A stretch of DNA of 64,000 nucleotides, taken from contig NC_057747.1 of NCBI RefSeq assembly GCF_004010195.1, positions 9,093,070 through 9,157,069 on the forward strand. The letters run 5' to 3'. This document shows, in pieces, positions 1 through 64,000 of the stretch. Both the position numbers and the translations under genes were made by a program. Positions within the stretch are counted from its first letter, which is position 1; each line of letters begins with the position of its first letter. Source of the DNA: Chiloscyllium plagiosum. Its lineage: Eukaryota. The notes below the pieces were generated by a model that made no database searches, was not told the origin of the DNA, and saw only the letters and a program-made list of their open reading frames with translations.

Positions 1-3000
1 GCTATACGTGATTAATATGAAAGCTGAATGCCGAAATGGCTAATTCTATTTAATTTCAGGTTCTGACTGTGACCGAGTCCTTTTCTTTCTTAGTTACTGT
101 CAGATTGTACATTTGTCGATTTTGACAAGATAGCAAAGGGAAAAAGGTCAGCTCTGAAATAATCGGGCAGCGCTGGCAGCGAGATGGTGGGTTGAAGCTG
201 GTGCGCGCTGGCTGTGCTGTCGGCTCTGTTTTTGTGACTCTGATGAGAAGCTGACTGTTTGCATCCACACCTGGTAGTTGACGTGGCCAGTAGGATGCCA
301 CATCCAGCAAAACCTTTCAATCATGTCTCTGTACCATGAGCATAATCAAAGCAATGATGCTGTCAACTTGTATACAATGCACCTCCAACTCCAAACTGAT
401 GGCCTGTTTACAGGCTGCACGTCCTGGTCATTTCAAATCAACCTTATTACAAAGATAGCAGTGCGTTGCTCTGTATCAGGAGTTACAGGATGCAAATATT
501 GTTCATGAATCCATCAGTATGCAGGCAGAAAGCATGAAGTGGCATGTTATAGAAATAGTGATATCTTCACACATGTCTGTCACAATTCAGGAATGCCATT
601 TATTATTATTTTTCAATTCTGTCAGTGCACACTCTGTACTGACAGATTGGACTACGTAAACATTTAGCTAGTATTTTACAGTATAATATTAAGAATATTA
701 AGGCTTTCATTTCGAAAATGCCCTCATTTATATAGTACAAGAAAAAAGGTCAGAAATGGATGACCATTAATTTATAAAACACAATTTCTTATGGCTTTCA
801 AATATATGCATTTCATTTTATAACAGTCAATAATGTTCTCTTTTTAATTATTTTCATTTTTAATTTAGAATTGGGGAAATATATGGAATCAATTGACCGA
901 ATAGATTCAAAGTGATAGTTTTCTATATTTTTAATTCAGTGCATCATTCTGACTGTAGAATGTCAAAGTGTAAATGTTAATGAACATAGTAAAGCAATAG
1001 TGAGGAATGTTAACTTGGATGGTCAGATTCATTTTTGTTAAATTTCTTTGACAAAGTTTGAAACTATAATACCTGTCACAAACAAATTATATATGTAACA
1101 CATATTAAAGTCCACATTTGAAATGTGAAATAATTTTATAGAAACAAGTTTTTGTTTCAATCTTTGGTTTTTGAAATTATTATGAAGTTTTTACATATAA
1201 AGACTTAAATGTTTAATTTTGAATAAATTCTATGAGGGTAATTATAAGCTAACCAGTTGGTAGACACAGGAGAAAAACAACGTAGAATTACAATCCATCC
1301 AAAATCATCAGTTTCAGAATTAGCTATTTAGTTTTAAAATTATATCCTATATAATTACATCCATAACTTGATGAATGGTGGTGTAATATTTAACCTGCAT
1401 ATGAACTGAATTTTGTTGCTATTGCAGGGATTCTATGACAACCAATTGAATATTAGCTTAATTACAAGTTTTAAGCTACCAAGGCAGCATTGCTCAAATT
1501 TGTAAATTATATTGGTATGAGAAATTATTTAACAAAATACTATTCCACTCCTATTATTCACCTTTCAACCATTCTTCATTAAATAATTCAACCAACATTT
1601 TCACCTCACATCAGTCACAAGATTATTCTTTGGCTATTGTTACTGAAGCACCAATACTGGCTGTACAAATCAATAAAACAATTTTAGGAATAACACTCGA
1701 GGCTGTAGGATAGATGGAAAAGATTATTGGGAATACAAAGACTCACAAAATATTTATCTATCAAAATTTCATACCCCATGGAAAGTGACTGAGCTTTAAT
1801 TCTTCACTCACAGGAGAAAAAAAACTTTGCAGAACCTGGTGTCAAATACATTACTTAAAGCATATGAAGTAAAATTTGTCTTAGCTAAAAATGTAAAGTG
1901 AATGGGAGAAAATGAAATGTTTTATCCCGAACCTCTTTCATGAAGGTCCCTTTTACATTAATGCACAGGATGAATTTCACCCTCATCATTGCAGGAAACT
2001 GTACAGTGGTCTTCGAAAGGAATTAACTAAATGGCTTTAATCCATTTTATTCTTGTCTACAGCCCGAAAACTGTCAAGACATTCCCAATCTTCTAGACTT
2101 CATAGCATACCTATTGATATAACTACAAAGGGCATCAGCCACAATATAGAACTTCCAACATAATATGTGGCACAGTGGAAAGCAGTTTTTGATTCTACTT
2201 CTGTGCATTAACAATTGATGTCAATATTGATTTGCTCACTGTATGCTGCAATGTTAAGTTTGTCTGAATATTTGAAATAAATTACACTGCAACAGTTTCA
2301 GTAACCGCACAAAAATAATTATTGGCATGCACGCTGGTCAGTTAAACTCTTGGCTTTAGCTTGATCAGCTGGATTCATGATTTTTGCCTTGATCTCTATT
2401 ACTGGTCAGCTTCCATACAAAGTCCTTTCCCTTTACTGATTGGGTAGCATTCGCTCACAGTGGTTGCTTGTATTCAAATTATGACTGATGCAAGAAGTGA
2501 TTGTAAAAGTATTTTGAAAAGTTATAAAATCAGGAAGTATGATGCAAAATTTAGTGCTCATTATTAGCAGCTAATTATACATTTGTGCCCTTTTTCTTAG
2601 AAGATAAGAATGTAAATATGAATGCCAATCAGCTAGAAATGCAGTCAGTGAAACCTTTTCTCATCTAGGTGGTGTCTTGATTCAAAAGGTTGTGGACAAA
2701 AGACTGTTATAAAATGTGTTATCCACTTAAGCATCTCTAACATTCCTTTCAATGCAAGATTGTGGTTGTGAATCTGACTGATGTCATACAACTTGTGAAC
2801 CACCTTCAGATATGAACTAACTTATGTCCTTTGTGTTACAAGTCTAGGCCTGATTGCTTTTAAGAGAACCCCGACTATAAAATAATAAAGAAACTGGTTA
2901 AGCATGAAATTTACAAACTGCACAAATGTGCATATTACTTTGTTTCCTTTCAATCTGAGTTCAATTAGTGATTAAATGAATAATGCAAAGATGCTTCTCT

Positions 3001-3187
3001 AGAATATATCTTAACCACCACATTTCACTTTCTTAAAGAATTCTCTTTCACCAATGTTTTAGTCTTTATCACTAAATGATGGGTTGTTTTAGATTAGAAA
3101 GCCAAGCCTACCTCCTGCACAGACGTGTGATGGTTCAGCCGCCAGAATTTCAATGCAAGATTTCTTAAGAATCTGGTAAAATAGAAA

Positions 3188-3720
3188 CAGAGTCATAAAT
3201 AGGTACAGCACAGAAACAGACCCTTCGGTCCAACTCATCCATGCTGACCAGATATCCTACATAAATCAAACCCATTTGCCAGCATTTGGCCCATATCCTT
3301 CTAAACCCTTCCTATTCATATATCTATCAAGATGCCTTTTAAATGTTGTAATTGTACCAGCCTCCACCACTTCCTCTGGCAACTCATTCCACGCATGCAC
3401 CACCCTCTGCATGAAAAGGTTGCCCCTTAGGTCGCTTTTAAATATTTTCCCTCTTACCCTAAACCTATGCCCTCTAGTTTTGGACTCCCTCACCCCAGGG
3501 AAAAGACCTTGTCTACTTACCCTATCTATGCCCTGGATGATTTAATGAGGGGCTGCATGGCTCTAAAAACCTAAGGTCACCCCTCAGCTTTCAACACTCC
3601 AAGGAAAATGACCCCAGTCTATTCAGCCTCTCCCTGGCAACATCCCTGTAAATCTTTTCGAAACCGTTTCAAGTTTCACAACATCCTTCCTGTAGCAGGG
3701 ATACCAGAATTGCACACAGT
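3188..3720 (-). mobile_element. CR1 LINE 3' fragment
   Basis: ESKTRGHRFRVRG...QRVVHAWNELPEEVVEAGTITTFKRHLD, the CR1 ORF2 C-terminus. Confidence 0.88.
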
Positions 3721-4533
3721 AATCACTTCCCATGTGGTCTCTGCTTTCTCTCTCTTTCTCCCTTTTGAAGTGCCATTGTTTTGATATTTTTTCCTAAAGT
3801 TCCAAAATAATACAACAGCTGGTAAAACAGTAATTACTGCTCCTGAAATTCAATGAAATTAGCTCAACTGAAAATACCTCAAAAAAACAAGCAGCTCTTA
3901 CAGCCACAATGTTTTTCCCGTCCTCCATTTTGGATTACTCAGAAACTTTTATTGAGAAAGAATACTTCGATATCCAAAGAATTCAACTATAAACATACTT
4001 ATAAAATGGTAGTTTGTGTTTTAAATTCATTTGAAATAAGGAATGGAGAATAATTTGTTGCTTAAAAATTGCATGAAAGCACCATTTTACTTAAAGTCAC
4101 TACATCATCCAAGTTGAACCTACCGAATCAATTACACTTCCTAATGCTTGAAATCCACCTTTCACTGGGAAAACATGATCAATGCTGTCAGCTATCTTCG
4201 CCAACTAGAAAAGAATGAAAGTTCATGATTAGAAAAGGTTTGGGTGGTGAATCATTCATTGTTTATTTTCTGGTTTTAACTAGACAACAGACACTAGACA
4301 CCCCTTAGGTTTTTAGAGCCATGTAGCCCCTCATTATACAATCAGAAAGTGCTGGAGAAACTCAACAGGTCTGGCATCATATATGGAAGGAGAAACAAGG
4401 GTAGCATTTCATGCCTGATATTTCTCTTTTCACAGATGCTGTTAAATCTGCTGAGTTTCTGTAGTGCTTTCTATTTTAATGTCAGATGTCTGGATTTTAA
4501 TTTACTCTATAATTTCCTGAGATATCTGCATTG

Positions 4534-4852
4534 CTGTTCCAAGCCTTCTGCTGAGACCTTTCAAATTTCATTAGCATAGCTCCACACTATTCAAATCAAT
4601 TTGACTGTGAATTTCCTAGTTGCTTGTGGCATACAGTCACACCAAGACATTGTGTTGTAGACGGTCTGAAAATCACCAATTGGCAGGGTAAACTGTTCCA
4701 AGCCTTCTGCTGAGACCTTTCAAATTTCATTAGCATAGCTCCACACTATTCAAATCAATTTGACTGTGAATTTCCTAGTTTGCTTGTAGCATACAGTCAC
4801 ACCAAGAAATTGTGTTGTAGACGGTCTGAAAATCACCAATTGGCAGGGTAAA
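4534..4852. repeat. Tandem duplication of a 159/160-bp unit
   Basis: 4534-4692 versus 4693-4852, differing by two substitutions and a 1-bp indel. Confidence 0.9.
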
Positions 4853-4869
4853 TTATAGGTAAAACAATG

Positions 4870-5020
4870 ACTGAAAAGTGCTGAGCTGAAAGTTTGGAAC
4901 TGGAGTGAGGTGGGGGAAGGGGAAATGAGGAAACTGTTGAAATCCACATTCATGCCCTGGGGTTGAAGTGTTTCGAGACGGAAGATGAGGCGTTCTTCCT
5001 CCAGGCATCTGGTGATGAGG
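4870..5020 (-). mobile_element. Penelope-like element relic (C-terminus of GIY-YIG endonuclease region)
   Basis: Minus strand reads TRCLEEERLIFRLETLQPQGMNVDFNSFLIS, the LE..LI..L.TL.P.GLN terminus typical of Penelope ORFs. Confidence 0.7.
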
Positions 5021-7111
5021 GCTCTTACATATATCTCAGCTTGAAAGAAGTATTCAAACTTTGCAGCTCCATCTCTTCAGTTTATCTGGGCAATTTTGTT
5101 TGCTTGACTTTTCTTCACATCCTCAAATTCCTCATGAGAGTTCTGTGAATGTCAGAAGCCAATTTTTCTTTGCATCTTTGTCTTTTATAATGCATTTGGA
5201 ATGACAAAGTCACTGGAATGGCTATCCACAGGGGCAGTCCCATAATTCTCATTATTATGAAGGAGGAGGTGCACAGACAGAAGCATGGACCTTGAGATAC
5301 AATTGCAGGAGACCTCAACAAACTCACTGCTAATTCCTGGAAATGTTTCCTGGACCAGACATTTGCAATGTGACATTTGAGGTGTGAGAAAGCATCAGGA
5401 AGAATTTATTAAATAAATCAAATTGTGAAAATGCATCATTTACCTGTGTTTCATTGAAATCTTTCACACCAACGCAATAAATTGTAGCTCCATAACTTCT
5501 GGCCCTATCAGCCTATGCAAAGAAAAGACAAGTTTGTCAATTTTTTAATGATTGAAAACAAATTGGAGATTTAATTTCTTTTCTATTGCTTATGGATACT
5601 TACTTCCCGTTGTGCAAGATCATACAAACGATCAATTAATTCCCCATCTGTCAATGCAATGATGACACTAGCAGCTCGAAACCCTGTAATTGCAAATCAG
5701 CATCAGTATTTTTCCAGCAAAAGACATTTCAATATCATGAAATTATGCATAATTTAACTTACCATCCAGTACTTCTATAGCATTTAACATCTTGAAGTAA
5801 CTCAGCATCAAACCAAGTCAAGGAAAAGTAGCACTTACAGATTTTTGAATGCATGTCCATTGACTAATAACCCTCCAAGGAGAGGAAAGAAAATATATCT
5901 TTTTGTTAGCAGGATAACTTTGATGTGGTAATATACTAAGTTCTACTAAGTGAACTAATTACTCAACCAATACAATCATTTCCTTGAAAAATTAAATATG
6001 GTAGAGACAAAATGGCTAGCTTGAGCTTCATAAATTACAAGGAATTAGCTTGAAAGAATTCTAAATGAACATATACATCCAAAGTTCTGCAAGTTAAAGC
6101 AGTCTTTTTGTCTTCAGTCTGCTTTCTTTCAAAAGTATACTTTGCTCAATGCTGTTCATTCTTGTGCATTAGAAGACCCCTGCATAGGAATTGATTTTCC
6201 ATCCTCATTATGAATGAAATGCACCTAAAAATATACGACCTACATATAGGGCTGGTGTCAACATTATGATCAAACCAGAGGCCTATCTCTCCTCTTGTCT
6301 GCCTGATGTCCTCCAGTCTCAGAATCCCAAACTTATTCCCGCTCTCTTGGCTTGCCATTCTTAATGCCCCATCCCCCACTCAACTGCACAAGGATGTATA
6401 AAATGCTTTCTAGCTTTGCACCACCATCCTTACCTCTGAGTCATTTTAACCAGAGAAAGGTTGTTGGTTTTCATTTTAAAAATGAACTTAAATATTGTCT
6501 GGTATTAGCTTTTTGCTTTCCATTGTAGTAATGTGCAGTGGCAGCACCGTGTATAAAAGTCAACGCACATTAAAATCAAATTTCCCGCTCTCTGGGGAGC
6601 TGCATTGATTCATGGGTGATTTTCCAAAAAGCAGCAAATCTGATCTTAATCCATAATGACTGCTTGATGCGCTGCCACTGCTGCACACTAAAATAATCGT
6701 GTAGCGAAAGACTGGGAATTAAATTATTTTAATTAGTCTTTTCAGTGTGGATCAGAACATTTTCTTAAATATTGCAACTTTTGATTAAGGCTGATAAAAC
6801 AAAGTGAGATCATATTTTAAACAAAACCAAACATCAGAAAGAGGAGAGCAACAGACTGCAATTAAGAAAGAAACAAGCAAGAGATTGTCAGGCATTTATA
6901 ACTTACATCTTCATTTTCTATACTGCTCATGAAACTCAGTCTCTGTTTGACTATGGGCACAGGTCAGGTATATTTCATTTGACAACTGTCATTTCCAATG
7001 GTGTAGTTAGAGCTTGTGTTACAAGTTAACAAATATCACACTGATGCTGCAGATGAACACAGAGATCCAAGCACAGTACTACAAGACAGGATGGACATTT
7101 TCTCTTCTCTG

Positions 7112-7301
7112 GGAGAAAGTGAAGACTGCAGATGCTGGAGATCAGAGCTGAAAAATGTGTTGCTGGAAAAGCGCAGCAGGTCAAGCAGCATCCAAGGAGC
7201 AGGCGAATCCTGAAGAAGGGCTTATGCCTGAAACGTCGATTCTCCTGCTCCTTGGATGCTGCCTGACCTGCTGCGCTTTTCCAGCAACACATTTTTCAGC
7301 T
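7112..7301 (+). mobile_element. Penelope-derived short element: ~65-bp inverted repeat with hammerhead ribozyme core in the loop, 16-bp TSD
   Basis: Arms 7145-7209 and 7238-7302. Core 7210-7237 is CTGAAGA AGGGC TTAT GCCT GAAAC GTC. TSD cattttctcttctctg at 7096-7111 and 7302-7317. Confidence 0.85.
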
Positions 7302-9133
7302 CATTTTCTCTTCTCTGCCAACCTTCCAATGGGCTATTTCAAGCTAATGGGACACACTATTGACTACATAGCCAACCAGTACAAATCTGTACCCAGGGGC
7401 AAACACTGGCAGCACCAGTTACAGTAGCACACCTAATGTATTTATGAGGAGTTTTGATTTGAACATGAAATAAGTTTATAAATTTCCCATTGCAAATACA
7501 ATAGTGCAATTGCTTGTCACTATTACCAGATTAACAGCCCCAATTAGGGAATTCATATTCTGTGGTCAACCTGGCTGACCTCGTTACAATAACTACTAAT
7601 GTACATAGTTCCCAATCTCAGTATTGTGCAGGTAAAAGTGCTAAACAGTTGTTTTGCAAAGACAAGAAAAATATTGGAGTGAGCTCCAAATGAGCTATTG
7701 CTATGGCTTCTGCCAACAGCACGGTACTGCCAGAGGTCGGGAATAGATCATTTGTTTGTTTCACTGCTGCATCTGAAGATGTACCATGGAGAAAAATCTT
7801 AATGTTGGGTGTGTTTACAGTAAAAACATGAAAAATAACTTGTTTGAGGAGAAAGTATTGAATTAACTTGTGATAGAGGAGCTATAGAAAATAAGTTTTT
7901 AAAAAATACTTTCTAGCTAAAGTTTAAATTATCCTCGGAGTGAGAAATTATGCTGACCATTTGGCGTTATTTTATGTAATGCACAGAATATTAGAATCAT
8001 ACAAAAGATTGGTTGATCTCATACATCTCACATACATTGCAACATATTAAAATCCACAAATTGAAAATATTAACAACGGTACTAACTTGCATTGATCTTC
8101 AGCAGTAGGGAAATAAGATTAGCACTGAAATATAGAAGGAAATATTTGAAGAGGTGACCAAAGAGGTAAAAGAGGTATGTTGCATGAATGGTCTAAAAGA
8201 ATGAGAGTAGGTTGGGCTGTTAAAACTGGTCCAATTAGGGAGCTCTAGCTGACAGATAAGAACAGAACAGAAGACGTTTAGAAGATAAATTATAAAGCGT
8301 TGGGTCTAGGGAACTAAAGTCCCAATAATGTTGCTGCTGATTATTTACAATAACGGCTGAAAGGAAGGAAGTTGCAATGGAGGCATGAATCAGAGAACTA
8401 CAAAATATGGAGGTGGGTGAGAAGGCAGAGTGGTGTTTGGATGGTAGCTGTAGGAGTTATAGAAGTTACAGTGTAGTAGGGAATACTACAAAGTGATTTA
8501 ACCATAAGGATTTGGATCACACACGGCCACCAGGAAACAAGGTTAACACCCACCAGAATTGTTTTCATGGTGAATCTGTTCAGTTGCCTGTAACAAGTTT
8601 AAATGAAACACAGTTACTAAATAACATTGATATGAACCTTGGTATAGTGACCAAATCAACACATTTTTAAAAGAAATAAAATTACAAACAGAACTTATAT
8701 TGTAAATTATACCTTTCTGAAGCCCTCGTGCATGAATGTATCTCCTCCAGGCACAACATTCCGAAGGGTTTGAAGACCTTCTCGTATAGCTTCTCTTTAA
8801 TTAAAACATAATTACTCAAGTTCAAAAAATAGTACGAAGCAGTGAGTTGGCTAATTTCAGTGAATTATTTCAAGACCAATAATGAAGATCTCTCATTTAA
8901 GAAAAATTGGGCTTTGTATAGCAAACAAATACACAATTTGACCTAAATTTGAGCGAGCTGAGACAAGACTTACCGATTTGCTGTTAAACTCATTAAGGTT
9001 GTACTTCTTGTGGAGAACACAATAAAAGACATTCTTAACTGAGGACTGAAAACAGTTGATTATTAGTGATATTCCTTTAAGTAAACTAACTATTTGATTG
9101 GACAGTAAATATGTTAAATAAACTCGATGATAC

Positions 9134-9205
9134 CTCAAGTATTTCTCAGCCAGAAGTTCAACAAAAGAATATATTTCAATCCAATGGTTCATAACACTTC
9201 CAGAC
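9134..9205 (-). CDS. Anthrax toxin receptor family gene, coding exon 2 (72 bp, vWA domain)
   Basis: Acceptor ttttattttcag, donor |gtatca. The exon reads G TCT GGA AGT GTT ATG AAC CAT TGG ATT GAA ATA TAT TCT TTT GTT GAA CTT CTG GCT GAG AAA TAC TTG AG, i.e. (K)SGSVMNHWIEIYSFVELLAEKYL. It completes the DKSGS MIDAS motif, and its phase matches exon 1. No later exon was recognised inside the window. Confidence 0.9.
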
Positions 9206-12097
9206 CTGAAAATAAAAAAAAAGTAAGATGTGCAATCAACATGAGTATATGTTAGGCTGGACTACACAATTAGTAAGGAAATACTGCACTGCTAGGGGTG
9301 TTATCGTTTGAATGAGACATTAAAACCTCCTCTTCTCTCAAAGTGGATGTAAAAATTCCATGACATCATTTGAATGATGATAGGGAAGTTCTCCCCATCT
9401 CCTGGCCTGTACCACCAGAAACACATTGAAATGTAAGAAATTGGAACAGGAGTCCCTCAAGTCTGCTCTGTCATTCACTAAGATCATGGCTGATCTTCAA
9501 TTTCAACTCCACCTCCCTACCTGATAGTAGGGATAGTACATTACAGCCTTTCCAACCAAGATGATTTCCCTTAGTTTCCAAACATCTGTCAACCTCAGTC
9601 TTGAATATACCCAACAATTGAGCATCCATCCACAGCCCTCTGGAGTACAGACTTCCAAAGATTCATAGCTCTCTGAATGAAGGAAATACTGGGGCATATT
9701 TCATTTCTGAACTAGCCTCATAATAATTTATGAGTTTTACAAATTCAATAACTACTAGCCAACTCTGGCTAGAGTTTATATTCTATACTAGGCAGTTATT
9801 AGGCTCCAATCAGAACTAAATATACAAACTTGCTGCAAACTAACAGAGAGGTTCTATTTCTTAGTTGTGCACTCTGTAAACACTCAATACGAGTTTAAAC
9901 AAGCCATGAACCTAGCTGATGATTCACCAGTGCTCATGTGCCTTACATCTTAAAGAGACACTGTCGCAACATAGCATACCCTAACTGTAATACATAATAG
10001 CTTACACCATCAAACATTGGATACATAATGATTGAAACTGCAGAAGTTTGTTTATCAGCCCATCTGAAAGGGTTGAGGTAAGTTTTTTTGGGGTGCTTTC
10101 ATGTACACTTGTTGCACTTGCTTCTCTGGATGAGTTGGTTTTGCTGGATGACCCACCACTTTTGCATTTATGTTTGATTTCTGAATCAGTACTTGGGCAT
10201 TCCTGGTTTTTGCTTTGGTATGGGGCTTTGGACGAAGTTGAAGGTTGTTTTAGATCTCTGTGAAGATTTTGAAGGCTCTGAGTATTTGTAATAAGTACAA
10301 TGAGTGGATGAGTGCCTAACCATTGCAGTTTCAATTACCATTCTGGCCATACCCATCATGACCTCAGGATCAATAACTGGATATGTCAGAAATCTTCAAT
10401 ATTCATAGCTTGATAAGACATGTAGCCCAACAAATAACACAAATCAGAACAAGACACAAAAACTCTTAAAGAATTAAGATTGTTACTGAGTGATGCTTCC
10501 AAACTCCTGTGTCCTTCTAAACTATCTAGAGCTCTAACACCAAACCAGCTGTACATATATCAAGAAAATGATGAATGCAGTACGTGTATTTACAAAGATT
10601 ATTCTTATTACATTTTGTGTTAAAAGAATTCATTACCTGGATAAATCAAGATTCATAAAATCCCTATAGTGCAAAATGAGGCCATTTAGACCATTAAGTC
10701 TGCACCAACCCTCTGAAGAGTAGAAGGCCCAGATCCCCACCTTATTCCCATTGCAATGTATTTCCCATGGCTAATCCACCTAGCAGGCACATCCCTGGAC
10801 ACTACAGATAATTTACTGTTGCCAGTCGAACTAACTTGCACATTTCGGGAAACCAAGTTCCCAGTCTCCATTAGAGACAGGGCTTCCTCAAGGCTAAAGA
10901 GCCAGGCATCATGATTGTTTGATTCAACCCCATTGTTTTCACACTGTTAATGCTCAGTTGGTATCTGAATTCATAGAGGTAGAGGCCATTTGGCCCATCA
11001 GGCCAATGCACCAACCCTTCAATGAGTATCCCAGCAAGACCCCTACCATATCCACGTGACCCTGCATTTCTCCATGGCCAATCCACATAGCCCTCATTGT
11101 ACAGATAGATAGCCGATACTTGAAAAGTAACCGTGAGTCCATCACGTCACCTGCATTCTGTAAGAGTAGAAACTGGATACACAATGTAGAGTGCTCCTGG
11201 GTGAACCTGTCTAACCTATGTATTTATGACTGCTGATCCCAGTGAGAAAGCCCCTACAGCAAGGGCCAGCCTCCAGCTGCAAGTTTGGACATTGCTTTGC
11301 AGCTCCATGTTCATGCCTGATGTTATTTTAAAATAATAATTCTCCCATTTGCTATTTTGCCTGCAACCAAATTTCTTTCCCACTTGCTTTCAAATGATTC
11401 TGAACCACAGGAACCACAGAAAAATTTTAATCTTTTTTTTTCCTTTGACTGCTTAAAACTCACTGCAGAGAAAGCCAGATAGTCAAAAAGCAGCTGTCTT
11501 TTCTGTCACTTTAGCACATATAGAACGACACATCATCCAACTTAGCTACAGCATCATTGGAAAGACTCTGTATCACACAGATAAAGTGAATTGCACAAAT
11601 ACTCTGAGTTAGCCACACTTCAGTTTTGCATGTTTTGAAATTTTTTCAGCACTTTTGCCCCAGCTCAAATTAGCACAAATTTAGTTTTCAGAATTCAAGA
11701 ATAACTAACAAGAAAAGTGTGCAATGTGCTAATGAACACATTGCCACCAGAAATAAAAACTGTCAGCAATTTGAATGCCTTCCAGACAAACAATAGCAGC
11801 AGGTACCAAAAGCAAGGAATAAAAGCAGATCCATTCAAATTGCTGTAAATTGCATACAATAAAGAGACATTCACTAGGTAGAAGTAGGCTAGGTAGAAGC
11901 AGGCCATTTGGTACGGAGGCCCATGTTACTATTCTTACTCTACATGAGCTTCCTCCATTTACTTCCTATCACCATGTTAATGTATGCTTCAATTCCTTTC
12001 TCAGTAATCATTTAAGTTAAAAGAAAGGTTAGCCACCATAATTCCAGAGGACCATAGGGCTGCTCTATCATCAGAGAGAGGCAACTGGTGGGGTTTA

Positions 12098-12682
12098 GTA
12101 TAGCAGTTGGACCGTCATGTTGAGGTTGTACAGGACATTGGTAAAGCCTCTTCTAGAGTACTACTTGCAGTTCTGATTGCCTTGTTATAAGGCAGATATT
12201 AATAAACTGGAGGGGGTTCAGAAAAGACTTACCAGGATGTTGCCAGGAATGGAGGGTTTCAGTTATAAATATAACCTGGGACTTTTTTCACTGGAGCGTA
12301 GGAAGTTGAGGCTTGACCATATAAAGCTTTATAAAATCATGAGGGGCACAGATAAGATGAATGGAAAAGATATTTTCCCTAAAGTGAGAAAGTTTAAAAC
12401 TTTAAGGGGCCATATTTTAAGGTGGGAGGAGAAAGATTTAAAAAGGACATGAGGGGGGCACTTTTTTACACAGAGTGGTTAGTGTGTGAAATGAGCTGCA
12501 AGAGAAAGTGGTGGGTGCAGGTACAGCTACAACATTTAAAAGACATTTTTATAGGTTCATGAATAGAAAAAGATTTGGACGGATATAGGCCAAATGCAGG
12601 CAGGTGGGACGAGTTTAGTTTGGGAACATGGTCAGCGTGGACTAGCTGAACCAAAGGGTCTGTTTCCATGCTGTATGACTCT
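12098..12682 (+). mobile_element. CR1 LINE 3' fragment
   Basis: KLEGVQKRLTRMLPG...LGLFSLERRKL plus the tail gggtctgtttccatgctgtatgactct. Confidence 0.85.
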
Positions 12683-13129
12683 AATTATCTCCCCCCTGAC
12701 CCTAAGTTGATTGCAGGTTTACACTTGAAGTTTTGTAGTTTTTTTTAAACTTATTTTCTAATCAACCTGCTCAGAGATGTTATTGTACACCTCTGGAACA
12801 GGTTGGACTTGAACCCAGGCCTCAAGATTATAATACATTATTATGAAAAACTCATAATATGAAACAGCTGCGTGTAATGAGTGTTTTAGCGTGATTTTTA
12901 ACAAAACAGGTCTTTAAATACAGAAGTAAGATGGTGTGTGTCTGCCTCTAATTTCAAAGATTGTCTACCCTTAGGTCCTTTCCTAGGTGATAGCCAGCCA
13001 ATGGCAGCTACACTCCACCTCATCTCCAGGCTCACATTTCACATTACTTTGCAGACTGCCTGGAATACTCTATTAGAGCCCTGTATGAGAACTATTGCAC
13101 TGAACTCGATACTCACAAATTGGACTCGG

Positions 13130-13805
13130 TCTGCCATTCTAAATACTGTGACTGCAATGGCAGGTCAAAGGCTTGGAATTCTGTGGCAAATATTTCACCT
13201 CCTGACTCTCAAGGGCTGCCCACTGTCGACACTGCACAAGTCAGAAGTGTTATGGAAAATTCCACACTTGCCTGAATGAGTGCAGTTCCAACCACATCTA
13301 AGATAATCAACACCATCCAGGCAAAGCAGTCTGTTTGACTGGCACCACATTCACAACTTTCACCATTCCCTCCCTGCACTACCCATAGTGACAATAGTGT
13401 GTGTTATTGATAAAATGCATGGCATCATCTCAACCAGGCTCTTTCAATAGCAACTTCAAAAGTTGCAAGCTCTATCACCTAGAAGGACAGAGACAGTGGT
13501 GAGAAGTTCCTCTTCAAGCCAGACACAATTGAAACTTGTTTCCTGATGAAGGGCTCTTGCCTGAAATGTTGATTCTCCTGCTCCTCAGATGCTGCCTAAC
13601 TGCTGTGCTTTTCCAGCATCACACTCTCGACCCTCACAATTGAAACTTAGAAATACATTGCTATTCCTTTGTTGTTGCTGTGTCAAAATCCTCAAACTGC
13701 CTTCCTAACAATGCTGTGGATATAGCTGAACCATCTGCAAAACATTGATACAAATGGGTGACTGACTCAAGGACAATTAAAGATGGGCTATAAATGTTGA
13801 CATAA
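13130..13805 (+). mobile_element. Degraded 3' end of a second non-LTR LINE family (Daphne/L2-like)
   Basis: Degenerate post-RT segment (caagtcagaagtgttatggaaaattccacacttgcctg..., resembling QVRSVMEYSPLAW) plus a tail shared with copies at ~42040-42200, ~51140-51950 and (minus) ~37825-38180. The clade assignment is tentative. Confidence 0.55.
13538..13634 (+). mobile_element. Short hammerhead-bearing Penelope-derived insertion
   Basis: CTGATGA AGGGC TCTT GCCT GAAAT GTT at 13543-13570. TSD cacaattgaaactt at 13524-13537 and 13635-13648. Confidence 0.75.
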
Positions 13806-14331
13806 CCAACATGAAAGTACAAAAAAAAGTAAGACCCATGAAATAATAGACTTGAAAATAACAAATTTGACAAAAGGATTAAACTTACCTGTTGAAGCAT
13901 GCACAAAATGTGTTTAAGACTTTTCACTATGACAGGGCTGATATCTCTCGAAAAAATCAAATGGTTGTTTCATATTCTTCAGAGTCATCCTTCGCCACTG
14001 AGGTGAAAATAGCCACAAACTTTAGCGACCAATGGTGCTTACAATTTCCTGTTTATAGCAGTCTGAGCATACACATTGAGGAGAACCTTTCCCTTTTTGT
14101 AGCAGCATGATTGAAAGTGTGTATTGTGCAAATTGAAGTGCAAAAACATAGAAGTTACCCCAATAATTGTTAGTTTGTCTTCCTGAAGAATTAAAAGCAT
14201 GGTAAAACATGAAATTTGGAACCTTTCTGAATAAAATTTTGATAAGAAAATTAACAGGGGCAAAACAGAGAAGACAAAAGAATCTAATTAACGTGACTTG
14301 GAGGTGCCGATGTGGACAAAGTTAAAAATCA

Positions 14332-14444
14332 ACTAGGAGAAAGTGAGGACTGCAGATGCTGGAGATCAGAGCTTAAAAATGTGTTGCTGAAAAAGCGCAG
14401 CAGGTCAGGCAGCATCAAAGGAACAGGAGAATCGATGTTTCGGG
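14332..14444 (-). mobile_element. Same family, truncated in the ribozyme, nested in a related element (~14310-14570)
   Basis: TSD agttaaaaatca at 14320-14331 and 14445-14456. Confidence 0.7.
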
Positions 14445-14611
14445 AGTTAAAAATCACGCAATACAAGGTTAGAGTCCAACAGTTTGGATATACTAGCTTT
14501 TGGAGTGCCGCTCCGATGAACCACTTGATGAAGGAGCTAGTGCTTCCAAATAAACCTGTTGGACTAAAAACTGATTAAGGTATTGTCATACCAACAGGAG
14601 TCTCGCCTGCC

Positions 14612-15120
14612 AGTCATAGAGATGTACAGCATAGAGAAAACATGCTCAGTCCAACTTGTTCATGCCAACTATATATTCTAAATTAATCTAGTCTCATTTG
14701 CCAGCATTTGGCTCATATTCTTCTTACCCCTTCCTATTCATGTAACCATCCAGGTGCCTACACCATTTCCTCAGGCAGCTCATTTCATTCATGCACTGCC
14801 CTCTGTGTGAAATGGTTGTCTCTTAGGTCCCTTTTAAGTCTTTTCCCTCTCACCTTAAACATATACTGTCTAGCTTTGGACTCCTTTAAGCTAGGAAAAA
14901 AGACCTTGGCTATTCACCAAATCATGCTCCTCATGATTTAATAAATCTCTACAAGGTCATTCCTCAGCCTCTGACATTCCAGAGGAAATATCTCTAGTCT
15001 ATTCAGCCTTTCCCTGTAGCTCAAACCCTGCAACCTTGGCAACATCTTTGTAAATTTTTTCTGCACTCTTTCAAGTTTAACAACGTTGTTCCAAAAATAG
15101 GTAGACCAGAACTGAACTCA
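14612..15120 (-). mobile_element. CR1 LINE 3' fragment (older copy, tandem to the long copy)
   Basis: Same 3' sequence as the start of the long copy at 15128, more diverged. Confidence 0.8.
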
Positions 15121-15127
15121 GAGCATC

Positions 15128-18100
15128 ACAGAGTAATGGAGATGTCCAGCACAGAAACAGTCCCTTCGGTCTAACTCATCCATGCTGACCAGATATCCCA
15201 ACCCAATCTAGTCCCACCTGCCAGCACCTGGCCCATATCCCTCCAAACCCTTCCTATTCATTTACACATCCAGATGCCTTTTAAATGTTGCAATTGTACT
15301 AGCCTACACCAGATCCTCTGGCAGCTCATTCCATACACACACCACCCTCTGAGTGAAAAAGTTGCCTCTTAGGTCCCTTTTATTTTTTCCCCTCTCACCC
15401 TAAACCTATGCCCTCCAGTTCTGGACTCACCCACCACAGCGAAAAGACTTTGTCTGTTTATCCTATCCATGCCTCTCTTGATTTTATAAACCTCTATAAG
15501 GTCACCCCCTCAGCCTCCGACACTCCAGGGAAAACAGCCACAGCCTATCCCTCTCCCTGACTGGAGCTCAAATCCTCCAACCCTGGCAACATTCCTGTAA
15601 ATCTTTTCTGAACCCTTTCAAGTTTCACAACATCTTTTCCATAGGAAAGAGACCAGATTTGCATGCAATATTCCAACAGTGGCCTAACCAATGTCCTGTA
15701 GAGCCACACCATGACCTCCCAACTCCTGTACTCAATACTCTGACCAATAAAGGAAAGCATACCAAACACCTTCTTCACTATCCTATCAACCTGCGACTCC
15801 ACTTTCAAGGAGCTATGAACCTGCACTCCAAGATCTGTTTGTTTAGCAACATTCTCTAGGACCTTACCATTAAATGTATAAGTCCTGCTAAGATTTGCTT
15901 TCCCAAAATGCAACACCTCACATTTATCTAAATTAAACTCCATCTGCTACTTCTCAGTCCACTGGCCCATCTGGTCAAGATCCTATAGTAATCTGAGGTA
16001 ACCTTCTTCGCTGTCCACTACACCTCCAATTTTGGTGTCATCAGCAAACTTACTAACCAAACCTCTTATGCTCACATCCAAATCATTTACATAAATGATG
16101 AAAAATAGTGGACCCAGCACCGATCCTTTTGGCACTTCACTGGTCACAGGCCTCCAGTCTGAAAAACAACCCTCCACCACCACCCTCTGACTTCTACCTT
16201 TGAGCCAGTTTTGTATCCAAATGGCTAGTTCTCCCTGTATTCCATGAGATTGAACCTTGCTCACTAGTCTCCCATGGGGAACCTTGTCAAACGCCTTACT
16301 GAAGTCCATATAGATCACATCTACCACTCTGCCCTCATCAATCCTCTTTGTTACTTCTTCAAAAAACCCAATCAAGTTTGTGAGACATGATTTCCCACGC
16401 ATAAAGCCATGTTGACTATCCCTAATCAGTCCTTGCCTTTCCAAATACATGTACATCCTGTCCCTCAACATTCCCTCCAACAACTTGCCCATCACTGATG
16501 TCAGGCTCACTGGTCTATAGTTCCCTGGCTTGTCCTTACCACCCATTTTAAACAGTGGCACCACGTTAGCCAACCTCCAGTCTTCCAGCACCTCATCTGT
16601 GACTATCGATGATACAAATATCTCAGTAAGAGGCACAGCAGTCACTTCCCTAGCTTCCCACAGAGTTCTAGGATACACCTTAACCGATCCTGGGGATTTA
16701 TCCACTTTTATGCATTTTAAGACATCCAGCACTTCTTCCTCTGTAATATGGACATTTTTCAAGATGTCACAATCTATTTCCCTACATTCTACATCTTCCA
16801 TGTCCTTTTCCACAGTAAAAACTGATGCAAAATACTCGTTTAGCATCTTCCCCATCTCCTGCTGCTCCACACAAAGGCTGCCTTGCTGATCTTTGATTCT
16901 CTCCCTAGTTACCCTTTTGTCCTTAGTGTATTTGTAAAAACCCTTTGGATTCTCCTTAACTCTATTTGCCAAAGCTATCACATGTCCCCTTTTTGCCATC
17001 CTGATTTCTCTCTTAAGTATACTCCTACTGCCTTTATACTCTTCTAAGGATTCACTTGATCTAACCTGACAAACACTTCCTTCTTTTTCTTAACCAAACC
17101 CTCAATTTCTTTAGTCATCCAGCATTCCCTATAACTACCAGCCTTTCCTTTCATCCTAACAGGAATATACTGTCTCTGGAGGCTTCTGAAGGCTTCCTAT
17201 TTTCCAGCCATCCCTTTACCTGTGAACATCTACCTCCAATCAGCTTTCGAAAGTTCTTGCCTAATACTGTTGAAATTGACCTTCCTCCAATGTAGAACTT
17301 CAACTTTTAGACCTGATCTATCCTTTTCTAACATTATTTTAAATCTAATAGAATTATGGTCACTGGCCCCAAAGTGCTCCCCCACTGACACCTCAGTCAC
17401 CTGCCCTGCCTTATTTCCCAAGAGTAGGTCAAGTTTTGCACCTTCTCTAGTAGGTACATCCACATACTGAATCAGAAAATTGTCTTGTACACACTTAACA
17501 AATTCTTCTCCATCTAAACCTTTAACACTATGGCAGTCCCAGTCTATGTTTAGAGAGTTAAAGTCCCCTACCATAACCATCCTATTATTCTTAGATAACT
17601 GAGATCTCCTTACAAATTTGTTTCTCAATTTCCCTCTGACTGTTAGGGGGTCTATAATAGAATCCCAATAAGGTGATCATCCCTTTCTTATTTCTTATTT
17701 CCACCCAAATAACTTCCCTGGATGTATTACTGGGAATATCCTCCCTAAGTAAGTTGTAATGCTATCCCTTACCAAAAACGCCACTCCCCCTCCTCTCTTG
17801 CCTCCCTTTCTGTCCTTCCTGTAGCATTTGTATCCTGGAACATTAAGCTGCCAGTCCTGTCCATCCCTGAGCCACATTTCTGTAATTGCTGTGATACCCC
17901 AGTCCCATGTTCCTAACCATGCCCTGAGTTCATCTGCCTTCCCTGTTAGGCTCCTTGCATTGAAATAAATGCAGTTTAATTTATCAGTCCTACCTTGTTT
18001 TCTGCATTGTTCCTGCCTGCCCTGACTGTTTGACTCACGTTTGTTCTCAACTGTACCAGTTTCAATTTTAAATCTTTTCTCACTATCTCCCTGGGTCTCC

Positions 18101-19045
18101 CCCCCCATCTTACTAGTTTAAATCCTCCCGGGCAGCTCTAGCAAATCTCCCTGCCAATATATTACTCCCCTTCCAATTTAAGTGTAATCCATCCTTCTTG
18201 TACAGGTCACTTCTACCCCAAAACAGCCTCCAATGATCCTTCTCCCATACACCAGCTCCTCAGCCATGCATTCATCTGCCCTATTCCTGCCCTCACTAGC
18301 TCATAGCACCAGGAGTAATCCAGACATTGCTACTCTCGAGGACCTCCTTTTTAAATTCCTGCCTAACTCTCTGTAATCTCCCTTCAGAATCTCAACCTTT
18401 TCCCTTCCTATGTTGAAGGTTTCATTGTGGACAATGACCTCCTGCTGGCCCCTCTCCCCCTTGAGAACATTCTGCACCCTCTCTGAGACATCCTTGATCC
18501 TAGCACCAGGGAAGCCACACACCATTCTGATTTTTCGCTGCTGGCCACAGAAACGTCTGTCTGAACCTTGGACTAGAGAGTTGCCCCACACAATCAAGCA
18601 CTTGGAACTCAATGTACCTCTCATTACATTAGAGCCACTCTCAATATCAAAAACTTGGCTGTTTGTGCTACTTACCCCGAGTATCCATCACTCTACATTT
18701 TCCAAAAGAGCATACTTGCTTGAAATGGGGAGAGCCACAGAAGACTCCTGCACTACCTGCCTACTTTTCTTCCCTTTCCTGGAGTTAACCCATCTATGTG
18801 ACTGAACCTGAGACTTTCACCCTTCCTATAACTGCCATCCGTCACATCCCCTTGCTCTTATAAATTCCTCATTGCCTCTAAGTTCCTCTCCAACTGATCC
18901 ATTCAATCTGATAGGATTCCCAACCAATGGCATTTATCGCAGATATAATCGTCAGTAACCCGTAAACTCTCCCTAAACTCCCACATCCGACAAGAAAAAC
19001 ATATCACTCTACTAAGGGCCATTTTTGCTTCTTTTAATCTACAGG
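15128..19045 (-). mobile_element. Near full-length but disrupted CR1-clade LINE (HER1-like)
   Basis: ORF1 starts MALSRVICFSCRMWEF at 19022 and has an SGNH-esterase-like segment (WGNSLV...GFPGARIKDV). The APE endonuclease shows CIYFNARSL...AITEMWL, VGDFN and GASDH. The RT shows NYRPVSLTS, DFSKAFDKVPH, GSVLGP and FADDTK. The 3' tail lies near 15130. Broken by frameshifts and stops. Confidence 0.93.
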
Positions 19046-20954
19046 CTCACTAATGGTCAAACATTTCGATGGGAGAGGCCAAATGGAATCAAATGTCATT
19101 TAGGCTCTTAAGTGACTGCCATTGGTCCTTACCTAGGAATGTAGGCATCCTGCTCACTGCATGTCCTAGTGAGCAAACAATGCTGGCCATTCACAGACCA
19201 ACATGTCATTACTGCTACTAGCAGCTTTAGACAGCGCTGCACGCACCCAAGGTTCAGGATCATGGACCCCTTGTGATTGAAGAAACTGAACAGCTAGAGA
19301 TTTATGCACTGGATGTGACCAAACTATGAACCAGGTTGAAACGCTGTACCATTTGAGATGTCATGCTGCATGGAGAGAAGGTTCATGCATAGAGTTGTAG
19401 AATTGGCAAAACACATTAAGTACGAAATGAAACATATAGGCTTAAACTTTGTGAATGTGCCTATGTAGATTCCACTATCTGAAGGATCAAGAACAGTTTC
19501 TAAAACCAATACCAACATTCTGGTGCTCCATACAACTTGCCATCAACAGTCGTAGCCATTGACAATGAGTATCTCCCAGGCCACCTGAACTTTTTGTGGC
19601 CTCAAGGAATCCCTGGACCTTGGGTATATAAAATGTACTGGGCTACAGCCTCTTTCATGTTACTTAAGGAGTTTTCACTAAATATTTGCACTTCAGCCCC
19701 ACAGTACTGATCTTTGGGCACATAGTACAGAAAGCAGCAGAACATTTGAGGGGATTAACTCATAGATCTGCTCCTGTACCTGCCCAAATTGGTCATCAAA
19801 ACCGGTCCAGAGAGGGAGCAGTGGGGGTGGTCATTGCATCTGACTGTCTGCTTCTCTTTATCATCACTGAGTTGGCCTTTGAAAGCAAACATGTGGTGTC
19901 TGCTAATACAATGATTGGTGGGCAACATTTGTGGTGTGGCAAGCATCATACACATCAAAATAACATTTTCTTTGAAATCTGTAAGTTTCATTTGCAACTT
20001 TGGCTTTTGTTACAATGTCCTTTCCAATGTCAATTCTAATGTTTTGCTTAATTTGGTCAATTGGTCCTTATTTAATATCAGACTATGGAACAAGCAAACA
20101 CAAAGCATAATTGCTTAAGAAACTCAGCAGGTTTGGCAGCATCTGTGGAAATACAGCAGTGTTCGGAAGAAGGATCACTGGGACCTGAAATGTTGACTCC
20201 TCCTTCTCTCCAGATAGCTGAGATTCTCCAGCAATTTTTTCTTTGCTCCAGATTTCCAGCATCTGCATGTCTTGGTTTTATACATATAAATTGTACCGGG
20301 TTTTATTTAAATGCTTGGTTGCATGGTCCTGACCTTTGGGCAGCTAATATGCAGAATGGCTGGCAGATCGGAAGACTTCTTCATTGGTCTATTCCTGGGC
20401 CTTGCCCTATGTCCATCAACATCTCAGGCAGTTGGTCAGTGAGTGGGTTGTTACACCTGACAGTTTGCTTTTCAGTTATTCCATACATGGGTGTCCTTGG
20501 AGAGGGTGTGTGCAGTGTTCGCCTCTATGCTTCAGGCCTCTTATGACCATTGGGCACCGTAGGGTCTGAGGCACATCATCATTCACCAGAAATGTTATTA
20601 ATTTAAAACTGTAAGTTTCCTTTGGAATTTCTTATTTGTGTTACAGTGCCTACCTGGGGGCTGTCAATTCTAATTTGGTTTAATTTGGTTAATTGGTTTA
20701 TTTCTTTAAAACGGTGGGTAATGAGTAGATAAATTGCCATAAGGAGCCATTGCATATAAGTTTAACCTTCTCCTCTCCCCACGTTCAGAGTTCCTCAGAG
20801 TTTCCATAGGTTTCCCTTTCTTTGCTGTGGTAACTGCAGAAATTTACATTTTCATTGTGATTAGTAGTTTATGACCAGAAGCAATAACAACTCTTGCTGA
20901 TTTATTTGCCCTCCTTATCCCAGGTGCACTAAGGCTAATTACAACTCCTCCACC

Positions 20955-22170
20955 TTGAAATTTGAAGAAGTAACAAAGAAGATTGATGAGGGCAGAGTGG
21001 TAGATGTGATCTATATGGACTTCAGTAAGGCATTCGACAAGGTTCCCCATGGGAGACTGGTTAGCAAGGTTAGATCTCATGGAATACAGGGAGAACTAGC
21101 CATTTGGATACAGAACTGGCTTAAAGGTAGAAGACAGGGTGGTGGTGAAGGGTTGTTTTTCAGACTGGAGGCCTGTGACCAGTGGCATGCCACAAGGATC
21201 GGTGCTAGGTCCACTACTTTTCATTATTTATATAAATGATTTGGTTGTGAGATTAAGAAGTATAGTTATTAAGTTTGCAGATGACACCAAAAAATGGAGG
21301 TGTAGTGGACAGCAAAGAAGGTTACCTCAGATTACTATGGGATCTTGATCAGATGGGCCAATGGGCTGAGAAGTGGTAGATGGAATTTAGTTTAGATAAA
21401 TGCGAGGTGCTGCGTTTTGGGAAAGCAAATCATAGCAGGATTTATACACTTAATGGTAAGATCCTAGAGAGTGTGGCTGAACAAAGAGACCTTGGAATGC
21501 AGGTTCATAGTTCCTTGAAAGTAGAGTTGCAGGTAGATAGGATAGTGAAGAAGGCATTTGGTATGTTTCCTTTACTGGTCAGAGTATTGAGTACAGGAGT
21601 TGGGAGGTCATGTTGTGGCTCTACAGGACATTGGTTAGGCAACTTTTGGAAAATCCTATCGGAAGGATGTTGTGAAACTTGAAAGGGTTCAGAAAAGATT
21701 GACAAGGATGTTGCCATGGTTGGAGAATTTGAGCTATCGGGGGAGGTTGAATAGGCTGGGGCTGTTTTTCCTGGAGCATTGGAGGCTGAGGGATGACCTT
21801 ATAGAGATGTATAAAATCATGAGGGGCATGGATAGGATAAATAGACAAAGTCTTTACTCTGGGGTGGGGGAGTCCAGAACTAGGGGGCATAGGTTTAGGG
21901 TGAGAGGGGAAAAACATAAAAGGGACCTAAGAGGTAACTTTTTCACACAAAGGGTGGTACATGTATGAAATGAGCTGCCACAGGAAGTGGTGGAGGCTGG
22001 TACAATTGCAACATTTAAGAGGCATCTGGGTATCTAAGTAAAAAGGGTTATGAGGGATATGGGCCGGGTGCTGGCAGGTGGGACTAGATGAGGTTGGAAT
22101 TTCTGGGCGGCATGGATGAGTTGGACCGAAGAGTCTGTTTCTGTGCTGTACATCTCTATGACTCTGTGAC
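20955..22170 (+). mobile_element. 5'-truncated CR1 LINE (RT C-terminal half and 3' tail)
   Basis: FEEVTKKIDEGRVVDVIYMDFSKAFDKVPH...QGSVLGP...FADDTK...FFTQRVV, ending ctctatgactctgtgac. Confidence 0.92.
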
Positions 22171-25098
22171 ACTATAACTTGCTTTACAGAAAAACAAAGC
22201 AGGCATTTCACAGAATTGCAAGAAAATGATGGACACTGACTTTAATCCAGAAGTTGAGTTTTGAAGATAATCTTAAAGGTAAATGGATGATCACACTGTA
22301 TGGCATATAATTGAGGGCACAAGATGATTATTCCTATTTCTGAAAGGCAATGCTAAGGGAAGGACAGCTCATTCATGCCTGTCTGGAGAAATACATATAT
22401 TCAAACTACACAGAGCCACATTTCATTGGGTCAAGTCACACATTTCTTTTTAAGAATGAATGAAAAATCCTTGGTAACATTCCTATCAATATTTACTTTT
22501 CTAATGCTTAATAATTGGACTACACTTACTAGAATAGGAGAATCAAGGTGATCAATCATTTAAAAAGTGCTGATGAATATAAGGGAGGACAGTACAAATC
22601 AATCCCGTCCCCAACCAATCCATGTCATGTTTCCCTCACATCCATTTAAGAGTACTGCACTTGAAACTTTTGGGGAGTCCCAGCTGTTTCTCTGGCCTGT
22701 GGCCTGGAATCCAGCATTGCAATGATATTCACTAGCATGCAATTCTTAGTGTACCTCACCTCACTGAAGGTATCCTGGGAAAATGGGAGTCTGAAATCCA
22801 TATCCATTCCTTGATGATACTGGTCTTCAAAATGGCAGGTTAAGACATTGCCATTTGAAGACAAATGGAACTGGTGGGAACCATGTGTAACTCACTGGCC
22901 ACTGTGGTCGGGAAATCACCACCAGTCTCCTTCCAGAGTTAGTCAAGAGGCAGGCTTAGTGCCAGAAATATTTCAGACATGTTGCAAGCAATAAAACACT
23001 GCTTCAAAAATTAAGAAGTCTGGAAATGTTATGATTAGTTACTCCATTAATTAATTATCAATTCACTTTTAAAAATTAATTTGAACATTTAAAAGCAAAG
23101 TATCTAAATTCTCAGGTTTTAAACATTTCATTTTTCCCATCTATCTGCCAGCTAAATAGGATATTGCTAAACAGAATGCCCTGGGAGAGGAGAAAGGATA
23201 TGAGCTCAGTGAATCCTTTCTTTGTGCTGCCTGGTTTATATGCAGTTTCCAAGAAACACAGGCTAAAAATGGTTGGGTTCTCATACTCCTTTGCTGAACT
23301 CAACTTATTTTCTCGAAGGAATTGTAAACTGCTACATATGCAGGCAAGAACTTTTAAAAAGCTGACGTTAATTCTCCCATATTCTCCCGAATGATCTGAC
23401 ACAAACAATAACAAAACAAAAACTTTGGAAATATGTAGTAAATTGGTTAAGTTCAGAAATACAAAAATCAGATAAGTGTTTCATCAATATTAATCTGATC
23501 AAGCACTGTTCATTTCTAGAAATTTTACTTCATTTCAGGTATCTATGGTTGGGATATTTTGATTTCTTTTGCCCAATCACATAGTTCAGCAAATTTCCAC
23601 TTCAAAATTTAAAATATGTGAAGTTTTATTTGGAAGAACTTCTGATTTTTCAACATTTAACTTTGACATTGTGGTGATAAAGCAGGCTGATTAGAGTTTT
23701 TCAGCATCTCATTTCATTCCTTAATCACTTACTGTGTTGGTATCCCTCTTACTCAGTACCATGTTGCATAATCTGTCTTATGCAGTAGCAGTTTTATTCT
23801 ATTAGTGCCATATGAATCTCTCTCTTCCCAGTACTAGTGCCAAAGCATCTCTCCCATACATCATTATTTCCTCTTTTTGAATGTCACTACCATATTCATT
23901 TTCATTCACCCATTGCCACCAGTTGTGGGTGAGATATTAGATTGATTACATCCAGTGGGTGAGAGGTAGTGAGTCCAGGTGTCTGTCGCATTACCAACTC
24001 CAGGTTCTCACTCTTACCCACTCAATCTCAGTGTGCTTCAGCCAATATCAATGTCAGCCTGCCTCCCAACTCCAGTCAAAATGCTACTTGTCTGAAATTA
24101 CTCTAGGAAATCCAGTTACAAAATCTTGGGCTGGTGTAGTAGGGCAATTTTGAGAGATTATTAATTACCTGAAGCATAAAAGATGCTTTTAGCTGAGGTT
24201 CAGTCTAGAGATTCCGAAGGATGTTGAAGTCCCTTGCTAAGATTCTAGACATCCTGAATATGCCTTCTTCCACCACTGTTGCCAGAAAAATAACCAGCTA
24301 ATTCATTAATTTCCTTTTCTGCATTTTCTATCTAAGAACAGCAACTGAATTCCATAGTAAATATAAGTATTTGAAACACTTTGATATATTTCTGAGATAG
24401 AGGAACCATGACAATTCAAATCCCTTTCTTTTCATTGGCAGTGCCTATCTTACACAGTTTTTCTCAGTCAGAATCACTCTCCCCCTCTAGCAGTATCCCC
24501 ATTACTCAGCAATACTACATTTTATTTTAAGGTGGAATGTTGCTGGCTTGGCCATCATTTGTTACCCAATTACCCTGTCGGCAGTTAAGAGTCAACTATG
24601 TTGCTGTGGGTCTGGAGGCACGAGTAGGCCAGACCAGGCATGGACAGCAGATTTAATTTCCTAAAGTACATTATTGAACCAGATGTTTTTTTTAACAAGT
24701 ATTAATAATGGTTTCATTCTGATCAGTATACTTTTAATTCCAGATTTTTATTGAATTTAAATTTCGTCATTTGCTGTGGTGGATGTGCATTACTAATCTA
24801 GCAACAATACTACATTTCCCACTCATCACAGGGTTGTGTCACTCAATGATAACCTTTCTCATTCAGCGACAGAATGTTTCACTCACACCTCTTTTATCAA
24901 GTGTTTCTCTTGCTCAGAACATTTTCCTTAATCAGTGCCCAGAGGAATTCTACTTATTCAGAGCCAATATGCCACTCATTCCATGCCCCATTCAGTGTTT
25001 CTCATGCTCAGATTCAATATCAGAGTCTGTTACTCACGTAAAGGATTTCTCATTGCTTATTTGCTCCTTGGGGTTTTACACTCAGTGCCAGTAGCTTT

Positions 25099-25230
25099 AT
25101 TCCTGATAAAGGGCTTTTGCCCGAAACGTCGATTTCGCTGCTCCTTGGATGCTGCCTGAACTGCTGTGCTCTTCCAGCACCACTAATCCAGAATCTGGTT
25201 TCCAGCATCTGCAGTCATTGTTTTTACCTC
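25099..25230 (+). mobile_element. Short hammerhead-bearing Penelope-derived insertion
   Basis: CTGATAA AGGGC TTTT GCCC GAAAC GTC at 25103-25130 (G8 to A), then the family body ending gtcattgtttttacct. Confidence 0.75.
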
Positions 25231-25559
25231 CCTCATCCACCAGTTTGGGTGCAACCAGCCCAGTACTATTATCATTCATGAACTGGCTAGATGTATCTAG
25301 CGTAGTGTCAGGATCTCTGACCTACTTGCTGGGTGTACCCAAATCAATTCCAGTTTCCCTTGTCTATTGACTAGGTGTATTCAGCCGAGTGCTAATATTT
25401 CTCAATCACTGGCTGGTTGTATCTCACTCAGTGTCATTACATTCCATCCACCGGGTTATGTACCTCACTCAGTGTCAGCAAAACGTTCCCATGGAATATT
25501 TGAACCCAATATCATTATCTCAACCACAGGAAGGGTGTACAAATTTGTAATCCCTGAAT

Positions 25560-26040
25560 CTCCCATCCTCTGGCTGGGAGGATCCACTACAGTGACAGTC
25601 ACCCCTACACCCTGGACAAAGCGATCTGGTATAGTGCCAGTCAACCCTACCTTCTGACTGATGGGATCCACTTGCAGTGCCAGTTACCCATCCTCTACCT
25701 GGTGTATCCAGTGCAGTGCTAGTCACCCCCACCTTCTGGTTAAATGGATCCAGTGCAGTACCAGTCACACCCACCCTCTGGTTGGGTGGATATAATGCAT
25801 TGCCAGTCACACCCACTCCCTGATTAGATGGATCCAGTGCAGTGCCAGTCACACCCACCCTCTGGTTGGGTGAATCCAGTGCAGTGCCAATCACACCCAC
25901 CCTCTTGTTAGGTGGATCCAGTGCAGTACCAGACACACCCACCCTCTGGTTGGGTGAATCCAGTGCAGTGCCAGTGACACCCACCCTCTGGTTAGATGGA
26001 TCCAGTGCAGTGCCAGTGACACCCACCCTCTGGCTGGCTG
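25560..26040. repeat. 42-bp minisatellite (~10-11 units, decaying leftwards)
   Basis: Unit approximately ggatccagtgcagtgccagtcacacccaccctctggttgggt. It produces the 14-aa repeats in overlapping ORFs. Confidence 0.9.
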
Positions 26041-26049
26041 GAAAGCCTA

Positions 26050-26220
26050 ACCTTGTCACGTGACCTTCTCTAGGGGGTGCGTGTATCCCGCCCCGCCCCC
26101 TCCCGGCCAACGTCTGCGGCGCGAGCCGCCTTTCAAACAGGGGCCGGATCGGTCGGTCGCTGCCGTCCCAGAGCCGCCGCGTCCGTGTGATCGGCGGCAG
26201 CAGAGCGGGGGGGGGGGGAA
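26050..26220. promoter_or_regulatory. Small CpG-rich island in ANTXR-like intron 1 with palindromic E-box and GC boxes
   Basis: GTCACGTGAC at 26055-26064, CCCGCCCCGCCCC near 26087, and dense CpG compared with flanks. Confidence 0.5.
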
Positions 26221-26551
26221 TACTCTGCAGAATAAAGATAAAGGTTGCGGTGCGATGGGGAGAGAAATAAACATACGCAAAAACACGCACACTTTTGTTC
26301 GAAATCTCTACATTTCTTTGATTTGCAACCTCCGAAGCGAACAAGGGGAAATACAAATGCAATCTTTTGTATTCGTTCCTTTATGTGGGGGTTTTGTTTT
26401 GGCTGAGTCCACTCAGTTTTCATTTCAAAAGGATAAAAAAGACCATCCCCTTCCTCCTCCTCCCACCCCCAACCCCAAAATAGACACAGATACACGAAGA
26501 GTTCAGCAAAGAGTAAATAAAAGAGCTCCAGTATTATGGATCCCCACTTAC

Positions 26552-26700
26552 TTATCTAAAATAAAGTACAGGTCGAAAGCTCCGTGACAGGATGCCTTGT
26601 CGTGGTCTTTGTCCTCTCTCACTTGGCCAAAAGTGAATGAGCAGAAGAAGACGCCGAGGAGCAACAAAGCTCTGCAAACGCCGCTTGCAAAGCTCGCCAT
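26552..26700 (-). CDS. Anthrax toxin receptor family gene (ANTXR1-like; probably the ANTXRL-locus paralog), coding exon 1: signal peptide and start of vWA domain
   Basis: Hand translation from ATG 26700 gives MASFASGVCRALLLLGVFFCSFTFGQVREDKDHDKASCHGAFDLYFILD(K). This has a hydrophobic signal peptide and the ANTXR hallmark C-x-G-x-FDLYFILDK. The exon ends AA|GTAAGT (phase 2). It is not in the ORF track because it is short. Confidence 0.92.
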
Positions 26701-29700
26701 TTTTCTCGGGGCAAAATACTCATTCGATCTTTAAGGCAGGGAATGAGAACGCCGCTGGAGTGGAAATAACTGATCCAACTTTCTCCCTCTTCCTCTTCTA
26801 CTGCTCCCCGGCAAAACCAGGCAAATGATTCCCTCCCAAGGCTGGAGTGAGTGAGCAGCAACTCTCCAGCATGTCCTCTCCAGTGCAGACTGAGGCTTCC
26901 TGACCCCCCTCGCCACACCGTCAGTGCGGAGGCTGGGACTACAATTTAACCAGCCCTTATAAATCCCTCGCATCCAATTTCCAGCACCAGTAAGCGAATT
27001 TCAACCGTGAGAGAAGGAAAAGAGGGGCTGACAAGAAGCACTGAGTGCAATACTTCTGCAGAAGCTGTTGCAACAGATAAACCACAAGCAATGTGCGAAA
27101 GGGTGCTGCAGGCTAATTCCTTAATAATCCTCAAAACTGGGTAAATACTTGGGGAACACTTGTTTAAACAGGACTACAAGGAAAGGATAGGCATTATTTG
27201 GATAGCTCTTTTGGTCAATGACAAATGCAAATAATTCACCAGAAGCTCACATGATGTGTAATGCATCGCTCTACACAGTCCTGAAAGCATATCGCTTTGT
27301 AATTCTGAGAAGGGATTTGGGTAAACAGAGAGAGAGGAAAACCTTGCAAGGTTTTAGGGGCAAAGGAGAAAGATTTGGGACGAATTCTATGGCTTATTTC
27401 AAGCAAGTTCTGTCACGATGGGCTGAATGGTCTACTCTTGTCTTACATTGTTCTATAGAATCAATCCATAATGCGCCTTCAATGGTCAGACAAACAGCAA
27501 TCTTCTCGCAATGGCCTGAGTCTCTTGTCACTTGCAACCTTATGGTCAGCATTAGTCCTGCCTCCAACGACAACTCCCCACCCCACTTTCTTAATTTTGA
27601 ATTCATATTTCTACAAAATTGGCAAATGACTTCAATGAAAGGCGTAATTACATTTTTTCGACGAGAAACATGCAGTGATTTTAATAGTTAAATTGACCAA
27701 AATCTTTTGTTTATCCAAAAAAAAGTCTTCCGAACTGTATTTTCAAGACTAAACGAGAGGCAGAATGCTGAGAGCTGGAGGGTTAAAGATGAGGTAGTTT
27801 GCCTAATCTCAGAATATCATGCAATACGCGCTCCTTAGAAAGAGGGCGCTTGAGACATACAATCTAAACGTTATCATAATGTAGCATTATTCTATCCGTT
27901 TAAATCCAATACAAGTCAGGTATCTTTGCAACAATCTGGCACGGTTTACCCACACTCGAATGTTTTTAAAAAACCATTTTCCGCTGGCTGTGGCTCTTGA
28001 TGATCCATTCCTATTTACATTTGACCTCAAGTGCTGTGAGCGGGTTTGACTTTCAGAATATTTTCCAGGCCAAGCATTTCCCAGGGCATCTTGAGATGCC
28101 TCTTATGAACGGAATTATATCAATCGCTACGATTACTTACGGCTACAGAAATAAAGCGAGATTTTTGAAACGTTGACGCCAGCCCTTGAAACGCGACAGC
28201 AGATCTGCAGCAAATTGAGCCAGTCGAAACGAAATAAGCGCTTTTCTAAAAAAAAGTATTTCTCTCTACAAAGATAAACTCCACAATTAATTAACGCCTT
28301 CTGTAAACTATGACGTCTATCGATCGCCTCGATCGTTTTCAAAATGTTATTTTGCAACGTAGAACTAACTTGAATCAAAATTTAAAACCGCAAGTATCAA
28401 TTAAATGTGAGAATTATTTTGATAACAAGTATATTAAACGGTGGTTTGTTTAATTTCAGGCTTCGATTGGACCCTGTCCTGTTCAGTGCCTCGGATACTT
28501 TCTCGTATGGGGGATCTGTATGGAATGCGGGCTATATTTTGAATTTATAGTAGTAAAATGTAACAATAGTTTGCAACTATCGGTGATAACATCAAACTTA
28601 AAGAAAATAAATTCACTTCAGTGACCCTTTATGAATGGACAAAGCGGCTTCGAAATTCGCACTTGGCCAGACTTGAAATTGAAAAAATATCGTGAGTTGA
28701 AAGACTGTGTTTAAATTTGATGCATTTTGTAAGCAAACTTGTTAATTTCGAATGATGTACAAATTCATGCAATAAGAGTGGTCTGGTTTCTATAAGGAAT
28801 CTGCTGGACTGAATTGTTACCGGATGCTGCACAGTTCAATTTCACCTGCATAGCCACACTGAATATTGCCAGTTTTCCGTTGAAAATGAGACAAATAAAC
28901 TCCAACAATCCAGAAACATTGGGTTCTGTCAAAATTAACGGGTGATCTGCGTTCAGTAGCGGGGGGCCACTAAACAACGTGAACGTTAATCGGGAAGAGG
29001 GTTGGCTATTTCAGTTGTCAAAGATGCTCATAGGAATTTTCTGACAAGCATTGACACGCCTTTATTTGGATCGACATTTTTCCAAAATGATGCTGCTACT
29101 TGAATCTTTAGCATCATTTGATTGTGACAAGGTTCTTGACCATTAGAGAAGTTTTTTTTTTATGTAACCGTATTACCAAGCTCCCTTGTAAGGATCGATT
29201 TCTACACTCGGCCAACAGCGCTCCCTCCTTCCCCAGTTTGAATATTTCGCAACTAAATGGAACAGGTTTAGGTTCGCTTTCGATAGAATGAAGTCCGCTT
29301 CCCAGGAAAGGATTAATTGAAACATCATTTTAATTCTAATCTCCAACAGCATCACAATAATTTATTTGGACGCCTATAAGATTTCAAATCTAATTAAGAT
29401 TTCAACGAATTTTAAAAGCTGTGCGGAGATTCGTTTATTTTTTGATTTAGCAGAAAGCGCATGGTCACATTTTATTTCCAAGGGAGTTGGGTTAAGAAAA
29501 GGGTACTTTATAGGATTTTATAAATCCCTTCTAAAGGGGTAAGATGGCAATCCATGAACATTATTGATTTGACCCGTATTGTGATAAATTTGACCGGCAG
29601 TTTCTCGGAGTTCGCTGTTTATGCCAAGGGCTGCGGGGGAGATTTGTCTTAGAGCCACTAAATATTTTCACAGCCCAACATCAAACTGAGTTGCTGCTTA

Positions 29701-32700
29701 AGCTTCATTTGTCTTTGTTTTGTTTTGATTCAAGAAGAAAACAGATATCTCCGACTGTGTAAGACGACTTACACTAAGCTTCATGGTACAAACGTTCCTA
29801 CAGTATTTATTTGTAAATTAAGGTTCAGAAATCAAGCAGCTTCCCCCCCATCCCCAAAAATAATCTAATTAGCGCAGCACATTGTGCGACAAACTTTTAT
29901 TTTTACAACCTTATAATCTCCTGAATCAAAAATAAATGTTGCGTGAGAAAAATACTCCCGTTATTGTTGTACGATTCGTGTTAAGGGAATTAAAAGAGTT
30001 TTTTTTCCATGGAAAACTGCTAGTATTATTTATAAATAATGCATTACCTCCGTTGTTCAGCGCATAAATACCAAACAAGGAGCTAACACAATGATGTCGA
30101 CGTTTAAGAAACAACCCATCACCACCATTTATCATTGTTTTACTTAAATCTGTGCAAAATTACTCATTTCTCTACAACGTACGCAGTAGGATAGAGTCCA
30201 AGCCTATCTGATGTGTCAACCGCTGTGATTTCTAATAATTTAAGTTGATAATTCCTTTCAGTTTCCACTCTTTATTAAAGATCTGTGACGCCAATTCTTC
30301 TTTCATTGATAGACTGAAGGTTAAATAATCTGCCAAGAAAGTATAAAACCGAACCTGGGCGGTCTAGAATCCATTTATCCTACCCAGCAGTGAAGTTTGT
30401 GCGAAATAGGAACTTATACCCAGACACCAAACACTATTTATTTAAAATCGATTTCTAACTTGGCCTTATAATAGGCTTTACACATAGCAGAGCTCAACTT
30501 TGGGAACGGGTCCTGCATTATTACGTCCAATTTTGTGTTTAAAAATTATTAAGCCTTTAATCATGAGTGTAAGCACCTCTGTTAGAAGGTGGTAAAGGTT
30601 CAATAACAAAGGTACGAATTTGTTACAAATTATAATATTTTCTCTCTGATTTTTAGGTCAGGTATACCTACAATGGCTTTTGAAACTCTAACTTTTCTAG
30701 TCAAAGCCATTCAAATTATTCTTATCTATGTATTGTGTAGAAAGCCATTAAGCGCTGCTCCAAATGAACTGCAAGTGTCCGCTCCCATGCACTCATTCTG
30801 AGAATTGCTCCATATAACCCACCAATGAACGTGCCAATTGAGGGTGCATGCAAGCGGAAGAGCCCTGGGATGGCTTGTCACTCTTCACTGAGCAAATGAT
30901 CTTCCAGAGGAAAATCTCCTTTGCAGCGGGATAAACTACCATTGCCACCCAAACGCTCGGCAGCGTCACTCTCAGTTCCGGGATCAATAGGAATCGCTGC
31001 TCTCACACAGAAGCTGAGACCTGCCGGCGAAAGTGAAAGGGATCGATTCCGAGGAATCAGCGGCTCACATTGGTAAATGAAAGCCGGATTTGCGCCTGTG
31101 TCGAGATGCGGACTGTCTGTACACATTTTAATAGATTGCGCATTGTCATTTCGCGGTGCTGAATACCAGGATATGGACTAGATTCTGATAGCGTCCCAAA
31201 TCATTTCAATGACGACCGTAATGTGTGTTCATGGAAAGCCACATGCTACTGTCCCTAACCCTCGTTTACTTAATCTTGTGCAAGAATCTGAGGTGACAAA
31301 ACAAAATTCTCTGGCAGTGTTTAAGCATCCAGCTACCGGTTAAAACCTTGCACGGTGCTCTAAAATAATTTATAACCGCAACTGTTACATTTGTGCAACG
31401 GCTTTAAGCAATCCGGGCGGTGGCTAATTTTGTTTGTTATAACGCACGAAATGGTACGTTTAAATATGATGTTAGCAGTGGTGGTCGAAGATAAAGGCCG
31501 GAGCTAACTGGCAGACAGATGGGCGGACAATGGGAAGATCAGTGAGTGAGCTGATATGCTTCAAATGAACAGTCCCTTGACTTTCCTCTCATGCACAATG
31601 GAAAGGGAGGGGGTGGTGGGGGAGGGGGGAGGGGGGGAAGATGTATTCACCCAAATTGCATCTACTTATTGAGCATTTAGACCAGTCGGTTTGACAATTT
31701 CCATCAGATCACCACAGGCAGTTAGAACAGTGCACGTACTTTACGCGTCTGAAGCTTCATGCATTACAGCGTAAGCAGCAAGTTTTACTCGCCCTGGTCG
31801 TCTTTGCCAAGAGTGGCTGGTCAGTTGAGGGGGTGGGGGTGTGGGTATATATTTAGATTGCTTCTAACAGTCTGAAGCATTCCCTTTCCGCGCGCTGAAG
31901 ATAATTATGTTGATCTTGGCGTCTTCGTGTCAAATTGATTTTGCACGGGTGTCACTTTGGTATTGTGAGGTCGAAGACAGATTTGAATGAGCTGGAAGGG
32001 AAGGAGGGGGATGAATGAACAGTAAAATACGGTACCGTGCTTCCAAGTGTCAGTCCACTCAGTAAGAGTCTGAGAAGTTACTTTACATTGAGTGCCAGAC
32101 AGCAAAGGCGGGAAGATAGTTCAAAAGAGACACTCCAATAGACTTCTAACTGAACATAAAGCCAAGATAATCTACAAAAATGTCAAAGCTCATCTGAATT
32201 GTCCAAATGGTCTTTCCGTGGTTGTATTAATGTAAAGTGTATAAACTTACTTTTCCATTGAATGGAGGACTTATTCATTATTCAAGTGGTTAGTTTCCGC
32301 ATCAATTAACTTGGGGCTGAACTCTGGACTTAGCTCCTGATTAAATATTTGCAAAGTGCTTCGGTGAATAAGGGGTGGGTCAGAATTGCCATACATTTTC
32401 GACATCGCTTCGCCGCCGTGTCAAGGAAGGTTAGACCAAATCATCGAGACTGCAGTCTCACTAACAGAGATGAGAAAGGACCGATACACCAGCGCTCAGG
32501 GTGAGCCGCTGGTATTATTAGCCCCCGGGAGGTCAAAATGGCCTGTCCATGCAATCGATGTCAGGAACAATCTTTGTGCAGGTTCTCAAGATGTTTCCTC
32601 TTCAAACAGTTGCGTGATAAATGTATTTTATTTCCCTCATTAATAGCCAAAAATGTCATTAAAGTGGGGAATCTCATATTGATAGCCTAGTTCATCTTTA

Positions 32701-33285
32701 AAAACGAGGTGGATTACACATTTGTATTACGTACAATGTGAATGTGCATATGTTCACTTACCCATGCCTTATGAGAAGGTTGCATTAAAATTTGTAAGGT
32801 ATTTATGCTTATATCTCTGTGAATCCCAGAACGTTCTGAACGCAAGTTTAATTCCCAACACTGCTTTCCCAAATGGTCTGAGATTATGTTGACTGCAGGT
32901 TATGAATTGAAATATTCTATGAGAGGACGTGACTTTGCAACATGCGTTATTTTACTTTTCAATAGATTTGTTGAAGCTCAGATCTCAAACTGTTGTTGGC
33001 GGAAACCTGCGTTTGGATCAATGGTATAATCAGTATTAACTTCAGTGATTTTTCAAAGAATCATCAGTTACACCGTATTAAAACAAAGTAGCTGGCGCAA
33101 TGTTTCGGTATTCGTGTGATAAGTTTGTTAAGTTCAGAACGAAGTGGAGCTTTCTCTACTCATGCATTGTATCGGCCGCCTCGCATCCATACAGAATATC
33201 CATGGGACGATCAAACTGCTGCTTTAACTCACTGGCGATATGGAGTAACTGTTCTGTCCCGTCTTGTCTATCGCAGGTGTGCATT

Positions 33286-33501
33286 ATGGAACTGACCCCC
33301 TTCTCAAAGGGACTATGGGCAGGTGACAACAAATTTCTACACCATCTCTTCACTGACATATTAACCAGTGTGCACATTACCCGGGAGATTCCCGAGGACG
33401 CGATCTTTGGCCCGTGTCTCCTCCAGAACACCTTTTATGACACTGTAGCTTTCATTGCGTTGAAGTCTTCAGATCGGAGAAGCGCCCCGTACGTGTTCAG
33501 G
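33286..33501 (+). CDS. ZNF488: ZNF488 (PRDM8 paralog), coding exon 1: N-terminal part of PR/SET domain
   Basis: MELTPFSKGLWAGDNKFLHHLFTDILTSVHITREIPEDAIFGPCLLQNTFYDTVAFIALKSSDRRSAPYVFR closely resembles the PRDM8 N-terminus. An acceptor tcgcag| at 33276 precedes the ATG, implying an upstream non-coding exon. Donor AGG|gtaag, phase 0. Confidence 0.88.
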
Positions 33502-33575
33502 GTAAGAAATCTTCTCACCCAGGAAGAGACGCCGCTCTTAGAAAGTAGTGTTTAGAAACACGTCGGGGAGTACAT

Positions 33576-33992
33576 GTCACAGAGTCATACCGCACGGAAA
33601 CAGAGCCGTCGGTCCAGCCAGTTCACAATCCCAAACTAAATTAGTCCCACCCGCCTGCTCCAGGCCCACATCCCTCCAAACCTTTCCTATGCATCTACTC
33701 ATCCAAATGTCTTTTAAACGCTGTTACTGTGCCCACATCCACTACTTCCTCGGGAAGTTACTTCCACATTGTGTAAAATAAAAATGCCCCTCATGTCTTT
33801 CTAAAATCTCTCTCACCTTAAAAATGTGCCCCCGAGTCTTGAAATCTCCCATCTAGGGAAATGACAACTACCATTAACCCTATCTGTACCCCTCATTATT
33901 TTATGACCTTCTGGAAGGTATCCCCTCAGCATGCTCCAGTGAAAATATTCCCAGCCTTCTGTTATAACTCAGACTTTCCATAGCCGGCACAT
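33576..33992 (-). mobile_element. CR1 LINE 3' fragment in ZNF488 intron 1
   Basis: Reverse complement of the CR1 tail (gtcacagagtcata...ccctccaaacctttccta...). Confidence 0.75.
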
Positions 33993-34340
33993 CATGGCAC
34001 GTAGGGAATTATCACACCAAATCCAACCACCTCCCGCCCTCTCCCTACCCCCCCCCATAAATTCGCAGCTTCTATACGGATAAGTTGAGGAGGATTTTTG
34101 TTAGAGAAAGATAAAATCTGCAGAACGTTTACCGTTTGTGAGGACCATAATGAACAATACTCATTCGAAAGTAAAATTGTGAAATCGCAGACAGGGGTGC
34201 GAGAAATGGCATTTGGCACTGAGTTCACTATTTTACAAAAAAACTGGCAAATGGTTTTTTTTAAATAAAGGTCTCCATATGCCATATGAGCAAGTTAGTG
34301 TACTGTCGTCCTCCCTTCAAAATTGCCGTTTGTCTCATAG

Positions 34341-34572
34341 GTAGATGCAACAGCAATTAGCAGTACCACGGATGGAGTGTCCTGGTTGAAACTCGTCCAA
34401 GCGGCTAACAACACGAAGGAACAGAACCTGGAAGCCTATCTGAAAAGTGGTCAGCTGTATTACCGCTCCACTAGAAGGATCAACAAAGACGAGGAGCTGT
34501 TTGTCTGGTATGACAGCGAGCTATCCACACTCCTCGGATTCACTGATATCAAAACACGAGCTGACTCCAACA
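34341..34572 (+). CDS. ZNF488: ZNF488 (PRDM8 paralog), coding exon 2: rest of PR/SET domain
   Basis: ctcatag|VDATAISSTTDGVSWLKLVQAANNTKEQNLEAYLKSGQLYYRSTRRINKDEELFVWYDSELSTLLGF...A|gtgagt. Contains the PR-domain signatures EQNL and EELFVWY. 232 bp, phase 1. Confidence 0.9.
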
Positions 34573-36499
34573 GTGAGTAACCACAGGTCCGGGGCAGCAA
34601 GAACGTGACTCGCAAAATTAAAACAAAACCAAACGCGTTCGCACGATTCACCCGGTGACTCAAGGGGCACTTGCAATTTGCTTCCAAATTCGCCCAGAAA
34701 GAGTCTAAGCCTGTCTGATGCGTTAGTAAAACAAGGAAGCGAGGCTGCTGGGAATCTGAAATAAAAATGGAAATTGCTGGAGAAACTCAGTATCTGTGGA
34801 GAGAGAGAGAGAGAGGGGGGAGAATTAACGTTTCGGATCGTTCTGTCTCCAATAGATGCTGTCAGACCTACTGAGTTTCTTCAGCAATTTTCTGACGTAA
34901 AAAATACACGCGATTATTGCTTAAAGTGGGCAAGATAACTATAAATAAAATCAGTGATCAGTTATAGGCCGATAAACGGTTTATATTTCTTTGAGGATGA
35001 GATGTATTTCTTTGTAAAATCAAATTGAATCAAATTTGCAAACGCACACTCCTTTAAAAGGGTCGCTTTCAAAGAGATATATTGGGGTTGACAGGGTGAG
35101 GAAGGATCTGTGGCTCGGTGAATCATACCCCAGCTTCCACATTGAAAGTCTTCGCGACTCTGAAACGAAGTTTTTTTTTGTCCCTACTCCTCAGCAAGAA
35201 GCTGTTGTCGTTAAAAAAAAAACTGTATTGTGCAAATTGCGGTTGGATGGGTTGAATAATCTCCGTCTGTGTTAATTCTGTGAGCTCAGCGTGTTGGAAG
35301 GAGCACCCTGAGAAAGAGGATGTAGGTGACTTAACCCCGCAAACAAACTGCTGGCAGACTGCAGCAGTTCAAGAAGGCAACTCGCCCCTTCCTTCTCAAT
35401 AAATGCTGACCCAGCCAGGCACGCCCAATTCCCAGGAATGAATGAAAATAAATTACAAATGGCAGCCTCAGATAAGATCAGAGTGGACAGGGAACGTGGG
35501 TGCAGCAAATAAATCGCCGAAGTTGGCATTAATGGGACAATGGAAAGCCCCGGGGAACGAGAATCTATTGGGTTGAAGGGCCGAGTTCGGACACTTCGGG
35601 TAACTCTGCTGCGCACCATAACCTTGTCAGGATCTCACTGGCTTAACAGCCTCAACAGATGGCAATCTCCAATACTGTCACCCTGGGGGACACGATAAAC
35701 AAATGTTTCCACCAGTTTTCAGTTTTATTTGACCAGACTGCCGGAATCCAATCCCTGCGAGGAAATGTCTTTCAAAGTATATGAAACATGTAACTTTCAC
35801 CATGTAAAATATGGACGGGGTTTCAAAGAGCTGCAGAGACAGTTCCCTCGTTCGTATCGATATTGGTTTCAGCCAGTAGCGTTTGTTCCACTCTTCTCTT
35901 GCAAAATAGCGTTAGGAGGTAACATTGCGGCTCAGAAAGACAATCAGAAATTGTGAAAATCCTCAACCACAATAAGAGTCCTAATTTAAATATCACTTCT
36001 CTATAGCATATACATTCTACATTGGAAAGGGAAAAGCGAGCAGATCTATGCAAAGTGACACTGTTATTCATGGTTTATTTGGCGGGATCCGTAACAATAC
36101 TGTCACTGCGTGTTTGTCACAGTTTCTGCATTCATTGTACAAGCTGTTTAGTTTAGGGTTAAACATCTGGGGTTAGATTTTTTAGACTATATAGTTATTA
36201 ACGTCGAGTTTTTGTTTTTATTAGACACACCAGGTAAGGCAATCAGGTTGTAGTATCAGATAAGCTTCTAACATAACATGATCAGCATTTTCCCAGTGGA
36301 ATGGGAAAGGGCACCGGTCGGAGAGGATTGGCAAATGCAGCGAGAGACACGGGGAAAGCGACTGTGCAGAATGTGAAATGTACTGAATCACAGAATTTTA
36401 ACACAGGGCCCAGGGAGCTGTCCACCCTCGTGCAGTCCTCTTGCGCGTGCGTTAGAATAGATACAATCTGCGCTTTCAAATAAGAATTGAAACAATTCA

Positions 36500-36895
36500 G
36501 GAAGAGACAGGGATACGGAAATAGACAGAGATTTGGAAAGATGGATGCGGAAGTAGATGGGGATATGAAACTAGACAGGGATTTGGAAATGGACGGGGAT
36601 TTGAAAATAGGCAGGAATACAGAAGTAGACAGGGAAATGGAAATAAACAGGGATATGGAAATAGGCAGGAATTTGAAAATGGGCGAGAAATATGGAAATA
36701 GCCAGGGATATGGAAACAGACAGGGATATGGAAATAGAGAGGGATACGAAAATAGACAGGGATGTGGAAATAGACGGGTATATGGAAATAGACATGGATA
36801 CGGAAATAGACAGGGATATGGAAATAGACAGGGATACGGAAATAGACGGGTACATGGAAATAGACAAGAATACGGAAATAGACGGAGATACGGAA
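36500..36895. repeat. 18-bp minisatellite (~20 units) in ZNF488 intron 2
   Basis: Unit approximately ggaaatagacagggatat. Confidence 0.9.
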
Positions 36896-38184
36896 GGGTG
36901 GGGGAGGGCGCAATCTGAGTTACTCTGGTAGATGTCACTATCCGACAGGCCGAACGGCCTCCTTCTGTGCATAACCATCCGCAGGTCGATGCTTTGCGAT
37001 CGCTTCTGTTTTGTCACTCCTGCCGGCGGTATCGCAGTTCACGATTGCAGGATGATTGCCTTATACCCCAAGGTCTTCCCAGATTCCGTTTTAGCAAGTC
37101 ATGCGTTCAGGACCCCCCACACTCCAGGAGACGAGAGCAGGCCATGTCGTCTGAAACTCGGCGGACTGCTGAGGGATTGCTGCACTGCCGAAAGGTCCAC
37201 TTTTTGGATGACATCATAAGTTCGGGCTGCTCGTTAAGCAAAATGAAATATGCTGCGCCTCCTCCAAATGATCCATTTTCGAACGGATTTGTGATGCAGC
37301 TCGGATGACCCCGTTCGTTCAATGCTTGAGCCAGACTATCTCATGAAATGTTCACAGCATATGTTTTGTTTAAGAAGAACATTGTCCCTCGGGCCAGCTC
37401 TCATTTAGAATTACAACAACAAAACACCGTTCATTATAATGTGCAGTTTCTATATTGACCAAAGTATTTCTTTTTTTAAAATGGCGTAAGAGATTAAAGC
37501 GCCATGCCTCGGATTCTTTAAAACAAATCCTGAAACAGAGCAGACCAATTTATTCCAGGTGCCCAGAGCAAATTTATTCATTAGCAAAAATAATTCATTA
37601 AAACGATTGAAAAATATATATTTTCAAACATCTGATTGCAGATCGGCTGTTGCACTCCTACATTACAACAATGACAATGCTTCAATGAGCAGTAAATTGC
37701 TTTGAAGTCATGGCAAGCACTATATCATTGAAAGCCTGGAGTTATGCTGTGCACTTGACAGTCCCTACCTCAGGATTGGAATTTGCGGGGTCCCTCTGCC
37801 CCAGAACGGTGTTTTCCTTTAACTCGCTGGATCGGCTAGTATTTATTGCCCGTCCCCAGTTTGCCCCTTGAAGGGGTGGTGGTGAGCTGCCTTCTTTAAC
37901 TGCTGCAGTCCATGTGCCCAGAGACTTTGTTGAGAGGCATGCTAGTCAATTTCAGAAGATAGTTAAGGGTCATCCACATTGCTGTGGGTCTGGACCACAT
38001 GTAGGTCAGATCTCTTATTCCCTTAGGGAGAAGGTCAGTGAACCATGAGTTTTTTTTTAAACAACAATGGCCAACTTTTAATTCGAGATTTTCAACGCGT
38101 TCAAATTTCACCATATCCCCGGAATATGGTGAAATTTGAACTCAGGTCTCCCAGAATAGTCCAGTGATAATACCAATTTGTAGA

Positions 38185-38872
38185 TGCACCACAGATAGCA
38201 TTGCAGCTTGGTATGGCAACTCGTCTACTCAAGATCGCAATAAATTACAGAGTTGTGAACTGCAGCCTTCCATTCCACGGACTCCACCTATACTTCCTTT
38301 TACCTGGGGAAAGCAGTCATCATAACTAATTACCCCCCAGCCCCGGTTATAGTCTCACCCTCTTCTATCGGGCAGGAGGTACAAACGTTTGAAAAGACGT
38401 ACCAATAGATTCAAGAATAGCTTCTTCACTGCTGTTATCAGCCTTATGAACAGACTCTTGCCTCGGGTGACTGTGTGGAGTTTTACACATTCTCCCCGTG
38501 TCTACGCGGGTTTCCTTGGGCGCTCCGTTTCCTCCCCCAGTCCGAGGTTAGGTGGACTGGCCATGCTAAATTGCCCGTAGTGGCCAGGGATGTGTAGGTT
38601 GGGTGGATTAGCCATGAGAGGTGCAGGGTTGCAGCGAGCGGGTGGGGGCAGGGGGACGGGTTGTCGGTGTGGCCGTTTTGGGCCGAATGGCCTGTTTCCA
38701 CACTGAAGGGATTCTATTCATTATATTAGAGTTGATCTTCCTCTGCACTTTCCCTGTAGCTGTAACATTATATTCTGCATTCTGTTCTAACCCGGACGGC
38801 CTCGTGATTAGTCTGGATAGCACAATCTGTTTTACTGTAACGCAGCATAAATGACAATAATAAATCAAATCA
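38185..38872 (+). mobile_element. Rex1/Babar-like LINE 3' end interrupted by a SINE
   Basis: gcagcttggtatggcaac (AWYGN) ... RTNRFKNSFF, with tail aataataaatcaaatc. Confidence 0.6.
38458..38715 (+). mobile_element. V-SINE, 5'-truncated
   Basis: V-domain and tail only. Confidence 0.75.
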
Positions 38873-38994
38873 CAATTCCTTGTCCAAACAGGTTGATTTT
38901 CTTTGATAAATACAAAGCTTTATTTGTCTTTGCTTTCTGACTTTGGTGGATCGCGTGTCGGGGTAGGTTGCTCACTGTGTTTTCTTGCTTTTAG

Positions 38995-40163
38995 CCTTTA
39001 GGTGCGTGGACTGCGATCAGGAACTGAAATATGAGAATCCATACTTGGCTCATGTCCGTTTCCTGTGTGGCAAAAGGAAAGAGGGTCTGGCCTGGAGGGA
39101 CTTGCAGGCGCTGGGGGCTGCCCAGAGCTCTCTGCTGAAAGAGCCAGAGCGGGTCATCGAGGATAGAGTCACCAACTTCCACAGGATCGCCCACGATCTG
39201 GAGCACTCGAAGCGCAAACCTGGCGCCCAGGACGAGAGCAGGCCCTCGGCCGCCAGCAAGCGGAAACAAGACGGAGGGGAGGAGAATAAAGTCCGCAAAA
39301 CCGTTCTGTTGGAAAAGACAAACCATTTAGCCAGTGAGCAGGGAGAGCAGCTTTCAAAAGAAGGCGCCAGTGTCCGCCCGGCCCTGGCGGTCTCCGTTTG
39401 GAGACTTCACTCAGACAAGTTCATGTTGAAGAAGGACTCGGCGGGGCATAACACCAGTGCTTTCACCGAGGTGCGGAGGCTCAGAGACAAGGTTAGGGCT
39501 GACAAAGCGGAGGGGAATGATAAAGAGAGCGACTCTGATCTGACCAGGAAGGTCGGTCTAAGAACGGACGTGGTTCTCAGTTCCACAGGGAGCGCCTTCT
39601 CTTCAGTGTTACCTTCAAGTGCCCGCGAAGAACAGAAGAGTGCGTTTTGCCAACCCCACAGGAGGACAGCCTTGGGTCCTTCAATGCTGGTAGCACACAC
39701 CCTTCACTCTCCCAGCGAGTGCTCTCGGGATTTCCCTGATTCGATCCCTTCCAACAGTCTCCCTGGCCACACCAGTCTGTTGGGATCCAAGCTCCTCAGT
39801 GCTGAGCTTGGTGGCTCCCACATACTGCACACCAGCGTCAGTACACACAGCCCATTTCTATACAGCACCGAGCTGTGGCCAAAGCCAGTGGGAGTTCAAC
39901 TACAGTCCACCTCCTCTCTGACCCTGCTGCCGCCGTCCTACACCTCCTTCGCAGTGTCCGCTCAGAACTGGTGCGCCAAGTGCAACGCCTCCTTCCGGAT
40001 GACCTCCGACCTGGTGTTTCATATGAGGTCCCACCACAAAAAGGAATACGCCACCGACTACCTGAGCCAGAGGCGCAGGGAAGACAAACTGACGTGTCCC
40101 ATTTGTAATGAGTTCTTCAGGGAGCGCCATCACCTCTCGAGGCACATGACATCGCACAACTGA
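38995..40163 (+). CDS. ZNF488: ZNF488 (PRDM8 paralog), coding exon 3: CCHC finger, linker, two C-terminal C2H2 fingers, stop
   Basis: Acceptor ttttag|CC is in frame with the phase-1 donor. Contains FRCVDC...LAHVRFLC and NWCAKCNASFRMTSDLVFHMRSHHKKE...LTCPICNEFFRERHHLSRHMTSHN*, the PRDM8/ZNF488 finger pair. The spliced CDS is 1617 nt (538 aa). Adjacent to RBP3, as ZNF488 is in tetrapods. Confidence 0.9.
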
Positions 40164-41319
40164 GGTCCGCACTCGGAACTGAAGAGAGCGAGGTTTATCG
40201 TCCCTGTGCTCAAGAGTTTCTTTACAAGCTGGGGGCATGGCCCTGTTCAAGAGCAGATCAGAGGGCCTGACTGTTTCAGACCTGGCGAGCGAGCAGTCTA
40301 AATTTCAAAAATAATCTTGCAAAACACTGGATTTATTTAGAGCGGGCAACTGAATCTGGAATACAAAGAACTTCTAATGTAATCCTAGTTGCATTTTCAA
40401 AATAATATCTAGAAATAACTGCATTTATTACAAAAGTCCCCCGGAACAGCCATTTTGAACACGGTTATGTACAGTCATAATTTCTGTTTTAAGTACTATG
40501 AACTTCATGTAAAGACAATAGACGCTGCAACTGGTAAAGCGACCTTCAATTTCCATTTCTTGTCGTTTGGTTGATTCCTTTTGAGAATATACTGTATGTA
40601 TCTGCAGTCCAGTTGTTACAACTATGTGTCATTCATTCTTGTAGTCTGGTTGCCCTCTTGAATTACACAGTCTGATATCGTCCCAACAGTAAGGAGACTG
40701 ACTGTACGTCATCAATTTGCACAACAGCCCTCGAAATTATTAAGTGTGTGGCTGATCATGTGTTCGAACAGAGCCTGGTAATTGCTTTGAAATTGACGTA
40801 TAAACACATAACTAATCACTCTTGAAAGTCGGTCTATTTCCTGCAGCCCATGTCTTGGTCCTGACACGGTTGAAGAAAGATTTGGAGGGGGGGGGGGGGG
40901 GGGGGTGCTTGAGCCAATGTTGTTTCAGGTACTAGCGAAGAGGAAGTTATGGTGCTGAGGATGGGTTAACCGAAGCTAAAGGACATACAATAATGAACGA
41001 TGGATGAACCCAAATAATAGAAGCCCGCATATTCGTTAAATGCAAAACTTTTTCTGTCAGTTACTCAGATCAAGTCAAAGGCGGGAGGGAACAGAGTGAG
41101 TGATCGTTGAGGAAGTGTCACTTCAACTTAAGTTACTTGTTGTTCAGGATTATTTTACAGGTGTTTGTATGTCAGGCGAATCAGTGACACTGGCTGACAG
41201 TGTCCTTTCACATTAGCTGCTTCTTTTTTTACATTCCGTGGGGCTGAACTGGGAGGAACCCCCTATAAGGTGAACAGGTCTCTTAGTAAGTAGTGTGTAA
41301 ATGGTGTCAGTTTTGTCAA

Positions 41320-41605
41320 TGTTAAAAAAAATCACCCAACACCAGGTTATAGTCCAACAGGTTTATTTGAAAGCATTAGTTTTCGGAGTGCTGCTCCTTT
41401 ATCAGACGATTGTGGAGAATAAGACTGTAAGACACAGAATTTATAGCAAAAGTTTACAGTGTAATGTAACTGAAATTATATATTGAAAAAGACCCAGACT
41501 GTTTGTTGGGTCTGTTGTCTTTTTAGAATGACCACGTAGGTTTCACTTCTTTCATAAGTAAATCGCAAAACTTTTTTTTTAAAGTTACATTCTCAAGTGC
41601 ACTTT
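41320..41605 (-). mobile_element. Third Penelope-like terminal-repeat family with degenerate hammerhead
   Basis: Minus strand CTGATAA AGGAGC AGCA CTCC GAAAA (~41378-41405). Related pieces lie at 14446-14570 and in the palindrome 46135-46218. Confidence 0.55.
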
Positions 41606-42456
41606 AAATCAGTTCTGTCAATGGCTTGGAACCAGTTACAGTATCAATTTGGCAACAGATAGTTAAGGACGTTTTATCCTAGAAATGACGACATTTCTTC
41701 AGGGTTTAGACCTTCCTTTTATTGAAACTGAAAGACTGACTGTGATCACTGCTCACATCACATCCCGAGTTTTGGAAAGCAATTTGAATGAAAACTCGAG
41801 TGATATTTGTTGAGAGATTTATCAAGTCCCAGTTGCCAGGATATCCTTTCTGCTCCTCTCCGTTTCCCACCGAGAAGGACAAAAGTATCAGATACATGGG
41901 AAGGCCAACAGTGCAAGCTCCACTCCAAGCCACTGACCTCACAGGTCCCCAAACTGCTGTGGCAGGGAAGGAGACTATCCTACATTGGAGTATTTGTCTT
42001 AGTGCCAATACCCTGCCATTCTCCCGGCGCCCTGCGTATTGCTTCCACCTAAATAGTCTGTGGCTGGGTTAACACATTGGAAACCGTCCCCTGACAGCGC
42101 TGATGCCACACCCCAAGGACTACAGCTGTTCAGGAAGGCAGCTCACCACCACCTTCTCCAGCTGAGGGATGGGCAATAAATATTGGTGCAGCCTGCCACA
42201 GCTAAATACCCCGAAGAGACAAATCCACCTGTCTGGAGAAAAATGCATTGTTTCTTCCACCCAATCACAAGTTACATCTCATGGATGAACGCAGTAATGG
42301 CTAGATTCATTAAATGCCATTATTTAAACGACTTTCGCATTCCGAAGCAGCCCTGAAGCCAGTTTACTACCTTTTGAACTAACCCGAGGCTTGTGACTTC
42401 AGGTTAGACTACCACCTGTCCCTCTAATGAGAGAGCAGGCTACCGTCTTGTAGGAC

Positions 42457-42547
42457 ATTCACCTGTTCCTCGGATGCTGCCTGACCGACTGTGCTTTTCC
42501 AGCACCACACTTTTCGACTTTGATCTCAGCATCTGCAGTCCTCACTC
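42457..42547 (+). mobile_element. Same family, lacking ribozyme core
   Basis: TSD ccgtcttgtaggac at 42443-42456 and 42548-42561. Confidence 0.7.
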
Positions 42548-43082
42548 CCGTCTTGTAGGACGACGGCGATTTTGCCGTTTAAAGTGTAGTCCAAGTAAAC
42601 TAAAACTTAATCTGAGGCAAATCAGCTTGGTGAGGAAGGAGAAATATGAAGGCAGTGAGGCGAAGCAAGCTCGTGGCTAAACTAGTTTCCTCAAGCAAGG
42701 CAATTTGTATTTAGGTTTGAGGCTCAGGATATGGGGTCGGCCATTTAGGACTGACTTGAGGAAAAATGTCTTCATCCAGAGAGTGTGGAATGCCACAGAT
42801 CAAAGTTGAGGCCAACAGTATTGAATGTTTTCAAAAAGGAGCTATTAGGTTCACAGGGTATGAGGAGAATGTGGGACTGCGTTGGATGATCAGCCATCAT
42901 CATATTGAATGGCAGAGTAGGCTCAAAGGGCCGAATGGCCTATTCTGCTCCTGTTTTCTATGTAGAACCAAGTGGTGGGCACGAATGGCGATTTTAGAAT
43001 GTTAGTGCAGTTTCCTGCGATCCCTTCGAGCTCTCTCTGGCATTGTGAGCGTGTTCAGAAGGTATCCACAGTTCAAATGAAG

Positions 43083-43212
43083 TAGGTAAAAACAATGACT
43101 GCAGATGCTGGAAACCAGATTCTGGATTAGTGGTGCTGGAAGAGCACAGCAGTTCAGGCAGCATCCGAGGAGCAGTAAAATCGACGTTTCGGGCAAAAGC
43201 CTTTCATCAGGA
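43083..43212 (-). mobile_element. Short hammerhead-bearing Penelope-derived insertion
   Basis: Minus-strand CTGATGA AAGGC TTTT GCCC GAAAC GTC (43183-43210). Probable TSD aaatgaag at 43075-43082 and 43213-43220. Near-identical to the 25099 copy. Confidence 0.75.
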
Positions 43213-43441
43213 AAATGAAGACCGACATCCATTCTATTTTTATTAGGGTTTACCCAGATAAAAGAAATTTTAAAAGTATATTATAGCACATTTCAGGCAA
43301 GGCAACGTACACAAGGGCATTATGAAATATGACACCAAGTCACATTAGGAGAAATTGTATTGGATTTTTAAGTTCGCTCTAGCTTGAGGGAACAGCGGTT
43401 GCTGACGGAATAGCGGGAAGATACAAAAGGACAATCCCTCA

Positions 43442-43683
43442 ACACACACATACACATAGACACACAGGCACACACATACTGACACACAGACACAGACACA
43501 CACAGACACCGACACATAGACACACAGACACAGAGACGCACTGACACACACACCGACACACACAGGTACACACACGCACCCACAGACACACACACACTGA
43601 CACACACACAGACACACAGTCAGACACAGACACACACATACACTCTCTCTCTCTCTCTCTATCTCTCTCTATCACACACACAC
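43442..43683. repeat. Imperfect (CA)n / (CT)n microsatellite
   Basis: Direct reading. Confidence 0.9.
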
Positions 43684-45782
43684 CCATCCTTGCCCGGTTG
43701 CCTAGGGGGTTGGGGTGGGTTTATTGTGAGGCTACAAGCTGTCCTCCCTGTCCAGGCCTCAATGACACATTGGAAGGCTGCCTCACCAAAGCAGAAAGAC
43801 GTGCATTTGCGTAGCACTTTTTACATCCTCCCAACGCGTATTGCAGCCAAAGAAAGACATTTGAGGCGGGGTTGCTGTTGTAGGGAAACCATCAGCTCGC
43901 CTTAACACAGCAAGATCCCACAAACAGTCATGTTAAGGACGACATATTTTGGTGTTGTTTCAGGCCTAGACATGGGAGGGGACGACGGGTGGAGCTCCTA
44001 AATCTTTTACCTGCATTGAGGAAGCAGGCAGCTGTGGGATAAATAGCTCGGGGGAAAGATCGCACCCCCAACAGTACAGCGGTCCCTAAGTACTGCACTT
44101 ACCTGGGTCATAGAGATGTACTAAATTTAGTCCCATTTGCCAGCATTTGTCCATATCTTTCTAAACCCTTCCTATTCATCTACCCATCCATTCGTCATTT
44201 CGATGTTGTAATTGTACCGGCCTCCAGTCTCTGGCAGTTCATTCCGTTTCCGAGTGCCGAACTATTGGGAATGGGTTTTCAGCTGGGAACTTTTAACCCA
44301 GTCGAAGGAATACTGGCACCAGTTCAGCGTAACATGGAGGCTGACGTGCCCAGTAAAATTTGAAAAAAAAGATACTGGTCATCGTGATTTACTGTCAGAT
44401 GGTGGAGGGAGGCACAGAAGAGACAAATGTTTTTGAGAAGCAATCACCGTCCATAACGATGCAAGGCAATAATACAGGACACCGAAACTAGTATCAAGAG
44501 ATCTGCACCCATACAGGGTTGTTATCTGCCATTTGTTTTAACGTGCATTCATTAGTAGCTCGATTACTCCATGGGGTTATTGGCAAGTTAAAGAGTAGAT
44601 ATAACCCTGGATGTCTTCACACACCCCCCACCCCCTCAAAAATGCCAGAAAATAAATTAATGCATTACCTGGGCCCTGGAAAGAACAGGGAGCAACACTC
44701 AATAGGAGCTGGGCACACAGACCAGAGCTGGTACCGAGAGCAGTCCACATGTTGGAAATGGACCTGCAAGTTTTATTTCCGGAGTCATAAAGCTTTCCAC
44801 CATGCCTAAAGCAGAACTGGGATCAAAGAGAACCACATTTGCGGATGCTGGTGATGTGAAAAAAAAATTGCTGGAGGAACTCAGCGAGTCTGGCAGCATC
44901 TGTGGAGAGAAAACAGCGTTTCTTCAACAAAGATCACTGCACTCAAAACGCAACGCCATTTATTTTTGTGTTTCTACTCCAGAGGTTCCTGTCCAATCAC
45001 AGGGCACTAAATGTTGACCAATAGGATTGCAATCTCTATGGGCATCCTCGCCAATGTTGGTAGGCGGAAAACTTTTAACGGATGGAGGGAGTAAGCAATA
45101 TTTCAAGACAACGGGGCCTACGCTGCTAAACATCAGCAGGATTCTTTCTGGGGGTTTTTTTTCACTTTGGATTTCCAGCACCGGCAGTTCTTTGGTTTAT
45201 TTTGCCTCACAAATGGATTTTCTGGGACATGATTGAAAATCAAAAAGTCACCATCCTGACAGGAGGTAAGTATTTTTAACCAACCAAAAAGGAGCGATTC
45301 GCATCGTCCAATAGGAAAGCGGGACATGATGCTATGTTTACTGTCAGGAAATACACTACATGCCATGTAGCATTTTCTCCCGCACATTCAAAGTAAACTA
45401 GACCTTATGTTTACACTATAACTGAATGATAACTGGATGTAGATTGCAAATTGTCGCTAGACATGTCAATTATACGGTAGACTCTTGTGTTTTTTTCCTA
45501 TTATAAAACACAGGAAGCTATTTAAATTGAACCTTCTGTTCTCTGGGGAAATCTATATAATTAAATCTGTTACTTTTACAGTTTGCTCCTTACTGCTAGT
45601 AATTACTCCTTCAAAAACAGCAAGACGTTGGGGTTTTGTCCTGCGTTTTATCTCCTGGAGGGAAGTGGTACAGTGAGTTAGAAATAGTAAAAGCATAGCG
45701 ATGAGCTGGAAGCCAGGGAGCTGCTAATGGACACGACCTCAGTCCCAGGCAGGAGTCGCTTCCTGCCCTGACTCTCGGGGAC

Positions 45783-46310
45783 AAAGATAGAGAGATAGAG
45801 GGAGAGATAGATAAAGAGAGAGAGGGAGACACAGAGAGAGTAAGCGAGAAAGAGAAAGATACAGAAATAGAGATAGAAAGGGACAGATGGAGGGAGACTT
45901 AGAGAGATTGAAATACAGAAGGAGAGAGATAGAGGGTGAGATGGAGGGAGACATAGTGAAATAGATACAGAGAGATATAGAAGGAGAGACAGAGAGAGGT
46001 ATAGAGACAAAGAGGAAGGGATGGAGGCATAGATGAAGGGAAGTTTAGAGAGAGAGATAGAGGCAACGAGAGAGACACAGACAGACATATAGAGAGATGT
46101 GGAGGTGTCGGTGTTAGACTGGGGTGGACAGAAAAAGTTCACACAACACCAGGTTACAGTCCAACAGTTCGAAATACACGTGCTGGACTATAACCCGGTG
46201 TTGTGTGATTTTTAACTATATAGAAAGAGATAGAGGGAGACATAGAGAGAGATATAGAGACAGAGATACAGTTAGAGGGAGTGAGAGAGATAGATAGAGA
46301 GAGAGGTATA
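45783..46310. repeat. GA-rich low-complexity tract split by a palindromic insertion (46135-46218)
   Basis: Direct reading. Confidence 0.85.
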
Positions 46311-46847
46311 TCTCCCTCCGAAAACTGGGACAGGTGGAAACTTGAATCAGGGCCTCCTGGTCTAGAGCTAGCGCCATTTCTGGCCATGCTAAAGCCACAT
46401 CTTACACGTGGGTGGTTCATTTTGACAAGAGCACAGAAAGATGCAGTTCAGTGACTTTGCTTTTACCAGCTTAATAAGTGACTAAGAAGGATCAATTGTA
46501 CTAATATTTTACCCCCAAACTTTCAATTATAGTGGATTAAACGCGTTATTTACAACATTTATCCTGCAATTTATAATGATGTGAATTCGAGTTCCTTATA
46601 TTTTGACGAACGTGTATTTTTTCAGGTAAGAATTCATAGTTTGGATTCGATGTAGTATTTCAGATTGAGAATATATATGTATTATAACAATAGAGATTAA
46701 TTTAAAGATATTGAGAGTATAGATACTATTTTCAAGACATAGATTCAATTTTATTAGGGCTAATCTAATTAGATTTGCTTTAAGGTTAGGTATTGGCTAA
46801 CACACCAAAACAGATCGACACATCAAAGTGTTCCCAGTTTTAAACGA

Positions 46848-46853
46848 TTTATT
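46848..46853 (-). other. Candidate RBP3 polyadenylation signal
   Basis: AATAAA on the minus strand ~390 nt after the stop, followed by a T/GT-rich stretch. Confidence 0.4.
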
Positions 46854-47239
46854 GTATTAATCGCCGATTCTCACGCCAAAATAATCTTTTCCCCCTGAAA
46901 CATCGCATGATATTCCTTCACGAGAAAGCGAAATGAGCGGAATAATGAGGCAAACGAGAAGAACGTGGATAGTGAATAGTCCAATGGAACACAAGGCGTA
47001 AAGACATGGCCCCAACTGGGTCATAACGTCTAAGGTTGGGGTGCGCTGTCCTTCAATAACCCACACATTAATACAGTACACATTTGGAATTTCTGAGGCT
47101 GGTATAATGAGAATTGAGCTTCGAATGATTGTCCATTGACAACTACATTTGAATCATTGATTTCTAATTCTCGGTGAAATCGCCATGCGTATTTGACTAT
47201 GGGGGTTGTGTGTTTATATATAAACGACCCGAAGTCACA

Positions 47240-47565
47240 TTAGGAGGCTCCGTGGAAGTGACTTCTCAAGATATCCCTGGCTTTTTCTAGCGCCGTTTCC
47301 GCAGCTACCTCGAGGTGAGGAGTTACTCCAATCCCTTCCCAGGACGCTCCGTCCGGGTTGGAGGATCTGACCGTCGGGATGCTCAGGTACAGCTGGGTGT
47401 CATCCACATGGTAGGTTTGCGGGGGGTGACAACCGCCACTGGTCAGCTCCCCGACCACCACAGCCCTCCCCAGCCTCTTCATCACGAAGACAAACTCCTC
47501 AGCTGCGCCCGAGGTGAAGTTACTGGTGAGGAGGATCAACTGCCTTCCAGAGCCATATCGCTCAC
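47240..47565 (-). CDS. RBP3: RBP3 exon 4 coding part
   Basis: taaag|(G)[107 protein letters not shown]. The spliced CDS is 3660 nt (1219 aa). Intron 3 is only 89 bp. Confidence 0.95.
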
Positions 47566-47654
47566 CTTTATTAACAAGGGGAAAGAAAAATGTCAGGGCG
47601 ACACGGCAACCTCAGGCTGATAGCCGACTTGGTAACAAAACAATATTCCAGTAC

Positions 47655-47797
47655 CTGCTACGTGTGGAACTGTCCACAGTTCGGAGATGGTGTCAGTGGG
47701 TCTGTTGTAAACGCTATCGAGGAGAACAGGCCTTCCATCGTCAAAAAAGTAGGAACACAGGAGCGGGATGGCAGACGTAGGTCCTCCAATGTTGTAC
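47655..47797 (-). CDS. RBP3: RBP3 exon 3 (143 bp)
   Basis: gggtag|(R)[47 protein letters not shown](G)|gtactg. Phases are consistent with exons 2 and 4. Confidence 0.95.
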
Positions 47798-48859
47798 CTA
47801 CCCGGGAGAAGATGTGCTTGAATTAGTTACACGCTGGAAAATGGAATGTGTGTTTGGGCCATTTCAACAACACTCCGACCACGCGGAGAGTGAAGGGTTG
47901 AGTCTATATCTAATTATTATCAAAGGGGTTGTTGAACGGATCTTCACTCATCGAAATCAAGGCACGATGCATGAAATCTCCTTATACACAGAAACTACAC
48001 CTGAACGCCCCATTCTGAACTAGAGTTGTGTCTTGTCAAGCGTTGCATGATTCCTGTGAAAGTGGAACTGAAGCCGGGAGTGGTGCATCTGTGAACAGAG
48101 AAACAGGGTTAAGATCGGGACTACGATTTGATTCTTCTTTCGAACTGAAAAGTGCTGGAAATGTAACGGGTTTTACTTCTTGATAAAACGGAAGGAACGA
48201 GTGGAGCAGAAGACAGAGAGAAAGATTAAAAGTATAATTGAACAAAAGACGAAGCGAGAGATAATGGTTGAAGAGATTAAGCAAAGTAAAGGTCCAGGTT
48301 ATGCAGAATACAGATCGAATTTGCTGGAAACTTGAACAGAACAGAAAGAGCGAGAGAAACTCAGCAGTGTATGAAATTTACATGACAATATACATTGTAA
48401 TTACAATTACATTGTAATTCAGCAGGTCTGGCAGCATCCGTGCAGAGAGAAACAGAGTTTATGTTTGGAGTTCAGTCAATAGTGTGTGTACTCTATAGGC
48501 ATATACAGTTCACCTCCTGCCGAATAGTATATGGACTCTATACGCATATACATTCACCTCCTGCCGAATTTCTCCAGCGCTTTCTGTTTTAATTGCGATT
48601 CCCAGTATTTTGCTTTCATTTGATGGAATCCTTTGGGCAGAATACGTACCCTGTGCTGACTGTCCTTTGCTTCAATCATGTAGCGTTACCTCTGCCCTTA
48701 AGCAACAGAGCACACTGCTCACACCCTGGCTGCAAGTTCTCAATATTTTGTCAGTCTAGAAATCACAGTCATGAAGTCATTTTTTCCCCTGTAAATTTGA
48801 AAAGCATTTTGCAGATCTGGTCCAAAAATACAAGTGTGTCTCTTTTAAGGAGAAAATTC

Positions 48860-49128
48860 GATTAGATTCCCTACAGTGTGGAAACAGGCCTTTCAGCCCA
48901 CGACCCTCCGAAGAGTAACTCACCCAGACCCATTTCCCACTGACTAATGTACCTAACACTATGGGCAATTTAGCATGGCCAATTCACCTGGCCTGCACAT
49001 TTTTGAACTGTAGGAGGAAACCGGAGCACCCAGAGGGAATCTCCACACAGACAGTCACCCGCGGCTGGAATTGAACCTCGGACCCTGGTGCTATGAGGCA
49101 ATGGTGCTAACCACTGAGCCACCCCAAC
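48860..49128 (-). mobile_element. tRNA-derived V-SINE (HE1-like)
   Basis: Reverse complement of the same SINE with an internal deletion. Confidence 0.85.
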
Positions 49129-50436
49129 CCCTGTGCTGCATATTTCAATAGTGTGATTTCTTAAAGTTACCAATAATCAACTTGCTCAAAATACTCCTTA
49201 AAGCTTTTAACCTGAAACAAGTTTATGAGAAAAAATGAAACTTAAAATCGAGTATAATTCTAACACAGAAACTTCTGCTTCAGTTCCCAGTTTAAAGAAG
49301 TATCTTCAATTACACTTGATGGATTTGCCTTTCATCATTTTCCTCCACAACAGTGATTCATTTCAAAATTACACAAACTGAAAAACAATCTTCTGCATTA
49401 GTAATCTCCTAGCCACTTTGATCTGAAAGGGAAACTGAAATTATGAAGCACATATTTGCTCTCACTTGTGTGCAATGACCATCTTATACATTGATAATAA
49501 CCAGAATACATAAAAAACCCTGCATTTTACTCAAGTATCTCACTGAGTACTGTTTCACCTGTAACACAATGACATGAGGTTACTATTTATGCAACAGCTT
49601 TGGGACACAGTTATCTGTACTATCTGGTGAATACATTTGCTGACGTCCATTTCATAACATTATATGACATATTAAGATTCTGGACTAATACTGCAGCATG
49701 ATAACAGTTAATTAATAGCTTTTATTAACATGTGTGAAATTACTGAATTTGATTCTCATAACACCAGTAATTCACTCAGATTTTGTTGCACAAAATACAA
49801 GTTATTTTAAGAACATTGGTATAATCAAAATTGAAAGCAGCTTTTATAAATTACTCACAAAACAGAAATTGATGGAGAAACTCAGCAGGTCTGGCAGCAT
49901 CTGTGGAGAGAAAGCAGTTTTGAGAGTAATGTTCATTGTCCATAGTCCATTCATTGCACTCAAAATGTTAACTCTGTTTCTCACTCCACAGATGCTACTA
50001 GACCTGCTGAGTTTTTTCAGCAATTTCTGTTTTTGTTTGTTTCAGATCTCCAGTGCCCAAAGTTCTTTGTTTTAGTTTGGTTCTTAAATTACTCATGACA
50101 AATCGTGAGGATCCATGTAATAAAATGAGATTCAACATAATCAGTCACTGTGAACGTCATTGTTAGAGTTCAAAGTACAGTATTCACAACACTCCATGGT
50201 GTGAAACTGTGTTAGGTTCCAGTATGACTGTTTCATCAAGGTGTAACATGCCAAGTGAAGCAGTTTCCAGTTTGGGTATCAAGCTGAAGCAGCCCATGTT
50301 TATAAAATCATGAGGGGCATGGATCGGGTAAATAGGCAAGGTCTTTTCACCAGGGTAGGGGAGTCTAAAACTAAACTGAACCACGACCTGAGCTACAAAT
50401 CTTCACAAAAATCCCCCTAGACTGTTAATCACCTTC

Positions 50437-50472
50437 ATTCCTGAAGAAGGGCCTGTGCCCGAAACGTCGAAT
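50437..50472 (+). ncRNA. Minimal type I hammerhead ribozyme motif (intact core) in a short Penelope-derived insertion (50435-50530)
   Basis: ATTC CTGAAGA A GGGC CTGT GCCC GAAAC GTC GAAT: helix I ATTC/GAAT, helix II GGGC/GCCC, cleavage triplet GUC. TSD aatcacct at 50427-50434 and 50531-50538. Confidence 0.7.
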
Positions 50473-51237
50473 CTCCTGTTCCCTGGATGCTGCCTGACCT
50501 GCTGTGCTGTTCCAGCAATAAAGTTTCAACAATCACCTACAAGACACAAGTTAGGAGCACAATGGAGTACTTGCACCCTCTTGATGCTATTTTCCACTTT
50601 CTATACCAGTTATCTTTTGGAATCTCTGAATGGAATTGCCAACTTCATACAAAATAATGAACAGTTTTGTGAGCAATCGCTTTACAGTAGACAGCAACAA
50701 ACCAAGTCTATTTTATACAAAAACAGAAATTGCTGGAGAAACTCAGTAGGTCTGGCAGCACCTGCTGAGAAAGCAGAGTTAACATTTTGAGATTGATGCT
50801 CCTTCTTCAGAACTATTTTCGACTGAGTTCTTACAGCTGGCAGATGTGCCTTCCATTTAATCAGCCTGGGCCAGATTTAAATTCAAATAAAGGCAAAATA
50901 CCATTGATGCTGGAAATCTAAAGCAAACACAGAGAATGTTGGAGAGCATTTGGCAACAATTTGTGGAGAAAAACAAAGGAATTAATGTTTAGCCACACTG
51001 GACTCAAAATACTAACTCTGTTTCTCTCTGCACAGATGCTGTCAGACCTGATGAGTTTCTCAAACATTCTCTGTGCTTGTTCTAGATTTGAACTCAGACT
51101 TGCAGAAAGAAAGGAACAATATCTAATTCACAGGGTAAGTCTAACTCAGGACTAAGCAATTTTCTTGACTGGCAACACAACCACGCATATTCACTCCCTC
51201 CACCACCAATGTTCAGTTGCAGCAGTGTGTACCAGTG

Positions 51238-51551
51238 TGGGCAGCACAGTAGCACAGTGGTTAGCGTTGTTGCCGCACAGCGCCAGAGACCCGGGTTCAA
51301 TTTCCGCCTCAGGCAACTGTCTGTGTGGAGTTTGCATATTCTCCCCGTGTCTGCGTGCGTTTCCTCTGGTTTCCTCCCACAGTCCAAAGATGTGCAGGTT
51401 AGATGAATTGGCCATGCTAAATTGTCCGTAGTGTTAAGTGAAGGGGTAAACGTAGGGGAATGGGTCTGGGTGGGTTGCTCTTCGGAGGGTTGGTGTGGAC
51501 TTGTTGGGCCGAAGGGCCTGTTTCCACACTGTAAGTAATCTAATCTAATCT
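51238..51551 (+). mobile_element. tRNA-derived V-SINE (HE1-like), full length
   Basis: A box (tagcacagtggtt), B box (gggttcaatttcc), V-domain ctgtgtggagtttgcatattctccccgtgtctgcg, CR1-like tail and (aatct)n end. Nested in an older LINE tail. Confidence 0.88.
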
Positions 51552-52197
51552 ACAAGATGCACTGCTGAAATTCACCAAGCCTGCTTAAGCAGCATCTTCC
51601 AACTGATAACCACTACCATCTAGACAGACAATGGCAGAAGGGCATGTGAATACCATCTCCAAACCATACACCATCCTGACCTGGCATTATATCGCCATTC
51701 CTTCATAATTAGATCAGAGTCCTGGAACTCCCTCTCTAATAGGGTTATGATTAACCCTCCATAAAAGGTGGGGAGCAGAAGGAAAGATTAGGGAGAGGGT
51801 AGTGCATGAGGGAGATAACCTCGCACCACAGAAAGGGAGTGGAGACAATGCAGAGTAAGGATTAAGAGGTTAAAGAAGGTAGCTCTCAAGTGCAAATAGA
51901 AATGGGCAACAAATAGCAGCCCTGCCAGAGAGGCACACAACCTTCGAATGAATGAGAAAAATAACGTTTAGAAATATTTTGAATCTCATTGCTCAGCTGT
52001 TACAATGGATTGGTTTTTGCATTCAGTGGTAAAGCAATAGTGAAAACTGCTGATTCTGAAGATTTAGTGATTTCTGGTGTCCGGGGAAAAGGAACTGGAT
52101 TTCCCTTCTCCTGTTTGGCAATTTAATACTAGTATCAAGTCAAGAGTATTACCAGGTGACCACATCCATTGATGTCACCAAGTAGAGTGGTACGAGG

Positions 52198-52493
52198 AGT
52201 CATAGTTTGAAGATATTAGGAGAAAGGTATAAAGGAGACGTCAGAGGTAGGTTCTTTATACAGAGAGTTGTGAATGCATGGAGTGCATTGCCAGTTGTGA
52301 TGGTGGAAATAGGGTCATTGAGGACATTTAAGTGACTGCTGGACATGCACATGGATAGCAGTGAGTTGAGGGGTGCGAAGGTTAAGTTATTATATTTTAT
52401 ATTAGGATTAAACCTCGGCACAACAGCATGGACCAAAGGGCCTATTCTGTGCTGTACTTTTCTATTTCTATTTCTATGTCTATTTCTATGTCT
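52198..52493 (+). mobile_element. CR1-type LINE 3' end with short tandem tail
   Basis: ttctttatacagagagttgtgaatgcatgg (FFxQRVVNAW) followed by a repeated tctatt/tctatg tail. Confidence 0.75.
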
Positions 52494-53514
52494 AGAGTAA
52501 ACAAGCAACCAAACTGAAGTATATTCACCAACAGCAAACAAGGAAGTTAAAATAGAGAATCTGCCCACTTTTAATTTACTTCTTGTAGCATAATAATTGA
52601 TTATGATCGGATCAAGATGGAAAGTAAAATATCACAAGCACTTGAAAACAAATCAAAAAAGAACTGGCATGTTTTTATGATACAGAAATTCCACATTTTT
52701 TGCAGATAAAATTAGATTTTCAGAGCCTCTGAGGGTTCTTTAATCATGAACTGAGCGAACTGTTAAAAATGCAATTACATTGCATTGAGCAAGATGCAAC
52801 TTTTAAAGGAACAAAAACAGGAATTGCTGGAGAAACTCAGCAAGTTGGCAGCCTGTGTGGAGAAAAAGCAGAGGTAACATTTCAAGTCCAGTGATCCTTC
52901 TTCGGAACCCATAACCTTTAAAGCGTTTTCAGACCAGAGATAACAGCATAAGAGTGGAAGTTATCATACATTATCTAATTTCTTAGTAACGTTTGGAGAT
53001 GCCACAAAGGTGAAATCCTGCAGATCGTGGAAATCCAAACAAGTACAGAAAGTGCTGTAGAAACTCAGCAGGTCTGGCAGTATCTGTGGAGAAAGAAATA
53101 TTGGAACTGAAGTGATATGGAAAGTTGTTGGGTTTATAATGTGGGAAAAGGTGAGGAGCAGAAGGAAAAGTCAGGGAGAGGTTGGTACATGAGGGAAATT
53201 ACCTTGCACCATAGAAAGGGAGTGGAGACAATGCAGAGTAAAGATTAAGAGCAGAATTTTGGTCAGGTTGTTGATGAATTCTAGCCAGGCTGTTCAAATA
53301 GAAGCTAAGAGACATGGACTATCATTGTGCACAGAGTTTATTGACTATATGAGTTCAGAACCTTTCTCCCCAAGTCCCAACTATTTCTTCTGTACATATC
53401 TAGATATCAATTCATGGCTATCACATGATTTCATTCTAACCTAAATTACCTTTTACATTACAGTTCTGAAAACAAGATCATTAAACTGAGAGGAGTGGGT
53501 GATGTGAGTGACAG

Positions 53515-54100
53515 GGAAGGAAATATTCCTGTATCCCTGCTCACAATGCAGTCCCTTTTTTTGAAGAGACTGGGTAGATTGGGTAACCACTTTATGAAAC
53601 ATCTCCACTCTGTTTGCAAATGTGACCATAACCTTTGAGTTGCTTGTCATTTCAATACAAGATCCGCTGCAGTATTCCAGGAAAGCCCAATGCATGTTGG
53701 AGAAATTAGTATCTCACTTTTTGGGTACTTTACAGCCTTTTTAGACTTAACACTGAATTCAACTACAAAGCCTATCCACTATTTGGATTTCACTCCCCCC
53801 CGCTACATCCTCCAGTTTTGTTTTTTGGCAGGATGGATCTATAACCTACTGAATGGTTATGCTTTATCCCTTGTCCACAGCCAATGCCATTTTGTTTTGT
53901 GACATCTTTAATGGCTAATCTTCTTGGCTTTCTAATCTTTCTTTCAATTCCATTTACTACTCTATACCTTTACCCTCAGCGTAAAACCTATCACTTTTCC
54001 TTATTACTTCAGTTTTGAAGAAGTGATATTGGACTGAAAAGATTAACTGTTTCTTTCTCTCTGGATGCTGCCAGACCTGCTGAAGTTTTTCTGCACTCCA
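53515..54100 (+). mobile_element. Degraded Penelope-like element 3' end (GIY-YIG relic, 3' UTR, degenerate hammerhead terminal repeat)
   Basis: tgctcacaatgc (CSQC), gagactgggtagattgggtaaccactttatgaaacatctccactctgtt (resembling ET..RLG.RF.EHL.SV), gttgcttgtcatttcaat (VACHFN), gggtactttacagcct (GTLQP), then ttttgaagaag...actgaaaagattaac. Confidence 0.6.
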
Positions 54101-55396
54101 CTCTGCTCTTGGCTCAACAACACACTTTCTGGAGGAGTACAGAGTCAGTGACTGAAATCACTATGCCTTCCTACAGCTTTGGTATCATTTCAAGCATTAA
54201 ATGTGGGTCATCAATTATCGTATTTTTGTCATGCTTTATTTCATGAGTTCTATTGAAAGCTGAATGTCAGAGCATCTTGAAACATTCCTGTCATTTATGA
54301 GCCCAATACCTGTCAGTCATAGTCAGTGTTTTCCTTTTTGCCATTATGAATGGTGTAATTGTCTGTGTGCTCAAGTAGCTATAACATTAAAAGATATCAT
54401 TTGTTAGCAGTGCGGCTAAGTGGGAAAATATTTGTGCTATATAATGGATGATCAAGGCAAGTTACAGATCAGCCACAAATTTGTTGCTTACATCTACATA
54501 TCATTTAAGTATGAGCTGGGAACTTGTAAATGTGAACAGCACATATCCCTTGGTTAAAATATGAATTATAGTGTGTTTCTGAAGGAACAAGTAAAATGGT
54601 AAGTACTGACTCAGCACCATTTCCTATATTTGATTTTCTTTCTTTATTAGGAGTTCTTTTACATTCTGCCTATAAGATGAATCCAATATTGAATTAAATT
54701 TCATACAGAATTTGATTACAATGTAATTAAATAAAGCCTGGTTTTGGAGTTAGGCCTCACTTTGTCACTGAAATAAGTTGAGATTCTCTTTAGTCGCTGA
54801 CTTCACTTCGGTAAACTTTATGTCTTTTTTATCCTCACCTCTGAGTTACATCACAAACGGTGGTTTGAATGTGATGCACAAAGCAGGTTTACACAAACCC
54901 TAAATTTTTAATGTGAATGCACAGCAAAATTGCAAAGTTTAAATGCTGTCTAATCTTCAGTGTGTCACTTAACAGCCAATATTCTGGAATACTCCAAAGG
55001 GGATTGCGTAGCTTCCAATCTGCCCTTTATGATTTCTGGCCCAAAAGCAAAACTCAAATATTTGACTTTAACCCAGCTGGTTATGGTCAAAAAACAAAAA
55101 TAATGGTAAGTAGAAGAAATACATTATAAGAAACTACAACGACGTTGAAAAACACATTGAAAAAACTGCGGATGCTAGAACTCAGAAATAAAAACAGAAA
55201 TTGCTGTAAAAACTCAAGCAGGTCTGGAAGCATCTGTGGAGAGAAATCAGAGTTAATGTTTCAGGCCCCGTGACTCTTCTTCAGAATACTGGTACTGATA
55301 TAATGGTGCCACACTGGAACAAGTTGATATGTTTGCCTCTCTACAGCAAACGATAATAGTGGATGGAAGGTGCGAAGTAAGAGTTATCAGAAGGAT

Positions 55397-56131
55397 TGTT
55401 ATGAAGGTGTAGATGTGTACCGTACCTTTAAGAGAGAGTGAAAGCTGGCAAGGACTGACTGAAAGCATAGAGTATGCTGAACAATTAAAAAATGTAACAT
55501 TTGGTTGTGAAACAAACAGCTGGAGCTACTTTGCCATGGTACACAACAAATTCAAATTTGACCAATCAATTTAGATTATGCCCCAAGATACCAAAATCCA
55601 ATTGAATCTGAATTTTAATGTTTTGTATGACATCAAAACAATGAAATGGTCTGATGTTTTGGGGTATATAAAATTCGGGTATTTTGAACAGTTAGCCAGA
55701 ATGGCAAAAAGCACCTATGAAGATATGACCTGCGGAGCTTCTCTCAGAAAGGTATCATTTCATATGAAATTTGAAAAGCAGAAGATCGAAGAAAAGGTCA
55801 GGAAAGTACAGACAAAGATACCAAGTCAACAGCTGGCTGGTTTTGAAATTTGTTTTTTTTTGTAAACTTAATCGGGCAGGGGAGCGTTTATTGGATCACT
55901 ATATTGTTGTAGAGTCGGAGGTAGATAAATTGATCAAAGGAGGATTACTGTGTAGATAATTGTTTAACGTTCCTCTGTTTTTTGGAGTTAAAGAATAAAT
56001 TGTTAAAGTTTTTCTTTAAATAGAAGGATTTTTGTAGTTCTTGGTCACTTATATTTTAACAGATTATGAGGCGAGGTGAGCTTTTCTGTATGCATGGTTT
56101 AGATTAGCAGAAGGGTCTACCTTTCATAACA
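55397..56131 (+). mobile_element. Probable solo LTR (735 bp) in RBP3 intron 2
   Basis: Termini TGTTATGAA...TTCATAACA, with CCAAT (55562), TATATAAA (55665) and AATAAA (55994) in LTR order. The flanks aggat/gggac are only an imperfect TSD. Confidence 0.65.
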
Positions 56132-57029
56132 GGGACAAGATAGCCAGAGTAATTTTGTGAAGGTGAGAGGTGTGCTAACATCAAGAAAACTCAAGCCTGT
56201 AACAAGGAAAACCTCATAAGGTGCTCCATTCTATCCACTTCCCTGTATACCTGGACAATGGAAAATAAAGCTTCAACATTTCAAAGAAATCTTAACATCT
56301 ATTAAAAAATGTTATACTCAGACTGTAAAATAAATAAAGAAGTGCTGGAAATTGCAGAGGTAAAAAGAACTTTAAAAAGTGATATCCTGAAAAGATATTT
56401 GGGTCCTTTGGTGAGAGCTGAAAAGATCTCCTCTAGAGGGCAGCGTGGAGGGCAGCTGAAAGAGGCTTTGATCTAGGCGTGGATGGAGAATGTCATAGAG
56501 TGGTTGTAGAGCAGTGACAGTGGACGTGTGAGGATGTGGCACAACAGATGACTGTGACAAACTGTGACAGCAGGTCTCCAGGCAGGAGTGGCTACAATCT
56601 CTGGAGGGCTGTAGTGTGCATGCCTTTAATTAGTGCCACTAGGGGAGCCTGTATTTATCTGAGAGGTGGGTAGGGGATATCACAAAATCATGGAGTAATA
56701 TGCCACAGAGAGAGCACATTCTGACCATGTTGTCTGTGCCAGATCGTGGAAAGATCCCTCAAATTAGTACCAATGCTAATTCAACCTGGTTGGCTTGGGG
56801 TAAAGCCAGGTAGCAAGATGTCTTTGGTAGAGCAGATATGGCAGCAAGAGCTTTGATGGGTTTTGCAGTGTATTTGTTTTTTTGGATTATGCTTGGCACT
56901 TGATGTATCACGTCACAGAAGGGATTTGAACAAGGGGTCAGATTTTAAGTTCAGATTTTTTATTTCATGCTAAAATAAGGAGCAAGTTTATTACCGCAGA
57001 CCAAACCTGTGAATGGTTTGCTAAACTCT

Positions 57030-57266
57030 AAAAAGGACCTGAGGGGCAACTTTTTCACACAGAGGATGGCGCGTGAATGGAATGAGCTGCCAGAGGAAGT
57101 AGTGGAGGCTGGTACAATTACAACATTTAAAAGGCATCTGGATAGGAAGGGTTTAGAGGGATATGAGCTAAGTACTGGCAAATGGGACTAGATTAATTTA
57201 GGATATCTAGTTGGCATGGACGAGTTGGACCAAAGGGTCAGTTTCTGTGATGAACGACTCTACAAC
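57030..57266 (+). mobile_element. CR1 LINE 3' fragment
   Basis: KKDLRGNFFTQRMAREWNELPEEVVEAGTITTFKRHLD plus tail. Confidence 0.85.
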
Positions 57267-57273
57267 TAGTCAA

Positions 57274-57578
57274 GGAGCGGCATGGTGGCTCAGTGGTTAG
57301 CACTGCTGCCTCACAGCACCAGGGTCCCAGGTTCGATTTCAACCTTGGACGACTATCTCTGTTGAGTTTGCACATTCTCCCCGTGTCTGTGTGGGTTTCC
57401 TCCCACAGTCCAAAGATGTGCAGGCCAGGTGAATTGGCCATGCTAAATTGCCCATAGTGTTAGGCGCATTAGTCAGAGGGAAATGGGTCTGGGTGGGTTA
57501 CTGTTCGGAGGGTCAGTGTGGACTAGTTGGGCTGAAGGGCCAGTCTCCACACTGTAGGGAAGCTAATCTAATCTAATC
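57274..57578 (+). mobile_element. tRNA-derived V-SINE (HE1-like), full length
   Basis: tggctcagtggttagc...ggttcgatttc, V-domain and (aatct)n end. Confidence 0.88.
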
Positions 57579-57738
57579 AAGTGCTTAGCTGACTCTAAGA
57601 CAATGATAATGAGATGGTACCAAGCTGCAGAAAACCAGTAGTTCTGCACAACGATAGCATCTCTCAAGTAGTTCAAGGCAGTCAGACCACTGTGGCTCAG
57701 TGATGTTACCAGCCAGTCTCTCACACAATGCACATTAC

Positions 57739-57929
57739 CTAAGATCCACAATAAGTGCAGTAGTGTTTGCAATCTTATTCCAGACATGGTGCACCATGAG
57801 ATCTGACACCTGGCTGATGTGCTCCAGGTCACTGAACATGTCGAATCGGAGGTAGCCGACAGTGTTATCAAACACCTTTGTTTGGAAAGAAAATTTGATG
57901 AGGTCCTCAAACATCTCGGGGGGAGGAAT
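57739..57929 (-). CDS. RBP3: RBP3 exon 2 (191 bp)
   Basis: ttgccag|[63 protein letters not shown](R)|gtaatg. Confidence 0.95.
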
Positions 57930-58209
57930 CTGGCAAAGAGCAGAGTCACAATTAATACAAAATCCATTACTTTATTTTCTTCAATCACAGCATGTTTTAT
58001 TTCAGGATCTTATGCTGCTCAAAAAAGGGGTCTTGTGGTGCAGTGATAGTGTTCCTACCTGTAGACTAGAACATCTGTGTTGAAATTCCACCCTTCCCCA
58101 GAGGTTTGTGGCAACAGGATAATTAAACATTGCCTTTTTATGGGGGTCCTGTAGAGCAGTGGGAGTGTTGCTATCTCTAGATACGAAGGTTAGAGATTCA
58201 AGTCACCAT

Positions 58210-58372
58210 AGAATCATCATAGAATCCCTACAGTGTGGAAATAGGCCCAACAAGTCCACACAGACTCTCCGAAGAGTCCAACCCCATTCTCCAACCCTAT
58301 TAATTACATTTACCCATAACTAACATATCCCTGAACACTATGGACAATTTAGCATGGCGAATTTACCCAGCC
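58210..58372 (-). mobile_element. V-SINE 3' fragment in RBP3 intron 1
   Basis: acaatttagcatggc...ccctacagtgtggaa, the reverse complement of the SINE tail. Confidence 0.7.
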
Positions 58373-58445
58373 CTATCCCTACCTGCCCTATCAACATTAA
58401 AGTAGGATAACCGAGAACAGTTCCGAATTGTAGAGGTGAACCTAC

Positions 58446-61445
58446 CGGCATTGGCACCACTCCGGGAATGTGGTCCTTTCTGTTCTCCGGGATGTGCGCC
58501 ACCCTGAGGTGTTTGTCGCCGGAGAGCTGGTGAAGGTGCGCGGACAGTTTCAGAGCCAGCTCGACCTCAGAGTTGATGCCGCTGTACTGGTCCTGGCTGA
58601 GGAGGTGGGTGAGGTGCTCAGACACCGATGCCCCGCCTTCAGCTGAGGCGTAGTTGGCAGCCACCAGCTCCCCAGCCGTGCGGACAATCCCGGGGATTTT
58701 GGCACGGAGTCTGACAATGCCGAGGGCTACCTGCAGGGCTTCGTTGGCTTGGACGGGGACATGAGGCTCAGCCCCGGAGACACTCCAAACCTTGCCGGAG
58801 ACGCTGCTGAGTACCACCTGGTTGGGGATAGCCATGTAGAGGTCACTGTGTGCCATCCTGTAGGTGCCAATTGACAAGGCCCCGCCAATGGTTGGCTCCC
58901 CAATGACTGTCGCCCTCTTCAAATCCATCATGGCCCTGGTGAATGTCTCCGCTGCTGAGCCTGTGATGTGGCTGGTTAAGATGTAGATGTCCTTCTCGGG
59001 GGAATACCTTTGCCCCAAGACTTTGGGCATGGTCCATATCTGCGTACGGGTGGAGGAGGGCTGGTCGAACACTGTGTAGAGGTGATGCAGAGGCTGGGGC
59101 GCGAAGAAGTAAGAACACAGAATGGGGATGGCAGTGGAATAGCCGCCAACGTTGTACCTCATGTCAATGACCAGGCTCTCAGTGTCTACCAGCTTGTTCC
59201 ACACTTGCTCCAACAACTGAGGCCCAATGACCCTGATGGTGTCGGCCCCTGCCATGAGGTCAAAGCGCAGGTAGCCCACATTGCCAGACAGCACTTCCAC
59301 CTTGAACAGGGCACGGAGGATGCCACCCAGTTCTTCCGGCGACGGGATGCTCTCGGGTGCTTCCTCCGGGGGCTCGGGTGCCGACATGCTGCAGAACACT
59401 TGGAGCCGGTGATCGGCCGCTGCCTCCTTCAGATCACGGGTCAACTGCGAGGCCAGCGACTCATTGTCCACCACTGAGCGGTACCACCCTGCCAGCCACT
59501 TGGCGTGGAGCACAGAGCTGACCTGGGCTGCTACCTCTGGCATGGCATAGTGGGTATTGAGCAGGTTGGCCGCCTCCTCGACCAGCTCAAAGAGGTTGGC
59601 GTGGAAGGTCATCACCTCCTTGGTCTTCTCAAGAGCCTCCTCTGCTAACACAATGGCATCGGGCACCACACCACCACCCAGCCAATACTCGCCATTGTTA
59701 TCCAAGAAGTTGAGGAACGGGATGGTGATGACGAGGTTGGTTTCTCCAATTGGGAAGGACCGGGAGTGGTGCAGGGTCCCAGATGTGATCTCTCCAATCA
59801 CAGTGGCCCGTTTGAGGGACTGCATCAAGTAGGCAAACTCTTCAGCAGCAGAGGCAGTGCGGTGGCTGGTCAACACGTAGACACCCCTCTCCGAGCCATA
59901 GAGGCTCCCCTTCGGGGCTGGGAGTGTCGAGAACTCTTGGCTGGTGTTACTCAGCCGGTTATACACTGTATAGAAGAGGACGGGGGGGCCCTGTTCTTGG
60001 AAAGGGGACAGCAGCAGGGAAATGGCATCCGAAGGACCACCCGTGTTGAAGCGAAGGTCAACTATCATGGCACTGGTGTCCTTCAGGGGTACCCACACCT
60101 TGTCCTCCAGGTGCAGGCCGAGTAGAGGCATCAGGGCACCGCCTGGGAACTGGTCGAAACGCAGGTAACCAATGTTGCCTGGCAGGATGTCCACCCGGAA
60201 CATGGAGCCCAGTAGGTGTAAGAGGGAGCTGGCATCGCTCGCTAGGTCCACCGAAGGGCTAGGCGCCAGGGCTCGGGGTGGCACTGCACTCACCCTGATG
60301 GTCAACCTTGGGTCCTCACAGATGGCCTGCAGCTCACAGTTGAGCTTGGCTGCCAGGTCTTGCTCAGAAATCACTGCTGAGGCGGTCAGTTTGGAAATTC
60401 GGCGCACGAGGGAGGGGACGTGGTCCACAAAGGTGTAGTAGCTGCGCAGCAGATCGGATATCCTGGCAATCACACTGGGCACTGCCTTCCTGATGGCTAG
60501 GATTGAGGTGGCTTTCTCCAGTGCCCTATCAGCACTGACCAGCACCAATGGGAAAACCCCATTCACCTCCCAACTTTGGCCAGTGATGGGGCTGATGGAT
60601 CTTGAGAGGGGGACAGTGATGAAGAAATCTGAGGTGCCAATGCGGAACTTCCGGACATTGAGTGAGCCGCCCGCAGTCCTCTCGCCCACCAGAAGAGCCC
60701 GGTCCAAGTGCTTCAGAATGTAAGCCACATCCTCTGGCACCCCTCGGGTGTTGCTGCTGACCAGCACCAACAGGTCCTTGTCCTGGCTATACCGCTCCCC
60801 CAGGACACTGGGCAGTGTCCAGAGCTCCATGGTGGAATTGGAGGGCCGGTTGTAGACAGAGTCGATGTGGATTGGATTGCTAGCCTCACAGAAGTAGGAG
60901 ATGAGAAAGGGGACCCCAGAGATATTTCCACTTTCGCTGTATCTCAGGTCCAGGATGAGGGCGTCGGTGCTCACAATGTGGTCCCAAATGCTCTCCACCA
61001 AAACAGGGCCAAGCTCTTTGACCATCTCCGCCCCGATGATGTGGTCAATCCGCAAGTAGCCCACGTTGTTGTCCAAGATCTCAAACCTGACGGAGCTCTG
61101 CACCAGCTGGAGACGCATCTCGGGGCCGAGGGGAGGGAGGGGCACTGGGTCCTGGATGGAGGTGCCGGGCTCGTAGGAGATTCGCAACCGAGGGTCATTC
61201 AAAGCCCCCTGGACCCCCGCCGTCAACACCGCCGCCAGCGTGTGCGGCTCGCTCACATGTAGGATCTCCTCGCTCTGGTTGGCCTGCCGGATGGCCTCCT
61301 TCATACCTGCCAGGTTTTCCGGGAAGCAGTAATTTTCCAGCAAGACTTCAGCCATGTCCAACATCGTTGTGGATTGGAACATCTTAGCACTGGGCACCCA
61401 GCTCACAAGTATAACCATCAACCAAAGTCTTGACATTCCTGCCAT
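58446..61445 (-). CDS. RBP3: RBP3 / interphotoreceptor retinoid-binding protein, exon 1 (signal peptide, modules 1-3, start of module 4)
   Basis: 3000-nt open exon containing LLENYCFPENL, three GYLR(I/F)D...D(L/M)R S41-like modules and ...HIPGVVPMP|gtagg (phase 0). Confidence 0.97.
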
Positions 61446-61569
61446 GCTTCTTAATGAGCTGTTTCTCCCTACAAAACCAAAACATAAACACCCTGGTCTA
61501 TCGGTAATGGAGACTCAACGTTACCTTCCTTGCTGTCACTCTGAAATGAAAGGCAGGCAGCAAGGCAGT

Positions 61570-61635
61570 ACTAACGTCAAGAGACAGGATCAGCCAGATT
61601 ACATGTACTCAGTGGTGCTGAAAGTTTAATCTCCT
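61570..61635 (-). promoter_or_regulatory. Putative RBP3 proximal promoter with CRX/OTX-type sites
   Basis: On the gene strand: GATTAA (61626-61631), TAATCT (61596-61601) and a CRE-like TGACGTTA (61572-61579), all ~130-190 bp upstream of the ATG. K50 homeodomain sites are typical of photoreceptor promoters. Confidence 0.5.
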
Positions 61636-61964
61636 TAGGTGACCTGCCTAAGCAAAGCACTGTCTATAAATAATAAAACAAATATTCAAAATATAAAACA
61701 GAAAAGCTGCAGGATGCTGAAGATCTGAAACAGAAATTGCCGGAGAAACTCAGCAACTCTGGCAGCACTGTGGACAGAGAAACAGAGTTAACCTTCTGGG
61801 TCCAGTGACCCCTTTTCAAGGATCTCTTCCTCTCTCCACAATTGTTGCCAGACCTGCACTTCCTGTTTTTGTTTTAGATTTCCTGCTTTTGTTTTTTTTC
61901 TGGACAATCTGTATTGGGGTTGCTGACTGACCAAATTTATGAGTTAGGGGCTTAATTATTTAGG

Positions 61965-62210
61965 CCATAAGACATAGGAGCAGAAATTAGGCCATTCAGC
62001 CCATCTCTTTTGCCATTCAATCATGGCTGATGAGTTTCTCAATCCCATTCTCCCGCTTTCCCCCTGTACCCCTTGATCCCCTTGACAGTCAAGAACCTAT
62101 CCATCCCCGTCTTAAATATACCTAATGATCTAGCCTCCACAGCCTCCTGTGGCTGTGAATTCCACAGATTCACCACTCTCTGGTTGACAAGTTTCTCCTT
62201 ATCTCTGTAT
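61965..62210 (-). mobile_element. CR1-type LINE 3' fragment upstream of RBP3
   Basis: ccataagacataggagcagaaattaggccattcagccc...gaattccacagattcaccactctctgg, the reverse complement of the QRVVNLWN end. Confidence 0.7.
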
Positions 62211-63046
62211 TTGACATGAAATTCTCTTCAGCATTGGTGAATATTGATGCAAGTCCAGTGTGCACATTAGGGATCAATACATAACTGTTCACTTGGGGCC
62301 TTAGTTAACGACAGTGTAAAATGCACGAGTCTCCCATACAATACTGTTTTCACCTCGTGACCTCTCTTCAGCCTCTGTCCGCGTCATCCACGCAGATCCC
62401 AAATGTTCCCCAACGGTATTAGGTAAATGAAATCTGGCGTGACTCTAATCCTGAGCAAATAGGTGATTAACTTTTTAACACGGCCCAGCAACATATAGCT
62501 GTGTCTTCCTATCAGCTTCAGCCAATTGGAGGCGTTTGTGACACAACACCGCTGGCGCTCAAGCTATTGACCCCTTTAGCCCGGGTCAGTGTCACCACAG
62601 GGAGACACTTTGAGACTGAGCTCCGTTTGTAAACATTTCCTAACCCGTTCACACCTCTGGAGCAGGTTGGGACTTGAACTAGGCTCAGAGGTGATGACAC
62701 TACCACTGCACCACAACAGCCCTCCCAATTATTGTTCTATACGAAGCTTTCAACCGAAAAACATTAATCGACTATTGAGAGTCAATTGTTGGCATGACGC
62801 TGAGTAGGAATTCAGGCAAAATAATGGTTCTAAATGTACTTCAAAATTTGTTTTTTTTTAAAGAAAAGATTGCTTCTAGTTTTATTTCTTTTCATTGATT
62901 AGACGAGTCTACATTTAAAAACGGCTCCCGGAATGTGGGAGGTGATTGCAACAGGATTGAGATTGCAAACTAATTCATTCCCTCCCTCAGGAACTTGGAA
63001 ACGGATTTGGTGAGACTTAGTCCAAACAGGGGCAGGGTTCAGTTTA

Positions 63047-63174
63047 GGAGAAAGTGAGGACTGCAGATGCTGGAGATCAGAGCTGAAAAATGTGTTGCTG
63101 GAAAAGGGCAGCAGGTCAGGCAGCATCCAAGGAGCAGGAGAATCGACGTTTCGGGCATGAGCCCTACTTCAGGA
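63047..63174 (-). mobile_element. Short hammerhead-bearing Penelope-derived insertion
   Basis: Minus-strand CTGAAGT AGGGC TCAT GCCC GAAAC GTC (63145-63172). TSD agggttcagttta at 63034-63046 and 63175-63187. Confidence 0.78.
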
Positions 63175-64000
63175 AGGGTTCAGTTTAATCCATCACAATG
63201 TATTCTGTTCAGGCAGAGAACACTGGAGAAACTCAGCAGGTCTGGCAGCAGTTGTGGAGAGAGAAACAGAGTTAACATTTCGACTCCGGTATAAGAACCC
63301 GTTTGATTCAGAAATACAGCTGAATTTTGATTTCATTTGCGTTTGGGAAGAGTTGGTCCTGGGGGATATATTTTTTTAAAAATTAGACGTTATGTTTTTC
63401 AAAGTAGTTTTAAAAGTATAAATCGTTACATTCTGGGAACTGGTTAAAGTTTCGAACTTAGTGCAGAAGGGGGAAGATTCCAAAATCAACGAAGTTTGGG
63501 TTTTCTCTCAGGCAGTCGAAGGATTTACTTCGGTTTTGGTTCGAGATGGCTTCACAATCTCGACTCATGCCTCAATGTTTCTCTTGAGAGAGGGCGAGCA
63601 CGGGTCGCGGCTGACAGAGGTTGAAGGGTTTCATCAGAAAATCGCGGTCACTTTTCGAACCTTTCACTTTGTGGGAGCGTTTTAGTCGAAGTTAGAACGT
63701 AAAGGGAACCAACGGCTTACCTCCAGAGACACTAAATCTCATTTTCGGCTGTACACCTCCCCATCTCCTTCAAAGATGAAAAGCCTAATTTAAAAAAAGA
63801 TTCCTTAAAACAAAAAAAAAACTGCTCGGTATCTTTGCGCATTCAATCTGACAAGTCTGGTAAAATGCGATCCTCAGCTAAGTGTCATTGTACAGTACTG
63901 GAGATGGTTATAAACCCCGTCTTTAAATGATCACACAGTCTCATGTGTTTTAAATAAAATGAGGTGAATGCATATATCCCGTGTGCCACCACGTTCACTT

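Follow-up and report, generated by a model that had tools for sequence, protein, structure and literature searches.

What are the short hammerhead-bearing repeats that recur along this stretch of the Chiloscyllium plagiosum genome? The window (64,000 nucleotides in all) holds eight of them, and a sequence-only reading took them for a separate non-autonomous, retrozyme-like element mobilised by a Penelope reverse transcriptase (RT). Our analysis indicates that the eight repeats are, very probably, the most heavily 5'-truncated and hence shortest copies of a Penelope-like element (PLE), an autonomous one that itself bears the hammerhead, and that they were likely generated by RT that starts internally and runs off its template.

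A 28-nt hammerhead pattern matched six places in the window, at 7210, 13543, 25103 and 50441 on the plus strand and at 43183-43210 and 63145-63172 on the minus strand, and none in 100 shuffles of the sequence. Positions within copies are numbered from C3 of the core, which is 0. These six had been described as copies within single-base variation; all six matches stood, but the one at 13543 deviates by two bases. Two further copies that had been called truncated are indeed cut inside or after the core, beginning at +17 and +29. As previously noted, seven of the eight copies have exact direct flanking repeats of 8-16 bp (16, 14, 12, 14, 8, 8 and 12 bp) and none contains an ORF, here of at least 150 aa; no flanking repeat was found for the copy at 25095-25230. 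The family has two 3' ends, at about +80 to +100 (the short end) and about +119 to +127 (the long tail), some 35 nt apart.

A young solo stub at 50435-50530 (plus strand; 50427..50538 with its 8-bp target-site duplications, TSDs) starts at -6, has the short end and carries an intact core at 50441-50468 with a 4-bp helix I. Over 96 nt it is 100% identical to the 3' end of an RT-bearing locus, L057. The stub lies between RBP3-like exons, antisense to the RBP3-like gene. An older solo stub at 13538-13634 (plus; 13524..13648, 14-bp TSD) starts at -3, also has the short end, and shows two CpG-type changes in its core (13543-13570) and 88.5% identity to an ORF-linked 3' end. The other solo stubs have the long tail, and their identities likewise refer to ORF-linked 3' ends. 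Two belong to subfamily group B: one at 25095..25230 (plus) starts at -8, with G8>A in its core (25103-25130) and 94.1% identity, and one at 43083-43212 (minus; 43075..43220, 8-bp TSD) starts at -3, with G10.1>A and 94.7% identity. The stub at 63047-63175 (minus; 63035..63187, 12-bp TSD) starts at -3 and has A9>T and 93.0% identity. The two truncated copies lie at 14332-14444 (minus; 14320..14456, 12-bp TSD; from +17, in stem II; 92.7%) and 42457-42547 (plus; 42443..42561, 14-bp TSD; from +29, one base beyond the predicted cleavage site; 85.7%). Core and stem II are intact in only two of the six cores, those at 7210 and 50441.

The remaining insertion, 7112-7301 (7096..7317, no single strand, 16-bp TSD at 7096-7111 and 7302-7317), is head to head. 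Its minus arm (7112-7209) runs from +28 to about +124, the long tail, and its plus arm (7208-7302) from -2 to +91, the short end, with an intact core at 7210-7237; the insertion matches an endonuclease-bearing genomic copy at its 3' end with 97.7% identity. Such a hairpin suggests terminal inverted repeats, as in a MITE or another derivative of a DNA transposon, and some insertions are indeed long palindromes between direct repeats. However, TSDs vary from 8 to 18 bp rather than being of fixed length, most copies consist of one arm only, paired arms are unequal, and ORFs for RT and GIY-YIG adjoin the sequence without a break. We therefore rejected this identity, whose probability we consider negligible.

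All eight window copies match the 3' ends of longer, ORF-linked genomic copies at 86-100% identity, and these longer copies encode RT and/or a GIY-YIG endonuclease upstream on the same strand. Counted from the RT, 28 of 30 loci (27 of 29 excluding the query's own locus) end in hammerhead-tail sequence on the same strand at most 1.5 kb downstream; from background density, we estimate chance linkage at roughly 1 in 10. The autonomous RT plus GIY-YIG elements with the same terminal repeat that the sequence-only reading proposed to look for were thus found, and a Penelope-like RT as mobiliser is upheld.

Near-full-length copies have the order hammerhead-tail-ORF-3'UTR-hammerhead-tail. L218 and L219 carry hammerhead and tail at both ORF ends, as pseudo-LTRs (pLTRs), and L220 is a partial tandem. 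The parent is about 3-3.5 kb long, with a likely ATG about 160 nt downstream of the core, and its ORF comprises an N-terminal domain, a Pro-rich linker, RT, a Cys linker and GIY-YIG. In L061, a single 706-aa frame upstream of the repeat gave Pfam matches to RVT_1 (E 4.7e-8) and, C-terminally, GIY-YIG (E 2.9e-4; 21.5 bits, slightly below the 22.6 cut-off), the arrangement of endonuclease-bearing (EN+) PLEs; L003 matched GIY-YIG at 22.8 bits. The L061 translation contains DKG, YIDD, C-x4-C-xx-C and CCHH, and both L061 and L068 have a CX2-5CxxC linker before GIY-YIG as well as CCHH. In the portions of PMC8557442 covered, which define this motif, the linker is common to Neptune and Nematis; judged by its motifs, and by Neptune being the linker-bearing clade reported from vertebrates, the parent would be Neptune-type. 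No intact full-length ORF was present among the copies examined, in an assembly with many gaps, and the only parent ORF remnant found in the window is a fragment of the endonuclease C-terminus and 3'UTR at 4908..5003 (minus; blastn 82%; tblastn 73% over 22 aa, E 8e-5). Walking 5'-ward along the ORF led into Pro-rich tandem repeats and gaps, and the 5' end was reached through the tail instead.

Column counts over 66 arms, together with folds, revealed the core boxes, an extra base after A9, a G10.1-C11.1 pair, a palindromic 15.2-16.2 and no helix III, confirming a minimal type I hammerhead of the PLE terminal-repeat kind. The Rfam scan of the window returned no hammerhead family match, as expected for a minimal motif lacking helix III. 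Two weak Rfam matches to miRNA models on the hairpin 7158-7279, below gathering score, stem from the inverted arms and were rejected. The native 5' strand of helix I is ATTC in all subfamilies seen; the helix has at most 4 bp, with a T.T mismatch in 36 of 66 arms, and is weak on folding (z about -0.6 to -1.8 in five native copies). Helix I had been thought to pair in two ways, but the GAATC at 7205 is part of the inverted arm (7112-7209), so the second pairing reflects that arm and not covariation. Nor does the stem II loop vary freely: a few subfamily loops (TTAT, CTGT, TTTT, TCAT, TAAT) recur. No covariation was found within the family in helix I or stem II, and changes are mostly CpG decay. 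Core mismatches (43/704 in 11 core columns) compared with those in 26 low-polymorphism tail columns (82/1716) gave Fisher p = 0.19; the core is not kept above the neutral rate across copies, an outcome that the sequence-only reading had named as refuting. This counts against a function of the copies but leaves the case for the parent's motif untouched. The stubs are probably inactive from the moment of insertion. The ribozyme, if relevant at all, would likely be so in the parent RNA, acting as a dimer via the ACGU palindrome or aided by protein.

Breakpoints, TSDs and pairings were counted in contiguous DNA (567,798 non-N bases), excluding arms below 60 bits or short of +39 and 3 arms with N at the 5' side (94 of 97 kept). 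A second collection, C1 (107 of 109 rows kept after removal of 2 duplicates), was chosen for an intact core and kept out of the breakpoint rates and the conservation test. The 5' ends form a continuous ladder, not one fixed end. Among 60 arms reaching -1, 35 stop within -1..-9 where about 2 are expected, a rate of 0.095 per nt versus 0.002-0.008 farther upstream, and 15 of the 24 arms with 93% or higher identity to a reference fall in the pile-up. Since about 40% of the core-passing arms (25 of 60) extend into the 3'UTR, stopping near -4 is not a fixed rule.

These ends bear on whether the repeats are a separate SINE- or retrozyme-like element of 90-190 bp, with its own transcription unit and moved by a Penelope RT. 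Most copies are short, many of them with almost identical 5' edges, and short tandems with two hammerheads (320 and 224 bp) occur elsewhere in the genome. However, every window subfamily also forms the 3' ends of ORF-bearing copies, at up to 100% identity, and the window copies thus appear as the shortest rungs of a 5'-truncation ladder rather than as a separate element. There is also the ladder itself in place of a fixed end, no tRNA or other Rfam head, no head-to-tail array among the window copies, and neutral decay of the core. We regard the separate element as improbable, and for the window copies as largely refuted.

Truncation by run-off would work as follows. The stop just before the ribozyme likely marks where the element RNA begins; the transcript would start at about -4, at the initiator-like TCATTC, and RT would prime internally, immediately 3' of the ribozyme, and run out of template at the 5' end of the RNA, immediately upstream of the ribozyme. 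With such a start, cDNA primed at the 5' tail would therefore be only 90-130 nt long. Tandem joints often fall on ATTC (joints to 1393-1394 in run X15 contigs), in keeping with this account. Several observations count against run-off. In run X20, a poly(A) single-cell library of which about 2% was read (1180 reads), neither starts nor ends piled up to mark a transcription start, and 91% of reads continue into unlike sequence; these reads, a poor test for circular RNA, contained no joints. An excess of cap-copied G is not established either: the extra base at the 5' joint was G at 37 and A at 23 of 60 loci, 13 G versus 6 A in a smaller count, and 63 G versus 37 A when the first 100 of 10,023 genome matches were counted by eye, but 14 G versus 12 A, not significant, in solo insertions alone. 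At inverted joints, G is often supplied by the partner arm. The arms continuing into the 3'UTR also weigh against run-off.

With the same parent, the 5' pile-up could instead arise where RT pauses or lets go of its template on meeting the ribozyme fold or a self-cleaved RNA; RNA-structure pausing could likewise produce a hot spot. Consistent with this account, the breakpoint rate climbs within the ribozyme from 0.009 per nt at +10..+29 to 0.020 at 0..+9, a rise (28 of 94 breakpoints at 0..+29) that a single start site leaves unexplained, two window arms start at +28 and +29, adjoining the predicted cleavage site, and the X20 reads gave no start site. However, cleavage predicts ends at +28, yet only 3 of 94 breakpoints fall at +26..+29 as against 35 at -1..-9. 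Moreover, stops at -1..-9 come after RT has unwound the fold, and helix I is weak. We hold pausing or cleavage to be possible, if rather unlikely.

Run-off from two priming sites is consistent with how the arms combine. Inverted pairs account for 21 among 76 insertions; head-to-head insertions join one long-tail and one short-tail arm in 20 of 21 cases, the exception adjoining an N gap, and in 27 of 27 in a second sample. Solo arms comprise 30 long and 25 short. TSDs of at least 8 bp flank 28 of the 76 insertions, versus 0.75% of 400 mismatched pairs, and their variable length (8-18 bp) fits the target-primed reverse transcription invoked earlier. The two family 3' ends match the two internal RT start sites of PAc, a Poseidon element of Anolis (Frangieh et al. 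2024, PMC11167929, in the portions covered). There, the PLE protein nicks both target strands, which are extended from two internal sites on uncleaved RNA, and the hammerhead lies at the pLTR-ORF junction. PAc differs in lacking the Cys linker present here, as a member of the Poseidon clade, and in having its start codon inside the ribozyme; the covered portions of that paper do not describe a 5' pile-up at the ribozyme edge.

Under run-off, a cDNA joined to the second target end would yield a solo stub, a second nicked strand primed at the other site with joining of the cDNA ends would yield a head-to-head hairpin, and template switching or read-through RNA would yield longer copies. The stubs, in their hundreds of thousands, would then be integrated "strong-stop" cDNAs of a transcript that starts at the hammerhead 5' edge, primed at two fixed internal sites, one per nicked target strand, with full-length copies requiring strand transfer as in LTR elements, a proposal to which we give an even chance. 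If true, the genome records an asymmetric twin-priming cycle. The insertions of this genome bear on how PLEs complete their cycle and yield two testable predictions, transcription beginning near -4 and a separate priming site for either target strand.

The exact core occurs 95,939 times genome-wide, far more than the 4,000-9,000 reported for coelacanth and Xenopus (Cervera and De la Pena 2014, PMC4209133). Insertion density is about 1 per 7.5 kb, outside the window as well, in agreement with the earlier figure of about one per 8 kb; rough extrapolation gives some 4-5 x 10^5 insertions in the genome. The feature itself is ordinary. Metazoan minimal hammerheads of PLE pLTRs (in Xena, Poseidon and Neptune PLEs of fishes), mostly single and "probably related to truncated PLEs", were described in PMC4209133, and share with ours the type I core, the extra base between 9 and 10.1, G10.1-C11.1, the palindromic 15.2-16.2 and the lack of helix III; stem II is short here (4 bp). 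The main-text portions covered name no shark. The tail and inverted-copy architecture was known earlier. EN+ PLEs such as Neptune and Nematis (Craig et al. 2021, PMC8557442; Arkhipova et al. 2013, PMC3846280; both as far as covered) likewise have a single ORF with RT and C-terminal GIY-YIG, the CX2-5CxxC linker, CCHH and pLTRs, heavy 5' truncation, partial tandems, an inverted 5' copy, a 30-40-bp tail at one end only and 8-10-bp TSDs; our family shows the optional tail, inverted 5' copies and variable TSDs. Tail asymmetry is qualitative in those papers and counted here (47/48), and most insertions here retain just the terminal 90-130 bp. Repbase or Dfam may already list the family; the open literature searched yielded no paper on this shark family or on a strong-stop PLE model. 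Two regularities that were counted, the 5' pile-up and the long-short pairing, may prove useful, as may the scale. In annotation, the right label for the stubs is PLE ends; SINE, MITE, miRNA hairpin and working ribozyme would all be misnomers.

Metazoan non-LTR retrozymes (Cervera and De la Pena 2020, PMC7229834; Li et al. 2026, bioRxiv 10.64898/2026.07.22.740005; portions covered) are head-to-tail repeats of 150-450 bp with mostly canonical hammerheads and circular RNA, and one chondrichthyan genome has been reported to contain them. They resemble our repeats in having a type I hammerhead, no ORF and a PLE origin or mobiliser. The window copies differ in being single or head to head with minimal cores: helix I has at most 4 bp, against about 6 bp plus helix III in a canonical hammerhead, and head-to-tail repeats with at least two hammerhead units occur only at other loci, such as L144. 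If the strong-stop proposal is right, such two-hammerhead units would originate when copying now and then jumps back to the 5' region. Forty identical 320-bp junction matches were left out of copy counts because many share their first base behind an N gap; the assembler may have used a single collapsed sequence repeatedly.

Searching the window with a 28-nt hammerhead pattern at up to three mismatches recovered all six matches put forward in the sequence-only reading, against none in 100 shuffles. Self-search of the window returned the two shorter copies that it had also reported, together with an inverted second arm (an arm being a single copy of the terminal sequence) at 7112-7209. Exact direct repeats of 16, 14, 12, 14, 8, 8 and 12 bp surround seven of the eight insertions, as proposed (8-16 bp). 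The claim that cores differ by at most one base held only in part: those at 7210 and 50441 are intact, and the other four are changed at G8, A9, G10.1 or, in one copy, two CpG sites. With position 0 set at the C3 of each core, hammerhead numbering predicts cleavage after +27.

Minimal hammerheads of Penelope-like elements (PLEs) are described by Cervera and De la Pena (2014, PMC4209133) as having an extra base after A9, a G10.1-C11.1 pair and a palindromic ACGU replacing helix III. The window motif shows every trait listed there, in agreement with its initial assignment to the PLE terminal-repeat kind. The same source reports that such motifs are mostly single copies, probably linked to truncated PLEs, and that their activity is low even as dimers.

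A genome search with the copy at 50435 yielded 40 scored copies at 98-100% identity. Most of the 30 loci inspected extend 5' into common sequence of variable length, and in two a coding frame in the same orientation immediately precedes the copy: RVT_1 at locus L011 and GIY-YIG at locus L003. The L011 protein as genome query returned 127,231 first-look candidates, and in 28 of the 30 best RT loci the window sequence follows the RT on the same strand, at most 1.5 kb downstream. All eight window copies find their best match, at 86-100% identity, in the 3' end of a copy that carries an ORF; for the 50435 copy the match is 100% over 96 nt. The two window copies with a TTTT loop belong to a sister group whose ORF shows ~70% protein identity.

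One ORF-bearing locus, L061, encodes DKG, YIDD, a C-x4-C-xx-C linker and GIY-YIG with CCHH, all in one frame. Craig et al. (2021, PMC8557442) treat the Cys linker as the distinguishing feature of Neptune and Nematis, and by this motif the parent is putatively Neptune-type. Two nearly full-length loci, L218 and L219, are interrupted by stops, frameshifts and gaps and share the order hammerhead, tail, likely ATG (~160 nt past the core), N-terminal domain (no match in Pfam), Pro-rich repeat, RT, endonuclease, 3'UTR, hammerhead, tail. Because hammerhead and tail stand at both ends of the ORF, what had been read as a separate tiny element is instead the parent's pseudo-LTR end. The window stubs are thus almost certainly truncated ends of a Neptune-type PLE, a kind already known. 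The parent's 72-bp Pro-rich coding repeat also forms an array of ~26 units at L114-L127 (G000:C15:4034396-4036248), with smaller arrays on other contigs.

The copies had also been likened to retrozymes. Non-LTR retrozymes are described as having head-to-tail repeats, mostly canonical hammerheads, and circular RNA (PMC7229834; bioRxiv 10.64898/2026.07.22.740005); the window copies, by contrast, have neither head-to-tail repeats nor a canonical hammerhead, and the likeness fails on both counts. Short two-hammerhead units with periods of 320 and 224 bp do occur elsewhere in the genome (L014, L128-L157; L134, L150), joining the tail and 5' ORF start to the 3'UTR, and one of them, at about 1390-1840 of L144, is free of gaps. 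Such tandem units are possible retrozyme precursors. Assembly echoes may account for many other two-hammerhead units, which adjoin an N gap at one and the same base. At L158-L187 the 5' ORF region of the parent is joined in many different ways to the 3'UTR or directly to the ATTC before the core, with a short A-rich run at the L168 joint.

The exact core occurs 47,916 + 48,023 times in 3.56 Gb (reversed control, 0). We surveyed 584 kb of contiguous DNA (567,798 non-N), made up of the window, 120 kb of adjoining sequence and, from other contigs, four blocks of 100 kb, and found 97 arms in 76 insertions. This is one per 7.5 kb, close to the estimated one per 8 kb. Target-site duplications of 8-18 bp flank 28 of the 76 insertions, compared with 0.75% of mismatched controls. 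Among 66 arms not chosen for an intact core, core columns are 6.1% off the commonest base and tail columns 4.8% (p = 0.19), with CpG sites the most decayed positions. Core and tail are equally divergent, indicating that copies drift neutrally; the proposed conservation of the core was not borne out. Nor was pairing of helix I in two ways. The native 5' strand is ATTC in every subfamily seen, fully pairing only with GAAT of the CTGT-loop subfamily, and at 7205 it is the inverted arm that ends in GAATC. The two pairings thus do not reflect compensatory change.

The 3' ends of survey arms cluster in two groups ~35 nt apart. This is the PLE "tail", which Frangieh et al. (2024, PMC11167929) attributed to RT initiation at two internal sites. 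Among solo arms, 30 are long and 25 short. Head-to-head insertions combine a long and a short arm in 20 of 21 cases, the sole exception adjoining a gap, and in 27 of 27 of a second sample, where "short" means that no long tail was found. Earlier work describes the tail as frequently confined to a single end (Craig 2021, PMC8557442; Arkhipova 2013, PMC3846280), and the present counts turn this nearly into a rule. For PAc, the Poseidon PLE of Anolis, both target strands are cut in vitro and then extended, and the protein is predicted to form a dimer (PMC11167929). Given these properties and the long-short pairing, the simplest reading is that either target strand, once nicked, would prime at an RT start site of its own.

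Among arms reaching -1, 35 of 60 end within -1 to -9, a per-base rate ~12-40 times that seen further upstream. Missing references do not account for the pile-up, since 15 of 24 young arms also stop there. Of the six window copies with a full core, the five that are not inverted stop at -3 to -8, and tandem joints too fall on the ATTC. Breakpoints at the cleavage site are scarce (3 of 94), in agreement with PAc, where the template is uncleaved RNA. The Penelope start site has been placed within its pLTR (PMC2377424, PMC8557442), and the pile-up and the ATTC joints suggest that the parent RNA begins at the 5' edge of the hammerhead. However, 25 of 60 arms continue into the 3'UTR and 28 of 94 breakpoints lie inside the ribozyme, both of which count against a run-off start. 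One poly(A) single-cell run read at ~2%, a poor test, contained no RNA start at the ribozyme edge, and a cap-derived G at the 5' joint of solo insertions was not significant (14 G versus 12 A). On balance, we lean slightly toward a run-off mechanism for the stubs.

The minus strand of the window carries an RBP3 (IRBP)-like gene (47258-61514; exons 58338-61514, 57738-57929 and 47258-47817), which has Pfam S41 domains and a first exon of 1058 aa with S41 repeats; the 50435 copy lies between exons of this gene, antisense to it. Nothing seen in the window context suggested a host role for the stubs. A plus-strand zinc-finger gene at about 33082-40163, PR/SET-like plus C2H2 (exons 33082-33555 and 38967-40163), may be ZNF488/PRDM8-like, judging from synteny with RBP3.

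A second family, with a related tail, is present in the window as ~13 copies that are older and decayed, several of them head-to-head; its hammerhead, seen at 55258-55284 (minus), has a longer stem II. None of these copies is mentioned in the sequence-only reading. These lie at about 4343-4466, 20109-20180, 34754-34886, 44862-44937, 48416-48476, 49863-50022, 50724-50799, 51018-51066, 53046-53122, 54047-54095, 55181-55284, 61731-61857 and 63214-63290. A LINE RT fragment at 15115-17089, which we take to be CR1-like, contains a 368-aa frame (15983-17089, minus) and has an inverted partner 4.6-6.8 kb away at 20961-22180 (82-94% complementary). Minisatellites occupy 25562-26120 (period 42 bp) and 36507-36942 (period 18 bp).
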